From sequence record NC_054892.1: a stretch of DNA of 48,939 nt. One strand, written 5' to 3'. Positions within the stretch are counted from its first letter, which is position 1, and every line of letters starts with the position of its first letter. The position numbers were made by a program, and so were the translations under genes. Below, piece after piece: positions 1 to 48,939 of this stretch. This DNA is from Escherichia phage vB_EcoS_PHB17. The notes beneath the pieces are model-generated. The model was not told where the DNA came from, did no database searches, and saw nothing but the letters and a program-made list of their open reading frames with translations.

Positions 1-142
1 GTGAAACCTGGTCTGCTTGAGTCAACTTTTCGCTCGCGTCACGGTGTCTTGTCTGCTTTTGTTCTATCGCGTTCACGTGTTAACCATCCGCAAAAAACGG
101 AAACAAAAAAATACAAATAGAATCCTATAACATACTAAAAAA

Positions 143-194
143 TAAGAGTATTTTATTTATATATATCTAAATATAGTTATTTGTTCACAGTGTT
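143..194. repeat. AT-rich element, copy A
   Basis: TAAGAGT..TTATTTATATATATCTA..TTGTTCACAGTGTT, shared with 30147-30200. Confidence 0.65.
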
Positions 195-199
195 CCATA

Positions 200-310
200 G
201 GTATATGGATACCCCCATATCATTTATGATTATGGTGGGTATCCATGGTTAATAAATGAACTGTTGCGCTCGCCAGGTTACATATACATATAATAGGGGG
301 TATATGGCGC
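200..310. repeat. cluster of direct and inverted GC-rich repeats
   Basis: GGTATATGG at 200 and 299; GGATACCCCCATA (207-219) imperfectly inverted as TATGGTGGGTATCC (231-244). Confidence 0.6.
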
Positions 311-490
311 AAACTCCGCAAATTAGGAACACGATTTGTAAAACACTGAAATGTAAGAAATTAAACGCTGAAACGCGTGCGCAAATTTAAAAAATCGAGT
401 TGTGAACAATCATAGACGATAAAAAACAGTTGACACGACATTAATCCACCAGCATAATGCAGCCGTCCCAACCAATCAGGAGGAAACACG

Positions 491-958
491 ATGCAAGAAC
501 AAACATTTAGCGACAATCTGCGTGGTGCGGCTCGCGCCTTGGCAAGTGGCGAGAAGGATAAAATCGTTATCCCATCCGGCGTAATTGAAATGGTTCTGGC
601 GGGCAAGAGCGCGGCTAAAAATCCAGCAAGCTATATCCGCACGACGATGAACCGAGTGCCGGAGGTGAAAGCTGTCGGCTCAATCAAGATCAAGAAAAGC
701 TATTGTGAGGATGAGGATAGCGATCACTACGGAAGTGACATTTACACACTTACGATTGTAAAAGGCGGTCGCAAAACGGTTTACACAAAGGCAGACGTTG
801 AGCGCATCAAGGCGCAAGCGGTAAGCAAGGCGGTTGAGCGATTCTTAACGCTATCCCCTAGCCTGGCAAACTACACACAAGAAGAATACGCCACTGTTGC
901 AAAAGTAATGGGCGAGATTAACGCGCTCGTTAAGGTTAACTTTGAGGTCGAGGAGTAA
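491..958 (+). CDS. hypothetical early protein (155 aa)
   Basis: ORF with AGGAGG about 8 nt upstream of ATG; first gene after the noncoding hub. Confidence 0.6.
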   Translation: MQEQTFSDNLRGAARALASGEKDKIVIPSGVIEMVLAGKSAAKNPASYIRTTMNRVPEVKAVGSIKIKKSYCEDEDSDHYGSDIYTLTIVKGGRKTVYTKADVERIKAQAVSKAVERFLTLSPSLANYTQEEYATVAKVMGEINALVKVNFEVEE

Positions 959-963
959 TCACA

Positions 964-1209
964 ATGCAATACATGAAAATCAAGCAAATGACAGACGACG
1001 CAATCAAAACCGCCTCCGCAGAGGGGAGGCTATTCAGGCTCGTAAGGTCGAATAAATCAATGCCCCTGAAAGTAAAGCCATTCGAATTGCATAAACCTGG
1101 ATGTAAATGCACAAGCGATGGTGGCGATTATTGGCCTGACTGCATGAATACCATCAACATTGCAAGGGCGGCGATTAAGAAAGGTAATTTATTCCTGGGG
1201 GTGAAGTAA
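964..1209 (+). CDS. hypothetical protein (81 aa)
   Basis: ORF; GAGGAG upstream; tightly packed after previous gene. Confidence 0.5.
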   Translation: MQYMKIKQMTDDAIKTASAEGRLFRLVRSNKSMPLKVKPFELHKPGCKCTSDGGDYWPDCMNTINIARAAIKKGNLFLGVK

Positions 1210-1529
1210 TGCAAAAGTTCAAAGTGGTGTTAGGCGCAATCATGGTTGTTGCTGGCGTCGTCATGCTGACTGGTTGCGACGGCGACACCAGGACGCCGGA
1301 ACATGCACGCATCAAAATGCAGGTTGAAACGGGAGCAGATCACAACCGCGTTAGCGTGCGCAAGTTGACAGAGTTTGCTGACGGCCTGGCGTACAACGAC
1401 AAGCGCGGGATTTACCTTATCACCGATAAGCAAACGGGCAAGGAATACATTGGCGTTTCTGGTGTCGGTATCACCGAAACAGGATCGCACGCTTGCGGAA
1501 AGGGTTGCACACGCCAGGATGAGCGATAG
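1209..1529 (+). CDS. putative lipoprotein (106 aa)
   Basis: N-terminal hydrophobic segment ending in lipobox LTGC followed by Asp at +2 (CDGD); start overlaps previous stop. Confidence 0.6.
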   Translation: MQKFKVVLGAIMVVAGVVMLTGCDGDTRTPEHARIKMQVETGADHNRVSVRKLTEFADGLAYNDKRGIYLITDKQTGKEYIGVSGVGITETGSHACGKGCTRQDER

Positions 1530-1545
1530 CACTTTTTGTTAAAAC
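1526..1545 (+). promoter_or_regulatory. conserved motif copy ATAGCACTTTTTGTTAAAAC
   Basis: Begins on TAG stop of lipoprotein gene; followed by hairpin GGGGTT..AACCCC containing TATAGT. Confidence 0.5.
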
Positions 1546-1600
1546 TCGATCAGGGGGTTGCGATATAGTAACCCCATCGAAACGAAACGAGGATTGCAAA

Positions 1601-1759
1601 ATGGTTACTCTGATTACCTGGGAACACGAAAACAGCCAGCCGGAAGCACGCGAGTTTGAAACGGTTGCTGCTTGCTATCACCTGGCGGCGAATGGCGGTT
1701 TTTACAAGGCGCAGATTGTTAACGAATTTGGAGTTGTTGATTATGAGTTCCACGCCTGA
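1601..1759 (+). CDS. small hypothetical protein (52 aa)
   Basis: ATG 1601 with GAGGA upstream, sits downstream of motif plus hairpin module; below ORF-track size cutoff. Confidence 0.3.
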   Translation: MVTLITWEHENSQPEAREFETVAACYHLAANGGFYKAQIVNEFGVVDYEFHA

Positions 1760-2033
1760 TTTCACCAGCTATACAGCAACGGTTGATTTTGAGGGGTTGA
1801 AATTACCCCTCCCGAACGTGTGCCGATACATAACGCGCGATGAGTTCGGCTTTATCCAGGCCTGGGCGAATAGGCCAACCAAAAACACGGAGCACGGCGG
1901 CTTTGGTGATGGAGAGTTTACGCCGATCACGTTAGGACACCAGCGCGGAGACAATCCCGTTGTTATGCGCAAATATCGCCGCAGCCGTAGTAACTGCCTT
2001 ATCTCAATTTTTGGCATCATTCCGCCACGATAG
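1743..2033 (+). CDS. hypothetical protein (96 aa)
   Basis: In-frame ATG 1743 (MSSTPDF) overlapping stop of the 52-aa ORF; longer track start 1656 lacks RBS. Confidence 0.45.
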   Translation: MSSTPDFTSYTATVDFEGLKLPLPNVCRYITRDEFGFIQAWANRPTKNTEHGGFGDGEFTPITLGHQRGDNPVVMRKYRRSRSNCLISIFGIIPPR

Positions 2034-2049
2034 CACGAATTGCTAAAAC
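2030..2049 (+). promoter_or_regulatory. conserved motif copy ATAGCACGAATTGCTAAAAC
   Basis: Overlaps TAG stop; followed by hairpin CCAGG..CCTGG and CATAAT. Confidence 0.5.
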
Positions 2050-2104
2050 AGCCAGGTGAAAGCCTGGCATAATAGCCCCAACGACAACAAACGAGGAAAG
2101 CACA

Positions 2105-2350
2105 ATGAAAAACGTAACCGTAAAACTCATCAACCACGGCGGCTATGATGGATTGAAACACCTGGAATTCCCAATCGAGGTGCAAGGAAAATTGCATGAG
2201 GCCTTGGGTTACATCGATGTGCCAATGAGTGAGCTTGAGCGTATCGGGTACGACAAAGTAAAAGGCCAGATCGCAGAGGTCAAGGATTGCGCAGAGGGTA
2301 GCGACGATTTGACATTCTTCCAGGGTAGCGAGGCGGTAGTAATCGGCTAA
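2105..2350 (+). CDS. hypothetical protein (81 aa)
   Basis: ORF with GAGGAA upstream; preceded by motif and hairpin. Confidence 0.5.
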   Translation: MKNVTVKLINHGGYDGLKHLEFPIEVQGKLHEALGYIDVPMSELERIGYDKVKGQIAEVKDCAEGSDDLTFFQGSEAVVIG

Positions 2351-2370
2351 ATAGCACGAAATGTTAAAAG
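2351..2370 (+). promoter_or_regulatory. conserved motif copy ATAGCACGAAATGTTAAAAG
   Basis: Directly after TAA stop; hairpin GGGGATT..AATCCCC containing TATAAT. Confidence 0.5.
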
Positions 2371-2426
2371 GGGATTTGCTCTGAGCGGTATAATCCCCAC
2401 ATCGAAACAACACAGAGGAACACAAA

Positions 2427-2597
2427 ATGAAATCTCGCGAATATCGTAACATCAACAATTCCCTGGTCTACTGGCTGGAGAACGGCGAGGTTTTGGTTCG
2501 ACATCCAGAAACAGGAAAAGTGATCCGTTCAGGATATAGCGCGGAGACTTTCTTTGTGATGGTTGGCAACGACACGCTGGAATTGATTGAAGAATGA
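2427..2597 (+). CDS. small hypothetical protein (56 aa)
   Basis: ATG 2427 with AGAGGAA upstream after motif and hairpin; below track cutoff. Confidence 0.35.
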   Translation: MKSREYRNINNSLVYWLENGEVLVRHPETGKVIRSGYSAETFFVMVGNDTLELIEE

Positions 2598-2676
2598 GCG
2601 CATTAACTTTCTTTCATGCCGTCACCTGGGCGGCGTTGTTCACCTGGCTATTCACTCACTACTAACGGAGAGATTC

Positions 2677-3216
2677 ATGATTGAGTTTGAAATTTGGGGC
2701 AAGACCTACCGCCTACCAACGCCAAACAAAGGGGTTGTGATTGTCGATTATGATGGCACGCTTTCGGACGGTGCGCACCGCTTGCACCTGTTGCCAACAA
2801 AGGATCTGCATTTAACTGAATCCTGGAGTGAGTTTAATCGCGCGGCAATTCACGACACGCCAATCAGAGATACGATAGCCGTAATCAATGGCCTTTGGGT
2901 ATCCGGTTTCGCCGTTATCGTGCTAACAGGCCGTAGCGATGAGGTAGAGCGTGAATCTCACGAATGGCTAAACTACCACGGCGTCAAATACGATTACATG
3001 ATCATGCGCCGCGCCACTGATAACCGCAAAGACACGATCATCAAAGAGGAGGTGTTACGCGCGATAGGGCTTGAAAACATCGTGTGCGCCTTTGACGATT
3101 CGCCGTCTGTTATCCCATTTATGCGCAGCCTGGGGATCACAACATACGCGGTCACGCATTACGAGCAACCGCATTCACATTTGCAGAGTCACGGCGTGGA
3201 GGAGTTGCCAGAATGA
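2677..3216 (+). CDS. HAD-superfamily phosphatase / nucleotidase-like protein (179 aa)
   Basis: HAD motif I VIVDYDGTL, motif II VLTGR, C-terminal DDS; GGAG RBS before ATG 2677. Confidence 0.65.
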   Translation: MIEFEIWGKTYRLPTPNKGVVIVDYDGTLSDGAHRLHLLPTKDLHLTESWSEFNRAAIHDTPIRDTIAVINGLWVSGFAVIVLTGRSDEVERESHEWLNYHGVKYDYMIMRRATDNRKDTIIKEEVLRAIGLENIVCAFDDSPSVIPFMRSLGITTYAVTHYEQPHSHLQSHGVEELPE

Positions 3217-3368
3217 TTAGCGCATGGTTTTTGGTGTCGATCACATATTACTGCGGGTTGCAGCCGATTGAATTTACCAGCCACAAGGCTTGCATTGAGG
3301 CGCGGGAGACTATCAAAAAGAACACTCCAGGCAGTTGGGCTAATATTTACGTTTGCGTGAAGAAATAG
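3213..3368 (+). CDS. small hydrophobic protein (51 aa)
   Basis: ATG overlaps stop of phosphatase gene (ATGA); hydrophobic N-terminus. Confidence 0.3.
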   Translation: MISAWFLVSITYYCGLQPIEFTSHKACIEARETIKKNTPGSWANIYVCVKK

Positions 3369-3381
3369 AGGGTTTATCGAA

Positions 3382-3564
3382 ATGATGCAAGACAAGTACG
3401 GCGATCACATTCGCATTTACACCACGGAAAGCAAGCAAAACGTTTTTGTTGATTGCTCCTATGAGGATTCACCGGAAAAACTACAGTTTCGCGCCGTCCT
3501 GGGCTTGCGTGAAGCCAGGGAGCTTGTGCGGCAATTGCAAAAGGCAATGGGAGAGCTTGAGTAA
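3382..3564 (+). CDS. hypothetical protein (60 aa)
   Basis: ORF in operon context. Confidence 0.4.
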   Translation: MMQDKYGDHIRIYTTESKQNVFVDCSYEDSPEKLQFRAVLGLREARELVRQLQKAMGELE

Positions 3565-3637
3565 TGAGCACAACACAAATGATTGTCCTGGCGGCAATCA
3601 TGATCACCAACAGCATTGTAATTTCGTTGCTTATCCA

Positions 3638-3657
3638 ATAGCACGAATTGCTAAAAC
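3638..3657 (+). promoter_or_regulatory. conserved motif copy ATAGCACGAATTGCTAAAAC
   Basis: Exact consensus; followed by hairpin with TATAGT. Confidence 0.5.
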
Positions 3658-3711
3658 ACGAAATCGTGGTTGCGGTATAGTAACCAAATACCAAACAACG
3701 AGGAACTAAGC

Positions 3712-3969
3712 ATGAAAACTTTAGAGCAGATTTTCACCGAAATTGAAAAGCACGGCGTTACCGCCAAAAACAAGATCTTAACCAGTGGCGCAACTCACCT
3801 GGCGCAAGATAGCGACGGCGCTGTTTACGGCTACAAGGGAAAGCCAAAGCACATGCAGGATTTTGAAGAATGGCAATCCGGCGACGGTGAAGATAGCCGC
3901 GCTGTGATTTATTGCGGCGAGTTTGCAGAGCCGGAAAACTGGAAAGTGTGTGTTTGGGAATTACCATAA
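3712..3969 (+). CDS. hypothetical protein (85 aa)
   Basis: ATG 3712 (MKTLEQ) with ACGAGGAA RBS, downstream of motif and hairpin. Confidence 0.5.
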   Translation: MKTLEQIFTEIEKHGVTAKNKILTSGATHLAQDSDGAVYGYKGKPKHMQDFEEWQSGDGEDSRAVIYCGEFAEPENWKVCVWELP

Positions 3970-4032
3970 GACTTTCCGCAAGGCTGTTTTCGAGCGGCCT
4001 TATTGAAAGCAACCAACAAAGGAGAAATGAGA

Positions 4033-4611
4033 ATGGCTAAAATCATCGTACTGAATGCACCGCCAGGAGCGGGAAAGGACACAATCGGAGGGCTGGTTAA
4101 AGATGAGTCGCCAGTGCCTTTGCGCCTGTTGAGCTTCAAAGAGCCAATGTTTGAAATTGCGCTCGCTATCCTGGGGCCTGGTAAGTATCGCGATTTCTTG
4201 ACGGCATACAACGACCGCGAGCAGAAAGAAAAGCCGCATGACTTCCTGAATGGTATGACTTGCCGCGAGTTCATGATCTGGATTAGTGAGGACGTGATGA
4301 AGCCGCGATTTGGTAATGGGTATTTCGGCAAGCGGTTTGCAGAGGAAGCGGAGCGCAACGACATTCCAGTTATTTGCACCGATGGCGGATTCCCTGACGA
4401 AATCATAGAGTTAATACGTGGCGGTCATGAGGTGAAAGTTTGCCGACTACATCGCCAGGGTTACACCTTTCAGGGAGATAGCCGCGATTACATCCGAATC
4501 AGTAGCGCGCGCGACAACGCCAGTGGATGCCGTGAATATGATTACACGTTGACGGATGGCAATCCAATGCAAACGGTGCGTCAAATTATCGCTGACCACC
4601 TGGCGAAATAG
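4033..4611 (+). CDS. P-loop nucleotide kinase (dNMP kinase-like, 192 aa)
   Basis: Walker A NAPPGAGKDT close to N-terminus, resembling phage deoxynucleoside monophosphate kinases; AAAGGAG RBS. Confidence 0.6.
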   Translation: MAKIIVLNAPPGAGKDTIGGLVKDESPVPLRLLSFKEPMFEIALAILGPGKYRDFLTAYNDREQKEKPHDFLNGMTCREFMIWISEDVMKPRFGNGYFGKRFAEEAERNDIPVICTDGGFPDEIIELIRGGHEVKVCRLHRQGYTFQGDSRDYIRISSARDNASGCREYDYTLTDGNPMQTVRQIIADHLAK

Positions 4612-4627
4612 CACGAATTGCTAAAAG
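4608..4627 (+). promoter_or_regulatory. conserved motif copy ATAGCACGAATTGCTAAAAG
   Basis: Overlaps TAG stop of kinase gene; TATAAT at 4646-4651. Confidence 0.5.
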
Positions 4628-4681
4628 CGTGGCGAAAGGCTCCGCTATAATGCACACATACCAACAAAAGAGGAACACAAG

Positions 4682-5083
4682 ATGAAGAAAGAAATCCTGA
4701 AGTTAGGCAAAGGCTCCGTCATGCGCTGCATTAATTCAGATCTGAATTGCTTTAAGGTTGGCGAGAACTACATCACCGGAAAGCGACTGTTTATCGGAAA
4801 TCGCCATATCGGGATCGGTCGATTCATAGTGAACCACCACAAAAACGGCTATTTCGGCATTGAGGATTTGAGCGGCGTTATCGCGCGTTTCGTACTGGTC
4901 AAGGATAGCAAAGGCCGTTATGCGAAACACGACACTAAGCCTAACCCACACAAAGACCGTCGAAACGGCAAGCGCGATGCTCGACGCTTCCGCCGCTACG
5001 CTCGCCAGATGTTGAAGTGTGACAAACCAGGCACTTTGGAGTATAAAGTTATCTCAAATTTGGCGCGTAACGTAGGGAAATGA
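4682..5083 (+). CDS. hypothetical protein (133 aa)
   Basis: ORF with AAGAGGAA RBS after motif and hairpin. Confidence 0.5.
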   Translation: MKKEILKLGKGSVMRCINSDLNCFKVGENYITGKRLFIGNRHIGIGRFIVNHHKNGYFGIEDLSGVIARFVLVKDSKGRYAKHDTKPNPHKDRRNGKRDARRFRRYARQMLKCDKPGTLEYKVISNLARNVGK

Positions 5084-5173
5084 CATGCACGCAAAACCAC
5101 CATTTGATTTTCACAAGGCCGTTTTAATCGGCCTTACCATTCTAACAGTGATGTACAGCATAAGGGGTGTTCT

Positions 5174-5425
5174 ATGGTTCGCAACGCATTAAAACGACTC
5201 ATCAAACCAGTTTACCGCGTGGTTGTGGAAATGAGTGAGAGCGGCGCGGTATACGTCCAGCGTAAAAACATGTTCGGTAATGGCTGGCACTATATCAGCG
5301 ATGTGTTCGGCGCGATTGAGTTTGAAAGCGTCGTTAGCGCCTGGGCTTACATCGAAGTGATGCACGAATACCGAGAATATGAATGCTCTATTCTGATCCG
5401 GTTTGATTGCGAGGGTTTAGAATAA
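5174..5425 (+). CDS. hypothetical protein (83 aa)
   Basis: ORF with AAGGGG upstream. Confidence 0.5.
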   Translation: MVRNALKRLIKPVYRVVVEMSESGAVYVQRKNMFGNGWHYISDVFGAIEFESVVSAWAYIEVMHEYREYECSILIRFDCEGLE

Positions 5426-5607
5426 TGTGGAACTGGAAAAAGCTGTTACTGACCGTTTTTCTTGCCCTGCTTGGTTCAACGCTGATTGAAGGTTTTACTA
5501 ACTTCCTGGGTGCGTTGGTTATGGCAATCGCCTATTCGATCCCGTCCTACTATGACGGCAAGAAAGCCGGAGGCCGTGAAGTGTTCGAGCTAATCAAGCG
5601 CAAATAG
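5425..5607 (+). CDS. small membrane protein (60 aa)
   Basis: ATG 5425 overlapping previous stop; two hydrophobic helices; stop TAG is part of motif copy. Confidence 0.45.
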   Translation: MWNWKKLLLTVFLALLGSTLIEGFTNFLGALVMAIAYSIPSYYDGKKAGGREVFELIKRK

Positions 5608-5623
5608 CACGAATTGCTAAAAC
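5604..5623 (+). promoter_or_regulatory. conserved motif copy ATAGCACGAATTGCTAAAAC
   Basis: Overlaps TAG stop; hairpin AGGAGCA..TGCTCCT containing TTATAG. Confidence 0.5.
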
Positions 5624-5688
5624 TAAATCAGGAGCATTTGTTATAGTGCTCCTCGTTGAGTTAAGCAACCAATCAAGGAGAAAAGGAA

Positions 5689-5970
5689 ATGGCAAGCATC
5701 CGTAAACACCTGGTCAACGCATTTGAGAATTTCGCAATCAGCATGGGCTGGGAGGATAGCGCAAAGCATAAACGCGGTATTCGTCATTGTGGCTATAAGA
5801 ATTCCCGCCAGTGGGCACGAATGATGGCTGAGATTTACGAGGAGCCGTTAAGCGTTGGCGGCTGGAATAGCGCAATCATCGAAATGATCGAGGAGGCGGC
5901 GCGTACCGATACCCCGCTAACGCAACACGACTACGACGCATTTGTAGAGGAGGAAATTTCATGCTGGTAA
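5689..5970 (+). CDS. hypothetical protein (93 aa)
   Basis: ORF with AAGGAG RBS after motif and hairpin. Confidence 0.5.
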   Translation: MASIRKHLVNAFENFAISMGWEDSAKHKRGIRHCGYKNSRQWARMMAEIYEEPLSVGGWNSAIIEMIEEAARTDTPLTQHDYDAFVEEEISCW

Positions 5971-6176
5971 GTGAAATGCCGAAAACGGTTAAGATTCGCA
6001 CTGATTACAACGGCTCGCCGTGGATTCAGGCGAACAAGGTTTACGAGGCAACGTTAGAGGAAACTGGTAACTTTGCCGGATGTTATAAAGCAATGGGCGA
6101 GCTTAAATCGCCTTTCTATACGCGGCTTGAACATTCCGTTCATATCGGCGGTCAAGATTGGGAGATTGTAGAATGA
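5961..6176 (+). CDS. hypothetical protein (71 aa)
   Basis: ORF with GAGGAGG RBS, overlaps previous gene. Confidence 0.5.
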   Translation: MLVSEMPKTVKIRTDYNGSPWIQANKVYEATLEETGNFAGCYKAMGELKSPFYTRLEHSVHIGGQDWEIVE

Positions 6177-6913
6177 AATACGTAAAACCTACCACTAACG
6201 GCGTTGATTTCACGGCTGGCAAACTTTACGAAGTGATCAAAGAGATTTCAGGCGCTCGCGTTATCGTTAAAAACGACGAAGGGGAGGAGGTTATTGTAAG
6301 GATTGACGGAAAAGAATCAGTGCGCCTTAATTGGCCTGGAAAGTTCAACCTGGTTGAATTCCCCACTATTTCGGAAGCCGTTAAACATGTAACGGCGTCA
6401 GTGTTGAGAACTGAGTGCAATCCGGGCGGAACCATCTATAACGCAGTGAGAGAAAGTGATCACTTAAAGGCGGCTCGCCAAATCGCTGATAACGCGGCAA
6501 AGCTGGCGGCTCAAGTTGCATACCCGAAAAACGGTTATTTCCTCAATAGCAAAGGCCAGTTGGAGCAGTGGCAGAATGGGGAGCTTGTTGTGACAATCGG
6601 CAACGTTGATTCTACGGCGGCAAAAGGTGAGGGTTGGCGCGTTCACAATGCAGGTATGCAAATCACTAGCGGAAACTTTAAACCGAGAGAGCTAACCGTT
6701 GTCCTGAATGGTAAGCAGTACACCGAAAGCCAGATCGCAAAGCTGGAAAAGGAAGCGGAACAACACAAGGCTGATTGCATCAAGGCGGAGGCTGTTATTG
6801 ATCAGCTTTATGACATGTTTCCGCAAGTGCGAAATGCAGAGCAACTAATTGCAGCCGTCAAGAGTGCGAAAATCTTCTCTGATGCGTTTCTTGAACTGCA
6901 AAAAGTCAAATAG
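6173..6913 (+). CDS. hypothetical protein (246 aa)
   Basis: ATG 6173 overlapping previous stop; long ORF ending in TAG of motif copy. Confidence 0.55.
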   Translation: MKYVKPTTNGVDFTAGKLYEVIKEISGARVIVKNDEGEEVIVRIDGKESVRLNWPGKFNLVEFPTISEAVKHVTASVLRTECNPGGTIYNAVRESDHLKAARQIADNAAKLAAQVAYPKNGYFLNSKGQLEQWQNGELVVTIGNVDSTAAKGEGWRVHNAGMQITSGNFKPRELTVVLNGKQYTESQIAKLEKEAEQHKADCIKAEAVIDQLYDMFPQVRNAEQLIAAVKSAKIFSDAFLELQKVK

Positions 6914-6929
6914 CACGAATTGCTAAAAC
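6910..6929 (+). promoter_or_regulatory. conserved motif copy ATAGCACGAATTGCTAAAAC
   Basis: Overlaps TAG stop; hairpin GAGGACA..TGTCCTC. Confidence 0.5.
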
Positions 6930-6989
6930 TTCCGCGAGGACATTTGTTAAAGTGTCCTCATTGAAGCGAAGCACACAAAGGAGCTTAAA

Positions 6990-7202
6990 ATGAAAATTCG
7001 AATCACCAAAGTTGACATTGACCGCAACGACGGAAGTATTACCCTGGAGCAATGCGGGTTTAAAGTTGGTGACATTGTGGAGGTTGACGGATTCTTTCGC
7101 GATGGTTCTTACTGCGTGTTAGCAATCCGCAACACAGAAGAAATCCGAATCGGTGATAACATCGGCGTAAACCATGACGAATGCGAGGTAGTAGAAGAAT
7201 GA
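6990..7202 (+). CDS. hypothetical protein (70 aa)
   Basis: ORF with AAAGGAG RBS. Confidence 0.5.
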   Translation: MKIRITKVDIDRNDGSITLEQCGFKVGDIVEVDGFFRDGSYCVLAIRNTEEIRIGDNIGVNHDECEVVEE

Positions 7203-7435
7203 TCACGATTAACCTTTCACGCGAGCAAGCAGAAATTTTTATGAGCACAGTTGGCGAATTCGCCACGATTAACGGTGTTGTAGCTGAAATCTCAAGCCAG
7301 ATTGAAAATCAGATTTTCCCGCGCACAACTGATGCGGCAGGGCTGGCTGTGTGGAAGCACGAAAGCGGATTGAATGATCGACTGATTGAGCAGTGGAAGC
7401 GCAAACACGAAACGGCGGAGGAGGTGGGGTTATGA
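7199..7435 (+). CDS. hypothetical protein (78 aa)
   Basis: ATG 7199 overlapping previous stop (ATGA). Confidence 0.45.
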   Translation: MITINLSREQAEIFMSTVGEFATINGVVAEISSQIENQIFPRTTDAAGLAVWKHESGLNDRLIEQWKRKHETAEEVGL

Positions 7436-7755
7436 TTTGGATTCATCGCTTTGAAATGTCAAGCGGTCACGGAAAGCGCCAGGTAACGAAAGTTTATGAT
7501 CGAGATGATGTGGCGCTTGAGAATCAAATGCTTTTGGGCGGAGAGCTTGAGGAGTACGAATCTGTTGCACTAATCCAGGCAATCAACGATCTGGTTTTAG
7601 ATGAGGTTTCTTGTCTAATTGACGACATGAGCACTCCAGGTTTAGGATCGCCGCGAGAACTTGAGGCGGGTTCGCCGGAGTGGGATTGTTGGAAGGTTAA
7701 AACGCTCAACAACATTCGAAACATCCTTTATGGAAAATTTGAAAAAATAGCATAG
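7432..7755 (+). CDS. hypothetical acidic protein (107 aa)
   Basis: ATG 7432 after GGAGGAGG; D/E-rich. Confidence 0.5.
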   Translation: MIWIHRFEMSSGHGKRQVTKVYDRDDVALENQMLLGGELEEYESVALIQAINDLVLDEVSCLIDDMSTPGLGSPRELEAGSPEWDCWKVKTLNNIRNILYGKFEKIA

Positions 7756-7759
7756 TGTG

Positions 7760-7795
7760 AAAGCGCCTCAAACGCATTCTAAGAGGCGCTAAATT
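7760..7795 (+). terminator. terminator-like hairpin
   Basis: GCGCCTC..GAGGCGC stem with 13-nt loop and weak T tract. Confidence 0.35.
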
Positions 7796-7940
7796 TAGCA
7801 AGGTGATTGCATGGATAACTACGAAAAACCGTCGCAGTGGTGCGCACGTAAGCAAAATGAAGCATTAGAGACTGGCGACCAACAAGCCGCTTTAAATTAC
7901 TTTCAGATGTATCAACTATGGGTTAGCAGAGGGCTTTAAA

Positions 7941-8171
7941 ATGTTTGGACTGAATGAAGCGCATTGGAATGTTGTTAAGCGTGCGGCGCGTGGCTTGAAT
8001 GATGCGATCAGTGAGCTACCGAAAGAGCAGCGCAAAAACGAGAAGGTTGTAATTGACGTGATCACCAAACATCACAAACCTGTTGAGCTTTTGATTGATC
8101 GCTACAAGTTTGTTTGGACTGCTGGTTATCTGGCGGGGCGTGTTGGTTCGAAAAGTGCGGATTACGAATAA
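7941..8171 (+). CDS. hypothetical protein (76 aa)
   Basis: ORF after small 42-aa ORF (7811-7939). Confidence 0.45.
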   Translation: MFGLNEAHWNVVKRAARGLNDAISELPKEQRKNEKVVIDVITKHHKPVELLIDRYKFVWTAGYLAGRVGSKSADYE

Positions 8172-8175
8172 GCTG

Positions 8176-8204
8176 TTGACTATAGCCGCGCTGATTGGTA
8201 ACAT
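8176..8204 (+). promoter_or_regulatory. candidate sigma70-like promoter TTGACT-N17-TAACAT
   Basis: Hexamers in intergenic region 8172-8335. Confidence 0.3.
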
Positions 8205-8335
8205 TCACCACGTAAACAAAAGAGCGGCCTAGCAGCCGAACGAGTAGCGCGATAGCTACACGACAACGTCGGCGTGCATGGTGTTTTCGCCCTATAAGAC
8301 GCGTCGCCATTTTTACCCATTCAGGAGTAAACGCA

Positions 8336-8494
8336 ATGACAAAAGAAGTCGCAAAGGTAACAATCATCATTGAGCGAAACGGCGTAAAAACCAAATTCAA
8401 AAAGCGCTTCAAGAAAGGCGATGCCGCATTAGGCCGTGTTGGTGACTTCATGATCAAGTTGCAGGAAGATAAACCGGATGAAGTGGAAAGTTAA
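8336..8494 (+). CDS. small basic protein (52 aa)
   Basis: ATG 8336 with CAGGAG RBS; below track cutoff. Confidence 0.3.
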   Translation: MTKEVAKVTIIIERNGVKTKFKKRFKKGDAALGRVGDFMIKLQEDKPDEVES

Positions 8495-8662
8495 ATTAAC
8501 GATCCGTCGCATGGGGCGCAATTGCTCCTCATGCCGTCAAGAATTCGAATGCGAGGTTGAAGCGCAAAACACTGTTGACGCGATTCAATGCGCTAAAGTT
8601 CTATCAGGTGCAGATCCAGAAACGCACCAGTTTTCAATAAACTTTGTAAGAGGTATTTAATC

Positions 8663-8893
8663 ATGATGATGTTTGGTTTTGGTTTTGTGGCTGCAATTGT
8701 TGTGCTGATCCTGTTAAGCCGTTTCGCTCTAAACTACGCGGTTAAAAAAGGCTGGTACGCCTCCGCGATCTGGAATGAAAAAGAGAAGGTTTGGAAGGTT
8801 CGCGGTCGATACCTTAGCATTGCAGGTAAGATTTTCGACGGCATTCAAAATAAACGGGCTGGTGAACCTGGTTCCGTCAAGTATCTGGATTAA
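8663..8893 (+). CDS. small membrane protein (76 aa)
   Basis: N-terminal transmembrane helix; AAGAGG RBS; followed by strong terminator. Confidence 0.45.
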   Translation: MMMFGFGFVAAIVVLILLSRFALNYAVKKGWYASAIWNEKEKVWKVRGRYLSIAGKIFDGIQNKRAGEPGSVKYLD

Positions 8894-8897
8894 CAAC

Positions 8898-8923
8898 TAA
8901 CCCCGCGTTTGCGGGGTTTTTTA
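8898..8923 (+). terminator. rho-independent terminator
   Basis: CCCCGC-GTTT-GCGGGG stem followed by TTTTTT. Confidence 0.8.
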
Positions 8924-8965
8924 TTGCCTGTTATAATCGGACTCCAACAAAGGAGGGCAATTATC

Positions 8966-9487
8966 ATGGCTAAAAACGTCGAACCTGCTGTAAAGGCATT
9001 GAATTTTAAAGAGCTATACAATAAGAAATATGGCGACATTGCGCGATTGAGCAACGCGCACACACTTACGCCGGAGCAAGTTTTTGATCTGGCGGTTCGC
9101 TATTTTGAATGGGCGGAAAAAAATCACATTGAAGCGGCGGAAACTGCATCCTTTCAGGGCGATGTATACGAATCAAAAATCCATAAGCCGCGAATCTTTA
9201 CCCTTAACGGCTTGCGCCTGTTTTGCGGATTCTCTGAGGCCGTTACTCTGAAATGGCGCAGGGAGCCAGGATTCAGCGAAGTGATGGAATTCATCGACAC
9301 GGTAATCAATGAGCAGAAATTCCAGCTTGCGGCGAATAACCTTGTAAACGCCTCGTTTATCGCCAAAGATATTGGCGTTGATAAGCCAGCAAGCATTAAC
9401 GTTGAAGCAAACGCAAACGCCAGCGTTGACGCAGTGACGGCGGAAGAAGTAAAAGACGCGGTGCGGGATATCTTAGGAGAAATCTGA
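8966..9487 (+). CDS. putative terminase small subunit (173 aa)
   Basis: ATG 8966 after AAGGAGG; sits immediately upstream of terminase large subunit; assigned by position only. Confidence 0.5.
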   Translation: MAKNVEPAVKALNFKELYNKKYGDIARLSNAHTLTPEQVFDLAVRYFEWAEKNHIEAAETASFQGDVYESKIHKPRIFTLNGLRLFCGFSEAVTLKWRREPGFSEVMEFIDTVINEQKFQLAANNLVNASFIAKDIGVDKPASINVEANANASVDAVTAEEVKDAVRDILGEI

Positions 9488-9489
9488 TC

Positions 9490-11058
9490 ATGCTTATTTG
9501 GGAAGATTTGACAGCGGCGCAGAAACGCGCCATTAAAGAAATGAGCGAGCTTTCATTTGAAAAGATGATCCGCATATGGTTTCAACTCCTGCAAGGCCAG
9601 AAGTTTTTAAGCAACTGGCATTTCAGCTACCTATGCAGTGAGGTAGAGAAAATCATTTCCGGCGAATCGCAAAACGTGATCTTTAACATCACGCCAGGTT
9701 CGGGTAAAACGGAAATCTTTTCGATCCATATGTCGCCGTATGCGTCAATCAAAAGCAAAAAGGTGCGCAACCTTAATCTTTCGTTTAGTGATGGCCTGGT
9801 GCAACAGAACAGCAACAGGATCAAGGAGATTGTTGGATCTCCAGAGTGGCAAGAGTTATGGCCTGGCAAGCTGGCGAAAGCCAGCGCCAAAGATCTGATT
9901 GTGCAGGACGAAAACGGGAAAGTTAAGTTGCAGGTGAATTCCCGTTCAATTGGTGGACAGGTTACGGGCTTGCGTGGCGGCTATATGGATGATGGTTTTA
10001 CGGGGATGTTGGTACTTGACGATCCAGACAAACCAGATGATATGTTTTCGAAGGTGCGCCGTGAAGCAATGCAAATGCGCCTAAAAAACACCGTGCGATC
10101 ACGTCGAATGAAAGACACAACGCCAATCGTAATGGTTCAGCAGCGGCTACACGTCAATGATTCTACTTACTTCATGACAAGCGGCGGCATGGGCGGCATT
10201 CAGTTTAAAGTTGTGAGCATTCCGGCGCTAGTTACGAAAGAATACCGCGAAACGCTTCCTGAGTGGTTAATTCCTGAATTTGATCGTGATGTGCTGACAA
10301 GCGAGCCTGTTTATATTGACGGCGTGGCGCATTACTCTTTTTGGCCTGCAAAGGAGAGCGCAAAAGACCTTTTAGCGCTACGCGAGGCCGACCCATACAC
10401 TTTTGCATCACAGTATCAGCAGCATCCTATAGCGTTAGGCGGCAACGTGTTTAAAGTGGATTGGTTCCAGTATTACGGCGACGGCGAGAAATGCACGCTA
10501 CCAAAACCGGAACGCTTTGAGTACACATTTATTACGGCGGATACAGCGCAAAAAGTAGGCGAGCTAAACGACTACACTGTTTTCTGTTATTGGGGCATGT
10601 ACAAAAACCGCGTTTACTTCATTGATGGCGTGCGCGGCAAATGGGAAGCGCCAGACCTTGAAACAAACTTTGTGGCTTTCGTTAATCAGTGCTGGAAGCG
10701 CAACAAAGAATGCGGCTCCTTGCGTAGAATCCACGTCGAGGATAAAGCGAGCGGAACGGGCTTGATTCAGGGGGCAAAGAAAAAGATCCCTATTGATATA
10801 AATCCCGTTCAGCGCAACACGGACAAAGTAACACGCGCGATGGATGCAGCACCAGTTATGAGGGCGGGGCGCGTTGCATTGCCTGAAAACCATCCAATGC
10901 TTGCGGAGCTACTCGCAGAGGTGGCTGCGTTCACGTTCGATGATTCTCATCCAAACGACGATATCGTTGATAACATCGTTGATGCGGTCAACGTGGAAAT
11001 GAACCTCGCAGACGATCCGGTTGCACGCATGAAAAAACTGGCTGGATTGAAGAAATAG
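9490..11058 (+). CDS. terminase large subunit (522 aa)
   Basis: ATPase P-loop TPGSGKTE in N-terminal half, acidic nuclease-type C-terminal half; first of packaging/head genes. Confidence 0.85.
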   Translation: MLIWEDLTAAQKRAIKEMSELSFEKMIRIWFQLLQGQKFLSNWHFSYLCSEVEKIISGESQNVIFNITPGSGKTEIFSIHMSPYASIKSKKVRNLNLSFSDGLVQQNSNRIKEIVGSPEWQELWPGKLAKASAKDLIVQDENGKVKLQVNSRSIGGQVTGLRGGYMDDGFTGMLVLDDPDKPDDMFSKVRREAMQMRLKNTVRSRRMKDTTPIVMVQQRLHVNDSTYFMTSGGMGGIQFKVVSIPALVTKEYRETLPEWLIPEFDRDVLTSEPVYIDGVAHYSFWPAKESAKDLLALREADPYTFASQYQQHPIALGGNVFKVDWFQYYGDGEKCTLPKPERFEYTFITADTAQKVGELNDYTVFCYWGMYKNRVYFIDGVRGKWEAPDLETNFVAFVNQCWKRNKECGSLRRIHVEDKASGTGLIQGAKKKIPIDINPVQRNTDKVTRAMDAAPVMRAGRVALPENHPMLAELLAEVAAFTFDDSHPNDDIVDNIVDAVNVEMNLADDPVARMKKLAGLKK

Positions 11059-11076
11059 CACTAATTGCTAAAAAAC
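11055..11076 (+). promoter_or_regulatory. conserved motif copy ATAGCACTAATTGCTAAAAAAC
   Basis: Overlaps TAG stop of terminase large subunit; followed by TGATATAAT and terminator hairpin. Confidence 0.5.
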
Positions 11077-11085
11077 TGATATAAT

Positions 11086-11113
11086 CAGGGCTGGACTTTT
11101 CCAGCCCTTTTTA
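11086..11113 (+). terminator. rho-independent terminator-like hairpin
   Basis: AGGGCTGG-ACTTTT-CCAGCCCT then TTTTT, between terminase and portal genes. Confidence 0.6.
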
Positions 11114-11129
11114 TTATGGAGATCAGGTT

Positions 11130-12410
11130 ATGACTGAAAAAAACAAACTTGTTAAGGCCGATGGCTACAATGAAACATTCGGTTGCGGGAAACGCGTTGA
11201 GCAACCTTTCTACATGCAAGGTATTGCAAAAACCACGCTTGCGACTTTTTACGAGCAAGACGGGTTAGCAAAGAAAATCGTTGATGTGATCCCGGAAGAT
11301 ATGGTTACGCCAGGGTTTAGGGTTGAGGGGATCGCAGATGAGGCAGCTTTCCGTTCCCTATGGGATGAGAAGCGACTCAACGCAAAAATCATCGACGCTC
11401 TTTGCTGGTCACGTTTGTTCGGCGGCGCTGCAATCGTTGCGGTTGTGCAAGATGGGCGCATGTTGAAATCACCAGTTAAGGAGGGAGCCGTTTTAGAGGA
11501 TATTCGTGTTTATGATCGCTATCAGGTTCGAGTAGAAAAGCGTGAGACAAACGCGCGGAGCGTGCGTTATGGGGAGCCTGTTTTGTACACGATTTCACCA
11601 GGGAACGACATTCCAGAATATCAGGTGCATTACACGCGAATTTGCATCATTGATGGTGAGCGTCTACCTAACGAGCAGCGAAAAAACAATGATGGTTGGG
11701 GCGGTTCAGTCCTCAACAAGCGACTGATTGAAGCCATTCACGATTACAACTATTGTGAAGAACTGGCGAGCCAGCTTTTACGACGCAAACAGCAAGCAGT
11801 GTGGAAAGCGCGAGGCCTGGCGGATTTATGCGACGACGACGAAGGGGTTGCAGCAGCGCGGTTGCGTTTGGCGCAGGTTGACGACGAAAGCGGCGTAGGA
11901 AAGGCAATTGGTATTGACGCCAATGATGAGGAATACGAGGTTCTAAACTCTGATGTTGCGGGTGTTCCTGAATTCCTGCAAAGCAAGTTTGATCGCATCG
12001 TCGCCTTAACTGGTATTCATGAGATCGTACTGAAAAACAAGAATACTGGCGGCGTAAGCGCAAGCCAAAACACCGCGCTTGAAACTTATCACAAACTTAT
12101 TGATCGCAAACGTGGAGAGGACTACAAACCAGTTTTAGAATTCATCCTCCCTTTCCTGGTGAGTGAATCAGAATGGTCTATCACGTTCGAGCCGCTTTCC
12201 GTTCCGAGCGACAAGGATCAGGCGGAAGTATTAAACAAAAACGTTGATTCTGTCACTAAGCTGGTGCAGGATCAGCTAATCGACACGGAAGAAGCGCGCG
12301 ACACGTTGCGCTCTATGGGTTCGATTATCAAGATCAAAGACACTGATAACATCAAGCTACCGAAACCGGAAGAAACGGAACCGGAGCCAGGAACGGAGAA
12401 TAATCAATGA
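11130..12410 (+). CDS. portal protein (426 aa)
   Basis: Size and position directly after terminase large subunit; acidic C-terminus. Confidence 0.75.
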   Translation: MTEKNKLVKADGYNETFGCGKRVEQPFYMQGIAKTTLATFYEQDGLAKKIVDVIPEDMVTPGFRVEGIADEAAFRSLWDEKRLNAKIIDALCWSRLFGGAAIVAVVQDGRMLKSPVKEGAVLEDIRVYDRYQVRVEKRETNARSVRYGEPVLYTISPGNDIPEYQVHYTRICIIDGERLPNEQRKNNDGWGGSVLNKRLIEAIHDYNYCEELASQLLRRKQQAVWKARGLADLCDDDEGVAAARLRLAQVDDESGVGKAIGIDANDEEYEVLNSDVAGVPEFLQSKFDRIVALTGIHEIVLKNKNTGGVSASQNTALETYHKLIDRKRGEDYKPVLEFILPFLVSESEWSITFEPLSVPSDKDQAEVLNKNVDSVTKLVQDQLIDTEEARDTLRSMGSIIKIKDTDNIKLPKPEETEPEPGTENNQ

Positions 12411-13156
12411 AGGTAAACGGCATTGTTAAGCAATGGCGATTTCCAGAAGCGAGCGAGCGGGATTTATCCCGCTCCATCAAGCGAGCGGTGCGCGATCTGG
12501 TTGTGCTTATGCGCAGCAAAACGCGTGCAATGAAGTTTGACGCAACAGATCAGGAAATCACCACGGCAGAAGATGAGATCAGGGAATTCGCAAAGAATCT
12601 GGCGTTGTCTCTGATTGGTCTACTTCCACAACTTGCGGCTACGGTCTACAAGTTCAACTCAAAGCAATTCGTTAACGTTGCGAAATCTACGGGCGGCGCG
12701 GCTAATCCTTCCGTTATTTTGCTGATCGCAATCGGAGCCAATCAGGGAGAAAGCTGGTATCAAAAGCTATATGGCGAATGGCACACAATGAGCGCTGATT
12801 CATTCGATAAGCTATTCACTAACATCATTCAGGATTGGGCGAGTAATATCCGGCAAGCCAACTTTACCGGAAAGAATGCGGAGCAGGTTAACGAGCTTTC
12901 AGAGCAGCGATTCGCGGTCTATTCGTCCTGGTCTGGCAACCGTGCAACCGGAATTATAGGATCGTGGAATAGTCGCCTGATGCGCCAGCGACTTTATGAT
13001 GCTGGGGTGAATTCTTATTTCTGGCATGGTATGCTTGATGAGCGCGAGCGCTTAAAGCATTTGCGTTGGGAAGGAAAAGAGATTGATTTGAATGAAATTC
13101 ATCCCTTCCCTGGTGAGGAATACGGTTGCCGTTGTTGGGCGATCCCTAAATGGTAG
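12407..13156 (+). CDS. minor head / head morphogenesis protein (249 aa)
   Basis: Position after portal, start overlapping portal stop; conserved C-terminal region. Confidence 0.6.
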   Translation: MKVNGIVKQWRFPEASERDLSRSIKRAVRDLVVLMRSKTRAMKFDATDQEITTAEDEIREFAKNLALSLIGLLPQLAATVYKFNSKQFVNVAKSTGGAANPSVILLIAIGANQGESWYQKLYGEWHTMSADSFDKLFTNIIQDWASNIRQANFTGKNAEQVNELSEQRFAVYSSWSGNRATGIIGSWNSRLMRQRLYDAGVNSYFWHGMLDERERLKHLRWEGKEIDLNEIHPFPGEEYGCRCWAIPKW

Positions 13157-13169
13157 AGGAGCAAACAAA

Positions 13170-14282
13170 ATGAAAAAGGTTCAACGCTTTGATAGCGTTC
13201 AGGTAAAGGCAAAAATTGATGAGCATGGTTTTTTGGTAGACCGTCCTATTGTTGCCCGTATTGGGTTGCAGGTTTACAAGACGCCTTTTGGCGAGCGTCG
13301 AGAATTCCGCCCCGCCTCCGAGGTGTTCAAGGCTGATTCGCTTGAAACGTTTTCAGGCAAGCCGATCACTATCGGTCACGTCACAGTGACGCCGGAGAAT
13401 GCAAAAGAGGTTGTTGTTGGCGCGTGCGCTGGTGCTGGCGTGCAAAATGGGATCGGGGTAGAGGTTCCATTAAGCATTTACGACAAGCGAGCCATTCAGA
13501 GCGCTAAGAAAAAGCAAACCGCCGAATTGTCAGTAGGCTACACGTCTGTAGATATTGACAAGCCAGGTTGGGGCAACAATGCAACTGGTGAATACTTCTT
13601 TGATGAAGATATGCCGGAAGGATGGAAAGCGGATAGCGCGGATTGGGTGCGATTTGATGCGGTTCAGACAAATATTAGCGTTAACCATATCGCTTTGGTA
13701 TTCAAAGGCCGCGCAGGTATCGCAAAATTGAATCTTGATAGTGAGCAGGAATTCCCGTATGATAATTGCGAACAATCTAAAAAAGAGGATACTGTAATGA
13801 CTGTAAAAATTAAACTTGACGGCGCGGTTGAATTCGACGTTCCGAAAGAGGTTGCAACCTTCATCGACACCGTGAAAGCAGACGCAGAAGCGGCAAAAGC
13901 AAAAGCCGATGGCCTGGAAGCAGAGCGCGACGCGCTGCAAACCAAAGTTGATGGCATTCCGGCAGAAATCGAAAAAGCCGTTAAACAGGCGAAAGCAGAC
14001 GCAGAAGCACATGCGGAGCTTGTAAAAGTTGCCGAGGAAGTTGGTGTTAAAACCGATGGCCTGGACGCCAAAGCGATCAAAGTTGCTTACGTAAAAGAGG
14101 TTACTGGCGCTGACATTTCCGCGAAAGCAGACGCATACATTGATGTTGCATTTGATCTGGCGAAAGATTCTGATAAAATGGCGGCTCAACGTATCGCGAC
14201 CAAAGGCGATGCGGCAAAAGAAAAGCAGGACGGCGAAACGGCTCTAAACCCAAACGCACGCCTGGCTAAACTCAACAAGTAA
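13170..14282 (+). CDS. putative scaffolding / prohead protease-like protein (370 aa)
   Basis: ATG 13170 after AGAGGAG; C-terminal half is Ala/Lys/Glu-rich coiled-coil-like; lies between head morphogenesis and capsid genes. Confidence 0.5.
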   Translation: MKKVQRFDSVQVKAKIDEHGFLVDRPIVARIGLQVYKTPFGERREFRPASEVFKADSLETFSGKPITIGHVTVTPENAKEVVVGACAGAGVQNGIGVEVPLSIYDKRAIQSAKKKQTAELSVGYTSVDIDKPGWGNNATGEYFFDEDMPEGWKADSADWVRFDAVQTNISVNHIALVFKGRAGIAKLNLDSEQEFPYDNCEQSKKEDTVMTVKIKLDGAVEFDVPKEVATFIDTVKADAEAAKAKADGLEAERDALQTKVDGIPAEIEKAVKQAKADAEAHAELVKVAEEVGVKTDGLDAKAIKVAYVKEVTGADISAKADAYIDVAFDLAKDSDKMAAQRIATKGDAAKEKQDGETALNPNARLAKLNK

Positions 14283-14294
14283 GGAGAAACAAAA

Positions 14295-14771
14295 ATGGCT
14301 ATTCCGGCATACTATCAGAAAAACATGGCACGCGCTTTACCTGGCCAGGTTTCCGACACTTCCGCCTACAACATTGACGGCGCTTGTGTTCTGGACGGCG
14401 ACGTTAATATCCTGGTTGGCGTTGCGGTTCAGCATGGCGGCGTTGACGCCATTGGTAACAAGAAAGTCAAGCCAATGGCGTCTGAGGGTAAGGCTTACGG
14501 TGTGGCGATTCGCTCCCACTTCCAGACCACTTCCGCAAGCGGTCGCATGATGTACGAGGCTGGCGGCGGCATCAACGTTATGACCGAAGGTCGCGTTTGG
14601 ATGGTTGCAAAAGATGAAACCGCACCAGCTTACAAAACAGCGATCAAGCTGGCTGATGACGGAGAGGTTGATACCAATAGCGGCACAATCGAAACCAATT
14701 GGGTTGCAACTGGTGACTTCACCGAGTTCCAGGATCTCAAGCTGGTTGAGGTGAAGTTGTTCGGCGCTTAA
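14295..14771 (+). CDS. capsid-associated structural protein, paralog 1 (158 aa)
   Basis: AAGGAG RBS; clear similarity to the next ORF (YNIDG, VNV-T-G-VW blocks); followed by terminator. Confidence 0.5.
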   Translation: MAIPAYYQKNMARALPGQVSDTSAYNIDGACVLDGDVNILVGVAVQHGGVDAIGNKKVKPMASEGKAYGVAIRSHFQTTSASGRMMYEAGGGINVMTEGRVWMVAKDETAPAYKTAIKLADDGEVDTNSGTIETNWVATGDFTEFQDLKLVEVKLFGA

Positions 14772-14785
14772 TGCCACGTTACAAT

Positions 14786-14811
14786 AAGGCACTCTACTGA
14801 GTGCCTTTTTT
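14786..14811 (+). terminator. rho-independent terminator
   Basis: AAGGCACTC-TACT-GAGTGCCTT then T tract; between the two paralogous structural genes. Confidence 0.75.
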
Positions 14812-14832
14812 ATTTGCACAGGAGAAAATGTT

Positions 14833-15336
14833 ATGAGTGATTACGGCGTATTATGGGGAGCAACCAAGCCAGGGTGTTTGATTGATTCCACGAGATACAA
14901 CATCGACGGCACAGGGGTTTGCAAGTCGGATTCAATCCTGATTGGTAAGGCTGTATGTTTTGCCGGATTCGACGGCGTTTACAAAATGTTATCAGATGAT
15001 TTTGGCGACACTGCCGAAGCCGTTGCGGTTGGCGTCGCATTGAGAACTAACGACTGTTTAACCATTGATGAACATATGGGCTACATGGCGTACCGATCAG
15101 GCGATTCCGTGAACGTTGTCACTCGCGGCAATGTTTGGGCTTTATCTGAGGAGATCGTTTCCCGTCCAGAATTCGGTTACAAGGTTTCGGTCTTGAGCGA
15201 TGGTTTTATCAGCGACGCCGGAGAGTTCGTTGTTGATGGTTGGGAGTTCACTGGTGACTTCATCAAGTACGACAACCAATTTAACCTGGTGGGCGTTAGC
15301 TTGAAGCGTCCTGGTCGGCTCGTAGCCGCTCAATAA
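14833..15336 (+). CDS. capsid-associated structural protein, paralog 2 (167 aa)
   Basis: AGGAGA RBS; paralog of 14295-14771. Confidence 0.5.
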   Translation: MSDYGVLWGATKPGCLIDSTRYNIDGTGVCKSDSILIGKAVCFAGFDGVYKMLSDDFGDTAEAVAVGVALRTNDCLTIDEHMGYMAYRSGDSVNVVTRGNVWALSEEIVSRPEFGYKVSVLSDGFISDAGEFVVDGWEFTGDFIKYDNQFNLVGVSLKRPGRLVAAQ

Positions 15337-15354
15337 CACAAAAACCTGTTGCAC

Positions 15355-15373
15355 GTTTAACAAAAAGTGCTAT
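15355..15373 (-). promoter_or_regulatory. conserved motif copy, reverse orientation
   Basis: TTAACAAAAAGTGCTAT on plus strand between paralog 2 and major capsid genes. Confidence 0.4.
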
Positions 15374-15419
15374 CATTGGGCTGTTGATTGAAAACAGCCA
15401 CTTTTAAGGAGAATTAGCA

Positions 15420-16391
15420 ATGACTGATAAAACCAAAAAGTACGATGAATTTGATGCTTCCATTGTTTCCGCCCACCTGCAAGCGCAGGGTGTGAAAGCT
15501 GACGCATCCGATATGGGTATTTGGACGGCGCAGGAGCTACACAAAATCCGCTCTACCGCATACGACAAAGAATACCCTGTAGGCTCCGCGCTTCGCGTGT
15601 TCCCTGTTACTAATGAACTTAGCGACACGGATAAAACTTTTGAATACCAGACCTTTGATAAAGTTGGTTACGCAAAAATTATCGCTGACTATACCGACGA
15701 CCTGCCAACTGTAGACGCGCTTATGTCTACTGAGTTTGGTAAAGTGTTCCGCCTTGGTAATGCGTTCCTGATTTCCATTGACGAAATCAAAGCAGGTCAA
15801 CGAACTGGTAAGAGCCTGAGCAACCGCAAAGCAAACGCAGCGCAGAGCGCACACGATCACCTTGTTAATCACTTGGTGTTCAAAGGTTCCAAGCCGCACA
15901 AAATTGTGTCAGTGTTTGACCATCCGAACATCACCAAAGTTGTTGCGGCGGAAAAATGGTATGACGCAGGAACCAAAACCAAACGCGCGGAACAGGCTTA
16001 CAACGATCTGACTGATGCGCTGGAAGTGCTGGAAACCCAAACTGACGGGCAGCACCGAGCAACTCACATTCTGATCCCGCCGTCCGTCCGTAAAGTTCTT
16101 ATGGTTCGTATGCCTGAAACCACCGAAAGCTATCTTGATTATTTCATGAAGCAGAACGGCGGTATTACCATTGAAGCAATCGCGGAACTGGAAGATTACG
16201 ACGGTAACGGCAACAAGGGCGTACTGGTCTATGAAAAAGACCCGATGAATATGTCTATTGAAATTCCAGAAGCGTTTAACATGCTTCCGGCGCAGCCTAA
16301 AGACCTGCATTTCAAAGTGCCTTGCACCTCAAAATGCACTGGCCTGACAATTTATCGCCCATTAACTATTGTGTTAATCACTGGCGTGTAA
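15420..16391 (+). CDS. major capsid protein (323 aa)
   Basis: AAGGAG RBS; size and position in head module; followed by terminator. Confidence 0.75.
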   Translation: MTDKTKKYDEFDASIVSAHLQAQGVKADASDMGIWTAQELHKIRSTAYDKEYPVGSALRVFPVTNELSDTDKTFEYQTFDKVGYAKIIADYTDDLPTVDALMSTEFGKVFRLGNAFLISIDEIKAGQRTGKSLSNRKANAAQSAHDHLVNHLVFKGSKPHKIVSVFDHPNITKVVAAEKWYDAGTKTKRAEQAYNDLTDALEVLETQTDGQHRATHILIPPSVRKVLMVRMPETTESYLDYFMKQNGGITIEAIAELEDYDGNGNKGVLVYEKDPMNMSIEIPEAFNMLPAQPKDLHFKVPCTSKCTGLTIYRPLTIVLITGV

Positions 16392-16398
16392 TAATATT

Positions 16399-16424
16399 GG
16401 GGAATCCTTCTGGGTTCCCCTTTT
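16399..16424 (+). terminator. rho-independent terminator-like hairpin
   Basis: GGGGAATCC..GGGTTCCCC stem (1 mismatch) plus TTTT after major capsid gene. Confidence 0.55.
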
Positions 16425-16442
16425 ACTTATGGAGATTAAAAA

Positions 16443-16715
16443 ATGGCTAAAGAAAAAATTGTTGTGCTTTCCAATGTTGGCGTTTGCTCTATTCACTTCA
16501 AAGGTGATCGCTATCTGCCAGGTGATGAAATGGAAATTGCAGAAAAAGACCTTGCCAACAAAGGCATTGAATCGCTAATTCATCGCGGCGACCTGGTAAT
16601 CAAAGACGATTCCACCGCAACCAATGAAATCAAAGATCGCGTAGAGAAGCAGCGCAAGAAAGACCCCAAAGAGGGCAAGAGCCGAAAAGAATTAGAGGAC
16701 GGCGGCGAGTTTTAA
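16443..16715 (+). CDS. hypothetical structural protein (90 aa)
   Basis: ORF between capsid and connector genes. Confidence 0.4.
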   Translation: MAKEKIVVLSNVGVCSIHFKGDRYLPGDEMEIAEKDLANKGIESLIHRGDLVIKDDSTATNEIKDRVEKQRKKDPKEGKSRKELEDGGEF

Positions 16716-16719
16716 ACCC

Positions 16720-16742
16720 TGGGGCGCTAATAGCGCCCTTTG
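16720..16742 (+). terminator. weak terminator-like hairpin
   Basis: GGGCGCT-AATA-AGCGCCC with only 3 T. Confidence 0.35.
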
Positions 16743-16763
16743 TCATATCTGGAGGAAGTGAAA

Positions 16764-17165
16764 ATGATTGATGATGTAATCCAGCAAATCCAGCGCCTAG
16801 CGCCACCGATGAAACAGATTGATCCCGACTTGCTTGTTGTGTGGATTGAACTGGCGGAGGAATTCGTTTGCGAGAAGCGATTTAAAGACGCTTACCCCAA
16901 AGCTGTTGCGCTCTATACGTTGCACTTAATGACGCTTGACGGAGCAATGAAACAGGAAGGTGAAAGCATTGATTCTTACTCTTTCCGTGTTGCGTCATTC
17001 TCCCTGAGCGGTGAGTTTTCGCAGACATTTGATCGCGTATCTTCCGACACATCCGGCAAAGATATCAGGCAGACGCCGTGGGGGAAAATGTTTGAAACCT
17101 TGAACCGGAAGAAAGGCGGCGGTTTTGGCCTTGTTTCTGGTTTGCGTAGCCGGAGGAACTGCTAA
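16764..17165 (+). CDS. putative head-tail connector protein (133 aa)
   Basis: ATG 16764 after GGAGG; position between capsid and tail genes. Confidence 0.5.
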
Positions 17166-17536
17166 TGAATTATGCAAATATTGCGCGAATGGCTACAAAC
17201 GGGATCGCATTTTTCAGTGATAAAGATGGCGAGTTTAAGCTAATAACGCAGCGCGGAGGCGTTGATATCGTTGGCGGCGTCGAGGTTGAAAAGCCGGAAA
17301 TATCAACGACAATCAAAGGGCTTGTGCGTTCACCGCGCACGCGCGAGGTTGACGGAGAAACAATCCGCGTTACTGATAAATTGGGCGTTTTCAACAATGA
17401 AGTTGAGATCCTAAACGGGCAGCATATAGAGATTGACGGCGAGCGCTACGTTATCGTTGAGGCTAGACCAATCAGGCAAACAAGCACAACGGTTGCATAC
17501 CGTCCGATAATGCGGAGGATTGCGGTTCATGGCTAA
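17165..17536 (+). CDS. putative head-tail joining protein (123 aa)
   Basis: Overlapping start; position. Confidence 0.45.
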   Translation: MNYANIARMATNGIAFFSDKDGEFKLITQRGGVDIVGGVEVEKPEISTTIKGLVRSPRTREVDGETIRVTDKLGVFNNEVEILNGQHIEIDGERYVIVEARPIRQTSTTVAYRPIMRRIAVHG

Positions 17537-17969
17537 CTACAAGATCCGGCAATTTGAGGAAACAGTTGATAAATGGATAGAGGCCGCTGGTGACGGCATG
17601 GTTGATTGCATAGAGATATTTGGGGGTAAGGTTCAAACCGCGCTAGTTAATGGCTCACCAGTCGATACAGGCCGATTTAAAGGCAACTGGCAAGTCACAG
17701 CAAACAAAGTGCCTTTGTATGCACTCAATCAGTACGACAAAGACGGGAGCAAAACCATTGCAGAGGGTAAACGGGCGCTTTATGCCATTATGCGTGGAGG
17801 CGGCGCGGTTCGCTCTATTCACTTTTCAAACATGCTTATTTACGCAAATTCTCTTGAGTACGGGCATTCTAAGCAAGCTACCGCTGGCGTTGTGGGTATC
17901 GTTGCAGTAAGATTGCGATCATTCATGGCGGAAGCAATAAAAGAGTCGAGGATAAAAAATGCACTATGA
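17529..17969 (+). CDS. putative tail completion protein (146 aa)
   Basis: ATG 17529 after GGAGGA; position. Confidence 0.5.
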   Translation: MANYKIRQFEETVDKWIEAAGDGMVDCIEIFGGKVQTALVNGSPVDTGRFKGNWQVTANKVPLYALNQYDKDGSKTIAEGKRALYAIMRGGGAVRSIHFSNMLIYANSLEYGHSKQATAGVVGIVAVRLRSFMAEAIKESRIKNAL

Positions 17970-18360
17970 GCTAATGTTAGCGGCGCGTAAGGCGCTGGCG
18001 GAGCAGTACGAGCGGCGTTACCCAATAGCTTACGAAAACGTTGAATTTGTACCTCCCGCCGATGGTTCTCAATGGCTGGCGTTTCACTATAAAGAAGTCG
18101 ATACAGCTTACCTTTCCCTTGATCGCAAATGCCGATCATTTATCGGGATGGTTCAGGTAAACATTGTGTTTGCTCCTGGTTCCGGCACTGACAAGGCGCG
18201 GCGACTGGCAAAAGATATTGCTGATTTCTTTGAAGATGGTAAAATGCTAGACGTTGGTTATATATTCGAGGGCGGAGAAGTTCGACCAATTCAAAAGAGT
18301 GAAACAGGCTGGCTTGTTCCGGTTCGTTTCAGTGTTAGAGTAGAAGAAAAGAGGATCTAA
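17959..18360 (+). CDS. putative tail terminator protein (133 aa)
   Basis: Position immediately upstream of major tail protein. Confidence 0.45.
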   Translation: MHYELMLAARKALAEQYERRYPIAYENVEFVPPADGSQWLAFHYKEVDTAYLSLDRKCRSFIGMVQVNIVFAPGSGTDKARRLAKDIADFFEDGKMLDVGYIFEGGEVRPIQKSETGWLVPVRFSVRVEEKRI

Positions 18361-18362
18361 TT

Positions 18363-19022
18363 ATGCACCTTCCTAACGGTTCACAAATTTTTATTGAAAG
18401 CACGCGAGCGGCAGAAAAAGAAGTAACTGCCATTACCAATGCAAAGGAACCAGTTGCAAGCATTTCAGACACCGAAGGTCTGGCAAAGGGCGATATTGTG
18501 ATCGTTGTTGCTTCCACCTGGGGAAAGATGCTTGATCGCGTTCTACGAATCAAAGATGTACAGGAAAACCAGAGCGTAACTCTTGATGGTATCGACACAA
18601 CAGATACTAACGTTTTTCCGGCTGGCGCAACTGCAAGCATTGCGAAAATCACCGCGTGGACTGAGATCCCATGTGTTCAGGATCTTTCGCAGGACGGCGG
18701 CGAACAACAGTTTTACACTTACCAGTGTTTGTCCGACGATCAGGAGCAGCAGATCCCGACCTACAAGAGCGCTGTTTCTATGACTTACACTTTTGCGCAC
18801 GAATACGACAACGCAATTTACCCGCTGTTGCGTAAAGCCGATGAATCAGGCGAAGTAACCGCGTTGCGTATGTACGTACCGAAAGCAAAAGAAATGCGCA
18901 TGTGGGCTGGTGTTCTCTCTTTCAACGAGATCCCACAAACCGCAGTTAACGAGATGGAAACCGTTTCCATCTCTTGCTCCCTTAAAGGGCGCTTTACTTT
19001 CCTTCCTGCAACGCAGGGTTAA
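18363..19022 (+). CDS. major tail protein (219 aa)
   Basis: AAGAGG RBS; followed by the strongest terminator in the window then the chaperone genes. Confidence 0.7.
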   Translation: MHLPNGSQIFIESTRAAEKEVTAITNAKEPVASISDTEGLAKGDIVIVVASTWGKMLDRVLRIKDVQENQSVTLDGIDTTDTNVFPAGATASIAKITAWTEIPCVQDLSQDGGEQQFYTYQCLSDDQEQQIPTYKSAVSMTYTFAHEYDNAIYPLLRKADESGEVTALRMYVPKAKEMRMWAGVLSFNEIPQTAVNEMETVSISCSLKGRFTFLPATQG

Positions 19023-19024
19023 CC

Positions 19025-19050
19025 AAAAGGGGCATTGCGCCCCTTTTTTT
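19025..19050 (+). terminator. rho-independent terminator
   Basis: GGGGC-ATTGC-GCCCC flanked by A4 and T7, after major tail protein gene. Confidence 0.85.
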
Positions 19051-19089
19051 ATTGCTGTAGAATCATCCTACCAAAACAAACCAAATCGC

Positions 19090-19108
19090 TTTTAACAAAA
19101 AGTGCTAT
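19090..19108 (-). promoter_or_regulatory. conserved motif copy, reverse orientation
   Basis: TTTTAACAAAAAGTGCTAT on plus strand between major tail terminator and chaperone gene. Confidence 0.4.
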
Positions 19109-19124
19109 TCATGGAGAAATCAAA

Positions 19125-19442
19125 ATGTCTAAATTCAAACTCACCCTTGCCCCGCTTCCAAACTTCAAACTTCCGGTTAAATTTGTAATGCCAGATGGTA
19201 ACGAAGGTTCGATCCTGTTTACGGTTCGCCACCTGAAAGCAAAAGAAGTGCAAGCGATGTATGAATCCGAAAGCGTAGTTACTGATTCTGAATTTATCAT
19301 GAAACTGGCTACTGGTTGGGATCTGGAGGAAGAATTTAACGAGGAGAATGCAAAAACCCTTGTTGAGCTTTACCCTGGTGCGGCGCTTGCCCTGACTGGT
19401 TCCTATCTTTCAGCGCTGGCAGGTCAACGCGTAAAAAACTAA
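19125..19442 (+). CDS. tail assembly chaperone (G-like, 105 aa)
   Basis: ATG 19125 after GGAGAAA; ends with slippery A AAA AAC directly before stop. Confidence 0.75.
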   Translation: MSKFKLTLAPLPNFKLPVKFVMPDGNEGSILFTVRHLKAKEVQAMYESESVVTDSEFIMKLATGWDLEEEFNEENAKTLVELYPGAALALTGSYLSALAGQRVKN

Positions 19443-19756
19443 AACGGGCGGTTTATCTGTTTTACCAGAAGCCGCCCACAGATGCAGAGCTTGAGGCCGT
19501 AGGTTTAACCCGCGCTGATTACGAAGGTGAGGAGCCTCCTGAGATTATCTTTGATGAAAGCATGATGCAATCATGGGATATATTTTGCGCTATGCAAACT
19601 CAATGGCGATCCGCTGGTGCTGGTGCTTACGGCTTTGATTACAATGTTTTGCCTATGTTGTTCAAAATCTATAAAATAGAAGATGAAGAAATGGCATTGA
19701 ATGACTTGCGAATCATGGAAAGCAAAGCGCTTGAAATGATGCACGCGAGCAAATAA
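19125..19756 (+). CDS. tail assembly chaperone G-T fusion made by -1 programmed frameshift
   Basis: Heptamer A AAA AAC at 19433-19439; the -1 frame is open from 19367 to 19756. Confidence 0.6.
19433..19439 (+). other. -1 ribosomal frameshift slippery heptamer AAAAAAC
   Basis: X XXY YYZ in zero frame of chaperone gene, 1 codon before its stop. Confidence 0.65.
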
Positions 19757-19757
19757 C

Positions 19758-19781
19758 AAAGCGCCTACGGGCGCTTTTTTC
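19758..19781 (+). terminator. rho-independent terminator-like hairpin
   Basis: GCGCC-TACG-GGCGC plus T6 between frameshifted chaperone and tape measure genes. Confidence 0.7.
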
Positions 19782-19798
19782 ATATCGGAGGAATAGTT

Positions 19799-22489
19799 AT
19801 GGCGGAACAATACGCGGGAATTTCGTTAGGCGTTGACGTTTCACAAGTCAATAACGCCGTAAAATCCTTGCAGCAGTTCAAACAGGCAAACCACGACGCA
19901 GCAAAAAGCGTTGAGGGCTTTGTTGATCAGGAACAAGTTGCAAAGCAGCGCTCGAAAGAGCTTGCACAAGAGTTGGCAAAACAGCGCAAGGAATTTCAAA
20001 ACATCCAAAACGCGATTGACCCAACGGCGGCTAAAATGGATCGCTTGCGCCAGGCGTCCAAGCAATTAGATAGCCTTTGGAAAAAAGGCATTGTGCCTGA
20101 TAAAGATTTCTTTCAGTTGGGGGAAATCCTTGAGGCTCAAGAATCAAAGCTGCAACGAAACAGAAAGGCGCTAACAGAGGAAGGGCGCGCGGCGCTTGAG
20201 GAGTCAAAGCAGAAAGCCAGGGCAGCAGCAGAGGCGCAAAAATTCATTGCGGCTCTTGAGGCGCAAGCGGCGGCGGCTGGAAAGACTCAAGCCGAACTAA
20301 CGGAAATGAAAGCGGCTCAATTGGGCGTAAGCGCACAGGCAGCGCCATTTATCGCGCAGATGCGAGCGCAGGAAAAGGAAGTTGAAAAGTTAGGAATCTC
20401 AATGGGGCAGTATCGCCAGGCTATGCGAATGCTTCCGGCGCAGATCACAGACGTTGCAACTTCACTTGCTGGCGGTATGCCGATTTGGTTAGTGGCAATC
20501 CAGCAGGGTGGACAGATTAAGGATTCTTTTGGCGGTCTTGTTCCGATGTTCAAGGCGCTTGCAACATTCATCACGCCTTTCAATGTTGGTCTTGCGGCGC
20601 TGGTTGGTACGTTGGGTTATCTGACTTACAACGCGTACAGTTCTAAAAAGGCACTCGATGAGGTATCAAAAACCGTTCAGGATGCAACGGGGCTTTCCGG
20701 CGAGTTCGCGGAAAAGATTTCGTTAGGTGTTCAGGCGTTAGCAGACGCGAGCGGCAAGAGCGCAGATGAGATCGCAAAGGCTTACATTTCCACGAAAGAC
20801 GGCGCACAGGAAGCGATTGAAAAGCTGGTTAACGTTGGCTTTAGCTATGACGAAGCGCGGGAGAAGGTGGAGCAATATAAAAATGCTTCCAGCTTTGTGA
20901 CGCTAAACAATGAGATTGCTGATCATATGAACAAGGTGCTTGAATTGGGTGATTCCTGGTTTGAGGTGCTCAAGAAGAAAAAAGAGTACATTTCACCTAC
21001 TGGCGGCGGCGGTGGCTCCCTGGCTGACAAAGAGTTAGGCCACGTAAACAAGGCTCTTGTTTTTGCGAAACAGACGCACGCCGACATTGCAAAGATCGTG
21101 AAAGACAGCAACGTTGATTTTGCAAAGCGTGCTGGCGAGATTGACAAAACAAACCTTTCCCTAAACCGCTTGCGTGCAGCACAGGAAGCACTAAACAAAG
21201 CGATTGAGGATGAAAAATATGTTGCTCAATCTTCAGACAAGGAGCTAAAGAAAAAGGCGGCTGAAAACGTAGCGTTGCGCCGGAAAGAGCTTGAGGAGTT
21301 ACAGAAACTTGAGCAGAAGAAAGGCAAGACCAAAACGCAGGGCGGGATCACGAAAAGCCCAACAGAACAGCTTGATAAAGAGTTGTACGTTTTGAAAGCG
21401 CAGTTAGAAACGCTGAAAGAGCATCGCACTGTTAACGATGTGATTTCGCGCCAGCGCCAAGCGTTGTGGAGTGTTGAAAAGCAGATCCAGATCTTGCAGG
21501 AAGCGCAAAGCAAACGCGGCCTAACCGCAGCAGAGAAAAAGCTATTGGCGGAACAGCAAAGCGTGCTGGAGTTGTCAAAGCAAAAAGCGGAGTTGGGCGA
21601 TCAAATTTTGATTCAGGAGCGCAAAAACAAACTTGAGCAAAATTCAGTCGATTTTATCCGCGAGACTACCGCAGCGATTGAGGAGCTAAACCTGAAACAA
21701 CAGGGCATGACGGATCAGCAAATTCAGCGCGAGCTTGAGTTGCAAAAAATCCGGTCTGATTACCTTGCGAAAGGCGGAAGCGTTGATGATACAGCGTTGC
21801 AGGACATGATCGCGAAACGCAAGGAGTATTTCGAAATGGAGGATCAGTTACAAGGCAACTGGCTTGCTGGAGCTAAAAAGGCGTTTGCCGATTACGGGCA
21901 GGAAGCAACCAACATGTACGCCAATGTTAACGAAGTCGCTACGGCTGGCCTGAATGGTTTATCGTCGTTAATGACTGACTTCCTGACTACCGGAAAAGCC
22001 AGCTTTAAAGATTTTGCAAGTAGCATCATTAAAATGATTGTTCAGATGATCGCTAAGATGGCAATCTTTAACGCTATTTCCGGCGCGATGGGTGGCAAAA
22101 CATTCTCGTTTTCTGGACTGGCTAAAGGTTATGCTGGAGGGGGTTACACTGGTGATGGCGGAAAGTATGATCCGGCTGGCGTGGTTCACAAAGGTGAATT
22201 TGTATTCACCAAAGAGGCAACACAGAGGATCGGAGCCAAAAACCTTTACCGCTTGATGCGTGGCTACGCTAACGGCGGCAGTGTTGGCGGTTCGGCTCAA
22301 ACGAGAGGCGCGTCGGTTGGCAGTGTTGGATCTCAATTCAATTTCGGTGATATCATGGTTGACGTGAACAACGGCAACGACCCGCGAGGAATGGAAACAG
22401 GGATCAAGATGATTTTCACTGAAATGATTCAACGGGCGTGCTCGCAGGGCGGCGAGGTATATAACTTTGTTAATAGTAAGAGGGGGTAA
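19799..22489 (+). CDS. tail tape measure protein (896 aa)
   Basis: Long coiled-coil-rich ORF after the chaperone pair; Gly-rich C-terminal region. Confidence 0.85.
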   Translation: MAEQYAGISLGVDVSQVNNAVKSLQQFKQANHDAAKSVEGFVDQEQVAKQRSKELAQELAKQRKEFQNIQNAIDPTAAKMDRLRQASKQLDSLWKKGIVPDKDFFQLGEILEAQESKLQRNRKALTEEGRAALEESKQKARAAAEAQKFIAALEAQAAAAGKTQAELTEMKAAQLGVSAQAAPFIAQMRAQEKEVEKLGISMGQYRQAMRMLPAQITDVATSLAGGMPIWLVAIQQGGQIKDSFGGLVPMFKALATFITPFNVGLAALVGTLGYLTYNAYSSKKALDEVSKTVQDATGLSGEFAEKISLGVQALADASGKSADEIAKAYISTKDGAQEAIEKLVNVGFSYDEAREKVEQYKNASSFVTLNNEIADHMNKVLELGDSWFEVLKKKKEYISPTGGGGGSLADKELGHVNKALVFAKQTHADIAKIVKDSNVDFAKRAGEIDKTNLSLNRLRAAQEALNKAIEDEKYVAQSSDKELKKKAAENVALRRKELEELQKLEQKKGKTKTQGGITKSPTEQLDKELYVLKAQLETLKEHRTVNDVISRQRQALWSVEKQIQILQEAQSKRGLTAAEKKLLAEQQSVLELSKQKAELGDQILIQERKNKLEQNSVDFIRETTAAIEELNLKQQGMTDQQIQRELELQKIRSDYLAKGGSVDDTALQDMIAKRKEYFEMEDQLQGNWLAGAKKAFADYGQEATNMYANVNEVATAGLNGLSSLMTDFLTTGKASFKDFASSIIKMIVQMIAKMAIFNAISGAMGGKTFSFSGLAKGYAGGGYTGDGGKYDPAGVVHKGEFVFTKEATQRIGAKNLYRLMRGYANGGSVGGSAQTRGASVGSVGSQFNFGDIMVDVNNGNDPRGMETGIKMIFTEMIQRACSQGGEVYNFVNSKRG

Positions 22490-22491
22490 TA

Positions 22492-22845
22492 ATGGCGGCG
22501 CTTGATGAATTTACATGGTGTACTCAAATTCAAAGTAGCGGCGGCGCAATGACCACGACGAACAACGACAGGGAGGTTGTTTTCGGAAATGGTTACACGC
22601 AAGTTGCATCGTCTGGATTCAATACGGTGCGGCGTGAGTTCTCTATTGCTTACGTTGGACTTGATTACAAAGAAGTGATCGCGTTCATGAATAGCCATAG
22701 GCTCAAGCCGTTTTTGTGGATTACGCCGGACGGCTCACCAGGGCTTTTCCGTGTTAAGTCTGGAAGCGTCGCAGCAACGCCGCTTTCGTCAACCGTTCAG
22801 GAAGTCAAAGCGACTTTCACGGAGCAATTCACCAGCATGAAGTAA
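22492..22845 (+). CDS. minor tail protein (lambda M-like, 117 aa)
   Basis: Size and position after tape measure. Confidence 0.7.
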   Translation: MAALDEFTWCTQIQSSGGAMTTTNNDREVVFGNGYTQVASSGFNTVRREFSIAYVGLDYKEVIAFMNSHRLKPFLWITPDGSPGLFRVKSGSVAATPLSSTVQEVKATFTEQFTSMK

Positions 22846-22847
22846 TC

Positions 22848-22873
22848 AAAGCCGCCTTTGTGCGGCTTTTTTA
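22848..22873 (+). terminator. rho-independent terminator
   Basis: AGCCGC-CTTTGT-GCGGCT plus T6. Confidence 0.8.
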
Positions 22874-22912
22874 TTGGTGCTATAATGCGCACTCAAAAGA
22901 GGAGAAAACGAC

Positions 22913-23668
22913 ATGGCTATAAACTTGAATAAGGATTTCGCCAACTGCTTACAAAGCCTTTACCCTGGCGAGATCATCACACTTGTTGAGGTTGACGGCA
23001 CAAAGTTTGGTGCAAACGTCTACCGATTCCATGCAGAGAATTTGCAGTATACGGCGGAAGAATTAATGATCGCTAAAGAAACTGGCGTTCTACCGTCGAA
23101 AGACATTACTTTCCAGGGTGAGGTATACGGGGCGCGGCCTTTCGGCATTACCGGAATCAGCTTCACCAGTAACGGCAAAGCAGATAAACCACAGTTGACG
23201 CTTTCTAATCTTGATAGCCAGGTTAGCGCGATGATTCGCACATACAATGGCATGATGCAAGCAAAGGTGACAATATGGATCACTTCCGCAGATCTGATGC
23301 AGCCAGACGGAAGCGTTGCCGATGGAGCTTATCGAAAACTGGTTTACTACATTGAGCGCCCGAATTACTGCAATCAGTCAATCGCTCGATTCGATCTCAC
23401 ATCTCCTTATGATATGGATGGAATCATGATCCCGCCGCGCATATCGCAGAGTGTTTGTTATTGGGCGCAACGTGGCTGGTATCGTTCCGGCAAAGGATGC
23501 GCGTATAATGGATCGCGAATGTTCGACAAAGACAACAACCCCGTAACCGATCCAGCGCAGGATTATTGCGCAGGAACAGCGACGTCTTGCAAGTTGCGTT
23601 TTGGTGCGGAGAATGAAATTGATTTCGGCGGTTGCGCCGTTGCTTCACTGTTGAGGAAAAACCAATGA
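22913..23668 (+). CDS. minor tail protein (lambda L-like, 251 aa)
   Basis: Size and position; Cys-rich C-terminus. Confidence 0.7.
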   Translation: MAINLNKDFANCLQSLYPGEIITLVEVDGTKFGANVYRFHAENLQYTAEELMIAKETGVLPSKDITFQGEVYGARPFGITGISFTSNGKADKPQLTLSNLDSQVSAMIRTYNGMMQAKVTIWITSADLMQPDGSVADGAYRKLVYYIERPNYCNQSIARFDLTSPYDMDGIMIPPRISQSVCYWAQRGWYRSGKGCAYNGSRMFDKDNNPVTDPAQDYCAGTATSCKLRFGAENEIDFGGCAVASLLRKNQ

Positions 23669-24390
23669 TTAACGCAAAAATAAAACTTGAAATTATGCGG
23701 CACGCTCAAGACGTTTACCCCCATGAATGTTGCGGCGTGGTTACTCAAAAAAGCAGAGTGCAAAAATACCACAGGATCGATAATGTTCACGCAGACCCTG
23801 AAAATCATTTTGAAATGGATGCGTCAGAATACGCACAGGCGCTTTATAGCGGGGAGCTAATCGCGGTAGTGCATTCACACACTGGCGACGGTGCAACGAC
23901 GCTACCGAGCGCCCACGACACTTGCATTTGTGATGAAATGGGGGTTACGTGGATTATCGTTTCTCTACCAGAGGGAGATATGCGTTTTGTTGAACCGGAA
24001 TCAAGGCCGCTGACTGGTCGCCCCTGGTCGCTTGGTTCATATGATTGTTGGGGTTTGGTTATGGCCTGGCATAAAGAACAAGGCGTGATCCTGAATGATT
24101 TCCGTAAACCTTACGAGTGGTGGAAGCCGGAACACGGCGAGAACCTCTATCAAGATAATTATTTGAAAGAGGGTTTTATCCCTACTGGCAATGAGCCGCA
24201 ACCTGGCGATATGGTGATCATGCAGTTGCAAGCGCCAGTGTGGAACCATGCAGGAATTTACCTGGGTAACAATCAGATATTGCACCACGCATACGGAAAG
24301 TTATCACGCACGGATATTTATTCCGGATGGTATCAAGAGCACACAGTTATGATTTGCAGACATAAGGATCTCAAATATGGAAACAGTTAA
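23665..24390 (+). CDS. tail assembly protein (lambda K-like; JAB/MPN plus NlpC/P60 domains, 241 aa)
   Basis: HECCGVV ... HSHTGDGATTLPSAHD metalloprotease motif, then Cys-His hydrolase region. Confidence 0.8.
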   Translation: MINAKIKLEIMRHAQDVYPHECCGVVTQKSRVQKYHRIDNVHADPENHFEMDASEYAQALYSGELIAVVHSHTGDGATTLPSAHDTCICDEMGVTWIIVSLPEGDMRFVEPESRPLTGRPWSLGSYDCWGLVMAWHKEQGVILNDFRKPYEWWKPEHGENLYQDNYLKEGFIPTGNEPQPGDMVIMQLQAPVWNHAGIYLGNNQILHHAYGKLSRTDIYSGWYQEHTVMICRHKDLKYGNS

Positions 24391-24976
24391 AAAAATCAAA
24401 CTTTCCGGCTCCCTTGGGCGTCGCTTTGGCGTTTTCCATCACTACGCTGTTGATAGTTTTCCAGAGGCAATCCGAGCGCTATCAAGCCAGGTTGAAGGAT
24501 TCAAAGACTACATGCAAAGCGAAGTGGGATCGCGTATGAAGTACGCAATCTTTGTTGATGGCGTCAACGTTGGCGAGCATAATGATAAAGCATGGCAATG
24601 CGGCAAAGAGATTAGGATTTTACCGATCCCGACAGGCTCAAAATCTGGCGGCTTGTTCCAGGTTGTTTTGGGTGCTGCAATTATGGCTACCGCTTTCTTT
24701 ACTGGCGGCGCATCACTGGCGGCGATGGGCGCGTTTTCCTCCTCCGCTTTCATGATGGGCGGCGCAATGGTATTGGGTGGAGCTATGCAAATGATTTCAC
24801 CGCAGCAAGGAGGCTCAATGATGGAAATGCAGAGCGCAGAAAACAAACCATCATACGCTTTCGGCGGCGCAGTCAATACAACGGCAGCAGGTTATCCGAT
24901 CCCGCTCCCGTTTGGCCTGAGAACAAACGGCGGTGCTGTATGGAGCGCCGGAAGTTATGCAGAGGACAAAGTTTAA
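24377..24976 (+). CDS. tail assembly protein (lambda I-like, 199 aa)
   Basis: Position after K-like gene; Gly/Ala-rich hydrophobic C-terminal half. Confidence 0.7.
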   Translation: METVKKIKLSGSLGRRFGVFHHYAVDSFPEAIRALSSQVEGFKDYMQSEVGSRMKYAIFVDGVNVGEHNDKAWQCGKEIRILPIPTGSKSGGLFQVVLGAAIMATAFFTGGASLAAMGAFSSSAFMMGGAMVLGGAMQMISPQQGGSMMEMQSAENKPSYAFGGAVNTTAAGYPIPLPFGLRTNGGAVWSAGSYAEDKV

Positions 24977-24981
24977 TTCTT

Positions 24982-25006
24982 ACCCCGCCTTGCGCGGGGT
25001 TTTTTA
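24982..25006 (+). terminator. rho-independent terminator
   Basis: CCCCGC-CTTGC-GCGGGG plus T6. Confidence 0.8.
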
Positions 25007-25054
25007 CGTCCGTATAATGGGTGAACCGATAAACAGCACAAAAGGTTAAAACAC

Positions 25055-28000
25055 ATGACAAAAAATGTGATAAGCGGCAGTAAGGGCGGCTCCTCAAAAC
25101 CTTACACACCAAAGGAAATGGAAGATAACCTAATCTCCATTAACAAAATCAAAGTTTTGTTGGCTGTTTCAGATGGTGAGTGCGATCCTAATTTCTCACT
25201 GAAAGATCTGTATTTGAATGATGTTCCGGTGATGAATGAGGATGGTTCATTGAACTATCAAGGCGTGACCGCAGAGTTTCGACCAGGCACGCAAGATCAG
25301 CCATATATCCAGGGTTTCACAGACACAGCAAGCGAAATAACCGTTGCGCGTGACATTACCACTACAACGCCTTTTGTAATTCCAGTTACAAACCGCAACC
25401 TTTCTGCAATCAGAATTAAAATGCTGATGCCGCAGGGCGTTAAGGTTGAGAGTAACGGCGACCGCGTAGGCGTTGAAGTAAAATACAAAGTTGAAATGGC
25501 TGTTGATGGCGGAAGCTATAAAGAAGTTTTAGCCGACACATTCACAGGCAAAACAACAAGCGGATATGATCGCAGTCGTCGAATTGACTTACCAGAATTC
25601 AACGATCAAGTTTTGTTGCGCGTTAGTCGTGTAACGCCTGACAGCACAACTGATCGCGTTGTTGATGGAATCAGGATTCAGAGCTATGCGGAAGTAATCG
25701 ACGCGAAGTTTCGTTATCCGCTGACTGGTTTAGTTTACGTTGAATTTGATTCCGAGCTATTCCCGAATCAGATCCCTAACATTTCTATCAAGAAGAAATG
25801 GAAGATAATCAACGTTCCGAGCAACTACGATCCAGAATCGCGCACGTATAGCGGCACATGGAATGGCACATGGAAAAAGGCATGGACAAACAACCCTGCT
25901 TTCATTCTGTATGATTTGATCACCAATCAGCGCTATGGACTAGATCAAAGGGAGTTGGGAATTCCACTGGACAAGTGGAGCATTTACGAGGCCGCGCAGT
26001 ATTGCGATCAGATGGTTCCAGATGGAAAGGGCGGAACGGAACCGCGCTACCTTTGCGACGTTGTTATTCAGAGCCAGATTGAAGCCTATCAGCTTGTTCG
26101 CGACATTTGCTCTATATTCCGTGGCATGACGTTTTGGAACGGCGAAAGCCTTTCGATTGTGGTTGATAGACCGCGCGAGCCGTCTTACATCTTCACAAAC
26201 GACAACGTTGTTAATGGTGATTTTAGCTACACTTTCGCCAGCGAAAAGACGATGTACACGCAATGCAACGTGACATTCGACGATGAGCAAAACATGTACC
26301 AACAGGACGTTGAGGGCGTTTTTGATGTAGAGGCTTCATTACGTTTCGGGCATAACCCAACGAGCATTACAGCCATTGGATGCACTCGACGCAGCGAGGC
26401 AAACCGCCGTGGGCGCTGGATTCTGAAAACCAACTTGCGCAGCACAACGGTTAACTTTGCAACTGGTCTGGAGGGCATGATCCCATCTATCGGGGATGTG
26501 ATCGCGATTGCGGATAACTTCTGGAGCAGCAACTTAACGCTGAATTTATCAGGTCGTTTAATGGAGGTTTCCGGTTTACAGGTTTTCGTTCCGTTTAAGG
26601 TTGATGCACGCGCTGGTGATTTCATCGTGGTTAACAAGCCAGATGGCAAGCCAGTAAAGCGCACCATATCAAGGGTTAGTGCAGACGGTAAAACGTTAGA
26701 GTTAAACGTTGGGTTTGGTTTTGACGTTCAGCCTGACACCGTGTTTGCTATCGACCGCACTGATATTGCATTGCAACAGTATGTTGTAACAACCATCACC
26801 AGGGGCGATAACGAGGAGGAATTCACCTACTCTATAACGGCTGTTGAATACGATCCGAACAAGTACGATGAAATTGATTATGGCGTGAACATTGACGACC
26901 GCCCAACAAGCATTGTGCAACCTGACGTTATGGCAGCACCGGAAAACGTTGTTGTGTCGTCATACTCGCGAATCGTGCAGGGCTTGAGCGTTGAAACGAT
27001 GCACATTAGTTGGGATAAAGTGCCTTACGCATCGCTGTATGAGGTGCAATGGCGCAAGGATAATGGCAACTGGCATAACGTACCGCAGACAGCCAACAAG
27101 GAAACAGAGGTTGAAGGTATTTATGCGGGGGTTTATCACGTTCGCGTGCGTTCAGTTTCGGCGGCTGGTTCGGCTTCTCCCTGGTCTGCGATTGTCACCG
27201 CTTCTCTGACTGGTAAAGTTGGCGAGCCTGGCAAACCGATAAACCTTACGGCGTCAGATAATGAGGTTTTCGGAATTCGTATTAAATGGGGTATGCCAGA
27301 AGGTGCAACCGATACGGCTTACGTTGAATTGCAGCAAGCGCCTAATGCTGGTGATTTACCAGCAGAAGATCAAGCGTCGCTGTTGTCTTTGATTCCGTAC
27401 CCACAGCACGAATATTGGCACAGCATTTTGCCAGCAGGTTTTATCAACTGGTATCGTGTGCGATCTGTTGACAAAATCGGCAACGTTTCCGGCTGGACTG
27501 ACTTTGTGCGCGGAATGGCTTCAACTGAGCTTGATGATATTTTAGGCGATATTTTAGACGATATCTGGAATTCACCAGGCGGCGAGGCAATCAAGGAAAG
27601 CGCGATTGATAACGCGAACAAGATCAAGGATCAGGCGCAAAGCATCATTCATAACGCGCTCGCAAATGATGCGGATATTAAATGGACGCGCAAAGAGAAC
27701 GGCAAGCGTAAAGCGGAATATGGTCACGCACTGGAGTTAATCGCCAATGAAACAGAGGCGCGAGTAACAGCCATTGAGGAACTAAAGGCAAGCATTGGTG
27801 ACGATATTCAAGGACAGATCACAACCATCAAGGAAGCGGTTGCAAATGAGGAGGAGGCGCGAGTAAAAGCAGTTCAAAACCTTGATGCGAAATTTACGAA
27901 AGAGGTTGAAGGTGTTAGGACTGAAACCGCCGCCAGTATCGGCAGGGTTGACCAGGCGATCACGAATGAAGCAGAGGCAAGGGCGCAAGCCGTTAGCTCA

Positions 28001-28615
28001 CTTGATTCTAAATTCACTGGACAAATCAACGGCGTTAAGCAAGATTTGACGTCTAACATTAGCCGAGTGGATCAGGCAATTGCGAATGAGGCTAGCGCGA
28101 GGGCTTCCGCTGACACGGCGTTAAGCACGCGAGTTGGCAACGCAGAAAGCGCGATTTCACAAAAACTTGATTCATGGATCACTGCGAGCGGAGCGGGTGC
28201 GCAATATGCGTTGAAATTGGGATTGACTTACCAGGGCAAACAGTACGATGCGGGAATGGTGCTATCACTGACCGGAAGCGGGAGCGCTGTAAAATCACAA
28301 GTGCTTTTCGATGCGGCGCGGTTCGGCATTCTAACCAAAGTCGGCGGGGCTTACTCATTGCCTTTCGTGGTTGAAAACAACCAAGTATTCATTAACAGTT
28401 TGTTGGTGAAAAACGGCTCAATCACTAACGCTATGATTGGTAACGAGATCAAATCAAACAACTATGTTGCAGGGCAAACCGGATGGAGGCTGGATAAAAA
28501 CGGCAACCTGGAAATCAACGGCAAGACCGGAACCGGACGCTTGACCATCAACAACAACCTGATCCAGATTTATGACGCAAACAACAGATTGCGCGTAAGA
28601 ATGGGATTGTGGTAA
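25055..28615 (+). CDS. tail tip / central fiber protein (lambda J-like, 1186 aa)
   Basis: Very long ORF closing the M-L-K-I-J set; C-terminal coiled-coil repeats. Confidence 0.85.
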   Translation: MTKNVISGSKGGSSKPYTPKEMEDNLISINKIKVLLAVSDGECDPNFSLKDLYLNDVPVMNEDGSLNYQGVTAEFRPGTQDQPYIQGFTDTASEITVARDITTTTPFVIPVTNRNLSAIRIKMLMPQGVKVESNGDRVGVEVKYKVEMAVDGGSYKEVLADTFTGKTTSGYDRSRRIDLPEFNDQVLLRVSRVTPDSTTDRVVDGIRIQSYAEVIDAKFRYPLTGLVYVEFDSELFPNQIPNISIKKKWKIINVPSNYDPESRTYSGTWNGTWKKAWTNNPAFILYDLITNQRYGLDQRELGIPLDKWSIYEAAQYCDQMVPDGKGGTEPRYLCDVVIQSQIEAYQLVRDICSIFRGMTFWNGESLSIVVDRPREPSYIFTNDNVVNGDFSYTFASEKTMYTQCNVTFDDEQNMYQQDVEGVFDVEASLRFGHNPTSITAIGCTRRSEANRRGRWILKTNLRSTTVNFATGLEGMIPSIGDVIAIADNFWSSNLTLNLSGRLMEVSGLQVFVPFKVDARAGDFIVVNKPDGKPVKRTISRVSADGKTLELNVGFGFDVQPDTVFAIDRTDIALQQYVVTTITRGDNEEEFTYSITAVEYDPNKYDEIDYGVNIDDRPTSIVQPDVMAAPENVVVSSYSRIVQGLSVETMHISWDKVPYASLYEVQWRKDNGNWHNVPQTANKETEVEGIYAGVYHVRVRSVSAAGSASPWSAIVTASLTGKVGEPGKPINLTASDNEVFGIRIKWGMPEGATDTAYVELQQAPNAGDLPAEDQASLLSLIPYPQHEYWHSILPAGFINWYRVRSVDKIGNVSGWTDFVRGMASTELDDILGDILDDIWNSPGGEAIKESAIDNANKIKDQAQSIIHNALANDADIKWTRKENGKRKAEYGHALELIANETEARVTAIEELKASIGDDIQGQITTIKEAVANEEEARVKAVQNLDAKFTKEVEGVRTETAASIGRVDQAITNEAEARAQAVSSLDSKFTGQINGVKQDLTSNISRVDQAIANEASARASADTALSTRVGNAESAISQKLDSWITASGAGAQYALKLGLTYQGKQYDAGMVLSLTGSGSAVKSQVLFDAARFGILTKVGGAYSLPFVVENNQVFINSLLVKNGSITNAMIGNEIKSNNYVAGQTGWRLDKNGNLEINGKTGTGRLTINNNLIQIYDANNRLRVRMGLW

Positions 28616-28617
28616 TT

Positions 28618-28648
28618 AAAAAGGCTCCCTATTGGGAGCCTTTCTTTT
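28618..28648. terminator. bidirectional rho-independent terminator
   Basis: AAAGGCTCCC-TATT-GGGAGCCTTT with A and T tracts; between convergent J-like gene and minus-strand operon. Confidence 0.8.
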
Positions 28649-28973
28649 ATTCAACAATAAAGTCTTTCTGTTGATATCGTCCAGGTTGACGCGCCAGCAT
28701 GTTCATTTCCAAGCCGCCTTTAACAAACTTCATTGTTATATCGTACTTGTTTTTATCCTTAAAGCACATCACAGCAACGTTTTTCTTTACGTGGCGAGTG
28801 AAATAAAAGTGAGAGGATTCCAGAATATCAATCTTCTTGTTTTCGCAATCAAGTTTGAATCTTGTCTCACCAGTCAGAGAGAGTCGCGCAGCCGGAACGG
28901 GAAAACCGATTTGCATATTAAGAGCAAGCGCGTTTGAGGCAAAGATCATTAAAGCAAGTGCAAACCATTTCAT
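28647..28973 (-). CDS. small secreted protein with signal peptide (108 aa)
   Basis: Internal start MKWFALALMIFASNALA with perfect AAGGAG RBS; the longer track ORF extends upstream without RBS. Confidence 0.55.
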   Translation of the reverse strand: MKWFALALMIFASNALALNMQIGFPVPAARLSLTGETRFKLDCENKKIDILESSHFYFTRHVKKNVAVMCFKDKNKYDITMKFVKGGLEMNMLARQPGRYQQKDFIVE

Positions 28974-28983
28974 AATATTCTCC

Positions 28984-29634
28984 TTAGTTGTAACCCTGAA
29001 ATTTAGCCAGTGGCAAACGGAAGTTACCGCGCCCGTTAAACACTTCCGTGAATTTCTTTTGATACTTTGACACATAACCAAACTGGATTTGCGATCCCGT
29101 CCACTTAACACAAAGACCTGAATAACCAACAACAGTTCCGTCGTCCGAAAGGTTGCCAGGGCATTGATTCCAAAGGAAAAACGGATTAAAGCCAGGAGCA
29201 AGACTGTACACGTTAGCATTCAGATCGTAATTCTGAGCAATATCAACATATTTCAGAATTCGCGGCATTGTGGAGGCGCTTTTTGCTGACCATATCATTT
29301 TCCCTGTAGAGTCGAAAACATCAAGAAAGCCAGTCTCAATAGATTTGTTTCTTGTCGTCCTGATAACTCTAAAAGTTCCAGGCTTAAACATGCTTGCACC
29401 AGGGAAACACCACGCATTATTAGTGGTTAACTGAATCCAATATAGGCAATCAACGCGCTTACTCCAGTTAAAGGCGGTGAAACCCAATTCGCTTAAATTT
29501 CCGAATGGTGTGGTTTGGTTATACGCTCCAACCTCAACAATCCCAGGGGTATCAACCGCATCAAAAAGCGTATGCACCTGATCGGAGTTAATAATTGTTG
29601 AGCCGTCATTGTTTAACACTTCAAAACCAGACAT
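28984..29634 (-). CDS. hypothetical protein, possible receptor-binding / tail accessory (216 aa)
   Basis: ORF with GAGGTG RBS; convergent with the J-like gene. Confidence 0.45.
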   Translation of the reverse strand: MSGFEVLNNDGSTIINSDQVHTLFDAVDTPGIVEVGAYNQTTPFGNLSELGFTAFNWSKRVDCLYWIQLTTNNAWCFPGASMFKPGTFRVIRTTRNKSIETGFLDVFDSTGKMIWSAKSASTMPRILKYVDIAQNYDLNANVYSLAPGFNPFFLWNQCPGNLSDDGTVVGYSGLCVKWTGSQIQFGYVSKYQKKFTEVFNGRGNFRLPLAKFQGYN

Positions 29635-29643
29635 TAGATCACC

Positions 29644-29955
29644 TCAAATAAATTGATAAACCTCAATTGTTAATTTCTCCGCGTACAATGTATTTCCAGT
29701 CGGAAGGTAAATAACATCAACGCCGTTTGTTTTTGTCTTTGCATAAAACTGAATAAAACCCAATCCACCGGAGGAATCAGTTGCAGTTATCGCAGCAAAT
29801 GAATTGTTTCCGTTTATACCGTTCACGGCGAATGACGACACGTTTTGCCCTTTCGGAAATGTGATCGTGTACTTCCCGACAAATTTTACCGTGTAATCAC
29901 CGAGATCGACAATCAAGTTGCCTGACGCATCCCAGGCTTGCAAACCCGCTGGCAT
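29644..29955 (-). CDS. hypothetical protein, possible tail accessory (103 aa)
   Basis: ORF with AGGAGG RBS; first gene of the minus operon, downstream of a motif copy. Confidence 0.45.
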   Translation of the reverse strand: MPAGLQAWDASGNLIVDLGDYTVKFVGKYTITFPKGQNVSSFAVNGINGNNSFAAITATDSSGGLGFIQFYAKTKTNGVDVIYLPTGNTLYAEKLTIEVYQFI

Positions 29956-30013
29956 GTTATCGCCTCCTATCTGTTAATCAATGCCGTAACTATAACACCA
30001 AACGGCGCGGCGG

Positions 30014-30031
30014 TTTAGCAAAAAGTGCTAT
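30014..30031 (-). promoter_or_regulatory. conserved motif copy upstream of minus-strand operon
   Basis: Reverse complement ATAGCACTTTTTGCTAAA; TATAGT about 22 nt downstream on minus strand, then AGGAGG and ATG. Confidence 0.5.
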
Positions 30032-30146
30032 TTGTTTTCTTTTGTTCCAGCGTGTTCATGAATTTGCGGAGGCGTAAATTTAGCTCAAAAAATCGCCATC
30101 CAGCGAGCAATAAGCATACAGTAAATATTACTATACACATGAAAAT

Positions 30147-30200
30147 TAAGAGTTTATTTATTTATATATATCTATTTGTTTTCTTTTGTTCACAATGTTT
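30147..30200. repeat. AT-rich element, copy B
   Basis: TAAGAGTTTATTTATTTATATATATCTATTTG..TTGTTCACAATGTT; roughly 80 percent identical to copy A by eye. Confidence 0.65.
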
Positions 30201-30402
30201 CATATTCTTTTGGTTGGTTGCGGTGATTTCTATCATTGTCATGGTCACTTTACTGGTATGTGTGTCTATCTATAGGATGCGGCGTAAATCAGTGAACAAG
30301 GTAAACACAAAAACAACAAAGCCAAAATCAAGCACTTAGATTGCATTTTTGTTGTCTTCAACCATTAAAAACGCAAGGGAACAAAAAATAACAAGATATC
30401 TA

Positions 30403-30430
30403 TTGACTAAATACACAAATTGGCTAGAAT
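30403..30430 (+). promoter_or_regulatory. sigma70-like promoter TTGACT-N16-TAGAAT
   Basis: Hexamers with 16-nt spacer about 30 nt upstream of exonuclease start. Confidence 0.5.
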
Positions 30431-30458
30431 TCTGTTAAAACAACACGGAGAGCATGAA

Positions 30459-31517
30459 ATGACTGATTTTAAAGTTTTCACCAGCGCGGAATTGAGTAAC
30501 GACGAATATCACGATCCTAAAGGTTGGGCGGCGGAGTATGTAAGCGGCTCAAGCCTAGCAGAAATCCACGCAGGTTGCCCGGCTGCATGGCGATTCCGTC
30601 AACGCGAGGAAAACGCAAAGCCTCTTATTTTCGGCACGCAGTCACACACCAACTTTGAAAGCGCGGAGCTATTCGCAAAAACTTACCGCCGTGCTCCAGA
30701 TCCGGAAGATTACAAAGACCTGATCACAAGTCAGACGGCATTAGCAAGCAAGTTGAAATCATTCGGCCTGAAAGGTACGACGGGGAAAACTTATCCAGAA
30801 CTAATCAAAATGATGGTTGATTGCGGTGAAGATCTTAATGTGCTTTGGCTGATTGAAATGATCGCAGAGTCACAAGCCAGGGCCGATGGCGTGGAACTAG
30901 TAGAGGCTAAAGATTACGACGCTTGCGTTACGATGCGTAAAGTGCTGGAAAGCATACCGGAACACAACGCTTGCATGAACAGCCCAACAGCACAACGCGA
31001 GCTTTCAATTTTCGGCGTGATTAATGGCGTCAAAGTTAAAGTGCGATTGGATCACGTTGATGTGTGCAAGCACGTAACCGCAACGCTTATCACTGGTTAC
31101 GACGAAAAAGGCCAGCCGATTTGTGAGGATATCATTTATCCAGAGGCAATCGTAATCACTGACTATAAGACGACACAAAGCGCGAACCCTCTTGAGTTCC
31201 CGCGCTTGGCATTCAATCACGGCTATTACTTGAAAATGGCGTTGCAGCACGATCTATTCAAGAAAGCGTATCCAGAAGAAACGCGGCCTGTAGTTGTCAG
31301 ACTGTTGGCGCAGGAGAAGAAAGAGCCGTTTTTACCACTGGCTTTCCGCATGAGTAGCGAGCAATTGAAGATCGGGCGGTTGCAGTACATGAGCGTAATC
31401 AACACCTTTGCAGTGTGTAACGAGCATGACGTTTGGCCTTCATACGCAAACGGAGCGCCAGAGATTGAGCTTGATACGCCTGATTGGGTGCGCAAGCAAT
31501 TCAAAGGCTTTTTGTAA
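30459..31517 (+). CDS. PD-(D/E)xK family recombination exonuclease (352 aa)
   Basis: ATG 30459 after GGAGAG; ITDYKT nuclease motif; paired with Erf and SSB genes. Confidence 0.7.
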   Translation: MTDFKVFTSAELSNDEYHDPKGWAAEYVSGSSLAEIHAGCPAAWRFRQREENAKPLIFGTQSHTNFESAELFAKTYRRAPDPEDYKDLITSQTALASKLKSFGLKGTTGKTYPELIKMMVDCGEDLNVLWLIEMIAESQARADGVELVEAKDYDACVTMRKVLESIPEHNACMNSPTAQRELSIFGVINGVKVKVRLDHVDVCKHVTATLITGYDEKGQPICEDIIYPEAIVITDYKTTQSANPLEFPRLAFNHGYYLKMALQHDLFKKAYPEETRPVVVRLLAQEKKEPFLPLAFRMSSEQLKIGRLQYMSVINTFAVCNEHDVWPSYANGAPEIELDTPDWVRKQFKGFL

Positions 31518-31536
31518 ACAGCACAAATAGCTAAAC
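31518..31536 (+). promoter_or_regulatory. conserved motif variant ACAGCACAAATAGCTAAAC
   Basis: Directly after TAA stop of exonuclease; hairpin ACGGGG..CCCCGT containing TGATATAAT. Confidence 0.45.
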
Positions 31537-31591
31537 AAATGAAATACGGGGTGATATAATTCATCCCGTAAGTTAACCAGAGGAATCTAAT

Positions 31592-32245
31592 ATGAAACTG
31601 TCAGAAAAGTTTGATGAAGTATTACCAGCATTGCATAAAGCACGTAGCCAATTTGTTAAGGTCAAGAAAGATCGACAAAACAGCCACCTTAAAAACAAAT
31701 ATGCAACGCTCGATTCCGTTCTTGACGCTGTTACGCCAGCACTAACGGAAAACAAATTAATGATCATGCAGGATTCCGAGAAGGTGGATAATGCTTTACG
31801 AGTTGAAACAACCGTCATACACATTTCTGGTCAGTGGGCTAAATTTTACTTTGATATTCCAATTGTCAAAAACGACCCTCAAGGCGTAGGCTCCGCATTC
31901 ACTTACGGGCGACGCTACGCATTAGCCGCCGCGTTTGGTTTGAGCCAGGCAGACGACGACGCACAAATTGCAGTTAAAACGGCGCAGGATTGGAAAAAAG
32001 ATCTTGATAAGTGCGATAACGTTACTGACTTGCAGGATGTGTTTAAAACAGCGTACAAGGCCAGTGACGCAGCAAGCCGCGTAATCATCAAAGAGCATTA
32101 CGACACGCGCAAAGCATCGCTAGAAATTGGCACGGCGCGAGGGTTTAGCCCCGCAACACCAAAGCAAAACGTTGCTAAATCTGAAAAGGTTGAACCGGAA
32201 CCGAAAAAAGCGGTAGAATCGCAGTCAATCACCAACTTTGAATAA
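31592..32245 (+). CDS. erf: Erf-like single-strand annealing protein (217 aa)
   Basis: [14 protein letters not shown] and [12 protein letters not shown] blocks typical of Erf family. Confidence 0.75.
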
Positions 32246-32285
32246 TTAACCAGGGGCGGAAACTCCCCGTTTAGAGGATCATGAA

Positions 32286-32705
32286 ATGCCGCATATTATT
32301 ACTGGCGAGTTACGCAAAGAGCCTTACACAAAAGAGGGGCAAAACAATTCCGGCGCATACAAAATGTACATCGTCGAACTATCAGAAAGCATCAAAGACC
32401 GCCAGACAAACGAGCGAGTTTATACCAATTACAGCGCCACATTCTTTGCATCAAGCGATGCAATGCGCGGTTGGTACGATGAGGCGTTACAGGCCGGAAA
32501 GGTGATTAGCGTTTCATCTGAGGCGCTCAAAATCAATCAGCGTGAGCATAACGGGCAAACCTATATCACGTTACAGATGGAGCAACCGCGTTTAGTGTTC
32601 AGTCAGCGCGGAGCCGGATCGCCGCATAAATCAGGCCAACAACAAAGCCAGCCGCAGCGCCAGCCGTCACCACAACAGAATTTCGACGACGATATTCCTT
32701 TCTGA
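32286..32705 (+). CDS. ssb: single-stranded DNA-binding protein (139 aa)
   Basis: Q/P-rich tail ending DDDIPF. Confidence 0.8.
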   Translation: MPHIITGELRKEPYTKEGQNNSGAYKMYIVELSESIKDRQTNERVYTNYSATFFASSDAMRGWYDEALQAGKVISVSSEALKINQREHNGQTYITLQMEQPRLVFSQRGAGSPHKSGQQQSQPQRQPSPQQNFDDDIPF

Positions 32706-32715
32706 TTGGCAGGAA

Positions 32716-32748
32716 AAAGAAAACCCCGCATTGCGGGGTTTTTTATTA
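32716..32748. terminator. bidirectional rho-independent terminator
   Basis: AAAACCCCGC-ATT-GCGGGGTTTTTT between convergent SSB and tail fiber genes. Confidence 0.8.
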
Positions 32749-34899
32749 CTTATTGACAAGTTGAGAAACAATGGCTTTTAACTCCTCAACTTCTTTCTCA
32801 AGGTTTGCGATCCTTTCCTTGTTCGCTTCGTCACGCGCACGCAATGCCTTAATCGCTGCAAGACCATCCAAAAGCATTGGCGTCTGGTCAAGGTGATAAT
32901 AATCTCCGACTTTCCAGACGTATTCTTTATCGATCTTCATAATCTGCTGACTAATGACGCCGCGACGGGCGCTACGATCAGGCGCGTCATCCTTGAATCT
33001 GAACAGCTTAAACTCCATTCGATTCACGTTATCTAACGCACCCTCAAGGTTAAGGTTACCTTTAATGTCCTTCAGGGTCTCATCTGATACAGCCGATGTT
33101 GTCACCTTAACCCAATCTCGCCACGTTGTAGACAGATCATCGCCAGCGCGTGAGTAAAGTTCGTTTGTGACCTTGTTCCAACAAAGCTGCCCGGTATAGT
33201 TACCAGAAACGCGATCAGGGCCTCGACCGAAAGAAGTTAAGATCCCGAAACCGCTAAAAGGAATTCCGTCGGCGGTTGTTGTTGCGTTAGTAAAAGTCCT
33301 AAACTCCGTATTTCTTCGGGAGTTGGCGTTCAACTGACCAGCGGCGCTAGTGAAGTAAGCAACGTTAACCATCATTTCACCGCTAATCTGAGCAAACGGA
33401 ATTCTTATTTGCCCGGCTTTGTTGCCATCCCTTCTTCTTGCAATAAGAGATGGAACAGCACCAGACTGCGGGCCGAGTTCGAACATCGCCCTTGAGAATA
33501 AATCGGTCTCCGCCCTATCGGTATTATCAATAATAAAGGCGGGATATCCACCATGTTCAGCAACAAAATCACCTCCCTTCGCCCTGACGTTGCCATCATT
33601 AATATTAAGATCGCCGCCGCCATAAATAAGAGTCCCGGCGCTAATAGTCATCTTTCCTTTAGCGATCGTCGAACTTCCTTCCGCTACGTAGATCCTTGCG
33701 TCATAGTCATTCCCAGTCCCAGATGAATGGAAGTCGATAAAAGCAGGCGTTTTTGTCGTCACGCTTCCAAGTTCAACTCCAGTATCGCCAGTGTTTTGGC
33801 TTCCTACCTGAAGGCCGCCAGTTAAAATATATTGTGAACCAGTCCAGCTATTGGAAGTATTTAATAACGGGATAGTGCCGCCAGACGTTCCGATATTATA
33901 AGTTGATGCGCTGCCAAGACCTAAATTTGTGCGTGACAATGCCTTATCAGCAACGTCTGAAAGGTTATTCTCTTTCTGCATCAACTTGCTTGTTTCGAAA
34001 GAATCCGCCAAGCGTTGAGCTCGATCAGCTTCGTTTTTCGCAGTAGTCGCAGAACCAGCGGCGGCAGTTGCAGAACCAGCGGCGGCAGTCTTAGACGCAT
34101 CAGCGGATTGCGCAGATTGCGCGGCCTGATTCTTTGACGTGTTTGCGGCTGTTTCGCTCGCCTTTGCTTTTGTCTCGCTGGTCTTAGAGTTAGTCTCGCT
34201 TGTCTTTGCGGCTGTTGCAGATGCGGCGGCGGCTGTCTGGCTTGCCCTTGCTGCATTCTCTGACGCTTTCGAGTTTGTTTCACTGGTTTTCGCGGCTGTC
34301 TGGCTTGCCTTTGCTGCATTCTCTGACGCTTTGGAGTTTGTTTCACTGGTCTTTGCGGCGGCTTGTGATGCAGCGGCGGCGATCTGGCTTGCGCTTGCTG
34401 AATCCTGGCTAACCTTCGAGGCGTCCTGGCTTTTCTTCGCTTCCGTTTGGCTTGTCTTTGCTGCAACCTCTGACGCTTTGGCGTTGGTGGCGGCTGTTTC
34501 AGCTTTGGCGGCATTTTGCTTTGTTGATTCGTCCAGCGCTTCCAGTTTTTTCCAGTCGAACGTTTTAAGGAATTCAACAAATTCCTCATACATCGTTTCT
34601 TTCCCCTGGTAGTATCGCAGCGTTTCAGCAACATCTTGTGCCAGGCCATCAACGGTGATTGAGTCATGCAGCAGGATCACATAATCAGTGCGATCAATAA
34701 CAGCACCTCCCGTAGCGGTTGCACGGATTGACGTGTCGCTAATCACTTCTGAAATTGTTGCGTATGTTGCTGGGCTTGTTGCAAACACGATTGTTGCACC
34801 TGAGCGAATCAGGGTTAACTGATCGCGCCACGATGTGTTATAGCCTGTAATGTAGCCTTGAGCGTCCATTGACGCTTGCCCCTTACGATAAATAGACAT
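32746..34899 (-). CDS. tail fiber protein with C-terminal intramolecular chaperone domain (717 aa)
   Basis: 21-aa Ala/Lys/Thr/Ser repeats, Gly-rich middle, C-terminal self-cleaving chaperone-like domain; AGGAG RBS. Confidence 0.75.
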   Translation of the reverse strand: MSIYRKGQASMDAQGYITGYNTSWRDQLTLIRSGATIVFATSPATYATISEVISDTSIRATATGGAVIDRTDYVILLHDSITVDGLAQDVAETLRYYQGKETMYEEFVEFLKTFDWKKLEALDESTKQNAAKAETAATNAKASEVAAKTSQTEAKKSQDASKVSQDSASASQIAAAASQAAAKTSETNSKASENAAKASQTAAKTSETNSKASENAARASQTAAAASATAAKTSETNSKTSETKAKASETAANTSKNQAAQSAQSADASKTAAAGSATAAAGSATTAKNEADRAQRLADSFETSKLMQKENNLSDVADKALSRTNLGLGSASTYNIGTSGGTIPLLNTSNSWTGSQYILTGGLQVGSQNTGDTGVELGSVTTKTPAFIDFHSSGTGNDYDARIYVAEGSSTIAKGKMTISAGTLIYGGGDLNINDGNVRAKGGDFVAEHGGYPAFIIDNTDRAETDLFSRAMFELGPQSGAVPSLIARRRDGNKAGQIRIPFAQISGEMMVNVAYFTSAAGQLNANSRRNTEFRTFTNATTTADGIPFSGFGILTSFGRGPDRVSGNYTGQLCWNKVTNELYSRAGDDLSTTWRDWVKVTTSAVSDETLKDIKGNLNLEGALDNVNRMEFKLFRFKDDAPDRSARRGVISQQIMKIDKEYVWKVGDYYHLDQTPMLLDGLAAIKALRARDEANKERIANLEKEVEELKAIVSQLVNK
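34140..34360. repeat. 63-bp tandem repeats (about 3.5 copies) inside tail fiber gene
   Basis: Near-identical units starting at 34231 and 34294 with diverged flanking copies; encode 21-aa repeat AAKTSETNSKASENAAKASQT. Confidence 0.75.
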
Positions 34900-34914
34900 T
34901 TGTAAATCTCCTAT

Positions 34915-34935
34915 ATAGCACGAATTGTTAATGAC
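34915..34935 (+). promoter_or_regulatory. conserved motif copy ATAGCACGAATTGTTAATGAC
   Basis: Plus-oriented copy 16 nt from start of minus-strand tail fiber gene; second partial copy at 34946-34960. Confidence 0.4.
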
Positions 34936-34962
34936 AAGGCCGATAATAGCACTATTGCGCCC

Positions 34963-34988
34963 ATAAAAAAACCCCGCCGGAGCGGGGC
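34963..34988 (-). terminator. rho-independent terminator (minus strand)
   Basis: CCCCGC-TCCG-GCGGGG plus T8 on minus strand after primase-like gene. Confidence 0.7.
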
Positions 34989-35002
34989 AAAGTCAGTGGC
35001 AA

Positions 35003-35950
35003 CTAAAGGAAAGTTTCAGGCTTATACAGCTTTCTTTCTATCCCTTGTTTGAAATTATCGTTAATCGGGATCATCACGTCAAGTTCTCTTTCTTCGGCGG
35101 CAATCAACACATCCTGATCGGTAGACTTGCACACTACGCGCATTTTTCTGTTTCCTTTATACCTGTACGCCACGATCTCAAGATTGTACTGTGAGAAACA
35201 ACACCAAACCTCTTGCCCCGTCGAAAGGTGGATATGTTGAGCATCAACCCAATCAACGCACAAATAGATCGTGTTTTCAGTTTTGCCAGTCACCGCAACT
35301 GAGCCGCGCGTGTAATCCTTCGCATAAAAACTTTGCTTGCCGTTCTCATCAATGAAAAGGATGTTACACATTTCATCATCAAGTTCATCGTCATGCACCA
35401 GGTAGCACGGTATGGCGTGAATAAGCGATTCTCCGCCATTCTCAAGCGTTTTAACGCCTACGGAATACATTTCATCACCAGGAAGTGCTATCCCTTCAAA
35501 AACGCTTAGAGGCGTCTTACTGCGTAATTCCGTGCGCTCCATTACAGAGGCGCAATTCTCATGCGGAGCCTGAGATCCGAAAGTGTAACCGGATGCACGG
35601 CTTGCACGCTTATTGGCCTTTATCCGGTACTCTTGCGGAACCTTTCCGAGAAAGCGACCCAGGATGTTAATTACTTCGCTGTATGGCTCTCCTGTTAGCT
35701 TCATCATCCAGCCCACGCCGGAATCGTTACCACAGCCGTTGCACACCGCGCCGCCGTCGCCGTCCTGACTCAATTTGTCAGTCCACCTAAAACGGTCTTT
35801 ACCTCCGCAATTAGGGCAGGGCTGGTGCTTTTTGTTGAAAACATCCGAGCTTAAACCGCATATTGACTGCAACGCATCGCGCCACAACCCTTTCATATAC
35901 GGTAAAACCTCCTCTTTCTGAAACATCATGTTTTCGTTAATGTCGCTCAT
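35003..35950 (-). CDS. DNA primase-like protein with zinc ribbon (315 aa)
   Basis: CPNCGGKDRFRW ... CNGCGN zinc-ribbon motif near N-terminus. Confidence 0.6.
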   Translation of the reverse strand: MSDINENMMFQKEEVLPYMKGLWRDALQSICGLSSDVFNKKHQPCPNCGGKDRFRWTDKLSQDGDGGAVCNGCGNDSGVGWMMKLTGEPYSEVINILGRFLGKVPQEYRIKANKRASRASGYTFGSQAPHENCASVMERTELRSKTPLSVFEGIALPGDEMYSVGVKTLENGGESLIHAIPCYLVHDDELDDEMCNILFIDENGKQSFYAKDYTRGSVAVTGKTENTIYLCVDWVDAQHIHLSTGQEVWCCFSQYNLEIVAYRYKGNRKMRVVCKSTDQDVLIAAEERELDVMIPINDNFKQGIERKLYKPETFL

Positions 35951-35959
35951 AATTCACCC

Positions 35960-36000
35960 ATAAAAAAATCGCGTAGCCGGATGATACCAGATACGCGATC
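35960..36000 (-). terminator. terminator-like hairpin (minus strand)
   Basis: ATCGCGTA..TACGCGAT stem with long loop and T7 on minus strand after HTH gene. Confidence 0.4.
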
Positions 36001-36006
36001 AGTGTT

Positions 36007-36450
36007 TTAGCTATTTGTGCTGTTTTCAAAGTCGGACGCACGAACAACGCGGAGCATTTCGCGCTTTTCACACTTGAGTGTAAGCGGTTTTCCGTTGCTA
36101 TCAAATTTCAGATCTGGGCGGCAGAATGAAGCGCGATAACCCTTGCAGCCTTGCCGCTTGTAATCTTGATGCACCTTTTGAGCGCCTTGCGCTGAAATCA
36201 TTCCGCGTTTCTTCCATTGCTGGATCGTCTGAAACGACACTTTAAGGCGGCGTGCCATTTCTGATTGAGTGCCATAATATTCTAACAGGATGTCAAGCCG
36301 CGCACGCAATCCGGCCTTTACTTCATCTTTCAGCACGTAGTAACCTGTTTTGCGGCGGCGTGGCTTTTTGTCTTTTCCGCGTCGAGTTCCGTTATTACCA
36401 TTGATTGTGCGTTTATCTACTTCACCAGTTGAAACAGCGATTCTTTTCAT
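36007..36450 (-). CDS. helix-turn-helix DNA-binding protein (147 aa)
   Basis: HTH segment QSEMARRLKVSFQTIQQWKKRG; basic N-terminal region; start at MKRIAVS. Confidence 0.6.
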   Translation of the reverse strand: MKRIAVSTGEVDKRTINGNNGTRRGKDKKPRRRKTGYYVLKDEVKAGLRARLDILLEYYGTQSEMARRLKVSFQTIQQWKKRGMISAQGAQKVHQDYKRQGCKGYRASFCRPDLKFDSNGKPLTLKCEKREMLRVVRASDFENSTNS

Positions 36451-36463
36451 AGTAAATTCCCCA

Positions 36464-36483
36464 ATAGCACTTTTTGTTAAAAT
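36464..36483 (+). promoter_or_regulatory. conserved motif copy ATAGCACTTTTTGTTAAAAT
   Basis: In divergent region between HTH gene and helicase; TGTAGTATAGC downstream. Confidence 0.5.
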
Positions 36484-36539
36484 CACTTATGTTTAGGCTT
36501 GTAGTATAGCGTCAAACGAAACAACGTTAAAGGTTTAAA

Positions 36540-38540
36540 ATGGCAATACCAAACATTAAAAAACAATTATCAGCGTTAGGCGATGAGGTTATAAAGGCTA
36601 TTCAAGATCGCTTTACCGTTGGCGAAATTAGCCCTTACCCGTATCAGTGCGTTGCGTATTCCGAGATCGCAAAGCGCATGAAAAATTACGAGCATCCTTT
36701 CTTTGTCAAGGCGTCCGTATCTGCTGGTAAAACAATCATCTTTGCGATGGTTGCGGCGCAGTGTAAAAAAATGGGCTTGAAAATGATGGTTTTGGCTCGC
36801 CAGGCTGAAATTGTGGATCAGGATTCAGAGGAGATCACAAATTTTGGTGTTCCAAACTCCATCTATTGCGCCGGACTCAACACGAAAAGCGCGTATTTTC
36901 CAATTGTCGTGGGTTCGGAGGGAACCGTTGCAAACGGCTTGTTTAAAGCGTTAGGTGACTATGTTCCGCATGTAATCGGTATTGATGAATGTCACCAGGT
37001 GGATTGGGAAGATTTAGCCGATTCGATAGAGAACGAGGAAACTTTCGAGCAAATGACCACAAAGAAAGGCGTTCGCGTTCTGAATGGTGACGGCTCCCAG
37101 GTTTTCAACAAAGACGGCGAACCAATGGAGGGAACCGGACGCAGCCAATACACAATAATCATTCGTGAAATGCAGCGCCGTTGCAAAGAGGCTTACGGGC
37201 ATGAATTGCGCATATTCGGAATGACTGGATCGGAATTTCGCGGCGTCGTTCCAATCCTGGTTGAAGATAAAAAACAAAAAGGTTTCTGGCGTGAGCAGGT
37301 AACGAACATTGATACAAATTACCTGATCGAGTTCGGTTCGGTTGTTCCCACTAACTTTGGCAACGTTGATGGTTTGGGTTATGACCTTTCAGAGTTCACG
37401 GCGTCCAGTGAGGATGGCGTTGCAGACTTTGATCAGAAAACTTTGCGCAAGATGGAAGAGAAGATCCACAATGACGCAACAATGACGCAAAAAATAATGT
37501 CACGCGTGCATGAGATCTGCAAAGACCGCAACGGCGTTTTAGTAACTTGTGCAGGTGAGCGCCATTGCAAAGAAGCGGCGGCGGCTTTGCCACCTGGTAC
37601 ACCGTACCGCATCATCACTGGTAAGACTGGCGAGAAACAGCGTAAAGAGTGGTTGCGCGAGGCATACGATGGAAAAGTAAAATACATCTTCCAGGTTATG
37701 GCCTTAACAACTGGCGTTAACGTTCCGTTTTGGGATACGTCTGTAATCCTTCGCAAAATCGGATCGCTTACCTTGCTGATTCAGCTTTTAGGGCGCGGTA
37801 TGCGACTGTTGAAGAAATGGCACATTGAACAAGGTTTTGTTAAAAACGATCACCTTGTTTTAGATTTTGCTGGCTGCATGGATGAGTTAGGGCAACTTTA
37901 CTTCGATCCGATACTTGAGCAAGCGCAATTCCAGCGCCGCCACGACAACGGAAAAGATCCTAAATTCTGCCCGATTTGCGGAACGGAAAATTCATTCTAT
38001 GCACGCCGTTGCATAAGGGTTGATGAAAACGGAAATCGTTGTGAGCACTTTTGGAAATTCAGAGTTTGTGAGGATCAGATTGACCCAAGAACAAAGAAAG
38101 TGATTGTTAAAGGTTGCGGAACCAAAAACGACGTTGTAGCGCGAATTTGCCGCCATTGTGACGTATCACTAATTGATCCAAACGAGAAATTGAGCGGAAA
38201 GCACTACACAAAAAACGACTGGTGCAACGTGAAATCGTTCCGTGTTGATATGACGAAAAACCAGAAAGGGATCGTATTCTGCTATGAGCTTGAGGCGCAC
38301 GGAGAAACGTTCAAAGCATACGAGCGCTTTTTCCCTGAGTCTGACGCACAGATCTGTAAAACGCTTTGGCGTCAAACAGCGCTTAAACACATTCCAGATC
38401 GCAGAATCGCGGGGATGGTTGCCAGCTATCGCAATGCGCGTAAAATCATGAGCATGGCACATCACATTTTACCGCCTGTTAAGGTTACGCACCGCAAAAA
38501 CGCAAAAGGCGAGGATATAATTTATCATCGGGAGTTCTAA
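36540..38540 (+). CDS. SF2 ATP-dependent helicase (666 aa)
   Basis: Walker A SVSAGKT, DECH box, C-terminal Cys clusters. Confidence 0.8.
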   Translation: MAIPNIKKQLSALGDEVIKAIQDRFTVGEISPYPYQCVAYSEIAKRMKNYEHPFFVKASVSAGKTIIFAMVAAQCKKMGLKMMVLARQAEIVDQDSEEITNFGVPNSIYCAGLNTKSAYFPIVVGSEGTVANGLFKALGDYVPHVIGIDECHQVDWEDLADSIENEETFEQMTTKKGVRVLNGDGSQVFNKDGEPMEGTGRSQYTIIIREMQRRCKEAYGHELRIFGMTGSEFRGVVPILVEDKKQKGFWREQVTNIDTNYLIEFGSVVPTNFGNVDGLGYDLSEFTASSEDGVADFDQKTLRKMEEKIHNDATMTQKIMSRVHEICKDRNGVLVTCAGERHCKEAAAALPPGTPYRIITGKTGEKQRKEWLREAYDGKVKYIFQVMALTTGVNVPFWDTSVILRKIGSLTLLIQLLGRGMRLLKKWHIEQGFVKNDHLVLDFAGCMDELGQLYFDPILEQAQFQRRHDNGKDPKFCPICGTENSFYARRCIRVDENGNRCEHFWKFRVCEDQIDPRTKKVIVKGCGTKNDVVARICRHCDVSLIDPNEKLSGKHYTKNDWCNVKSFRVDMTKNQKGIVFCYELEAHGETFKAYERFFPESDAQICKTLWRQTALKHIPDRRIAGMVASYRNARKIMSMAHHILPPVKVTHRKNAKGEDIIYHREF

Positions 38541-38542
38541 TT

Positions 38543-38962
38543 ATGGTTACTGACAAGGGCGATTATCTGGAGTATTACGAGCGCGATCCGAGCGACACGC
38601 GAAAGGAAGATTCTCACCAGGTTGATTGTGTGGCGTGGTTGCGCCACTTTTATCCCTGGCTTTTATTCTGGCATACAGTAAACGAGGGGCAAAAGACGAT
38701 CACCAGCGCATTGAGGGATGAGCAAGCAGGATTGAGAAAGGGCGTTAGTGATTTCGTTATCCTGATTGGTATTAACAGCCGTTACCCATTCGCGGCTATT
38801 GAACTAAAGCGCGTAAACAAGTCTGGTAAAGGCAAGGCGTCACCAGTCAGCGACGAACAAAAGGGATTTTTACGCGATGTTCGCCAGCGTGGAGGATTCG
38901 CGGCGGTGGCTTACGGATTCGAGCAATTCAAATTAGCGATTGCAGATCTTTTGCATAAATAG
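38543..38962 (+). CDS. VRR-NUC domain nuclease (139 aa)
   Basis: DFVIL ... ELK PD-(D/E)xK-type motif; GGGAG RBS. Confidence 0.6.
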   Translation: MVTDKGDYLEYYERDPSDTRKEDSHQVDCVAWLRHFYPWLLFWHTVNEGQKTITSALRDEQAGLRKGVSDFVILIGINSRYPFAAIELKRVNKSGKGKASPVSDEQKGFLRDVRQRGGFAAVAYGFEQFKLAIADLLHK

Positions 38963-38978
38963 CACGAATTGCTAAAAC
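38959..38978 (+). promoter_or_regulatory. conserved motif copy ATAGCACGAATTGCTAAAAC
   Basis: Overlaps TAG stop of VRR-NUC gene; hairpin GGCGCA..TGCGCC then CATAAT. Confidence 0.5.
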
Positions 38979-39148
38979 AGGCGCAACGGAATGCGCCATA
39001 ATGCACACATCGAAACAAACAAGGAATTAATCATGAAATACATTTTTAATATGGCGGCAAGCGTTGTATTGGGAGCGGCGGTTACTGCTTTCTTTTTGTG
39101 GGTTATCTCCCTGGCTGGCAACTTTAACGGATTTTGAGGATCAGAAAA

Positions 39149-39895
39149 ATGGCTAAAGACGTTTTAGATAATTCAACTATTGACGGCGTGGCAGAAGTTG
39201 ACGAAATGGATTTTCACGAATTGCAATATGGTAAGTATTCAGATATTGCATTGCGTTCTGGCGGTCACTATCAACCAGTAAGAGAAAACACTTATTTCAA
39301 GGTTAGCGGCAACCGTTATGCTGGAAGTAATACGCCGGACGTTGTGCGGGATTTGTGGGCGACTCCTAGCGAGGTTGTGGAATACATGGAAAGCCGTTTC
39401 GGGAAATATGATCTTGATGCGGCGGCAAGCGACGAAAACAAAGTATGTGATAAATTCTACAGCAAGGAAACGAACTGTTTAAAACGCTGGTGGGGTAGCA
39501 AAAAGCACGTATGGTTAAACCCGCCTTACTCTAACCCCGATCCGTTTGTACTCAAAGCCATTGAGCAAATGGAGCATGACAACCAGATTGATATTTTATT
39601 ACCTGCTGATAACTCAACAGCATGGTTTAAAGACGCGCAAAAGAATGCGGCGGAAATCATCTGGATTACTGGCGACACATGGAAAGGCGAGGACGGGCGC
39701 GAATACAGCCGAACAGGACGATTAGCCTTTATTTCTGGCTTGACTGGCGAACCAGTGCAGGGAAACAATAAAGGTAGCGTGATTTTCGTCATGAGAACAC
39801 TTAAAGAAGGTGAGCAACAGAAAACTCATTATGTTGCCATTACTGAAATCTGTCCATCTGTTAAAAATCGCCGCGCAAAGGCAAGGAGTATTTAA
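39149..39895 (+). CDS. dam: DNA N6-adenine methyltransferase (phage Dam family, 248 aa)
   Basis: DLWATP, DLDAAA and NPPYS motifs; ATG 39149 after GAGGA. Confidence 0.8.
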   Translation: MAKDVLDNSTIDGVAEVDEMDFHELQYGKYSDIALRSGGHYQPVRENTYFKVSGNRYAGSNTPDVVRDLWATPSEVVEYMESRFGKYDLDAAASDENKVCDKFYSKETNCLKRWWGSKKHVWLNPPYSNPDPFVLKAIEQMEHDNQIDILLPADNSTAWFKDAQKNAAEIIWITGDTWKGEDGREYSRTGRLAFISGLTGEPVQGNNKGSVIFVMRTLKEGEQQKTHYVAITEICPSVKNRRAKARSI

Positions 39896-40125
39896 TGTTA
39901 TCAGAAAATAATCAATGGGATCTTTTTGTTGGCATGGTTTGCGGTCTGCTGGCAAAGCATGAATATAACGGAAATGTTTATGAAATGGCTACCAGCCTGG
40001 ATATGACTTTTGAGGAGGTCAAGCAAAAGCCGATTCATTTGTGGATTGAGCACCTTGAGGCCGAATTGATGGAATACAAAAACAGCCGCGAGGGGCGCTA
40101 TAACTTCAACTCAAATTTCCACTAA
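39895..40125 (+). CDS. hypothetical protein (76 aa)
   Basis: ORF overlapping Dam stop. Confidence 0.45.
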   Translation: MLSENNQWDLFVGMVCGLLAKHEYNGNVYEMATSLDMTFEEVKQKPIHLWIEHLEAELMEYKNSREGRYNFNSNFH

Positions 40126-40145
40126 ATAGCACTAATTGCTAAAAC
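40126..40145 (+). promoter_or_regulatory. conserved motif copy ATAGCACTAATTGCTAAAAC
   Basis: Directly after TAA stop; hairpin CCCGC..GCGGG. Confidence 0.5.
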
Positions 40146-40200
40146 CCGCTCCGGCGGGTTTGTTATTATGCACTCATCGAAACGAAACAAGGAAAACAGA

Positions 40201-40377
40201 ATGATTATTTACAGCAAATCAGCATTTGACGCCGCGCAATCAATCGCACGCGATGCGGTCGAGGGAAAATCTGAAAATGGTTTTGAATTTGATTGGTCTG
40301 CTGCAATGGTTATGCTTCGCGTTGCATACGGTCATTATCCTTTAGATTTCGCGGAGAAATATTATCGTGAAGGTTGA
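40201..40377 (+). CDS. hypothetical protein (58 aa)
   Basis: ATG 40201 with AAGGAA RBS after motif and hairpin. Confidence 0.4.
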   Translation: MIIYSKSAFDAAQSIARDAVEGKSENGFEFDWSAAMVMLRVAYGHYPLDFAEKYYREG

Positions 40378-40615
40378 AACAGGACGCCAGGCAGTTTGGC
40401 AACACGCAAAGGAATGCGGGTTAGATGAGAAAATAGCACTAATTGCTAAATACTTCGACATCAAGGATGTTAGTATTATTGGCAACGGCAAGATGTCATA
40501 TATTGACGAAAGGCCGCGAAAGGTTCACAGGGTTCCCGCCGTTCCATCAATCCAGTTTTTCAGGGATGAAAAGGCAAAGGCGGAGGCCGCAAAGAAAGCA
40601 CAAAAAAGAAGGTAG
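40367..40615 (+). CDS. hypothetical basic protein (82 aa, GTG start)
   Basis: ORF with alternative start; a motif copy is translated in frame as IALIAKY. Confidence 0.3.
   Translation: MKVETGRQAVWQHAKECGLDEKIALIAKYFDIKDVSIIGNGKMSYIDERPRKVHRVPAVPSIQFFRDEKAKAEAAKKAQKRR
40433..40452 (+). promoter_or_regulatory. conserved motif copy inside a predicted ORF
   Basis: ATAGCACTAATTGCTAAATAC lies within ORF 40367-40615. Confidence 0.4.
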
Positions 40616-40711
40616 GTTGATTGTATGCGTGGTTATTTTGCTGTATGCTTTGCGCCGATTGTCGGATGGCTGGCAATGTATTACCTGATTATGATGTAAG
40701 AGGATCTCAAA

Positions 40712-41830
40712 ATGGCTTTACAAAAAATTACCGATGAGCAGTTTATTGAAGCACGCAAAGAAGGAAAAACCTACAAGCAGATCGCGGAGGAGTTCGGATT
40801 GAATGTTCGCAGCGTTGAGCGCCGCGCGGCTCGCCTGGCTCGCTCCGGTGAAACTGAAATTAAAGGCGTTCCAGGTTATGCGGTTGTGCGCGAATCTGTA
40901 CTAACCCGCGCCAATGGTGAGGAAGTCATGCGTTGGACTATCACCAACAAAGATAAGGAACAATTAGAGGCGCTGATGCAAGCCGCTATGGAGGCTTTCG
41001 CGGAGGAAGTGCCACGACTGGAAGCGCAACCGGAAACGCGTGTTGATTACTCTGAAAGCCTGGCGCTATATCCAATCTTTGATATGCACTTAGGGGCAAT
41101 GGCGCACAAGCATGAATGCGGCGAAAATTGGGATACAGCAACAGCGGAACGAGTGATGAATAATTTCTTTGATTACTCAATCGCCCATGCGCCAAATAGT
41201 GAAAAAGCGGTGCTCCTGATTGGTGGCGATATGCTCCACAGTGACGGCCTGGAAGCGGTGACACCTGCAAGCGGTCACGTTCTGGATCAGGATAGCCGGT
41301 ACGCAAAACTTGTTTATGTTGCAATCCGAGCGACGCGCCGCGCAATCAGTATTATGCTTACAAAGCATAAAGATGTTGAAGTGCAGATCATTGAAGGTAA
41401 TCACGACCAATCAGGAATGATCTGGCTTCGTGCAGCAATGGCGGCTGCATATGAAAACGAGCCTCGCGTAAATGTTGATGTTTCGCCGCGCGTAGTGCAT
41501 CACACGCAATATGGTAAAACCTTCCTCGCATATCATCACGGGCACACAGTGCGCAAGCCGGAAACGCTGTTAATGATGTGTGCGGCAGACTGGCGGGAGG
41601 ATTTCGGAAAATCTAAAATGATGTATGCGCATGTAGGGCATTATCATCACCAGACTGTAACCGAAACCAGTTTAGGTATCGTTGAGGTGCATAGCACTAT
41701 GGCAGCAAAAGACGCTTACGCGGCGCGTGGTGGCTGGCGTTCTCGCCGTCGAGCGGCGGTTATTATTTACGACAAAGAGCATGGCGAAATTGGGCGCTTT
41801 ATGCACTATCCTGAAATGATGGAGAAATAA
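40712..41830 (+). CDS. HTH domain fused to calcineurin-like metallophosphoesterase (372 aa)
   Basis: N-terminal HTH (KTYKQIAEEFGLNVRSVERR); phosphoesterase motifs DMHLG, GGDMLHSD, EGNHD, HHGH. Confidence 0.65.
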   Translation: MALQKITDEQFIEARKEGKTYKQIAEEFGLNVRSVERRAARLARSGETEIKGVPGYAVVRESVLTRANGEEVMRWTITNKDKEQLEALMQAAMEAFAEEVPRLEAQPETRVDYSESLALYPIFDMHLGAMAHKHECGENWDTATAERVMNNFFDYSIAHAPNSEKAVLLIGGDMLHSDGLEAVTPASGHVLDQDSRYAKLVYVAIRATRRAISIMLTKHKDVEVQIIEGNHDQSGMIWLRAAMAAAYENEPRVNVDVSPRVVHHTQYGKTFLAYHHGHTVRKPETLLMMCAADWREDFGKSKMMYAHVGHYHHQTVTETSLGIVEVHSTMAAKDAYAARGGWRSRRRAAVIIYDKEHGEIGRFMHYPEMMEK

Positions 41831-41832
41831 AT

Positions 41833-42003
41833 ATGAAAGTACGATGCACACGGAACACCTCAACCGCATTACCGTTTATTGTTGGCGCTGTTTATCGTGC
41901 TGTTAAACTTTACGGTGATTTGTACGAGATCCGAGATGGTCAAGGAAGCGCAATCCAGGCACCATTAAACGGGTATTACCTGACCTTTTCACCGATTGAA
42001 TAA
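41833..42003 (+). CDS. small hypothetical protein (56 aa)
   Basis: ATG 41833 after GGAGAAA; below track cutoff. Confidence 0.3.
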   Translation: MKVRCTRNTSTALPFIVGAVYRAVKLYGDLYEIRDGQGSAIQAPLNGYYLTFSPIE

Positions 42004-42026
42004 ATAGAAAAATCATCACCTTACAA

Positions 42027-42054
42027 GGGGCTGGCATTTGCTAGTCCCTTTTTT
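42027..42054 (+). terminator. rho-independent terminator-like hairpin
   Basis: GGGGCTGGC-ATTT-GCTAGTCCC (2 G-U pairs) plus T6, before lysis cassette. Confidence 0.6.
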
Positions 42055-42130
42055 GTTGTTCCGTTTTTGTTCGAGGCTGGTTAGTATATATTCACTTATC
42101 TATTGACTTTTTAACTTTGAGGATCTAATC

Positions 42131-42346
42131 ATGAAAGAATTTGTTAACGCTGCAACTATGGGAACTGGCGGTTCATCACTAACGGGCGCTGCAACTGGTC
42201 AAATCACAGTAGCGGTTATCAGCCTTGTTCTCATGGCGGCTTTTGGATTATGGGGCGCTTATCTTCGCTGGAAGGATAGCAAGGCATTTCAAGAGGCGTT
42301 AGATCGCGGAGACATTCAAAAGGCTATAGAGATTAGAGGTAAGTAA
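42131..42346 (+). CDS. holin (71 aa)
   Basis: Small protein with transmembrane segment and charged C-terminus, directly upstream of endolysin. Confidence 0.7.
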   Translation: MKEFVNAATMGTGGSSLTGAATGQITVAVISLVLMAAFGLWGAYLRWKDSKAFQEALDRGDIQKAIEIRGK

Positions 42347-42841
42347 ATGACGATAAAAACAAGGATAACGGCGGGGGCGTTTGGTGTAGCCCTCGCTTTG
42401 ACTTCCCCACTCCTGGAGGAGATAGAGGGGATCAAGTATAAGCCGTACAAAGACATTGCTGGAATCTGGACGGTTTGCGCTGGCATTACCGGAAAGGATG
42501 TTATTTTAGGCAAGACGTACACGCAGCGAGAATGCGATCAGCTACTGCAAAAGCACATCAAGATCGCAAAGGATGAGGTTGATAAACGCGTGAAGGTTGA
42601 CATTCCAGACACCATGCGAGCGGCTCTATACTCATTCACCTACAACGCCGGAACCGGAGCGTTTCGCAAGTCAACAATGCTTAAACTGATTAACCAGGGG
42701 CGGCTATATGAGGCGTGCGATCAGCTATGGAACTGGACATATTTCACCAACCCGAAAACAGGCCGCAAAGAGAAATCTAAAGGTTTGCAAAATCGGCGTG
42801 CGGTAGAATTCAAATATTGCGTTAAGGATCTGAAACGATGA
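42347..42841 (+). CDS. endolysin, lysozyme-type with SAR-like N-terminus (164 aa)
   Basis: [25 protein letters not shown] lysozyme core (Glu/Asp/Thr catalytic pattern) preceded by weakly hydrophobic N-terminal segment. Confidence 0.85.
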
Positions 42842-43224
42842 AACGATTAGCGGCAATCATGATGGTTATGGCTCTTTCCGGTTGTTCAGCGTCAAGCGCT
42901 CTGACTGGTTTGATTGGCAGTAAGCCGGAAGTAACAGCCCAAGCCGGAGCGGAAAACATAAAGCAAACCGTGGGCGTGACAGCAAAGCAGGACACCAGCA
43001 GCAAGCAGGAAACCAGCTTTGAAAAGTCTAACGTTGGAAAGGTTGACACCTCAAACAAAAAGAAGGTGAGCGCCTCCAGCATTCAAGCTGAAACAATCAC
43101 GGCGGAAAGGATAGAGATCAGGAATACAGATAGCGGGTTAGATTGGAAGGTTAGCGCGTTATTCTTTGCTGTAATTTCTATCGTGCTGTTTCTCATCGGA
43201 TACAAAAGCAAGAAAGGAGCCTAA
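42838..43224 (+). CDS. unimolecular spanin (128 aa)
   Basis: Lipobox ALSGC at N-terminus plus C-terminal transmembrane helix, the arrangement known from phage T1. Confidence 0.8.
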
Positions 43225-43238
43225 CGGCTCCTTTTTTA
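43213..43238. terminator. rho-independent terminator at end of lysis cassette
   Basis: AGGAGCC-TAAC-GGCTCCT plus T6; spanin stop codon sits in the loop. Confidence 0.7.
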
Positions 43239-43436
43239 TTCCTCCATCAATCTGACGTTAACCAAAACCACGCCGTCAACATCACATAGATTATGCTCTT
43301 TGTCTCCAAACGCTTTCATATCGGCACGCAGAACGGTTAACAGGGCATAAATCAAATCATCATGCGAGATTGAATTTACGGCGCAATGCTTCAATATCTT
43401 GTCGATTAGTTTTTGAGCAGAATAATTCTTCATCAC
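43236..43436 (-). CDS. hypothetical protein (66 aa)
   Basis: ORF overlapping 3' end of next ORF by 77 nt in another frame. Confidence 0.3.
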   Translation of the reverse strand: MMKNYSAQKLIDKILKHCAVNSISHDDLIYALLTVLRADMKAFGDKEHNLCDVDGVVLVNVRLMEE

Positions 43437-43752
43437 TTAGTTCATCCATATGAAACAGATCGTAAATGTATTTGTTTCTCTCACCTTCCAGGTTGTACAA
43501 CTCAAACCGGAAAGGGCGCTTGTGCGAGCCGTAGCACGTCACCACGCCTTTATCTAATCCAAGATAGCCCAACGTACACATTCGAGGAATAAACTCAAGA
43601 GAAACGCTTGAGGCGAATTTTCGAGGCGTCATATTGGCGGCTCTTGCGAGACGCTCACATTCCCTATGCTGAAACACAAACTTTGCTAAATGCTGGCGGT
43701 TAAACCAGCTATAACTTTCACAAAATTTATACAGATCTAAGAGGAACATCAT
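43360..43752 (-). CDS. hypothetical protein (130 aa)
   Basis: ORF whose ATG directly follows stop of upstream gene. Confidence 0.45.
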   Translation of the reverse strand: MMFLLDLYKFCESYSWFNRQHLAKFVFQHRECERLARAANMTPRKFASSVSLEFIPRMCTLGYLGLDKGVVTCYGSHKRPFRFELYNLEGERNKYIYDLFHMDELSDEELFCSKTNRQDIEALRRKFNLA

Positions 43753-43756
43753 TCAA

Positions 43757-45337
43757 TCACCCCAGCAATGATGGATTCACAAACACGCGCCCATTGATAA
43801 CGCAAACATAATTTCGTTCTTCCAGCATTGGGAGTAAGTTTTCCTCAATGCGTTTCATGATTCCGGCTTGCCCCAGGAACGGCTTAACCTTGCGTGCGCT
43901 TTCGTAAATTGCGCGAACCGTTAAGATCCCTTTGTTTGCTTTACCGTGGCGAGTGATGATATCAATCAGCTTTGACATTTCCGCATCGTCACCAGCGTGA
44001 CCGGAGGCATTCGCCGCGCTAATGTAAGTTTTGCTCAATTCCTGGAACATGATCAAAGCCTCTTGCATCGTTTCAACTTCAATTTCACGCGCCTTTTGTG
44101 GTGAACCGTTCTCATTGAACCAGTTACGGATTACATGCAGAACGGATGCAATGCGGATCACTTGCTTATCCATTTTACCCAGCGCACCGCGTAGCATCGT
44201 GTGTGAGTATTTTCCGCCGTCTGCTAAATCCGGCTCCATTTCCTGACGTGCGCGATTTAGGCAACGCATAGCCGCTTTGCTGATCTTCAATGAAACATCC
44301 ATTTCCGACATGATGTTATGAACAAGTTGGTAATATTGCGCTTTCAGTGTCGGATCAACAGGTTCAAACGTTGAATCACCTTCATCATCAATAAAGGTTC
44401 GACGGCCTAAAAATGATTCCTCGCGAACAAGTAAGAAACGCTCACTAACACCTATACCGCGTGAACCAGCCTCCATGATACCATTTATTGTTTCATCCTG
44501 AGCGATCACACTCATGCAACCAAGCGCCTTAAAACTCATGTTGTTTTCAGCGTTTGCACGCGCGATAGAAACGTGTCCAGCATCCCAGGCTTTAAGAACC
44601 AACTCACTGTTAGTTTTTCGCTCGCTGTTGGCGTAGGTCAAACCCAAAAGGCTGTTAATACTCGTTGCCTCATCCGAGATTACCGCAAAGTTTCCTTGAC
44701 GGTTGTTAATCTTTGCCAAACCTTCTGGCGTGGTATCAGACACCGGAAACACAACGTCGCACAGCTTTTGCAACTTCTCCTCTAACTCCTCTTTTTCTTC
44801 GTAAAGAGCGGCCATATCAGAACCGGATCGCTCGCTTTTCATTTCTTTAGCAAGGCCAGCCAGTTTAGCCAGAATCTTTTTGCGCTCTTTCTTGCGTTGT
44901 TCGTTGATTCGCTCAACTTCGCAAACCATCGGAGCAATCGCCAGACTATTGATCGCAGATTTACCAGTTGACGGCGGCTGGCTCGTTACAACGTAAAGCG
45001 CGGTTGGCTGGTCGGTTCCATGATAATCAACAGTAAAGCGTCCGAGCATTGCAGCAGAAATGCAGCCTACAAAGTGCATATAGGCAGACGAAACAGGGAA
45101 TTGCACAGAGTTTGCAATGTTGCGTGACAGCTTGCCAACAACATCAACGTCATTCCCCAAAGAGATCACAGGGTAGCGGTCATTGCCTGAGTTAACATCT
45201 TGAACATCGCTCCAGAAACTTGATGATTGGCGGTAGCCGTTTGCGTTGATTGCCACACGCAGAGGTGAAACGCCCAGGCTTTCAGCGGTATCAATAATGT
45301 CTTTCGGTGATAAGCGTTTTTGTTCAAAATCGTACAT
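43757..45337 (-). CDS. P-loop NTPase of unknown function (527 aa)
   Basis: Walker A QPPSTGKS and Walker B AVISDEAT; start MYDFEQ with AAAGGAG RBS. Confidence 0.6.
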   Translation of the reverse strand: MYDFEQKRLSPKDIIDTAESLGVSPLRVAINANGYRQSSSFWSDVQDVNSGNDRYPVISLGNDVDVVGKLSRNIANSVQFPVSSAYMHFVGCISAAMLGRFTVDYHGTDQPTALYVVTSQPPSTGKSAINSLAIAPMVCEVERINEQRKKERKKILAKLAGLAKEMKSERSGSDMAALYEEKEELEEKLQKLCDVVFPVSDTTPEGLAKINNRQGNFAVISDEATSINSLLGLTYANSERKTNSELVLKAWDAGHVSIARANAENNMSFKALGCMSVIAQDETINGIMEAGSRGIGVSERFLLVREESFLGRRTFIDDEGDSTFEPVDPTLKAQYYQLVHNIMSEMDVSLKISKAAMRCLNRARQEMEPDLADGGKYSHTMLRGALGKMDKQVIRIASVLHVIRNWFNENGSPQKAREIEVETMQEALIMFQELSKTYISAANASGHAGDDAEMSKLIDIITRHGKANKGILTVRAIYESARKVKPFLGQAGIMKRIEENLLPMLEERNYVCVINGRVFVNPSLLG

Positions 45338-45391
45338 CTGAAATTCTCCTTTCTTGTTGCCGCTAAGTATAACGGCAACAATACTACCCTG

Positions 45392-45410
45392 TTTTAACAA
45401 AAAGTGCTAT
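45392..45410 (-). promoter_or_regulatory. conserved motif copy, minus strand
   Basis: Overlaps TAG stop of 45407-45652; hairpin GTTGCCG..CGGCAAC with TATACT, then AAAGGAG and ATG 45337. Confidence 0.5.
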
Positions 45411-45652
45411 TTGATGATCTCAACTTTGGCTAATAACTTGCTTCCGTCATGGCTCCAGCACTCCAGCTTTTCGCGGTCAAATGTCATTGATCGGTGGAAG
45501 CTATGACCAATCAGCAGATGATCCGGCTTTTCCCTGATTCGATAAACAGTATCACCAACAAGCAGGGATGAGATCACACTATAGGTCACTTTATAAGCAT
45601 GTTTGCGCATCACTTCTGGAATGTGGCGCTTGTAATCTACACCCTTAATCAT
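45407..45652 (-). CDS. hypothetical protein (81 aa)
   Basis: ORF; stop TAG lies inside motif copy. Confidence 0.45.
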   Translation of the reverse strand: MIKGVDYKRHIPEVMRKHAYKVTYSVISSLLVGDTVYRIREKPDHLLIGHSFHRSMTFDREKLECWSHDGSKLLAKVEIIK

Positions 45653-46011
45653 GAATATTTCGCCTCAAACAGATAGACACCAGCGGCAGAAAATCCGACT
45701 TCCTCGCGGTAAAGCGTCCAGCGGTCGCCGTCCTCATCGAACACGTAACCAGCCACGCCGCCAAGCACGCGCCCTTGTTCGATCTGGTAGCGCTTTCCGG
45801 CCTTGAAAGTTTTCTTAACAGGGTTGCTATGGTCTACCCACTTGCAAAGAATGGTTTTGGTTTTGATTTCGCGGTAATCGCGAATGTCTGCATTTTTCCA
45901 CCTTGAGCCTTTCGCCATTTCGCGAACCTGGAATTGCGACTCAAAAGAAAGATCAGTAACGTGACGGGAGTGCATGAGTTTGTTGTCAGAGTTACGAATT
46001 ACTTTAGCCAT
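45649..46011 (-). CDS. hypothetical protein (120 aa)
   Basis: ORF with AAGGAG RBS. Confidence 0.5.
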   Translation of the reverse strand: MAKVIRNSDNKLMHSRHVTDLSFESQFQVREMAKGSRWKNADIRDYREIKTKTILCKWVDHSNPVKKTFKAGKRYQIEQGRVLGGVAGYVFDEDGDRWTLYREEVGFSAAGVYLFEAKYS

Positions 46012-46115
46012 TTGCTTTGCTCCTTTCGTTTAAAGTTTGGTGACGGTGCGATCTTCGTCGGTGGCCTTAACATATTGCATGATTACGCGTTCTCTCTTTC
46101 GAGTAGTGGATCATG

Positions 46116-46874
46116 TTACGTATCACGGTTAGGAATCCTGACACTTCGATCAAGCCCCAGCGTTGCCCCTCTCCAGATGCAATCCTTGCCGCTCCCGTCT
46201 ATGTTTGTATTATGCCCGCGCGGAGTCAGTGATCGCAATTGCTTTGTCCTGGCAGACTTGCCGCCGAGGTATTTCCACGCCCAAAAGAAACCGATATTGA
46301 TCGGGCCTGGTACTTTTTCCGGCATGACAAAACCGTTGCCACACCATATGCAAGTTTTCTTTGTGTACCCGTCGAAAGCTGGCATTTTCGGATGGTACGG
46401 CGTTTCATCTTCTCGCATGTATCCGCCATACTCAAACGGGTTGAAATAATGGTTCGGCTTTCTCCATTTGGTTGACAACAGCCCTACAGGGTTTTCGACC
46501 ATCCAGGGGCAACCATAGCGATTGCCTAACGCCTCCACCAGCTTTGCATTGTTCACGGCTAAATCAACGGCGTCCTCGTTGCGATCATGCTTGCGCCCGC
46601 TGTGAGCAAGTTCGGTGCATGACGGGAAAGCGAAAATAATATCAGGCTTTCCGATAATGAGTTGCTGATTCCCTGATAGGTAAGCAACAGCACCAGCAGG
46701 ATCAAACGAATCATCAATCCAGGCGTTTACATAGTGCAGGTTTTCATGTTGCATCTTGATTTCATATTCGCCGTGGTCGGCTGAATCAGCGTTGAAACAG
46801 AAAACAGTGTGACCAGCTTTAGCCCAATCCAAGCCCATAATGCCGGAGCCGTCAAACAGTGACCAGATAACCAT
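46116..46874 (-). CDS. DNA cytosine-C5 methyltransferase-like protein (252 aa)
   Basis: Motif I-like SLFDGSGIMGLDWAKAG, motif VI-like ENPVGL, but FPSC in place of canonical PCQ. Confidence 0.5.
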   Translation of the reverse strand: MVIWSLFDGSGIMGLDWAKAGHTVFCFNADSADHGEYEIKMQHENLHYVNAWIDDSFDPAGAVAYLSGNQQLIIGKPDIIFAFPSCTELAHSGRKHDRNEDAVDLAVNNAKLVEALGNRYGCPWMVENPVGLLSTKWRKPNHYFNPFEYGGYMREDETPYHPKMPAFDGYTKKTCIWCGNGFVMPEKVPGPINIGFFWAWKYLGGKSARTKQLRSLTPRGHNTNIDGSGKDCIWRGATLGLDRSVRIPNRDT

Positions 46875-46883
46875 AATTACCCC

Positions 46884-47108
46884 TTAAAATGGAAAGCAAC
46901 GCTTGCATGATGGATCGAAATTGCAACCGCAATCGTTGATGATTGTTGTCGGATCAGCAAAAATAGCGCCGGATTCTTGATCCATATCCATCGCACCTAA
47001 CGCATCCTCAAGGCTGATTAATTTATACGCAACCTCTAACGCGGCCTCTTTGTTCAATCCAGCCGATTCCGCCTCATGCAGACGCGCAAAAAATTCATCT
47101 TGAACCAT
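46884..47108 (-). CDS. hypothetical protein (74 aa)
   Basis: Start MVQDEFF with GAGGA RBS. Confidence 0.4.
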   Translation of the reverse strand: MVQDEFFARLHEAESAGLNKEAALEVAYKLISLEDALGAMDMDQESGAIFADPTTIINDCGCNFDPSCKRCFPF

Positions 47109-47120
47109 TCTTAAATCCTC

Positions 47121-47150
47121 AAAAAGTGGGCGGCGCAAAATCCGCCCTTA
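47121..47150 (-). terminator. rho-independent terminator (minus strand)
   Basis: GGGCGG..CCGCCC stem with T5 on minus strand after 47165-47386. Confidence 0.65.
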
Positions 47151-47164
47151 AACCGTTCAGACCA

Positions 47165-47386
47165 TCAAGCCCATTTCAAAATCAGGAAAGCCAGATCATC
47201 AACCATCGCGTAAACGTCGCTTTCGGTAAACAGGCGAATACGACCGCCAGGATGCTCGCCAACCGCATAACCAGATTTTACCTTGCTGATTGTCAGTTGG
47301 TGGAAGCCGGAAGCGCGATCCATTTTCAGAACTACTTTCCCGTTGCTCTTGACGATGTTCATGATGGATTCGGTTTTCAGTTTCAT
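47165..47386 (-). CDS. hypothetical protein (73 aa)
   Basis: ORF downstream of motif, hairpin and extended -10. Confidence 0.45.
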   Translation of the reverse strand: MKLKTESIMNIVKSNGKVVLKMDRASGFHQLTISKVKSGYAVGEHPGGRIRLFTESDVYAMVDDLAFLILKWA

Positions 47387-47442
47387 TGCTTTGTTCCTTC
47401 GTTAGTTGGTATGCGCCCATTATACAAGGAGCGAAAAACTTG

Positions 47443-47461
47443 TTTTAGCAAAAAGTGCTAT
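47443..47461 (-). promoter_or_regulatory. conserved motif copy, minus strand
   Basis: Followed on minus strand by TGTATAATG about 22 nt after TTGCTA, then RBS and ATG 47386. Confidence 0.55.
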
Positions 47462-47559
47462 TTAATTGAAATATGAATGACGATTTGCGCGTTTGCCGTC
47501 ACCGCCGTAATGATCATTTGAAACGGCAATCATCCAGGCGTTAGAAAAAATAATCAGTC

Positions 47560-47715
47560 TCATAATTTTACCCCGATAAACGTATAGTGAATAAGATCGC
47601 ACGCTCTAATCTTTGTTGACTTGCGCCATGTTGCTTTATCATTGAACCAGCGCAAAGCGTTTAAGCCTTGGGCGCGGTAAATTGCGACCGTTTCAACATT
47701 GATGTAGTGAATCAT
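47560..47715 (-). CDS. small hypothetical protein (51 aa)
   Basis: ATGA overlap with stop of upstream gene; weak RBS. Confidence 0.25.
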   Translation of the reverse strand: MIHYINVETVAIYRAQGLNALRWFNDKATWRKSTKIRACDLIHYTFIGVKL

Positions 47716-47948
47716 TTCGGTAACTTGATTTCGTTGTACTCGAAAAACTCGATCACATAGGGGCATTCTTTCGGCGCTTCCTGGCCTAACATCACCTCGC
47801 AACGCCCGTTGAACAGGTTGCAGGTTGAGCACAACCAGCCTCCGCATTGCTCCGCTACAATGTGATATCCGTTACACTTGCCGCCGCCGAACCGATGAGG
47901 GAAATCATAGGACGGACAAGTGCAAGTGACCTGAAAGCGCCGCGCCAT
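47712..47948 (-). CDS. Cys-rich small protein, possible zinc binding (78 aa)
   Basis: CTC ... CNGYH ... C ... C pattern; GGAGG RBS. Confidence 0.45.
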   Translation of the reverse strand: MARRFQVTCTCPSYDFPHRFGGGKCNGYHIVAEQCGGWLCSTCNLFNGRCEVMLGQEAPKECPYVIEFFEYNEIKLPK

Positions 47949-48161
47949 TTAATCAACCTCCTTAAAATGGAATTCATCAATGCCAGCGCCACGAATAACG
48001 CCAGGATACCGGAACAGCCAAAGCGATTGCCCGTTATCATCAAACACATGCGGATCGTTAGACCAGCGACCATGCAGTTTATATTCCTTCCCTTCCGTAA
48101 AGTTCCAGACGTTTACAAAAGAGCTTACCGCTTTAGTGCAAACCAGTTTTTGAGCTTTCAT
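47949..48161 (-). CDS. hypothetical protein (70 aa)
   Basis: ORF with GGAGA RBS. Confidence 0.45.
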   Translation of the reverse strand: MKAQKLVCTKAVSSFVNVWNFTEGKEYKLHGRWSNDPHVFDDNGQSLWLFRYPGVIRGAGIDEFHFKEVD

Positions 48162-48370
48162 TAGATGATCTCCATTACAGTTTTTGAGTCACCAGCCAGG
48201 CAGAAGTAAAACTCATTGACGCGTGCAACGTTCCAGGTAAGGCCGGAGTGATAGCAAACCATATCCTCAAGGTCGATTGTGATTTCAGTACCTTTCTTGA
48301 AAATACCTTTCGTGAGTTCGCTGTTACGGCTGATAACTTTAACGTCGATTTGAGTTTCCATTTGCTTCAT
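48161..48370 (-). CDS. hypothetical protein (69 aa)
   Basis: Start MKQMETQ downstream of motif and hairpin. Confidence 0.4.
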   Translation of the reverse strand: MKQMETQIDVKVISRNSELTKGIFKKGTEITIDLEDMVCYHSGLTWNVARVNEFYFCLAGDSKTVMEII

Positions 48371-48420
48371 CTCTCTGATTGGTTTCGATGGGGTTATTAT
48401 GCCAACTAACCCCGATCCTG

Positions 48421-48439
48421 TTTTAACAAAAAGTGCTGT
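48421..48439 (-). promoter_or_regulatory. conserved motif variant (ACAGCAC), minus strand
   Basis: Directly after TAA stop of 48441-48716; hairpin GGGGTTAG..AACCCC with CATAAT. Confidence 0.5.
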
Positions 48440-48440
48440 T

Positions 48441-48716
48441 TTACTTTTTAATTTCGCTGGCGATGAATGCAATCACTTCGCGTAAGTGTTTCTCATCCTT
48501 GATTGTCGCTGGCAACTCCTCTTTGATTTCGTCTGCCAGGTAGATATTGCCGTGCCAGGTGAAAAAGCCGTCATTGTTGATCAGGTATGAGCACATCCAT
48601 TCGCAATCATTATCCGCTTCCCAAATGCAAAGCTGATCACCGTTACCGAAATCATCAACGCTTAACTCAATTCCACGTTTGCCAGCAAAATTAGTTGTCG
48701 TCTTAGATACCATCAT
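48441..48716 (-). CDS. hypothetical protein (91 aa)
   Basis: Start MMVSK with GAGGAAAA RBS; first gene of the minus-strand early operon. Confidence 0.45.
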   Translation of the reverse strand: MMVSKTTTNFAGKRGIELSVDDFGNGDQLCIWEADNDCEWMCSYLINNDGFFTWHGNIYLADEIKEELPATIKDEKHLREVIAFIASEIKK

Positions 48717-48773
48717 TTCCGTTTTCCTCAATTCTTTTCGATGAAGTAACTATACCAAATCCGATCCGATCCG

Positions 48774-48792
48774 TTTTAGCAAAAAGTGCTAT
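48774..48792 (-). promoter_or_regulatory. conserved motif copy, minus strand
   Basis: Upstream of first gene of minus early operon (ATG 48716). Confidence 0.5.
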
Positions 48793-48827
48793 TGATGGAT
48801 TGAGTGCGTTTTAACCACTTTCCAGCA

Positions 48828-48892
48828 CTGTTGCAGAATCTGAAATGATAGCCGCTTATTGTTGCACATCATGCAAGATAGTGATTGTTGCA
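48828..48892. repeat. three spaced copies of (A/C)TGTTGCA
   Basis: Copies at 48828-48835, 48858-48866, 48884-48892, spaced 26-30 bp; a TGTTGCG at 262-268 lies across the window junction. Confidence 0.55.
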
Positions 48893-48939
48893 GTTAGTGA
48901 AACAATCCTAGGTGATTATTACTGATTGTGAGGGGAATC

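Follow-up and report, generated by a model that had tools for sequence, protein, structure and literature searches.

It is reasonably probable that the noncoding region inside which this genome record opens is the left-end control region common to T1-like (Drexlerviridae) phages, a composite in which divergent promoters, a packaging start and a duplicated AT-core module are brought together. The window, the whole stretch of 48,939 nucleotides analyzed here, is a complete Drexlerviridae genome of ~49 kb, and the noncoding region, called the hub below, is 713 bp long. Regions of this kind are already known. The anatomy of the duplicated module appears to have no earlier description.

The hub spans positions 48717-48939 and 1-490, the ATG of the last minus-strand gene being at 48716. 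A preliminary description had correctly noted the noncoding stretch across the window junction, but had made it too short by starting it at 48793. Sequence comparison indicates that the hub is contiguous across the junction in relatives. The terminase and portal genes have 84% identity with those of Changchunvirus phages, and TerL is 84% identical at the DNA level to that of T1-like phages. The hub is ~9 kb upstream of the genes for TerS (8909-9487) and TerL (9490-11058). All 12 relatives examined have a gene-free region of ~650-720 bp, flanked by the same divergent small-gene early operons. The hub is homologous to the left-end region of T1 and TLS, and this homology includes the 21-nt repeat, the AT core and the rightward promoter. 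No coding signal was detected in the hub, no Rfam family in positions 1-700 (scan at E<=1) and no tRNA in the whole window (ARAGORN). A small open reading frame at 1-120 was rejected as a gene, because substitutions are distributed evenly over its codon positions (16/14/13, 18/13/15 and 19/14/18) and its frame is broken in T1 and Hanrivervirus. The first codon of this spurious frame, a GTG, coincides with window position 1, and the frame has VKPG...RSRH in common with relatives; the choice of position 1 may be an annotation convenience. The hub features named earlier are all present, with small corrections, and the repeats, the inverted repeat and the AT-rich element exceed chance expectation. 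The parts of the hub and of the related region elsewhere in the genome are as follows.

48749-48796, minus strand: predicted leftward promoter of the '21-nt direct repeat' type, from sequence pattern and conservation
48797-48939, plus strand: left part of the hub-specific insert, candidate pac segment, repeat-containing and absent from the paralog at 29956-30452
1-46, plus strand: right part of the hub-specific insert, with the conserved GTGAAACCTGG box and a CTGGTCTGCTT repeat
47-85, plus strand: left array of phased short repeats, aligning with TTTGTTTTCTTTTGTTCCAGCGTGTTCAT at 30033-30062
92-180, no strand assigned: AT-rich core, first in the genome for low GC content and for low duplex stability (nearest-neighbor free energy)
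181-198, plus strand: right array TTGTTCACAGTGTTCCAT, two TGTTC units 9 bp apart
199-310, no strand assigned: hub-specific variable segment with the GGTAT motif family, from repeats, a hairpin and moderate GGTAT enrichment
326-409, minus strand: inverted copies of the array motif, CGTGTTCC (333->326), CAGTGTTT (348->341) and TTGTTCACA (409->401)
416-490, plus strand: predicted rightward immediate-early promoter region, with a near-consensus sigma-70 site conserved in relatives
29956-30452, no strand assigned: paralogous module in the cor-exoVIII intergenic region, from alignment to the hub

The predicted promoter at the left edge consists of the repeat ATAGCACTTTTTGCTAAAA (48792->48774), a 19-nt spacer and a -10-like TATAGT (48754->48749). 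Downstream are a conserved CATCGAAA leader, an RBS and the ATG at 48716. The repeat resembles the 21-nt direct repeats of T1-like phages, for which the consensus of the intergenic copies in TLS is aaATAGCACnnnTTGnTAAAA (PMC11447400); the element at 48792-48774 and about 19 other sites in the window match this consensus. Altogether the window contains about 20 such elements (18-20 by pattern), all oriented with transcription, and the hub copy is invariant in 12 relatives. These repeats account only for the left edge of the hub. At the right edge, the A-tract ATAAAAAACAG is accompanied by a -35 hexamer TTGACA (430-435), a -10 hexamer CATAAT (453-458) and the RBS AGGAGG (478-483), and the ATG of the DUF7174 gene follows at 491. 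TTGACA-17-CATAAT (430-458) agrees with the consensus at 11 of 12 positions and ranks first among the sigma-70 matches of the genome. Among intergenic matches with TTGAC in the -35 hexamer, the two best are at the right edges of the hub and of its paralog. The two predicted promoters, both facing outwards, are supported by sequence and conservation, and the early operons described as diverging from the hub indeed have a predicted leftward promoter at 48792-48749 and a predicted rightward one at 430-458. The near-consensus sigma-70 promoter would fire rightward into the small early genes, and the '21-nt repeat' promoter would fire leftward.

The hub is made up of the equivalent of the cor-exoVIII intergenic region (29956-30452) and a hub-only insert of ~190 bp (48797-48939 and 1-46). 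The two regions align except for this one large block, which extends from 48797 to about 46. The paralogous region contains a leftward 21-nt-repeat promoter, a left TGTT array, an AT core, a right array, an inverted copy of the array motif and an A-tract, and its promoter, TTGACT-16-TAGAAT (30403-30430), is upstream of the exoVIII/Erf/SSB operon. The shared module is ~330 bp long (47 to about 410) and is found in two copies per genome in T1, Tempevirinae and SU57. The paralogous copy is conserved in 175 records, also in T1 and SU57. No third copy was found in the genome, the hub having one paralog only.

The AT-rich element (about 92-190), which had been noted before, is the most AT-rich stretch of the genome. 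Its 60-bp minimum of 11.7% GC is the lowest in the genome, about 5 standard deviations below the mean. When the entire genome is ranked by GC content and nearest-neighbor free energy, the hub core comes first in instability and the paralog (30109-30175) second. The hub core is 79% identical to 30131-30204, and its most conserved block is TATAACATAC-TAAAAAATAAGAGTATTTTATTTATATATATCTA. Similar sequences occur in 465 phage records, and no other part of the hub is conserved as widely as the AT core. The left array is composed of the units TTGTCT (49-54), TTGTTC (59-64), CGTTCAC (70-76) and GTGTTAAC (77-84), with GTT cores 10, 10 and 8 bp apart. The right array has its counterpart in the paralog, TTGTTCACAATGTTTCAT at 30186-30203. 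Homologous inverted copies are found in T1, PaulSarasin, PMBT35, TLS and Hanrivervirus, and the paralog has one at about 30293-30300. The TGTT/AACA arrays are absent from the other 21-nt-repeat promoters of the window, so they are not a generic upstream element of such promoters.

The position of the arrays is kept among lineages and their sequence varies: TGTTC in this phage, TGTTAT in Hanrivervirus (CTGTTAT in four copies), GTGTTAATC or GTGTAACAG at the equivalent sites in T1, and GATATAC in SU57. Within a genome, the hub and paralog arrays are more similar than arrays are between genomes (permutation p = 0.009 for the left and 0.005 for the right array). The two AT cores of SU57 are 86% identical to each other and have no detectable similarity to those of the window. 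The sequences establish that the two copies of the module evolve in concert. The module would bind one sequence-specific factor at both loci, although gene conversion in these recombination-proficient phages, and not a shared binding factor, could have produced the concerted evolution.

The hub-only insert is characterized by two families of short repeats. Three 17-nt iterons of the pattern TGTTGCA-N5-TG(A/C)AA are positioned at 48829-48845, 48860-48876 and 48886-48902. They are partially palindromic, 26-31 bp apart, and are the only three occurrences of the pattern in 48.9 kb, compared to 0.01 expected (0 of 100 shuffles). Plain TGTTGCA is present in three hub copies, compared to 0.23 predicted from its density in the genome. 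The three copies were previously given as (A/C)TGTTGCA; the heptamers do start at 48829, 48860 and 48886, but the preceding bases are C, T and T. A palindrome TTGCA-N5-TGCAA is located at 48862-48876 and an inverted repeat GATTGTTGCA/TGAAACAATC at 48883-48907. The sequence and number of the iterons are lineage-specific among relatives. TGATT is found at 48882, 48913 and 48923 in the left part of the insert, and TGATT/GATTG are the sole 5-mers present in the inserts of all 10 non-redundant relatives (31 copies versus 12.8 expected, z = 5.9). The insert of Tlsvirus relatives has three copies of GATCAC in addition to TGATT repeats. The GTGAAACCTGG box continues the G-rich box TGTGAGGGGAATC (48927-48939) across the window junction, and both are conserved.

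The left-end UTR/pac of T1 (NC_005833), TLS and SU57 is located, like the hub, between the same divergent operons of small genes and contains a leftward 21-nt-repeat promoter, a TTGCA/TGATT cluster, an AT core and a rightward promoter. Genome ends and a terminal repeat have been assigned in this region of the three phages; a forced alignment of the T1 left end with the hub gives only 69% identity. The insert is a pac candidate because it is what sets the hub apart from its paralog and because the ends of T1, TLS and SU57 fall in the homologous segment. The T1 record annotates a repeat_region at 1..2800, a terminal repeat starting at position 1, which aligns at about 48861-48887, inside the iteron cluster. 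Position 1 of TLS, in the homologous TGATT cluster, is a restriction-mapped pac, assigned partly from its resemblance to the pac site of P22; a single sub-molar pac fragment was reported for this phage, and a single pac site for T1. Position 1 of SU57 is a PhageTerm end, placed at an abrupt step in read coverage and chosen partly by comparison with T1. It is ~70 nt to the right of the TTGCA-type repeats of SU57 itself and to the left of the SU57 AT core. This end and the end of the YSP2 record are at roughly the relative position of 1-46, and the ~110-bp span that holds the T1, TLS and SU57 ends also includes the start of the window and the YSP2 end. Other authors have oriented genomes 'according to T1', and the record ends are therefore not fully independent evidence.

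The homology with these mapped ends supports the assignment of the ~190-bp insert (48797-48939 and 1-46) as the pac region. The pac site suspected earlier is thus retained for the left part of the hub, where the genome ends of relatives map, and dropped for the rest. T1, TLS and SU57 are reported to package by the headful mechanism, and the TerS of the window matches PF16677 GP3_package and phrog_606, as expected of a pac-type (headful) terminase. A small terminase of the P22 gp3 type would assemble on the three TGTTGCA-N5-TGMAA iterons and the TGATT repeats, the large terminase would make its first cut in, or just to the right of, this cluster, and headful packaging would proceed rightward. 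Under this proposal, roughly the first 3 kb would be the terminal redundancy. A search of the insert for a P22-pac-like sequence found AAGAT alone in common, which is not persuasive. The SPP1 pacL/pacC/pacR and P1 pac sites (the latter with TGATCA/G hexamer repeats) are multipartite and are bound by an oligomeric small terminase. Like the insert, they have several short repeats over about 100-150 bp by the first cut, and AT-rich or bent DNA adjoins them. Unlike them, the hub site is not in or beside terS but about 9 kb upstream of it. Dam control of the P1 kind is unlikely here because the insert has no GATC.

Bent AT-rich DNA is part of the SPP1 and P1 pac sites, and it is conceivable, if improbable, that pac is recognized through the AT-rich element of the hub and its ATATA repeats, the TGTTGCA/TGATT cluster being a mere cutting place or unrelated. 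The idea that ATATA repeats mark pac reportedly goes back to earlier literature on T1 and Rtp. Five such repeats in T1 and its close relatives were pointed out during a search for pac, and Rtp and MSK were reported to be without the motif (MSK paper). The AT core has the widest conservation of all hub parts and is 100-200 bp from the mapped ends. However, a nearly identical core with its arrays is present at 30109-30204, in the same place in relatives, so that a core sufficient for pac would also start a packaging series in the middle of the genome, in conflict with the single pac reported for TLS and for T1. The iterons could alternatively be a tripartite operator for a dimeric Cro-like repressor, analogous to OL/OR of lambda, rather than terminase sites. 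Three partially palindromic 17-bp units and a phage-encoded Cro/YdaS-like HTH protein would suit such an operator, but neither strand has a promoter-like site that overlaps the units or is next to them (promoter scan and manual check), and this weakens the operator reading. The units are 37-110 bp upstream of the repeat element of the leftward promoter, the paralogous promoter region has no such segment and the mapped ends of T1, TLS and SU57 coincide with the cluster. A repressor-operator function of the iterons is thus rather unlikely. The proposal of a multi-operator control region holds insofar as divergent promoters do occupy the edges of the hub; a lambda-type arrangement was rejected, since no promoter is found at the TGTTGCA units and the arrays are outside the -35 and -10 hexamers.

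The segment 199-310 is specific to the hub and variable. GGTATATGG at 200-208 and 299-307 is present in only these two copies in the genome, which exceeds chance and bears out the direct repeats reported there. The imperfect inverted repeat reported at 207-244 was also found; its arms, 205-219 and 231-246, share a perfect 10-nt core (205-214/237-246), which can be extended to 13 matches in 14 positions. Folded as a DNA hairpin, the repeat has an energy of -13.6 kcal/mol (z = -4.0), matched by none of 200 shuffles. GGTAT is moderately enriched in this segment of relatives (20 versus 8.7 expected; present in 8 of 11), and the palindrome and GGTATATGG have no positional conservation in them. TGTTGCGCTCGCC is at 262-274. 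The TGTTGCG noted at 262 exists, but lacks the second half of the iteron and is probably outside that family. The repeats cannot be grouped into one family, because this TGTTGCG, GGTATATGG and the inverted repeat belong to other motif groups. That the repeats of the hub as a whole are functionless chance or mutational by-products of low-complexity AT-rich DNA is very improbable. Many 8-nt matches in the hub are indeed at chance level, and the positional variability of the palindrome and GGTATATGG would fit such an origin, but the iteron count, the hairpin z-score and a module that is conserved across subfamilies, duplicated and evolving in concert do not.

The AT-rich element and its flanking arrays are, judging from their sequence, plausible as a replication origin. 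Both the hub and the paralog have an AT-rich, unwinding-type element of exceptionally low stability, with TGTT-core arrays phased at 8-11 bp on both sides. The mechanism preferred here is that transcription activates a DNA-unwinding element: the two diverging promoters would generate negative supercoiling, which would open the AT core, and the arrays would hold it open for the initiation of replication. A wider proposal, put forward tentatively, is that the modules at 47-410 and 30033-30400 constitute a dual-origin system of T1-like phages, in which divergent promoters used by the host RNA polymerase open the AT core, a phage factor reads the lineage-specific arrays, and one origin is fused to pac. 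The modules resemble SPP1 oriL/oriR in being present twice per genome. As in phage origins made of initiator-binding repeats and an AT-rich unwinding element, short direct repeats flank the most meltable DNA, and, as in the transcription-activated lambda ori, T7 primary origin and T4 oriF/oriG, both copies are flanked by predicted promoters. They differ from phage origins in that their repeats are very short (5-7 bp cores) and in that no initiator gene of the Rep, O or DnaD-like families was recognized among the phage proteins. An SF2 helicase, a primase with a zinc ribbon and the Cro/YdaS-like HTH protein (36007-36450, the only small HTH protein) were recognized. The cumulative GC skew has its minimum at 221, which is confounded because the direction of transcription switches there.

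A host DnaA/IHF-dependent, oriC-like origin was rejected. The two DnaA-like boxes (181 and 401) are 8/9 matches and are not conserved in other genera; these boxes are TTGTTCACA in the two orientations, and other genera have TGTTAT, GTGTTAATC or GATATAC there, which argues against a DnaA box as the general explanation. The IHF consensus is poorly matched beside the AT core of the window and has at best one mismatch in some relatives, without conservation. GATC is depleted in the hub, with zero copies in 48797-490 compared to about 3.6 expected.

A shared enhancer or shut-off role for the two immediate-early promoters appears nearly as likely as an unwinding element. The AT core and arrays might possibly be purely transcriptional and play no part in replication, acting as an upstream enhancer (curved AT-rich DNA; Fis, IHF or H-NS), as an operator array, or as both, with a regulator such as the Cro/YdaS-like HTH protein switching the two sigma-70 promoters and their leftward partners. 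In favor of this reading, the two loci that have near-consensus sigma-70 promoters are precisely those where the module is found, and both -35 hexamers are closely preceded by inverted array copies and A-tracts. Curvature is predicted from T-tracts with a 10-11-bp phasing, a Cro-like HTH is among the phage proteins, and concerted evolution would suit a co-evolving regulator. Conversely, the sigma-70 promoters are 250-280 bp downstream of the AT core, a long distance for a UP or Fis-type element, the arrays overlap no promoter hexamers, and an extreme, conserved, melting-prone 90-bp core with direct arrays is more typical of origins. A literature search found nothing relevant on a T1-like origin, transcriptome or replication data. 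The authors of the TLS (PMC11447400) and SU57 studies sought an origin and found none.

Laboratories and fermentations are commonly contaminated by T1-like phages, which are also candidates for phage therapy, and related questions were listed as open by the TLS authors (PMC11447400). A known packaging start gives the true genome ends and the terminal redundancy, and a known pac is the sequence to keep or transplant in engineering, transduction control and synthetic rebooting. Dividing the hub into an insert specific to pac and a module also present at the recombination operon gives a concrete means of distinguishing pac elements from others and argues against the older ATATA-repeat idea of pac. 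It also nominates two precise loci for the origin or origins of the family, or for its early-transcription switch. If there are two origins, one of them fused to pac, every chromosome from a first headful would have a copy of the origin at each end.

The DNA is the complete genome, about 49 kb long, of a T1-like siphophage of the family Drexlerviridae, as judged from the layout of its open reading frames and from similarity searches. Its terminase-portal block is 84% identical to that of the Changchunvirus phages PaulSarasin and W011D. A single long gene-free stretch, called here the hub, crosses the window junction and occupies 713 bp (48717-48939 plus 1-490) between the starts of the last minus-strand gene (48716) and the first plus-strand gene (491). 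The two halves are contiguous in relatives, so the junction is merely the place where the genome, assembled as a circle or terminally redundant, was cut open for the record. The preliminary description had presented the hub as noncoding and rich in repeats, and every feature it listed is present in the sequence; searches of it for Rfam families, tRNAs and signs of coding found none. By synteny and homology the hub is identified as the left-end untranslated region (UTR) of T1-like phages, a known kind of region in which pac lies; the type itself is defined by a physical end, and the hub is assigned to it via these two properties.

A GTG-initiated reading frame (1-120, plus strand, 39 codons) is probably not a gene, because its substitutions have no third-codon-position bias and neither T1 nor Hanrivervirus keeps the frame intact. 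It has a GAGGGG Shine-Dalgarno-like box upstream, and its peptide has superficial similarity in close relatives. The GTG, at position 1, may be the reason for the record's opening base.

The AT-rich element at about 92-190 has the highest AT content and the least stable duplex of the genome. The second least stable DNA (30109-30175) lies inside the intergenic region 29956-30452, whose counterpart in relatives is the spacer between cor and exoVIII. When the hub is aligned with this paralog, their parts follow in identical order (the list ends with the hub-only insert and further copies of the 21-nt repeat):

Leftward promoter with a 21-nt direct repeat, in hub and paralog; in the hub ATAGCACTTTTTGCTAAAA plus 19 nt plus TATAGT, repeat at 48792-48774, minus strand
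Left array, CTTGTCTGCTTTTGTTCTATCGCGTTCAC in the hub and TTTGTTTTCTTTTGTTCCAGCGTGTTCAT in the paralog
AT core, 79% identity over 76 nt between hub and paralog
Right array, TTGTTCACAGTGTTCCAT in the hub and TTGTTCACAATGTTTCAT in the paralog
Inverted copy, farther right, in hub and paralog
A-tract and sigma-70 promoter TTGACT-16-TAGAAT (30403-30430), paralog, predicted to drive exoVIII, Erf and SSB
430-458, hub, plus strand, rightward sigma-70 promoter TTGACA-17-CATAAT, 11 of 12 consensus positions
48797-48939 plus 1-46, hub only, insert with three iterons, a palindrome TTGCA-N5-TGCAA (48862-48876), a second inverted repeat (48883-48907), three TGATT and a conserved G-rich box straddling the window junction (TGTGAGGGGAATC before it, GTGAAACCTGG after it)
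1526, 2030, 3638, 4608, 5604, 6910, 38959 and 40126 (plus strand), 48439, 47461 and 45410 (minus strand), further examples of the 21-nt repeat

The hub is thus a composite, made of a module shared with the paralog and a large extra block that separates the leftward promoter from the left array. The two regions differ further in the variable segment 199-325, and the genome has no third copy of the module.

In the insert, TGTTGCA starts at 48829, 48860 and 48886 (0.23 copies in the hub predicted from genome density). The copies lengthen into 17-nt units, TGTTGCAGAATCTGAAA, TGTTGCACATCATGCAA and TGTTGCAGTTAGTGAAA, of the form TGTTGCA-N5-TGMAA, which occurs three times in the genome, always in the hub (0.01 expected); the literature searched contains no prior definition of this iteron. 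The preceding base had been given as A or C, but is C, T and T. TGTTGCG at 262, previously listed with these copies, exists, but is probably unrelated to them because it has no second half-unit. Over the whole genome TGTTGCA is strongly biased toward the plus strand, with 13 copies there against 3 on the other strand; ten of the 13 lie outside the hub, dispersed within genes. Among ten non-redundant relatives, no 5-mers but TGATT and GATTG are common to all the inserts (31 copies versus 12.8 expected, z 5.9), and units of the TTGCA type are seen again in the Changchunvirus-like clade, T1 and SU57. GATC is absent across about 630 bp (48797-48939 plus 1-490; about 3.6 expected) of a GATC-rich genome with 278 sites, whereas the homologous insert of Tlsvirus relatives carries three GATCAC. 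The only two GATCs of the hub (48763, 48768) are within the leftward promoter spacer.

Three genome ends of relatives, taken from records or papers, fall in the homologous segment. The T1 record starts with an annotated 2800-bp terminal repeat, and its position 1 (G/TTGCATGGTGTGCAAC) is within the iteron cluster; alignment puts it at window 48887, and matching of the palindromes at 48861. Position 1 of TLS is the pac site, obtained by restriction mapping of a sub-molar pac fragment; it is inside a cluster of TGATT repeats in TLS, with the GTGAAAAC box about 80 nt to its right. Position 1 of SU57 is a PhageTerm end with an abrupt read-coverage step, which its authors place in a UTR equivalent to the T1 pac region. 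Seen from this end, the last TTGTTGCG unit is about 70 nt to the left and the SU57 AT core is to the right. The window start and the YSP2 record end are within the same span of about 110 bp. Other authors have in part taken over the T1 start for their own records. Given these ends, and a small terminase (TerS) of the P22 gp3 family, packaging initiation is assigned to the insert, where the pac site suggested in the preliminary description would reside. TerS would assemble on the insert repeats, the large terminase would make the first cut in the repeat cluster or just to its right, and the headful series would then proceed rightward. According to an older suggestion, relayed in the MSK paper, the pac signal is instead the ATATA repeats of the AT core. 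The core is duplicated mid-genome, whereas TLS yields only one sub-molar pac fragment and T1 reportedly has one pac site only, which argues against this suggestion.

The segment right of the AT core may also contribute. The direct repeats GGTATATGG at 200 and 299 are the genome's sole two copies, and the inverted repeat at 207-244 has a perfect 10-nt core (205-214/237-246; as a hairpin, -13.6 kcal/mol, z = -4.0). Both belong to a loose GGTAT(A/C) family, which 8 of 11 relatives have at this position too (20 copies versus 8.7 expected); the palindrome itself is not conserved among the relatives compared. Being hub-specific, the family could be a right-hand pac accessory. Multipartite pac sites are found in SPP1 and P1, and the insert may be likened to them.

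Both hub edges are kept in T1 and in twelve relatives that represent four genera of Tempevirinae. The rightward promoter, the genome's best sigma-70 match, has an A-tract before it and AGGAGG and the ATG at 491 after it. The 21-nt repeat of the leftward promoter was previously described in TLS, T1 and Rtp; the TLS paper (PMC11447400) counts its function among the open questions. About 20 such elements occur in the window, each oriented with transcription. The family-wide form is ATAGCAC-N3-TTG-N-TAAAA, with a -10-like TATAGT or CATAAT about 16-19 nt after it, so that TTGNTA is too distant upstream for a normal -35. In many copies the hexamer is inside a GC-rich stem-loop (e.g. GGGGTT..TATAGT..AACCCC or GGAGCA..TATAGT..TGCTCC), and a conserved CATCGAAAC leader lies downstream. 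The repeat could represent a class of promoters that depend on an activator, or an element acting at the RNA level. A variant, AACAGCACAAATAGCTAAACA, at 31520-31565, between exoVIII and the Erf-like gene, overlaps a promoter-like site TAAACA-17-TATAAT, and a similar one is at 36021 (minus strand). A third, short divergent region (36450-36540) separates a Cro/YdaS-like HTH gene (minus strand) from an SF2 helicase gene (plus strand); it has a 21-nt-repeat promoter at 36464 and, with 27% GC in the 100 bp at 36471, is among the genome's more AT-rich spots.

The paralogous module has conserved counterparts, mostly without annotation, in 175 phage records, and it is present in T1 and in the Braunvirinae phage SU57. 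The 14 hub and paralog modules of seven genomes align coherently along their full length. Their flanking arrays are fixed in position and lineage-specific in sequence: TGTTC in the window, four CTGTTAT in Hanrivervirus, GTGTTAATC or GTGTAACAG in T1 and GATATAC in SU57. The other 21-nt-repeat promoters of the window have no such arrays. Hub and paralog arrays are 0.58 identical within a genome and 0.49 between genomes (exhaustive permutation p = 0.005; left array p = 0.009; seven genomes, some related to one another). At subfamily distance the AT core follows the same rule, the two SU57 cores being 86% identical over 71 nt, with no detectable similarity of either to those of the window. Given this likeness within genomes, the two modules evolve in concert, which implies either one sequence-specific factor that binds both or repeated gene conversion; either way both copies are retained. 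SU57 (MT511058) has the same hub/paralog duplication as the window with wholly different core and array sequences (TATCAACCTTTTACTTTATTATTATT..., GATATAC repeats), and in its hub several TTGCA-N5-TGCAA-type palindromes adjoin the coverage-defined genome end.

All functional assignments made here, that of the module included, are drawn from sequence. The module may be a replication origin, a reading we consider possible but short of probable. Its copies hold the two most meltable sites of the genome, flanked on each side by phased direct repeats, and the diverging promoters around each site would push negative supercoiling into the AT core. The cumulative GC-skew minimum, confounded by transcription direction, is at 221, and the authors of the TLS and SU57 papers sought an origin and found none. 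Against an origin, no initiator was recognizable among the phage proteins, where an SF2 helicase, a zinc-ribbon primase and a Cro/YdaS-like HTH protein were seen; nor is the region oriC-like, GATC being absent from 48797 to 490 and matches to DnaA and IHF sites weak and not conserved. A purely transcriptional module, which we regard as about as likely as an origin or slightly less so, would be consistent with the coincidence of the two copies with the genome's only two TTGAC-type sigma-70 promoters, whose -35 regions are abutted by inverted array copies and A-tracts, and with the curvature predicted from phased T-tracts. Origin and transcriptional functions are not mutually exclusive. The oriL and oriR of SPP1 form a pair of iteron-plus-DUE origins, to which the module may be likened.

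The literature searched contains no account of such a region dividing into a pac-specific insert and a module with a second copy at cor-exoVIII, or of the two modules evolving in concert. A region of this type is ordinary and expected in T1-like phages; the insight into its anatomy is new, moderately interesting and testable.

What the first reader, a model, noticed from the sequence alone, without database searches (positions are those of the whole stretch)
1209..1529. Early lipoprotein with an inner-membrane retention signal
The protein has a lipobox (LTGC) and Asp at position +2 after the lipidated Cys, which in E. coli retains lipoproteins in the inner membrane. An early-expressed phage lipoprotein is a plausible superinfection-exclusion or receptor-interfering factor.
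Basis: partly seen in the sequence, partly recalled or inferred. Interest (0 to 1): 0.45.

Follow-up and report, generated by a model that had tools for sequence, protein, structure and literature searches.

The report
Conserved early phage periplasmic lipoprotein
A real gene in the first operon of a T1-like phage encodes a small lipoprotein that is predicted to stay on the host's inner membrane and display an unusually conserved, uncharacterised domain in the periplasm; it belongs to a widespread phage-only family of unknown function and is unlikely to be a receptor blocker.

Summary
ORF 1209..1529 (+) encodes a 106-aa protein with a textbook lipoprotein signal (K3/K5, hydrophobic core, L-T-G-C23) and Asp24 at +2. 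It is under purifying selection and is the last gene of the only left-arm operon driven by a near-consensus sigma-70 promoter. The window is a Changchunvirus-like Drexlerviridae genome.

The protein belongs to an unannotated, phage-restricted family: at least 462 clusters at 50% identity, with no Pfam, PDB or fold relative. About 90% of members are lipoproteins and about 5% carry an uncleaved TM anchor instead. A variable linker of about 24 residues precedes a 60-residue all-beta domain. About 24 of those positions are at least 90% conserved, and the chain ends in a near-invariant D-E-R. Tail cysteines occur only in pairs, which implies a disulfide and export.

Asp+2 occurs in 12 of 14 Enterobacterales-associated members and 1 of 9 others, in at least three branches. 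That supports host-adapted inner-membrane retention.

Receptor masking is disfavoured. The gene is never next to receptor-binding genes, and it is about 50-60% identical in phages with unrelated hosts and receptors. The receptor locus has its own secreted protein.

Function is unresolved. My best guess is a post-adsorption, inner-membrane-level envelope effector acting on a conserved periplasmic target.

The parts
430..458 (+). Near-consensus sigma-70 promoter (TTGACA-17-CATAAT, 11 of 12 matches) upstream of the first operon
   Evidence: It is the only promoter in the left arm with canonical geometry. The downstream units use a different repeated motif.
491..958 (+). First gene of the operon, 155 aa, DUF7174 / phrog_4841, function unknown
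964..1209 (+). Second gene, 81 aa, no family match. Its stop codon overlaps the lipoprotein start codon (TAATG).
   Evidence: The W011D homologue is annotated 'putative apolipoprotein N-acyltransferase', which no search supports.
1197..1204 (+). Shine-Dalgarno-like GGGGGTGA, ending 4 nt upstream of the ATG
   Evidence: Read directly from the sequence
1209..1529 (+). The lipoprotein gene (106 codons plus TAG)
1209..1277 (+). Type II signal peptide, residues 1-23. The n-region holds K3/K5, the h-region is V6-M19, and the lipobox L20-T21-G22-C23 lies at 1266-1277, with the lipidated Cys codon at 1275-1277.
   Evidence: In the family the -1 residue is G, A or S, and the -3 residue is mostly L.
1278..1280 (+). 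Asp24 (+2), the enterobacterial Lol-avoidance (inner-membrane retention) residue
1278..1346 (+). Linker, residues 24-46. It is variable in sequence and modelled with low confidence. In the family the linker has a median length of 24 residues (range 15-53).
1347..1526 (+). Conserved domain, residues 47-106. It is predicted as five beta strands (48-57, 65-73, 79-83, 87-97, 100-105). D58, S84 and G87 are invariant, and the C-terminal D104-E105-R106 is near-invariant.
1494..1508 (+). C96-G-K-G-C100, a predicted disulfide-stapled turn of the C-terminal hairpin
   Evidence: the number of tail Cys across the family is 0 in 216 sequences, 2 in 54 and 1 in one..
1528..1544 (+). First copy of the repeated 17-mer AGCACTTTTTGTTAAAA. 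It overlaps the TAG stop codon and marks the start of the next transcription unit.

Best explanation
**What it is.** The gene makes an exported lipoprotein from the phage's first, host-RNA-polymerase-driven operon.

**Localisation (inferred).** After Sec export and lipidation at Cys23, Asp+2 keeps it in the outer leaflet of the inner membrane of enterobacterial hosts. A flexible tether of about 23 residues then holds a compact, disulfide-stapled all-beta domain of 60 residues in the periplasm.

**Target (inferred).** The domain is nearly invariant across unrelated phages of Alpha-, Beta- and Gammaproteobacteria, and it travels as a stand-alone gene. It therefore most likely binds, or acts on, a universally conserved envelope component close to the inner membrane, not a phage-specific receptor.

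**Consequence (least certain).** The most likely effect is post-adsorption protection of the already infected cell. That means blocking further breaching of the wall or membrane, or DNA entry, by secondary phages. This is an Imm/Sp-, Ltp- or SieA-like stage of action reached through a new fold.

**Shown versus inferred.** The signal, the conservation, the phage restriction and the host correlation of Asp+2 are shown. Localisation, target and phenotype are inferred.
For: **Lipoprotein signal.** It is present here and in 164 of 182 members. Ten more members carry an uncleaved N-terminal TM anchor, which also tethers the domain to the inner membrane.

**Export.** Tail cysteines occur only in pairs (0 in 216 sequences, 2 in 54, 1 in one), consistent with a periplasmic disulfide.

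**Asp+2 and host.**
- Asp+2 occurs in 12 of 14 Enterobacterales-linked members and 1 of 9 others (nominal Fisher p = 7e-4).
- It falls in at least 3 branches of a domain-only tree.
- The Asp+2 rule for E. coli and other Enterobacteriaceae is set out in PMC6469965.

**Early expression.**
- A consensus sigma-70 promoter lies at 430-458.
- The operon lacks the phage-specific 17-mer promoter motif that precedes later units.
- Homologues in temperate phages lie in early operons: the nin region, recombination modules and the region upstream of xis/int.

**Accessory, stand-alone gene.**
- It is found in 33 of 50,697 phage records.
- It has no conserved neighbour.
- All three bacterial-genome copies inspected are in prophages.

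**Constraint.** About 24 of the 60 domain positions are at least 90% conserved over 271 sequences.

**Precedent.** Membrane-level exclusion proteins are known: HK97 gp15, TP-J34 Ltp (a lipoprotein) and P22 SieA (PMC10461980).
Against: - No experiment, homologue of known function or structural relative ties the domain to exclusion.
- Known exclusion proteins are usually diverse and specific to a phage type. This family's near-invariance across phages with very different injection machines fits a host-takeover role or an enzyme at least as well.
- Residue +3 is Gly, not the canonical Asp, Glu or Gln, so the strength of retention is uncertain.
- The enterobacterial jumbo phages of Serratia and Pectobacterium have Asn at +2.
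- Many non-enteric members would probably go to the outer membrane, so the domain may work from either membrane.
- The structure model is only moderately confident (pLDDT 75.5, pTM 0.56).
Confidence: 0.35

Rival explanations
1. It is a host-takeover effector, not an exclusion factor. The tethered domain inhibits or re-programmes a conserved periplasmic enzyme or machine to optimise the phage's own cycle. Candidate targets are a peptidoglycan hydrolase or lytic transglycosylase, Tol-Pal, TonB, the Lol/Lpt/Bam pathways, or an envelope-stress sensor.
For: - The domain shows extreme, host-independent conservation with many invariant polar residues: R47, D58, Y62, R66, Y69, D73, E79, S84, E90, H94, K98 and D104-E105-R106.
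- It occurs in virulent and temperate phages of three proteobacterial classes.
- The conserved His and Gly-Lys lie in and next to the turn of the predicted C-terminal hairpin, which is stapled by a disulfide in the enteric clade. From my own knowledge, this loosely resembles the inhibitory loops of periplasmic lysozyme inhibitors such as Ivy. That resemblance was not tested.
Against: - No match to the MliC, Ivy or Pli families or to any Pfam or PDB entry.
- No target has been identified.
- The gene is sporadic even within Drexlerviridae, so it is dispensable.
Confidence: 0.3
2. It is a receptor-masking exclusion lipoprotein, like T1 Cor, T5 Llp or Rtp45, that blocks the phage's outer-membrane receptor.
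For: - It is a small phage lipoprotein, as are Cor and Llp.
- There is a weak match to the PHROG Cor family (E = 0.03), but it covers only the signal peptide and linker.
Against: - Asp+2 predicts inner-membrane retention.
- The gene is 27 kb from the receptor-binding locus, whereas Cor, Llp and Rtp45 genes sit beside their receptor-binding genes.
- It is conserved in phages with unrelated hosts and receptors.
- No sequence hit in the PDB copy searched.
- The receptor-binding locus has its own secreted 108-aa protein.
Confidence: 0.05
3. It is a minimal periplasmic enzyme: either a degenerate GIY-YIG-type nuclease or a hydrolase using invariant Ser84, His94 and an Asp.
For: - The motif R-G-I-Y-x10-Y-I-G-x-S with a His 14 residues after the YIG tyrosine mimics GIY-YIG. 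Matches are SegE_GIY-YIG in 20 of 35 members (best E = 0.014) and PADLOC UzuA (E = 1.3e-4).
- Public sources named two members 'GIY-YIG nuclease superfamily protein' and 'secreted trypsin-like serine protease'.
- S84 and D58 are 100% conserved, and H94 is 95% conserved.
Against: - The similarity covers only a 19-residue hairpin. hhalign of the family profile against the I-TevI catalytic domain gives 25% probability.
- Glu replaces the catalytic Arg, and the Glu/Asn-bearing helices are absent.
- The model is all-beta.
- Sixty residues is smaller than any known GIY-YIG or serine-hydrolase domain (my own knowledge).
- All Pfam scores are below the gathering threshold.
Confidence: 0.08
4. It is a lysis-module component: a spanin or an antiholin-like regulator of lysis timing.
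For: Spanins are phage lipoproteins. From my own knowledge, the T4 antiholin RI is an early, membrane-tethered periplasmic protein.
Against: - The phage already has an Rz-like spanin next to its endolysin, at 42838..43224 and 42347..42841.
- The protein lacks a C-terminal TM domain.
- The gene lies 41 kb from the lysis cassette.
- It is conserved across phages with different lysis systems.
Confidence: 0.03

Closest known systems
T1 Cor, T5 Llp and Rtp45 (receptor-blocking superinfection-exclusion proteins of T1-like and T5-like phages)
   Same: These are small exported phage proteins that act in the periplasm early in infection. Cor and Llp are lipoproteins. Cor and Rtp45 are the known exclusion factors of T1-like phages (PMC13164509; PMC12685063).
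   Different: - They act on outer-membrane receptors, are encoded next to the receptor-binding gene and track receptor specificity.
- This protein carries an inner-membrane signal and lies in the early arm.
- It is conserved across phages with unrelated receptors and shows no sequence or fold similarity to them.
TP-J34 Ltp, HK97 gp15, P22 SieA and T4 Imm/Sp (exclusion at the cytoplasmic-membrane or periplasmic stage)
   Same: These proteins are anchored at the cytoplasmic membrane and block DNA entry after adsorption. Ltp is itself a lipoprotein on the outer face of that membrane (PMC10461980). The details for T4 Imm and Sp are from my own knowledge.
   Different: - No homology to any of them.
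- Ltp is helical and from a Gram-positive phage. gp15, SieA and Imm are integral membrane proteins.
- Those proteins are narrowly distributed and specific to a phage type, whereas this family is broad and nearly invariant.
Enterobacterial inner-membrane lipoproteins with the Asp+2 Lol-avoidance signal
   Same: They share the Cys-Asp start of the mature protein with no adjacent basic residue (PMC6469965).
   Different: The canonical strong signal has Asp, Glu or Gln at +3. Here +3 is Gly and +4 is Asp. The protein is phage-encoded and its localisation is untested.
GIY-YIG nuclease domain (I-TevI, SegE, UzuA)
   Same: They share a GIY-x10-YIG beta-hairpin motif, with a His 14 residues after the second Tyr.
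   Different: Only 19 columns align (hhalign probability 25%). The catalytic Arg, Glu and Asn and the helices are absent. The protein is exported, and its domain is all-beta and only 60 residues long.
PHROG 16585 (unknown function)
   Same: This is the only library family that the protein matches significantly (E = 6e-16).
   Different: It carries no annotation. The family found here is far larger: 462 clusters at 50% identity.

Membership tests
Bacterial lipoproteins (signal peptidase II substrates) | Positively charged n-region, uncharged hydrophobic h-region, lipobox [LVI][ASTVI][GAS]C, and the Cys at positions 15-35 | tested here: met
   K3 and K5, V6-M19, and L-T-G-C23. The Cys column is 95% conserved, and the -1 residue is G, A or S.
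Bacterial lipoproteins (signal peptidase II substrates) | Diacylglyceryl modification and LspA cleavage (palmitate labelling, globomycin sensitivity) | not testable with these tools
   This needs an experiment.
Enterobacterial inner-membrane (Lol-avoidance) lipoproteins | Asp at +2 of the mature protein | tested here: met
   Asp24. Asp+2 occurs in 12 of 14 Enterobacterales-linked homologues and 1 of 9 others.
Enterobacterial inner-membrane (Lol-avoidance) lipoproteins | A strong signal: Asp, Glu or Gln at +3 and no adjacent basic residue | tested here: inconclusive
   Residue +3 is Gly and +4 is Asp, and the first basic residue is at +6. Enteric homologues have S, N, F, D, G, Q or R at +3.
Enterobacterial inner-membrane (Lol-avoidance) lipoproteins | Fractionates with the inner membrane | not testable with these tools
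   This needs membrane fractionation. The TM-anchored family variants give indirect support.
Cor / Llp / Rtp45 receptor-blocking exclusion proteins | Sequence or structural similarity to Cor, Llp or Rtp45 | tested here: not met
Cor / Llp / Rtp45 receptor-blocking exclusion proteins | Encoded beside the receptor-binding or tail-tip genes and co-varying with them | tested here: not met
   The gene lies at 1.2 kb and the gpJ/receptor-binding locus at 25-30 kb. Homologues are never next to tail genes.
Spanins (o-spanin or u-spanin) | Located in the lysis cassette. A u-spanin also has a C-terminal TM domain, and an o-spanin is embedded in or adjacent to the i-spanin gene. | tested here: not met
   The Rz-like spanin is 42838..43224, next to the endolysin. 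This protein has no C-terminal hydrophobic segment.
GIY-YIG nucleases | The GIY and YIG hairpin motifs | tested here: met
   G67-I-Y69 ... Y80-I-G82. The matches are weak: SegE, UzuA and I-TevI over 19 residues.
GIY-YIG nucleases | A catalytic Arg after YIG, a metal-binding Glu and an Asn, and an alpha/beta fold. The match should pass the Pfam threshold. | tested here: not met
   - Glu90 sits at the Arg position.
- The hhalign match is confined to the hairpin (probability 25%).
- The Pfam score is 13 bits against a cut-off of 25.
- The model is all-beta.
Periplasmic lysozyme inhibitors (Ivy, MliC/PliC, PliI, PliG) | A match to the family profiles or fold | tested here: not met
Membrane-level superinfection exclusion (functional class) | Expression blocks DNA entry of superinfecting phage without blocking adsorption | not testable with these tools
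   This needs plating, adsorption and potassium-efflux assays.

The most novel reading that the evidence does not exclude
This is the representative, in an Escherichia-phage lineage that can be grown in the laboratory, of a large, undescribed, phage-only family. The family has at least 462 clusters at 50% identity across Alpha-, Beta- and Gammaproteobacteria. Its members are membrane-tethered periplasmic effectors with a new 60-residue beta fold. The near-invariant surface (D58, S84, H94, the G-K turn and the C-terminal D-E-R) engages one universally conserved envelope component. That would be a new class of phage envelope effector, either an inhibitor of a core periplasmic machine or enzyme or an unusually small enzyme. 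It would not be a lineage-specific exclusion factor.
Probability: 0.3. Interest if true: 0.7.

Novelty: new variant of a known kind. Interest (0 to 1): 0.45.

Why it matters
**What is new here.** Phage lipoproteins studied so far are outer-membrane receptor blockers (Cor, Llp), spanins or virulence morons. A phage lipoprotein held deliberately on the inner membrane has no characterised counterpart in Gram-negative systems. This one carries a domain conserved at enzyme-like levels across hundreds of unrelated phages.

**What identifying the target would show.** It would reveal which conserved periplasmic step many phages find worth manipulating right after entry. It could also yield a small, portable inhibitor of a core envelope function.

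**A natural experiment on sorting.** The host-correlated switch of the +2 residue, and the occasional swap to a TM anchor, bear on lipoprotein sorting rules. PMC6469965 shows these rules are still debated outside Enterobacteriaceae.

**Testability.** The close orthologue bas09_0066 lies in phage PaulSarasin, an isolate grown on E. coli K-12.

Tried and rejected
**Library searches that found nothing useful**
- Pfam, NCBIfam and PADLOC gave nothing above threshold.
- PHROGs gave only an unannotated family.

**Solved and predicted structures**
- A single sequence and a 150-sequence profile against PDB sequences found nothing. The best hit was ribosomal protein L35Ae at E = 0.16.
- The AlphaFold-database library was not available.

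**Readings rejected**
- GIY-YIG nuclease: rejected after hhalign against I-TevI aligned only the hairpin.
- Conserved partner gene: rejected because an all-against-all BLAST of flanking genes across 13 loci found no shared neighbour beyond close relatives.
- Rhodococcus phage Finch tblastn hit: spurious (hhalign probability 10%).

**Other dead ends**
- DUF6440 and DUF6491: weak hits in 3-4 of 35 members (E > 0.04), not pursued.
- E. coli complete genomes: no DNA-level copy.
- Plasmid collection: one hit in a 339-kb Klebsiella record.
- The 'apolipoprotein N-acyltransferase' label on the upstream gene of W011D is unsupported.
- Literature searches found no description of this family.
Full report
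**1. The observation**

Its N-terminus, MQKFKVVLGAIMVVAGVVMLTGC, has two lysines, a 14-residue uncharged hydrophobic core and the lipobox L-T-G-C23. The next codon (GAC, 1278-1280) is Asp.

I scanned every possible start-to-stop ORF of at least 40 aa on both strands with a PROSITE-PS51257-style rule. Eight passed, but only two lie in credible genes. One is this ORF. The other is 42838..43224, an Rz-like spanin (phrog_1804, E = 1e-48) next to the endolysin.

The gene is real for four reasons:
- It has an SD-like GGGGGTGA at 1197-1204.
- Its start overlaps the stop of the upstream ORF (TAATG).
- Against phage W011D, 24 codons differ synonymously and 7 non-synonymously, with 26 of 34 base changes at third codon positions.
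- It has hundreds of homologues.

**2. Genomic setting**

The window is a T1-like siphophage genome. It is 82-84% identical at the DNA level to the Changchunvirus phages vB_EcoS_W011D and PaulSarasin/Bas09 (Drexlerviridae, Tempevirinae). Their orthologues, gp33 and bas09_0066, are 92-93% identical in protein sequence and annotated 'hypothetical protein'.

The gene is the third and last of an operon (491..958, 964..1209, 1209..1529). A near-consensus sigma-70 promoter precedes it: TTGACA-17-CATAAT at 430-458, 11 of 12 matches. The two upstream genes are DUF7174 and an orphan.

The following transcription units are built differently. Each begins with a 17-mer, AGCAC-N5-TGYTAAAA. It occurs 24 times in the window against 1.2 expected. 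In about 16 copies a TATAAT-like hexamer follows exactly 19 nt later. The lipoprotein operon has no such element upstream and ends at the first copy (1528). 'Early', probably immediate-early, is therefore a reasonable inference, but it has not been measured.

**3. The family**

A word-indexed search found 34 clusters, none with a Pfam domain. An exhaustive profile search of 1.84 billion representatives found far more: 462 at E <= 1e-3 and 335 at E <= 1e-10. Almost all are 90-125 aa single-domain proteins. A second profile search added members from named genomes: Agrobacterium, Alysiella, Pelomonas and Plesiomonas.

The architecture is constant.
- **Anchor.** Of 182 sequences, 164 have a lipoprotein signal. 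Ten have an uncleaved N-terminal TM helix instead, and two of those look like type IV prepilin leaders (G-F-T-x-x-E). Eight look truncated.
- **Linker.** It is variable, with a median of 24 residues (range 15-53).
- **Domain.** It is 60 residues long and exceptionally constrained over 271 aligned sequences:
  - D58, S84 and G87 are 100% conserved.
  - Y62, R66, D73, G82 and G85 are 99%.
  - E105 is 98%; A61 and Y69 are 97%.
  - H94, T76, G77 and G97 are 95-96%.
  - R47, R106 and D104 are 93-94%.
- **C-terminus.** The chain ends in D-E-R in 159 of 181 sequences.
- **Cysteines.** Those after His94 occur only in pairs: none in 216 sequences, two in 54, one in a single sequence. That is the signature of a disulfide, and therefore of an exported domain.

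**4. Structure**

AlphaFold2 on the mature domain with a 150-sequence alignment gave pLDDT 75.5 and pTM 0.56, with the core at 80-89. It predicts five beta strands (48-57, 65-73, 79-83, 87-97, 100-105). The C96-G-K-G-C100 segment forms the turn of the last hairpin, and the linker is disordered.

No solved or predicted structure resembles it convincingly:
- Foldseek against the PDB: best E = 1.6.
- BFVD: best E = 0.56.
- PDB sequences: nothing.

A recurrent weak signal comes from the hairpin R-G-I-Y-x10-Y-I-G-x-S:
- SegE_GIY-YIG matches 20 of 35 members, best E = 0.014.
- PADLOC UzuA matches at E = 1.3e-4.
- One source labels a member 'GIY-YIG nuclease superfamily protein'.

A profile comparison with the I-TevI catalytic domain aligns only those 19 residues, at 25% probability. 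I supplied that sequence from memory. The catalytic Arg, Glu and Asn are missing. The protein is not a GIY-YIG nuclease.

**5. Who carries it, and where**

Every context I inspected is a phage or a prophage, and always an early or accessory block of small genes:
- the left arm of three Drexlerviridae genera;
- the nin region of lambdoid phages of Hafnia and Enterobacter;
- small-ORF clusters of the jumbo phages BcepSauron (Burkholderia) and 2050HW/ParM-25 (Serratia, Pectobacterium);
- early operons of prophages in Agrobacterium, Pelomonas and metagenomic contigs;
- in one case, a moron-like slot between terminase and portal in an Alysiella prophage.

Other observations:
- No neighbouring gene is shared between lineages.
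- The gene is sporadic: 33 of 50,697 phage records carry it. None of the 33 records is named T1, though not all are listed.
- The single Gram-positive hit, Rhodococcus phage Finch, is spurious.

**6. Testing the inner-membrane inference**

[quoted passage not shown] It is usually followed by Asp, Glu or Gln and has no adjacent basic residue. Outside the enterics the rule is rarely used (PMC6469965).

I tabulated the +2 residue against host, using phages with recorded hosts and prophages found by a scan of 100,044 species genomes.
- **Enterobacterales-linked members.**
  - Twelve of 14 have Cys-Asp. These are linked to E. coli, Klebsiella, Enterobacter, Hafnia and Plesiomonas, and the count includes the window itself.
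  - The two exceptions are the near-identical proteins of the Serratia and Pectobacterium jumbo phages, which have Cys-Asn.
- **Other hosts.**
  - Only 1 of 9 lipoprotein-type members has Asp (Snodgrassella).
  - Gly dominates, often as C-G-P-[DE]-P-D.
- **Statistics.** The nominal Fisher p is 7e-4. The sequences are not independent, so this is indicative only.
- **Phylogeny.**
  - A domain-only neighbour-joining tree puts the enteric Asp+2 members in at least three separate branches.
  - The window's domain is as similar to the Burkholderia, Thiobacillus and Pelomonas members (61-62%) as to the other enteric lineages (57-60%).
  - The tree is short and has no bootstrap support.

Together with the TM-anchored variants, this supports selection for an inner-membrane tether in enteric hosts. 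Two caveats remain. Here +3 is Gly, not a canonical strong residue. And many non-enteric members may be sent to the outer membrane, so the domain may be able to act from either side of the periplasm.

**7. What it probably does**

Receptor masking can be set aside.
- The known exclusion proteins of T1-like and T5-like phages act on outer-membrane receptors. These are Cor on FhuA, Rtp45 on LptD and Llp on FhuA.
- They are encoded at the receptor-binding locus (PMC13164509; PMC12685063).
- This protein has the opposite sorting signal and lies 27 kb from that locus.
- It is conserved in phages with unrelated receptors.
- The receptor-binding locus of this phage lies downstream of gpJ on the minus strand. 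It has its own secreted 108-aa protein (28647..28973, phrog_25729) that travels with that module.

What remains is a stand-alone, early, membrane-tethered periplasmic domain that must recognise something common to Alpha-, Beta- and Gammaproteobacteria. I consider two readings about equally likely.
- **Post-adsorption protection of the infected cell (0.35).** The protein would block wall or membrane breaching or DNA entry. This is the stage at which T4 Imm/Sp, HK97 gp15, P22 SieA and the lipoprotein Ltp act (the T4 details are from my own knowledge).
- **A host-takeover effector (0.30).** The protein would inhibit or redirect a conserved periplasmic enzyme or machine.

The near-invariance of the domain is unusual for exclusion proteins, which keeps the second reading strong. 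An enzymatic role (invariant Ser and Asp, 95% His) is possible but unlikely for 60 residues (0.08). A lysis role is unlikely (0.03).

**8. Novelty and verdict**

Its localisation inference is strengthened. Its 'receptor-interfering' suggestion is not supported, and 'superinfection exclusion' remains an untested possibility.

The family is unannotated in Pfam, NCBIfam, PADLOC and PHROGs and has no structural relative. I found no paper describing it. It is a new variant of a known kind, the phage-encoded envelope lipoprotein. It is notable for its breadth, its conservation and its host-matched sorting signal.

Interest is moderate at 0.45. There is a clear, cheap experimental path through the orthologue in phage PaulSarasin, which grows on E. 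coli K-12. There is no functional evidence yet.

Noticed in passing
window 1528, 2032, 2353, 3640, 4610, 5606, 6912, 11057, 36466, 38961, 40128 (+) and 15371, 19106, 30029, 45408, 47459, 48437, 48790 (-), among 24 copies: A repeated intergenic 17-mer, AGCAC-N5-TGYTAAAA, contains the dyad TAGCA-N5-TGCTA. It has 24 copies against 1.2 expected. It usually starts at the stop codon of the upstream gene. In about 16 copies a TATAAT-like hexamer follows exactly 19 nt later, then a leader (often CATCGAAAC) and a ribosome-binding site. The distance from TTGYTA to the -10 hexamer is 22 nt, which is not canonical sigma-70 geometry. This may be a phage-specific promoter class or an activator site.
   Followed up: partly
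window 28647..29955 (-): Three minus-strand genes lie downstream of the gpJ-like tail-tip gene (25055..28615). Their products are 102 aa (29644..29955), 216 aa (28984..29634) and a 108-aa protein with a type I signal peptide (MKWFALALMIFASNALA..., 28647..28973, phrog_25729). This module resembles BananaBelafonte, KLB26 and NBD2, not the window's closest relatives W011D and Bas09. The small secreted protein is a candidate for the phage's true receptor-level exclusion factor.
   Followed up: partly
window 42347..43224 (+): This is part of the lysis cassette: an endolysin (42347..42841, phrog_7) followed by an Rz-like spanin lipoprotein (42838..43224, [16 protein letters not shown]|SASS, phrog_1804). 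The spanin has Ser at +2, the expected outer-membrane signal, in contrast to the Asp+2 of the early lipoprotein.
   Followed up: yes
window 964..1209 (+); L001 2258..2509: The 81-aa gene immediately upstream is translationally coupled to the lipoprotein gene. Its syntenic counterpart in W011D (RefSeq and GenBank) is annotated 'putative apolipoprotein N-acyltransferase'. No Pfam, PHROG or PADLOC match supports this, and the protein is about one-sixth the length of Lnt. The annotation looks spurious.
   Followed up: yes
family members P0097, P0152 (pilin-like); P0115, P0130, P0158, P0164, P0168; loci L026, L030, L031: A minority of homologues replace the lipobox with an uncleaved N-terminal TM helix. 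Two of them start with a type IV prepilin-like leader (MKNKSGFTIVEI..., MKRQIGFTFVEL...). This hints that in some hosts the domain is delivered through the pilin or pseudopilin pathway.
   Followed up: no
family members from non-enteric hosts (e.g. L005 2501..2779, L022, P0182, P0229): The start of the mature protein in most non-enteric members is a conserved motif, C-G-P-[DES]-P-D-x-P-M. In the 271-sequence alignment its two prolines are 67% and 53% conserved and the methionine 53%. The enteric clade has C-D-x-x-T-R-x-P instead. Its meaning is unknown: it could be a sorting signal, a protease site or part of the fold.
   Followed up: no
P0010, P0182 (public annotations): Two family members carry misleading public names: 'GIY-YIG nuclease superfamily protein' and 'secreted trypsin-like serine protease'. 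These probably stem from the GIY-x10-YIG hairpin and the G-x-S-G-x-G motif. Neither is supported by profile comparison.
   Followed up: yes
L024 (CABMGO010000003.1): One homologue lies on a 242-kb contig of a MAG labelled 'uncultured archaeon'. It has a typical bacterial lipobox (IAGC). This is probably a mis-binned or mislabelled bacterial or prophage contig.
   Followed up: no

Follow-up and report, generated by a model that had tools for sequence, protein, structure and literature searches.

The 20-bp motif that recurs throughout the window (the whole 48,939-nt stretch of DNA analysed, a complete T1-like (Drexlerviridae) phage genome) is probably a forward-orientation class II marbox of the host activators MarA, SoxS and Rob, through which the adjoining promoters would be activated. 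The repeat was published in 2024 for TLS, T1 and Rtp, and its function was named an open question (PMC11447400). If our reading is correct, this question on T1-like phages is answered, and ~20 phage early promoters are wired to a host stress and antibiotic-resistance regulator.

The original prediction of at least 21 copies was borne out: 21 cassettes were found in the window, with 19 strict and two degenerate copies (31518+ and 36023−) of ATAGCAC-N3-TTGYTAAAAC, when fewer than one was expected by chance. The predicted N5 spacer, however, was in error, since the literal N5 version has no match in the window; the true spacing can also be written ATAGCAC-N4-TGCTAAAAC. At up to three mismatches there were 22 window matches vs. 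0.42 expected, and none of 100 shuffles yielded as many; the matches at 15414+ and 25033+ look like chance. The copies are co-oriented with genes, and ∼13 motif positions are invariant across genera. The proposed overlap with stop codons holds for part of the copies: the TAG at motif positions 2–4 is the stop of an upstream ORF of at least 30 codons in 8 of the 19, and in copy 3638, beyond these eight, that of a 25-codon ORF, and in four more (2351, 40126, 47461 and 48439) the motif directly follows a TAA.

A cassette spans ∼75 nt and runs stop codon, motif, hairpin, −10, leader, RBS and ATG. The cassettes and further copies are listed with the motif (the putative marbox) and the predicted −10 hexamer:

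1526..1603, +: motif 1526–1545 (ATAGCACTTTTTGTTAAAAC), TAG the stop of ORF 1209–1529; hairpin spanning −10 TATAGT 1564–1569; predicted start ∼1576 (A); ATG 1601 (DUF7170 gene).
2030..2107, +: motif 2030–2049 (GAA class), TAG the upstream stop; spacer with a GNRA-type hairpin, CCAGG-tgaaag-CCTGG; TG and −10 CATAAT 2068–2073; predicted start ∼2080; ATG 2105.
2351..2429, +: motif 2351–2370 right after a TAA stop; hairpin spanning −10 TATAAT 2389–2394; ATG 2427.
3638..3714, +: motif 3638–3657; −10 TATAGT 3676–3681; ATG 3712.
4608..4684, +: motif 4608–4627, TAG the stop of the ORF ending at 4611; −10 TATAAT 4646–4651; ATG 4682.
5604..5691, +: motif 5604–5623, TAG a stop; TG and TATAGT 5642–5647, flanked by a type-A hairpin (GGAGCA/TGCTCC); ATG 5689.
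6910..6992, +: motif 6910–6929, TAG the stop of the ORF ending at 6913; TG and TAAAGT 6948–6953, flanked by a type-A hairpin (GGACA/TGTCC); ATG 6990.
11055..11132, +: atypical copy past the large terminase gene; motif 11055–11074, TAG the terL stop; TATAAT just 5 nt on, then a strong intrinsic terminator 11087–11108 and the portal ATG 11130.
15354..15373, −: antisense copy flanked by two late + strand genes, immediately before the major head gene; T1 counterpart 15086−.
19030..19108, −: antisense copy separating the major tail gene from the next late gene; motif 19089–19108; TG and −10 TAGGAT 19065–19070, leading directly into the tail-gene terminator hairpin; T1 counterpart 18850−.
29953..30031, −: motif 30012–30031; TG and TATAGT 29989–29994 (17-nt spacing); ATG 29955 of a 103-codon gene.
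31518..31594, +: degenerate cassette past recE; motif 31518–31537 (ACAGCACAAATAGCTAAACA); TG and TATAAT 31555–31560, flanked by a hairpin; ATG 31592 (Erf-like gene).
35948..36023, −: degenerate cassette in the 3′ end of the HTH-regulator gene; motif 36004–36023 (ACAGCACAAATAGCTAAAAC); terminator hairpin with a T-run, whose loop holds TG and −10 TATCAT 35981–35986; ATG 35950 (primase); counterparts in T1 (35995−) and TLS (35240−).
36464..36542, +: motif 36464–36483, within the 5′ leader of the divergent HTH-regulator gene (36007–36450, − strand); −10 TAGTAT 36502–36507; helicase ATG 36540.
38959..39035, +: motif 38959–38978, TAG the stop of ORF 38543–38962; spacer hairpin GGCGCA/TGCGCC; −10 CATAAT 38997–39002; ATG 39033.
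40126..40203, +: motif 40126–40145 (TAA class) right after a TAA stop; hairpin in the spacer; TG and TATTAT 40164–40169; ATG 40201.
40433..40476, +: motif 40433–40452, ending AAATA; TG and TAGTAT 40471–40476; T1 counterpart 40308+.
45335..45410, −: motif 45391–45410, TAG the stop of ORF 45407–45652; 12-bp hairpin spanning TATACT 45366–45371 (19-nt spacing); helicase ATG 45337.
47384..47461, −: motif 47442–47461 right after a TAA; TATAAT 47419–47424 (17-nt spacing); ATG 47386.
48359..48439, −: motif 48420–48439 (ACAGCAC...); hairpin spanning −10 CATAAT 48396–48401, with TG; ATG 48361, of a homologue of Pfam Gp54 'antiviral trigger'.
48714..48792, −: rightmost cassette, first among the leftward early transcription units; motif 48773–48792; TG and TATAGT 48749–48754; ATG 48716 (91-aa protein).

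Three copies fall outside promoter geometry: 11055+, with no −10 found at class II distance and no counterpart at the same place in T1 and TLS; 15373−, with no −10 found at 17–19 nt; and 40433+, with no clear gene start found at the usual 75 nt. In most copies a TATAAT-like hexamer lies, as predicted, 22 nt past TTGYTA, which is 18 nt past the motif end. In the window this spacing is 18 nt in 14 copies and 17 or 19 nt in four; it is exactly 18 nt in 44 of 55 matches when T1 and TLS are included, and in 320 of 396 (81%) further distinct IMG/VR cassettes. Across these two sets, G occupies −14 in 86–87% and T occupies −15 in 45–59% of copies. C−1/A+1 occurs in 79–88% of copies, giving a predicted CA start 7 nt downstream of the −10, followed by a ∼25-nt leader. 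The RBS and ATG come next, also as predicted, with the start codon 73–85 nt from the motif start in the window cassettes. By its sequence, the core promoter is of the ordinary sigma70 kind, a −10 with G−14 or an extended −10. The earlier view of the motif as a promoter-associated element is upheld. A phage-specific promoter class is not supported, given this ordinary core promoter and the match to the host marbox in sequence, orientation and register set out below.

Genes served by the approximately 17 predicted cassette promoters are those for replication and recombination and, at each end of the genome, the small early genes that vary. No cassette is oriented in the sense direction of the late structural operon, and the first three genes have an ordinary TTGACA-17-CATAAT promoter rather than a motif cassette.

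TTGCTA looks like a −35 hexamer and the A-rich flanks like UP subsites, and UP or enhancer elements were suggested by the TLS authors (PMC11447400). The 22-nt spacing, beyond the sigma70 range, rules out TTGCTA as a −35 element, as had been recognized; furthermore, the motif is no A/T tract and its GCAC is invariant. TAGCAC-N3-TTGC also recalls the sigma54 element TGGCAC-N5-TTGC, although it has AG for GG, is 2 bp short and has a sigma70 −10 at a fixed distance downstream. On read-through transcripts the 5-bp dyad could fold as a small RNA hairpin, in which C/T at position 14 would keep a G·U pair. However, since the predicted start is downstream of the motif, the RNAs made here would lack it, which argues against the RNA processing signal proposed earlier, and Rfam has no match in the window. 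Direct recognition by RNA polymerase (UP-like, a displaced −35 or a −24/−12 look-alike), or an RNA processing or antitermination signal, is extremely improbable.

The published marbox consensus 5′-GCAHWWWWTGYYAAA-3′ (PMC6900184) is matched perfectly at 12 window sites and with one mismatch at 10 others, vs. 2.46 expected. A second consensus, 5′-gcannwwntgnnaaa-3′ (PMC12052159), has 19 exact window matches vs. 1.31 expected, as does the independent marbox core GCANNWWNTGNNAAA; each of the 19 is a copy of the motif. Variation among the phage copies is limited to degenerate consensus positions (8–10, C/T at 14 and C/T at 7). The E. coli mar marbox (MG1655), ATGCCACGTTTTGCTAAATC, is identical to the phage ATAGCACTTTTTGCTAAAAC at 16 of 20 positions. 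The micF marbox, ACAGCACTGAATGTCAAAAC, has the AAAAC end of the phage motif, lies at the same distance from its −10 (18 nt) and likewise has AAAACn at the −35 position when a 17-bp spacing is taken. micF is the structural paradigm for class II activation by Rob, SoxS and RamA. In the published structures the class II site is at about −41 to −41.5, with the A site GCAC and the B site (C)AAA overlapping the −35, and Rob occludes sigma region 4 and contacts G−47 and A−45 (PMC9178005; PMC8811837; PMC9638938). Setting the start at motif position 51 places G4 and A6 of the phage motif at −47 and −45, respectively. The match in sequence, orientation and register favors the activator site among the roles first proposed.

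We propose that each copy is the upstream half of the compact cassette, and that its asymmetric marbox would be bound by a monomer of a host AraC/XylS-type activator: MarA, SoxS or Rob, or RamA in Klebsiella, Salmonella and Enterobacter. The forward marbox would lie at about −50 to −31, over the usual −35 place, and the bound activator would touch sigma70 region 4 and alpha-CTD, replacing the missing −35 contact. The sigma70 RNA polymerase would then read the −10 18 bp downstream, aided by G−14 or a full TGn extended −10, and begin transcription at the conserved CA ∼7 nt past the −10. The likeliest default partner would be Rob, described as expressed constitutively at a high level (PMC9178005).

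Several points count against the marbox reading. Conservation of the phage motif is far stronger than that of host marboxes, known for their degeneracy, and might stem from recombination that homogenises the copies or from a binder with stricter demands. In the phage motif the B site reads TAAA, against CAAA in micF and soxbox, and GAA-class copies have G at the first W of the consensus. The classical 20-bp consensus, which we take to be AYnGCACnnWnnRYYAAAYn, has Y at position 19 where the phage motif has A. Uninduced laboratory K-12 supports good growth of T1-like phages, and we know of no report of rob, marA or soxS mutants resisting them. The G−14 or extended −10 may suffice for activity independent of an activator. 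These factors usually activate modestly (∼2-fold for RamA at micF; PMC8811837), and Rob is reportedly largely sequestered without inducers (PMC9178005).

The near-invariance beyond host marboxes could also point to a phage-encoded sequence-specific protein that activates or shuts off the promoters, the marbox likeness being convergence or mimicry. One form would be a dimeric HTH protein on the TAGCA-N5-TGCTA dyad, whose 5-bp half-sites are 10 bp apart centre-to-centre and centred near −42. The candidate is the Cro/YdaS-like regulator at 36007–36450 (−; phrog_2856, with sub-threshold Pfam Cro/YdaS/NinH matches), conserved in 4 of 4 Drexlerviridae tested; it is divergent from a motif copy overlapping its leader, a layout typical of autoregulation. 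The ordinary sigma70 promoter of the first three genes would allow a phage factor to be made first. However, the conserved element is asymmetric (C7 vs. T11, and AAAAC on one side only), like a monomer-bound marbox, so functional weight on the small TAGCA/TGCTA inverted repeat is not supported.

The distribution of the cassette also speaks against a phage protein. In podovirus IME_EC2 (Murrayvirus), six cassettes have the geometry of the window, but neither the HTH regulator nor the immediate-early genes have a homologue there at E ≤ 1, and its genes in common with the window are limited to those for replication, recombination and methylase. T1 lacks DUF7174, and no proteins other than helicase, primase, RecE, Erf, a nuclease and Dam are common to every motif-bearing genome examined. 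The unrelated enterobacterial phages Murrayvirus and Pseudotevenvirus thus both have the cassette, and in the T4-like Lw1 and YI837 it lies beside unrelated genes, among early genes and without those proteins. A phage protein would, in addition, leave the exact marbox sequence and the micF register as an unexplained coincidence, and we consider it unlikely. Motif matches are essentially limited to phages of Enterobacteriaceae, and six-frame translation of the window, T1, TLS and IME_EC2 revealed no MarA-like ORF.

The cassettes also have the layout of RB49/phi1 PeSLs (stop codon, promoter, stem-loop between or over promoter elements, SD and ATG; PMC2839356), and might be recombination homology patches that shuffle small accessory genes, the 20-mer having no specific binding partner. 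Consistent with this, cassette-flanked genes are the least conserved between related phages, the cassette lies beside unrelated genes in T4-like and P22-like phages, and similarity is longer within subfamilies such as the type-A cassettes. Conservation, however, is sharply limited to the 20-bp block, with positions invariant across genera while flanks and spacer vary freely, and recombination alone explains neither the fixed 18-bp distance to the −10 nor variation limited to marbox degenerate positions. Such shuffling is better seen as a secondary consequence than as an alternative to the marbox reading, and on its own we regard it as very unlikely.

The GC-rich hairpins lie in the 18-bp spacer or straddle the −10. 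The original prediction of a hairpin at the copies is partly general, with a stable hairpin in 10 of 19 window copies (z < −2 vs. shuffles; mean z −2.07). In an alignment of 10 type-A cassettes, every one of the 70 cells is paired, and compensatory changes, G·U and U·G among them, are seen at 5 of 7 pairs; covariation scores 0.616 vs. 0.197 for shuffles, and 0 of 500 shuffles scored as high. Since its 5′ arm precedes the predicted start, the hairpin would form solely on RNA read through from the upstream gene, and is therefore probably a terminator or attenuator, as in T4-type PeSL cassettes. Its most likely role is to terminate, attenuate or stabilise the 3′ end of read-through RNA, so that each cassette would close one transcription unit and open the next. 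In the T1 GenBank record, the hairpins just past the T1 motif copies are annotated as rho-independent terminators.

The window holds a complete T1-like siphovirus genome of 48.9 kb (Drexlerviridae), which is collinear in gene order with phages T1 and TLS and shares ∼75–85% nucleotide identity over its first 20 kb with Drexlerviridae in GenBank. When the repeated element was searched as originally written, with a five-nucleotide spacer (ATAGCAC-N5), no match was found in the window; the true spacing is ATAGCAC-N3-TTGYTAAAAC (N3/N4). The corrected motif, a 20-mer, gave 22 matches at ≤3 mismatches versus 0.42 expected. The count of at least 21 copies held: 19 strict and two degenerate copies (31518+ and 36023−, by window position and strand) make up 21 cassettes, the ∼75-nt units running from stop codon through motif, hairpin, −10 element, leader and ribosome-binding site (RBS) to ATG. 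The copies share orientation with the genes downstream of them. The predicted link to stop codons was observed, with the TAG at motif positions 2–4 ending an upstream ORF of at least 30 codons in 8 of the 19 copies and a TAA directly abutting the motif in 4 further ones. The −10-like hexamer lies 22 nt 3′ of TTGYTA (18 nt after the motif end), and an RBS and start codon 73–85 nt downstream of the motif start, both as anticipated. A stable hairpin (z < −2) accompanies 10 of 19 copies; it is not universal.

The motif is real, and its existence is already published. A 21-nt direct repeat of phage TLS, aaATAGCACnnnTTGnTAAAA, described in 2024, is the same element; its 18 intergenic copies are co-oriented with transcription, lie ∼76 nt 5′ of start codons and form three groups by central triplet (AAA, TTT and GAA); T1, Rtp and Rogue1 carry the repeat too (PMC11447400). 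Stoperators, enhancer sites or UP elements were suggested by those authors, with function left as an open question; that work describes neither the fixed or extended −10 nor the covariation of the hairpin and the marbox identity proposed here (PMC11447400).

An alignment anchored on the motif took in 44 cassettes of the window, T1 and TLS. Thirteen motif positions were nearly invariant, and variation fell at positions 8–10 (classes TTT, GAA and TAA/AAA), 14 (C/T) and 20, occasionally at 2, 7 and 19. Cassette positions 39–44 form a TATAAT-like hexamer in which the A in second place (A−11) and the T in sixth place (T−7) are invariant. Position 37 is G in 86% of the 44 cassettes (G−14), and the T at position 36 (59%) completes with it a full TGn extended −10. 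The typical predicted start site, position 51, is A in 86% and preceded by C; a CA-rich leader (AUCGAAACNAAAC) and then a GAGGA-type RBS follow 3′ of it. In a second sample of 396 further distinct cassettes from IMG/VR, 320 (81%) had their best −10 at precisely 18 nt past the motif, and G−14 occurred in 87%, A+1 in 88% and C−1 in 79%. Relative to the predicted start the 20-mer spans about −50 to −31, and the −35 region at 17-bp spacing reads AAAACn. Because the −10/G−14/start pattern held in both the 44 and the 396 cassettes, the cassette is a predicted sigma70 promoter with AAAACn in place of the −35, i.e., a sigma70 −10 with a poor or absent −35 hexamer.

The predicted 5′ leader at cassette positions 51–66 (e.g., window 1576–1592 and 39009–39025) reads AUCGAAAC-G/A-AAAC; it is CA-rich, unstructured and conserved in most copies of the window, T1, TLS and mtp23 and in T4-like copies. 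This leader may be a translation enhancer or a stability element.

Several known promoter and regulatory elements were considered. A sigma54 promoter (TGGCAC-N5-TTGCW) is defined by GG at −24 and, at an invariant distance, GC at −12, whereas the motif, TAGCAC-N3-TTGCT, has AG rather than GG, is 2 bp short and is followed at a fixed distance by a sigma70 −10. UP elements are degenerate A/T-rich tracts at −59 to −38 bound by the alpha-CTD, but the motif has invariant G/C positions (GCAC, TTGC) and −59 to −52 is not conserved. With TTGCTA as the −35 the spacer would be 22 bp, and there is no alternative −35 at 16–18 bp. Look-alikes of sigma32, sigma28 and sigmaE promoters and of CRP, FNR, Fis and IHF sites were rejected on spacing or sequence relative to the known consensus, and an Rfam scan of the window returned no match. 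An RNA signal, a sigma54-like promoter and a motif read directly by RNA polymerase all fit poorly, and we regard them as very unlikely. Mycobacteriophage L5 stoperators, the analogy proposed for TLS (PMC11447400), resemble the motif in being many short asymmetric copies all oriented with transcription, but they lie inside transcribed regions, are bound by the phage repressor and show no constant position relative to a −10. The motif is strictly phased at 18 bp to the −10 and belongs to a virulent phage with no recognised repressor, and the phasing in 81% of the 396 cassettes does not fit an L5-type stoperator.

The 20-mer is probably a marbox, the asymmetric site to which the host activators MarA/SoxS/Rob (RamA in other enterics) bind as monomers. 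The marbox consensus is given as gcannwwntgnnaaa (PMC12052159) or GCAHWWWWTGYYAAA (PMC6900184). The core GCANNWWNTGNNAAA (gcannwwntgnnaaa) has 19 exact matches in the window versus 1.31 expected, and all 19 are motif copies; GCAHWWWWTGYYAAA is matched perfectly at 12 sites and with one mismatch at 10 more, versus 2.46 expected. Phage copies differ only where the consensus is degenerate (W at 9–10, Y at 14, H at 7), and their A site (GCAC) and B site (YAAA) lie 7 bp apart. The mar marbox of E. coli MG1655, ATGCCACGTTTTGCTAAATC, is identical to the phage ATAGCACTTTTTGCTAAAAC at 16 of 20 positions, and the MG1655 micF marbox, ACAGCACTGAATGTCAAAAC, has GCAC, the 7-bp gap to AAA and the AAAAC end, all as in the phage. 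The original prediction had held that a 22-nt spacing does not suit a sigma70 −35/−10 pair. This is correct, and the puzzle is explained by TTGCTA sitting in the middle of the marbox, with no −35 hexamer there.

For the E. coli rob promoter, PMC12052159 (S2 table) gives two strings that overlap and join to AATAGCATTTTTTGCTGTTTTAGC; the first 16 bases of the joined string are almost identical to the phage motif (ATAGCAyTTTTTGCT).

Class II was defined as in PMC12052159, PMC6900184 and PMC9638938; in such promoters the box is forward and overlaps the −35 (PMC6900184, PMC12052159). The phage motif likewise reads toward the −10 and the gene, overlaps the −35 and is centered at about −41 from the predicted start. 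Cryo-EM of the micF complexes of Rob, SoxS and RamA puts the marbox near −41 to −41.5; GCAC (A site) and the B site both overlap the −35, and the activator touches sigma70 region 4 and the alpha-CTD; Rob on micF keeps sigma70 region 4 off the −35 (PMC8811837, PMC9178005, PMC9638938). In micF the marbox is followed after exactly 18 nt by the −10 TAGAAT, the same 18 nt as in phage cassettes. Counting motif position 51 as the start puts G4 at −47 and A6 at −45, the bases that Rob is reported to touch in micF (PMC9178005); this numbering may move 1 nt with the start site, whereas the register to the −10 is identical in phage and micF.

The cassette shares with the class II MarA/SoxS/Rob/RamA promoters of Enterobacteriaceae (micF as the paradigm; also fumC, inaA, lpxC P2, lpxL P1 and rfaY P1) an asymmetric 20-bp marbox lying forward over a non-consensus −35, a center at ∼−41 and a sigma70 −10. 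It differs in being carried by a virulent phage genome rather than the host chromosome, in ∼20 near-identical, near-consensus copies where host sites are degenerate, in its TAAA B site, and in being joined to a G−14/extended −10 and an overlapping terminator-type hairpin. We consider the elements most likely to be class II marbox promoters, ∼20 in number, that are joined to terminator hairpins, an arrangement that we did not find in the searchable literature. Our literature searches also returned no start-site or RNA-seq data for Drexlerviridae and no link between marbox, Rob, MarA or SoxS and T1-like phages.

T4 middle promoters, also of a virulent phage, carry a MotA box in place of the −35 at a fixed distance from a sigma70 −10. 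Phage-encoded MotA, together with AsiA, recognises this box (TGCTT, centered at −30 and separated from the −10 by ∼12 bp). In both systems an activator box, putative in our case, replaces the −35 at a fixed sigma70 −10 distance, but in our cassettes this distance is 18 bp and the box corresponds to a host factor site, whereas the MotA box works with a phage factor. Mot-box PmSLs are mentioned in PMC4122927.

A protein encoded by the phage itself could bind the motif, as its unusually strict conservation and small dyad would allow; we consider this unlikely, and no phage-encoded factor for the motif was identified. Six-frame searches of the window, T1, TLS and the unrelated podovirus IME_EC2 (P22-like, Murrayvirus) found no MarA homologue. 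IME_EC2 has six motif copies (59+, 4758−, 7068−, 28267−, 36230− and 37538−) with the same 18-nt motif-to-(−10) distance and with hairpins 3′ of the −10, in the leader. It has neither the HTH protein nor the immediate-early proteins of the window, and the two genomes have in common only helicase, primase, RecE, Erf, nuclease, methylases and one 91-aa protein. The Cro/YdaS-like HTH protein (36007–36450; ST23 in T1) is conserved and divergent from the helicase cassette, with a marbox in its leader; as the binder it is weakened by IME_EC2, which keeps six cassettes without a homologue. The immediate-early DUF7174 protein and its neighbors are not conserved, even in T1, and the 91-aa protein (48441–48716), although present in IME_EC2, is missing from T1, TLS and mtp23; both were rejected.

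BLAST matches to the cassette are essentially limited to phages of Escherichia, Klebsiella, Shigella, Salmonella, Citrobacter, Enterobacter and Cronobacter, and these hosts encode MarA/SoxS/Rob-type regulators (PMC12052159). With the activator present in the host and no homologue in the phage, the evidence points to a host factor, whose binding we infer from sequence. Rob, constitutively expressed at a high level (PMC9178005), is for that reason the likely default partner of the putative phage marboxes.

Hairpins occur in two arrangements: some are contained in the 18-bp spacer and often have a GAAA-type loop, and others have arms on either side of the −10 (type A). Ten type-A cassettes from four genomes were aligned without gaps. 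All 70 of 70 cells were paired, and 5 of 7 pairs had changes on both sides, one of them taking A:U, C:G, G:C, G·U and U·G. The covariation score was 0.616 versus 0.197 in shuffles (0 of 500 shuffles reached 0.616), and slid controls gave 37–49% pairing. Since both G·U and U·G pairs occur, the alignment indicates that type A would be a structure of the sense-strand RNA; with its 5′ arm upstream of the predicted start, the hairpin would form only on read-through transcripts from the upstream gene. In the T1 GenBank record, hairpins directly after the motif copies are annotated as rho-independent terminators. The best reading is a predicted terminator, attenuator or 3′-stabiliser that overlaps the next promoter. 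Shortening of the spacer by a cruciform was rejected, as hairpin registers differ and many straddle the −10.

Promoter-early stem-loop cassettes (PeSLs) are known from the T4-type phages RB49 and phi1 and others (Arbiol 2010, PMC2839356; Comeau 2014, PMC4122927), and reporters have shown promoter and terminator activities in RB49/phi1 (PMC2839356). PeSLs and the present cassettes share an early promoter, a GC-rich stem-loop between promoter elements or over the −10 and then an SD; the whole layout of upstream stop, promoter, stem-loop between or over the elements, SD and ATG was found here. As in PeSLs, the unit is repeated between small, poorly conserved genes, with its stop codon within the upstream element. 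RB49/phi1 PeSLs have a near-perfect TTGACA-N17-TATAAT and an AT-rich upstream region (PMC4122927), and other T4-likes have variants of TTGACA-N17-TATAAT, whereas the cassette has a marbox instead of a −35 at 17 bp. By its promoter the cassette is not a PeSL, though it would work like one, and it occurs in a siphovirus family rather than in T4-type phages.

The genes flanked by cassettes are the least conserved among T1, TLS, mtp23 and A16a, and in other phages the cassette adjoins unrelated genes. Conservation of the motif through recombination is a rather improbable explanation; recombination is likelier a secondary consequence than the cause. Marbox-type cassettes include two in the Pseudotevenvirus Lw1. 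The T4-like phages Lw1 and YI837 carry the cassette beside genes without Drexlerviridae homologues, which speaks against transfer of genes together with the T4-like cassettes.

T4-like copies were noted in Lw1 (21968−, 22340− and 17809−) and in a further sequence, L003 (∼1134 and 1508). One cassette has exact T1-type geometry; a second copy has the motif 11 nt further 5′ of a normal TTGCCT-17-TATATT promoter, and in a third the ATAGCAC half lies 5′ of a consensus TTGACA promoter. These copies suggest that PeSLs and T1-type cassettes have exchanged pieces.

A putative transcription map of the window involves the following features.

491–1529: first three genes (DUF7174, 81-aa ORF and 106-aa ORF)
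11055–11132 (+): motif copy 11055+ after the large terminase gene, with TATAAT 5 nt past the motif and a strong terminator at 11087–11108
15354–15373 (−): antisense marbox in the late structural operon (T1 counterpart 15086−)
19030–19108 (−): antisense marbox in the late structural operon, with TG and a TAGGAT −10 (T1 counterpart 18850−)
48161–48361 (−): 66-aa product with a match to Pfam PF25180 'Phage antiviral trigger protein Gp54' (E 3e-37)

Within 1–12 kb a single clearly canonical promoter was seen, a near-consensus sigma70 promoter at 421–490 (elements 430–458; A-tract, TTGACA, 17 bp, CATAAT; 11 of 12 matches). This ordinary, strong TTGACA-17-CATAAT promoter would drive the genes at 491–1529, which are candidate immediate-early genes; T1 and TLS also have 2–3 genes ahead of the first motif copy. 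Marbox promoters would drive the rightward small genes at 1.5–8.9 kb, the leftward genes from 48.8 to 43.4 kb and the replication/recombination genes (erf, primase, helicase, dam region and second helicase), and the 66-aa Gp54-type gene would be expressed from the marbox cassette at 48439−. At 8899–8918 the early small genes are divided from terminase and the late operon by AACCCCGCGTTTGCGGGGTT, a perfect terminator hairpin that, with T-runs on either strand, is bidirectional. At 36484–36545 the helicase −10 TAGTAT (+) overlaps a −10-like TATACT on the minus strand; together with a TTTAAC located 17 bp upstream of it, TATACT would supply a promoter for the divergent HTH-regulator gene; such back-to-back −10s were also seen in T1 (TATTATA) and TLS (TATGATAT).

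The late operon (8.9–28.6 kb) has no sense-oriented functional motif copy. Three copies, 11055+, 15373− and 40433+, are off the promoter geometry; the first misfits class II and is missing at this place in T1 and TLS. The 19108− copy has promoter geometry but is antisense and runs straight into a terminator, and from its sequence it would give an RNA of ∼40 nt ending at the tail-gene terminator. The antisense elements at 15354–15373 and 19030–19108 may exert antisense or interference control of late genes.

It is conceivable, and we advance it tentatively, that the whole early and middle program of T1-like phages is wired to host MarA/SoxS/Rob/RamA, with some unrelated enterobacterial phages joined to it via cassette transfer. 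Such wiring would mean that (i) ∼20 super-consensus class II marboxes tie phage expression to the activation state of regulators that govern AcrAB-TolC efflux, porins and antibiotic tolerance as well; and (ii) phage development is tuned to bile, fatty-acid, salicylate and oxidative cues and is stronger in multidrug-resistant mutants constitutive for mar, ram or sox. Replicating phage DNA could titrate MarA/SoxS/Rob/RamA off the host regulon, and an immediate-early product of the 491–1529 operon might free Rob from sequestration or stabilise MarA/SoxS. Should the marbox reading itself prove true, Drexlerviridae, a large and therapeutically used family that includes Klebsiella weberviruses, would couple early transcription to multidrug-resistance regulators, with a bearing on phage-antibiotic interactions, on phage performance in the bile-rich gut and on how compact promoter-terminator parts tunable by the host are designed. 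It would also be a clear case of dependence of a virulent phage on a host transcription activator. The idea of mobile promoter-terminator cassettes, as in PeSLs, would extend from T4-type myoviruses to siphoviruses and podoviruses. The marbox reading makes the function of the repeat, an open question (PMC11447400), directly testable.

Near the left end of the window and before the first promoter, the region 121–300 is very AT-rich, with TATA-type repeats and short inverted repeats, and it may be related to a genome end, pac or origin.

Follow-up and report, generated by a model that had tools for sequence, protein, structure and literature searches.

A conserved HAD phosphatase and deoxynucleotide monophosphate kinase gene pair of a T1-like phage that probably manages free deoxynucleotides rather than healing nucleic-acid ends

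The genome of Escherichia phage vB_EcoS_PHB17 (NC_054892.1), a T1-like (Drexlerviridae) phage, carries a HAD phosphatase gene and a P-loop kinase gene close to each other. The question is whether the two proteins act on free nucleotides or on the ends of nucleic acids. The window analysed here is the whole 48.9-kb sequence (48,939 nucleotides). A sequence-only reading of it had proposed that both are simple nucleotide-metabolism enzymes and had considered an end-healing role unsupported. We propose, with a probability of about 0.7, that the pair is a conserved T1-like module in which a HAD phosphatase gene precedes a dNMP kinase gene, that it serves to control the pool of free deoxynucleotides in infection, and that it is not an end-healing-and-sealing system. 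Our analysis also refines the earlier reading in two ways. The HAD protein is predicted to belong to the Pnkp/Dmp type of phosphatases in particular, and the two genes form a conserved module that is fused in some cases and has been linked in the literature to the Kongming defence system.

Both proposed genes, the phosphatase with DYDGT and the kinase with GAGKDT, were recovered on the + strand (Table 1), and their family matches are far beyond chance. The spacing, given before as about 800 bp among small genes, is 816 bp from the HAD stop to the kinase start, and three small + strand ORFs fill this gap. The intervening genes vary in the relatives: W011D has other ORFs there, and Tunavirus and Rao1 have none. 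A GGAGAG ribosome-binding site lies 6 nt upstream of the HAD ATG, and an AAGGAG site precedes the kinase start. In addition, the kinase homologues begin at the same MAKII. Copies of a conserved element flank both cassettes, and Rao1 has the same element placement at the end of its kinase gene (39040-39059). Scans of positions 1-9000 for sigma-70 promoters and terminators gave no enrichment over shuffled sequences. The label "early" for this gene block is presumptive and based only on T1-like synteny and the flanking promoter-like elements.

Table 1. Features of the phosphatase-kinase locus (positions in the window)
Feature	Position	Strand	Basis
Conserved intergenic element copy (ATAGCACGAAaTGtTAAAAg ... 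TATAAT), upstream of the HAD cassette	2351..2398	+	
56-aa small ORF, first of the HAD-containing cassette	2427..2597	+	phrog_18792 (4e-14), PHROG without assigned function
HAD phosphatase, putative stand-alone Pnkp/Dmp type (DxDxT), 179 aa	2677..3216	+	PF25109, phrog_415
HAD motif I DYDGT (predicted D24 nucleophile, D26 acid/base), residues 24-28	2746..2760	+	Alignment to T4 Pnkp D165/D167 and T5 Dmp D22/D24; roles from PMC3592404
51-aa small ORF, overlaps the HAD stop	3213..3368	+	phrog_5579 (4.3e-9), PHROG without assigned function
60-aa small ORF between HAD and kinase	3382..3564	+	phrog_14011 (6.9e-11), PHROG without assigned function
Conserved intergenic element copy (ATAGCACGAATTGCTAAAAC ... 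TATAGT), upstream of the kinase cassette	3638..3685	+	
85-aa small ORF immediately 5' of the kinase	3712..3969	+	Weak matches to PHROGs without assigned function
Deoxynucleotide monophosphate kinase (DNK), predicted, 192 aa	4033..4611	+	Identity to R1DNK and KarlJaspers DNK, phrog_139, fold
Kinase Walker A P-loop GAGKDT (K15), residues 12-17	4066..4083	+	Family-wide alignment
Conserved element copy, overlaps the kinase stop codon	4608..4627	+	

The kinase matched phrog_139 (E = 6.1e-43, profile positions 82-262) and had no match in Pfam. Phage T4 gp1 matched the same PHROG (1.8e-65) over the same span (positions 83-261). In full-length comparisons, the kinase was 47% identical to R1DNK of phage Rao1 (gp58, XGX96911.1; BLASTP, E = 1e-56) and 50% identical to the DNK of phage KarlJaspers (QXV82329.1; E = 5e-68). 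It shares with both of them the motifs GxGKDT, SFKxPMF, YxDRxxKE, RxFMIWISExxxKPxFG, DGGF, and RLHRxGxxFxGDSRxY, and their source phages are of the Drexlerviridae type, as is the window phage. R1DNK phosphorylates dAMP, dGMP, and dCMP well, dTMP more weakly, and dIMP poorly, and its K15A mutant is inactive (bioRxiv 10.1101/2024.12.20.629578). In an alignment of 36 diverse family members, G14, K15, and D16 of the window kinase are conserved in at least 90%. The window kinase is orthologous to dNMP kinases whose activity on free dNMPs has been demonstrated, and its own conversion of dNMPs to dNDPs is predicted. This orthology, together with membership in the T4 gp1 family, supports the earlier proposal of nucleotide-metabolism enzymes. 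Furthermore, in distant phages the kinase homolog adjoins genes for RNR, thymidylate synthase, nucleoside deoxyribosyltransferase, or DNA polymerase.

The AF2 model of the kinase (pLDDT 92) has an NMP-kinase (adenylate-kinase-like) fold. A Foldseek search with this model found archaeal adenylate kinases at E of about 5e-6, and the best TM-score belonged to T4 gp1 (PDB 1dek, TMq 0.66). Sequence and profile searches against PDB chains returned nothing beyond P-loop noise and missed T4 gp1, and hhalign aligned the narrow kinase-family profile with T4 gp1 over just 36 columns with 24% probability. Because this direct profile comparison is weak, the link between gp1 and the kinase rests on phrog_139 and the fold. 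T4 gp1 also has the GKDT P-loop and a collinear order of motifs. However, its identity to the window kinase is about 13% in the structural alignment, it has an insertion of about 50 aa of its own, the Arg of its "DTR" motif aligns with "DGGF" of the window kinase family, and sequence profiles barely join the two families.

The kinase is a member of the T4 gp1 family and not of the Pnkp kinase family. T4 Pnkp matched phrog_505 and phrog_2071, not phrog_139, and the kinase-family HMM aligned with it at the P-loop only (14 bits). Meanwhile, T4 Pnkp was not among the top 50 Foldseek matches of the kinase model. The segment placed at D35 of T4 Pnkp, the general base that follows strand beta2 and activates a 5'-OH, is the invariant S34-F35-K36, which has no acidic residue; the placement is by secondary-structure position and not by superposition.

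The phosphatase scored 65.3 bits (cutoff 27.6) with the Pfam family PF25109 (HAD_PNKP), in a match that spans positions 3-139 of the 143-position profile, and its best PHROG match was phrog_415 (E = 1.1e-61). Its residues D24, D26, T28, T84, K123, and D140-D141 align with T4 Pnkp D165, D167, T169, S211, K258, and D277-D278, and R35, R86, D119, and D140 match the conserved T4 Pnkp R176, R213, D254, and D277. In T4 Pnkp, D165, D167, S211, K258, and D278 are named phosphatase residues (PMC3592404). With the AF2 model (pLDDT 85), the top PDB folds were Pnkp1 (4xrp/4xru, E = 5e-9) and T4 Pnkp (5uj0/1ltq, 3e-8 and 1e-7), and there was no 5'-nucleotidase structure in the top 50 fold matches. As judged from its sequence, the protein is a stand-alone Pnkp-type DxDxT phosphatase with a complete set of catalytic residues, and its predicted substrate is a 5'- or 3'-phosphate. 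The usual label "polynucleotide kinase" is a misnomer, since the protein has no kinase domain. This label is found on the HAD gene in hundreds of phage genomes, yet the protein falls into the family of the T5 5'-deoxynucleotidase.

Known phosphatases resemble the window HAD in different ways. The C-terminal 3'-phosphatase domain of T4 Pnkp (1LTQ, 5UJ0) and Capnocytophaga Pnkp1 (4XRP) have in common with it PF25109, the fold, and all catalytic residues. However, the window HAD lacks a kinase domain in its polypeptide, its genome has no partner ligase, its motifs I and II lie about 14 residues further apart, and it has an N-terminal beta-hairpin. The spacing of motifs I and II is 60 residues in the window HAD, 64 in T5 Dmp, and 46 in T4 Pnkp. 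T5 Dmp (YP_006829.1), a proven 5'-dNMP phosphatase (deoxynucleoside-5'-monophosphatase), is a full-length member of phrog_415 (3.6e-57). In common with the window HAD, it has DxDGT-x6-HR and an insertion that follows motif I (33% identity over 49 residues), and it is a stand-alone enzyme of a phage that also encodes a DNK. On the other hand, T5 Dmp is longer (244 aa against 179 aa), and the window HAD lacks both its internal insertion of 24 aa and its C-terminal extension of about 70 aa. BLASTP between the two proteins covered residues 20-67 only, with 24 bits, and similarity did not extend over the full length. T5 Dmp had no match to Pfam HAD_PNKP, and a Drexlerviridae HAD profile (HMM) scored T4 Pnkp at 38 bits and T5 Dmp at 14 bits. 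Because this profile favours T4 Pnkp and HAD_PNKP misses T5 Dmp, the window HAD may have polynucleotide 3'-phosphatase activity.

Closer relatives are the stand-alone HADs Rao1 gp57 (61% identical), the Krischvirus AV108 "3'-phosphatase" (39-40%), and phage P1 Pap (36-37%), which are close in length to the window HAD and have the cap insertion. No biochemical characterisation of these three proteins was found in the searched literature. They differ in genomic partner: Drexlerviridae pair the HAD with a DNK, and Krischvirus pairs it with nrdAB.

The order HAD then kinase, within about 1.1 kb, was found in at least 537 annotated phage records. For instance, the two genes are adjacent in SH6 and in Rao1, where gp57 lies directly upstream of R1DNK. 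The location differs: the Rao1 pair lies between exonuclease and lysis genes, whereas the window pair is in the left-arm early block and is split by the three small ORFs. In addition, there are two natural metagenomic fusion proteins with the HAD N-terminal and the DNK C-terminal. A single tblastn piece spanned both genes in Tunaviruses, and read-through or fusion was considered for them. It was rejected, as the 108-nt spacer of SH6 has four stop codons. Using a narrow Drexlerviridae-HAD profile, which also misses T5 Dmp at threshold so that distant HADs could escape it, we found no HAD within 4 kb of the DNK homologs in four distant phage lineages. Therefore, the coupling of HAD and DNK may be lineage-restricted.

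In the proposed module, the DNK, with ATP and the P-loop K15, would turn dNMPs from host-DNA breakdown into dNDPs, as is shown for its orthologs. The host NDK would then raise the dNDPs to dNTPs for phage DNA synthesis. The same DNK activity would supply the dITP alarm signal of the bacterial Kongming system. Meanwhile, the HAD would act as a Mg2+-dependent aspartyl-phosphate phosphomonoesterase of the Pnkp/Dmp clade, most likely on free deoxynucleotides and not on nucleic-acid ends. It could take off 5'-phosphates, like T5 Dmp, or 3'-phosphates, like the T4 Pnkp phosphatase on 3'-dNMP. For the larger part, this is a routine addition: one more T1-like phage with the usual dNMP kinase of the family and a companion HAD phosphatase. 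The conserved order and the rare fusions make the phosphate choice of the HAD a worthwhile biochemical question.

A 5'-dNMPase beside, or fused to, a dNMP kinase would mean an awkward competition for one substrate, and this is a point against the module reading.

The conservation of gene order and the natural fusions of HAD, linker, and DNK could also point to one functionally coupled unit and not to two housekeeping enzymes that work independently. This could be a two-step salvage, with a 3'-phosphatase supplying the dNMP kinase, or a safety valve with which T1-like phages retain a DNK and do not set off dNMP-based immune sensors like Kongming. We consider such a unit unlikely and mention it tentatively. 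If true, it would be a new bifunctional phosphatase-kinase architecture with the domain order of mammalian PNKP, acting on free deoxynucleotides.

Two more specific explanations separate the possible substrates of the HAD. In the first, the HAD would be a 3'-phosphatase of the T4 Pnkp kind with 3'-dNMP, 3',5'-pdNp, or 3'-phosphorylated host-DNA fragments as substrates, and the 5'-dNMPs released from pdNp would pass to the DNK. The core and the fold of the HAD are closest to 3'-phosphatases, and the fusion order phosphatase-kinase fits consecutive steps better than competing ones. Furthermore, T4 Pnkp acts on the mononucleotide 3'-dTMP (PMC3592404). However, a nuclease that generates 3'-phosphates is neither known nor identified in the window phage, and the cap insertion of the HAD is common to the 5'-specific enzyme. 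We give this sequential salvage a small chance.

In the second, the two genes would form a counter-defence pair. Here the HAD would be a 5'-dAMP phosphatase like Dmp, and its chief task would be to lower dAMP so that the phage's own DNK cannot feed the dITP alarm of Kongming or a similar dNMP-dependent sensor. The DNKs of Rao1, KarlJaspers, and VAC2 trigger the Kongming defence (bioRxiv 10.1101/2024.12.20.629578). Since the window kinase is of this triggering type, Kongming sensitivity is predicted for phages like the window phage, provided that the HAD does not interfere. According to published work, Dmp homologs occur together with DNKs, and the Dmps of T5, VPG01, and Bas26 suppress DNK-triggered Kongming toxicity. 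In addition, T5 Dmp is in the same PHROG as the window HAD and has the motif-I and cap region in common with it, and the linkage of HAD and DNK is tight, with fusions in some cases. However, the window HAD lacks the C-terminal part of about 70 aa of T5-type Dmps and matches them over about 49 residues only. Moreover, Rao1 carries the HAD ortholog gp57 beside R1DNK and is still restricted by Kongming; dAMP accumulates in Rao1 infection, and rescue needs T5 Dmp in trans. This rise of dAMP and the Kongming sensitivity despite gp57 speak against an efficient dAMPase of the Dmp kind. Such reasoning loses force with Bas26, which has a functional Dmp and is Kongming-sensitive as well. On this balance, we regard the counter-defence pair as quite unlikely.

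An end-healing system would need other partners than those found here. Domain searches found no ligase in any of the 29 window ORFs that are 180 aa or longer, so the earlier statement that no ligase was recognised nearby extends to the full 48.9 kb. The non-structural ORFs of this size carry helicase, primase, Erf, PDDEXK, Dam, methyltransferase, exonuclease, or DUF3987 domains, or had no match. The window contains no tRNA genes, and no ligase is annotated in its relatives W011D and Rao1. The HAD has no polynucleotide 5'-kinase partner in the window, where the only nearby P-loop kinase is the dNMP kinase ortholog. With no ligase, no tRNA gene, and a kinase of the wrong family, an end-healing system was rejected, in line with the doubt of the sequence-only reading. 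The retron Eco2 paper, which mentions Drexlerviridae and polynucleotide kinase, is irrelevant here, as T4 PNK is only a reagent in it.

In mammalian PNKP, the phosphatase domain comes first and the kinase domain follows, and E. coli RtcB joins 3'-P/5'-OH RNA ends directly. A split polynucleotide kinase-phosphatase, whose HAD heals 3'-phosphate or 2',3'-cyclic phosphate ends and whose P-loop protein phosphorylates 5'-OH DNA or RNA ends for sealing by a host ligase (LigA for DNA), would suit a HAD that truly belongs to the Pnkp phosphatase family, a fusion order resembling mammalian PNKP, and the wide annotation of such HAD genes as "polynucleotide kinase", but it is very improbable given that the kinase has proven dNMP kinases as its orthologs and no affinity to the Pnkp kinase family (in PHROG, alignment, or fold), that the genome has neither ligase nor tRNA gene, that healing would be counter-productive beside RtcB, and that Krischviruses retain a full PseT besides a window-type HAD. 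In Krischvirus AV108, in favour of the free-nucleotide reading, the stand-alone HAD gene overlaps the nrdB stop, although the genome also encodes an RNA ligase in addition to the full PseT.

The HAD phosphatase and the P-loop kinase of the window are best explained as a nucleotide-pool module. In this module, the kinase, a deoxynucleotide monophosphate kinase (DNK), would convert the dNMPs from host-DNA breakdown to dNDPs, as shown for its orthologs, and HAD would hydrolyze a phosphomonoester on free deoxynucleotides. The sequence-only reading had placed a DYDGT phosphatase and a GAGKDT kinase about 800 bp apart and suggested simple nucleotide-metabolism enzymes. The ORFs, the motifs, the gap (816 bp, holding three small plus-strand ORFs) and the profile matches agree with this placement, and the orthology of the kinase to characterised dNMP kinases bears out the suggestion. 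HAD matched Pfam PF25109 (HAD_PNKP) with 65.3 bits (cutoff 27.6) and phrog_415 at 1.1e-61, and the kinase matched phrog_139 at 6.1e-43 and nothing in Pfam. Hundreds of T1-like genomes already carry this gene pair in their annotation, and the kinase family has been characterised by experiment; the window adds a new member to the HAD-DNK pairs. The points of interest are modest: the HAD substrate, the HAD-DNK fusions and the phrog_415 label.

Positions of the two genes, of related genes and of the repeated 20-nt element
Feature	Sequence	Position	Strand	Remark
HAD ORF	window	2677-3216	+	179 aa; ribosome-binding site GGAGAG
HAD DYDGT motif	window	residues 24-28	+	ORF translation
Kinase ORF	window	4033-4611	+	192 aa; ribosome-binding site AAGGAG
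Kinase GAGKDT motif	window	residues 12-17	+	ORF translation
HAD-DNK fusion ORF	L002	9143-10354		metagenomic phage contig
HAD-DNK fusion ORF	L003	3908-5119		metagenomic phage contig
HAD-DNK fusion ORF	L004	498-1883		metagenomic phage contig
T5 Dmp	L005	124-858
Stand-alone HAD of AV108	L012	3998-4474		overlaps nrdB stop codon
20-nt element	window	2030-2049, 2351-2370, 3638-3657, 4608-4627, 5604-5623	+
20-nt element	window	6910-6929, 11055-11074, 38959-38978, 40126-40145, 40433-40452	+
20-nt element	window	36004-36023, 47442-47461, 48773-48792	-
20-nt element, weaker copy	window	1526-1573

The decisive evidence on the kinase comes from the study of Kongming, a bacterial defence (KomABC) with a dITP alarm made via phage DNK activity (bioRxiv 10.1101/2024.12.20.629578; cited as Zeng et al., Science, in PMC12967843). 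It characterised R1DNK (gp58 of phage Rao1, whose genome has a T1-like organisation), which used dAMP, dGMP and dCMP efficiently, dTMP less and dIMP minimally, and lost its function with K15A. Furthermore, KomABC toxicity was triggered by R1DNK and by the DNKs of KarlJaspers (Tempevirinae) and Klebsiella phage VAC2 (same study). By orthology, the window kinase is a predicted dNMP kinase, because it shares 47% and 50% full-length identity with R1DNK and KarlJaspers DNK, respectively, and all family motifs are kept.

There were 209 close homologs of the kinase (E<=1e-3), all without a Pfam domain; their contigs of ~50 kb have the size usual for T1-like phages. The family is large, since a profile built from 29 close homologs matched 3,836 cluster representatives. 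AlphaFold modelled the kinase with confidence (pLDDT 92) and gave it the NMP-kinase fold; the model's best matches were archaeal adenylate kinases by E-value and the T4 dNMP kinase gp1 (1dek) by TM-score (0.66), and T4 Pnkp, a kinase-phosphatase, was absent from the best 50. In addition, gp1 and the window kinase matched phrog_139 across one and the same stretch of the profile, and gp1 was collinear with the family HMM both at the P-loop and in the SxR...DxR/DGGF region. However, T4 Pnkp matched phrog_505 and others but not phrog_139, and the HMM aligned it at the P-loop only.

A tblastn search with a natural fusion protein found 537 phage records with HAD then kinase in one joined place. In Tunavirus SH6 the two are separate genes, because the 108-nt spacer contains four stop codons. 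Rao1 and Weberviruses have them side by side but in another part of the genome than the window, between exonuclease and lysis genes (also recorded in PMC13164509), whereas the window and its Tempevirinae relatives have variable small ORFs between them. Meanwhile, metagenomic single-ORF fusions are represented by P0259 (403 aa; on three contigs, of which one is 60.8 kb long) and P0266 (461 aa), whose uninterrupted ORFs run from a HAD_PNKP domain at the N-terminus through a conserved linker (...AAGxxMxKxGxFxGPELHG...) to a DNK domain at the C-terminus. On the 60.8-kb contig the fusion gene neighbours encode Dam methylase, a PAPS-reductase-like protein, RdgC, NinH and Prim-Pol, and no ligase was found among them. 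In four distant phage lineages outside these, no HAD was detectable within 4 kb of the DNK homolog; these DNK homologs adjoin genes for DNA polymerase, exonuclease, DNA ligase, thymidylate synthase, RNR or nucleoside deoxyribosyltransferase.

Among solved structures, the sequence search placed HAD nearest to Capnocytophaga Pnkp1 (1.7e-6) and to the phosphatase domain of T4 Pnkp, and the same two led the fold search (E=5e-9 to 1e-7), with no 5'-nucleotidase structure among the best 50 fold matches. Phage P1 Pap is another homolog. In a 24-sequence alignment, HAD D24, D26, T84, K123 and D141 corresponded to T4 Pnkp D165 (nucleophile), D167 (acid/base), S211 and K258 (phosphate contacts) and D278 (Mg2+) (roles from PMC3592404), and R35, R86, D119 and D140 to T4 R176, R213, D254 and D277. 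HAD should be an active enzyme, since these catalytic positions are conserved.

Like HAD, T5 Dmp belongs to phrog_415 along its full length (3.6e-57); Dmp is the classical deoxynucleoside-5'-monophosphatase and serves T5 as its anti-Kongming factor. Both have a DxDGT-x6-HR motif and the next segment in common (33% identity across 49 residues), and also an insertion, because motif I Asp and motif II Ser/Thr are separated by 60 residues in HAD and 64 in Dmp versus 46 in T4 Pnkp. HAD-superfamily enzymes bear substrate-selecting caps at this position, and we infer that the insertion is tied to substrate choice. However, a Drexlerviridae-HAD profile scored T4 Pnkp at 38 bits (motifs II-IV) and Dmp at only 14 bits, and Pfam HAD_PNKP did not detect Dmp. 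Because these traits and scores conflict, HAD is intermediate, with a 3'-phosphatase on one side and a 5'-deoxynucleotidase on the other, and its sequence does not fix specificity.

HAD may thus be a Dmp-like 5'-dNMPase or a 3'-nucleotidase. For the latter, as a plausibility argument, the fusion architecture makes more sense if a 3'-phosphatase acts first and the kinase second than if the two compete. Against the former, Rao1 infection raises dAMP, which speaks against an efficient dAMPase. In addition, Kongming restricts Rao1 despite the HAD ortholog gp57 of this phage (61% identity, annotated 'polynucleotide kinase', 50 bp upstream of R1DNK), and T5 Dmp in trans rescues Rao1. However, this argument is weakened by Bas26, which is Kongming-sensitive too despite a functional Dmp.

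End healing and sealing is not supported, as the sequence-only reading had held on seeing no ligase nearby, because the window has no tRNA genes in its 48.9 kb, no ligase among its 29 ORFs of at least 180 aa, and a kinase of dNMP type. Those of non-structural type either matched PDDEXK exonuclease, DNA-repair exonuclease, Erf, primase, helicase, DUF3987 helicase, Dam or a second methyltransferase, or had no match; the other long ORFs were the terminase-to-tail block, the tail fibre and antisense overlaps. Furthermore, the T4-like Krischvirus Escherichia phage AV108 has a stand-alone HAD (39-40% identity to HAD) and, a few kb away, full-length PseT and RNA ligase, which argues that the stand-alone type would have a role other than RNA end healing. 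AV108 thus carries two distinct Pnkp-type phosphatases, one inside the ribonucleotide reductase operon. Meanwhile, phrog_415, whose members include Dmp and kinase-less Drexlerviridae HADs, is labelled 'polynucleotide kinase', a misannotation propagated to hundreds of phage genomes.

A 20-nt element, ATAGCACGAATTGCTAAAAC, with a palindromic core (TAGCA-N5-TGCTA), occurred 13 times in the window versus 0.01 expected by chance. In the early block (1-9000), all copies lie on the plus strand, like the genes there, each just upstream of a gene cassette, and the copies at 2351, 3638 and 1526 (weaker) have a TATAGT or TATAAT box ~18-22 nt downstream. It is kept in W011D and Rao1 (8 copies each), and one copy overlaps the DNK stop codon in Rao1 and the window alike. 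The element is a candidate promoter or operator of the phage, with a spacing unlike that of a canonical sigma-70 -35/-10 pair.

The window is a T1-like siphophage genome (48.9 kb) of Drexlerviridae, nearest Tempevirinae. Region 2400-4800 shares 80-82% nucleotide identity with Escherichia phages W011D (same gene order) and PaulSarasin and Klebsiella phage KLB26, and the structural half 81-84% with PaulSarasin, BananaBelafonte and KLB26. The phage is probably an undescribed species in or near Tempevirinae; over 1-48939, these four nearest deposited relatives show only ~81-84%. The largest early-block ORF (6158-6913, 251 aa) had weak matches to PHROGs of unknown function and none in Pfam. In addition, a near-consensus sigma-70 promoter (430-458, TTGACA-17-CATAAT, 11/12 positions) ahead of the first early ORF and a strong bidirectional GC-rich hairpin with a T-run (8899-8918) just ahead of the small terminase gene bracket the entire small-gene block with HAD and kinase.
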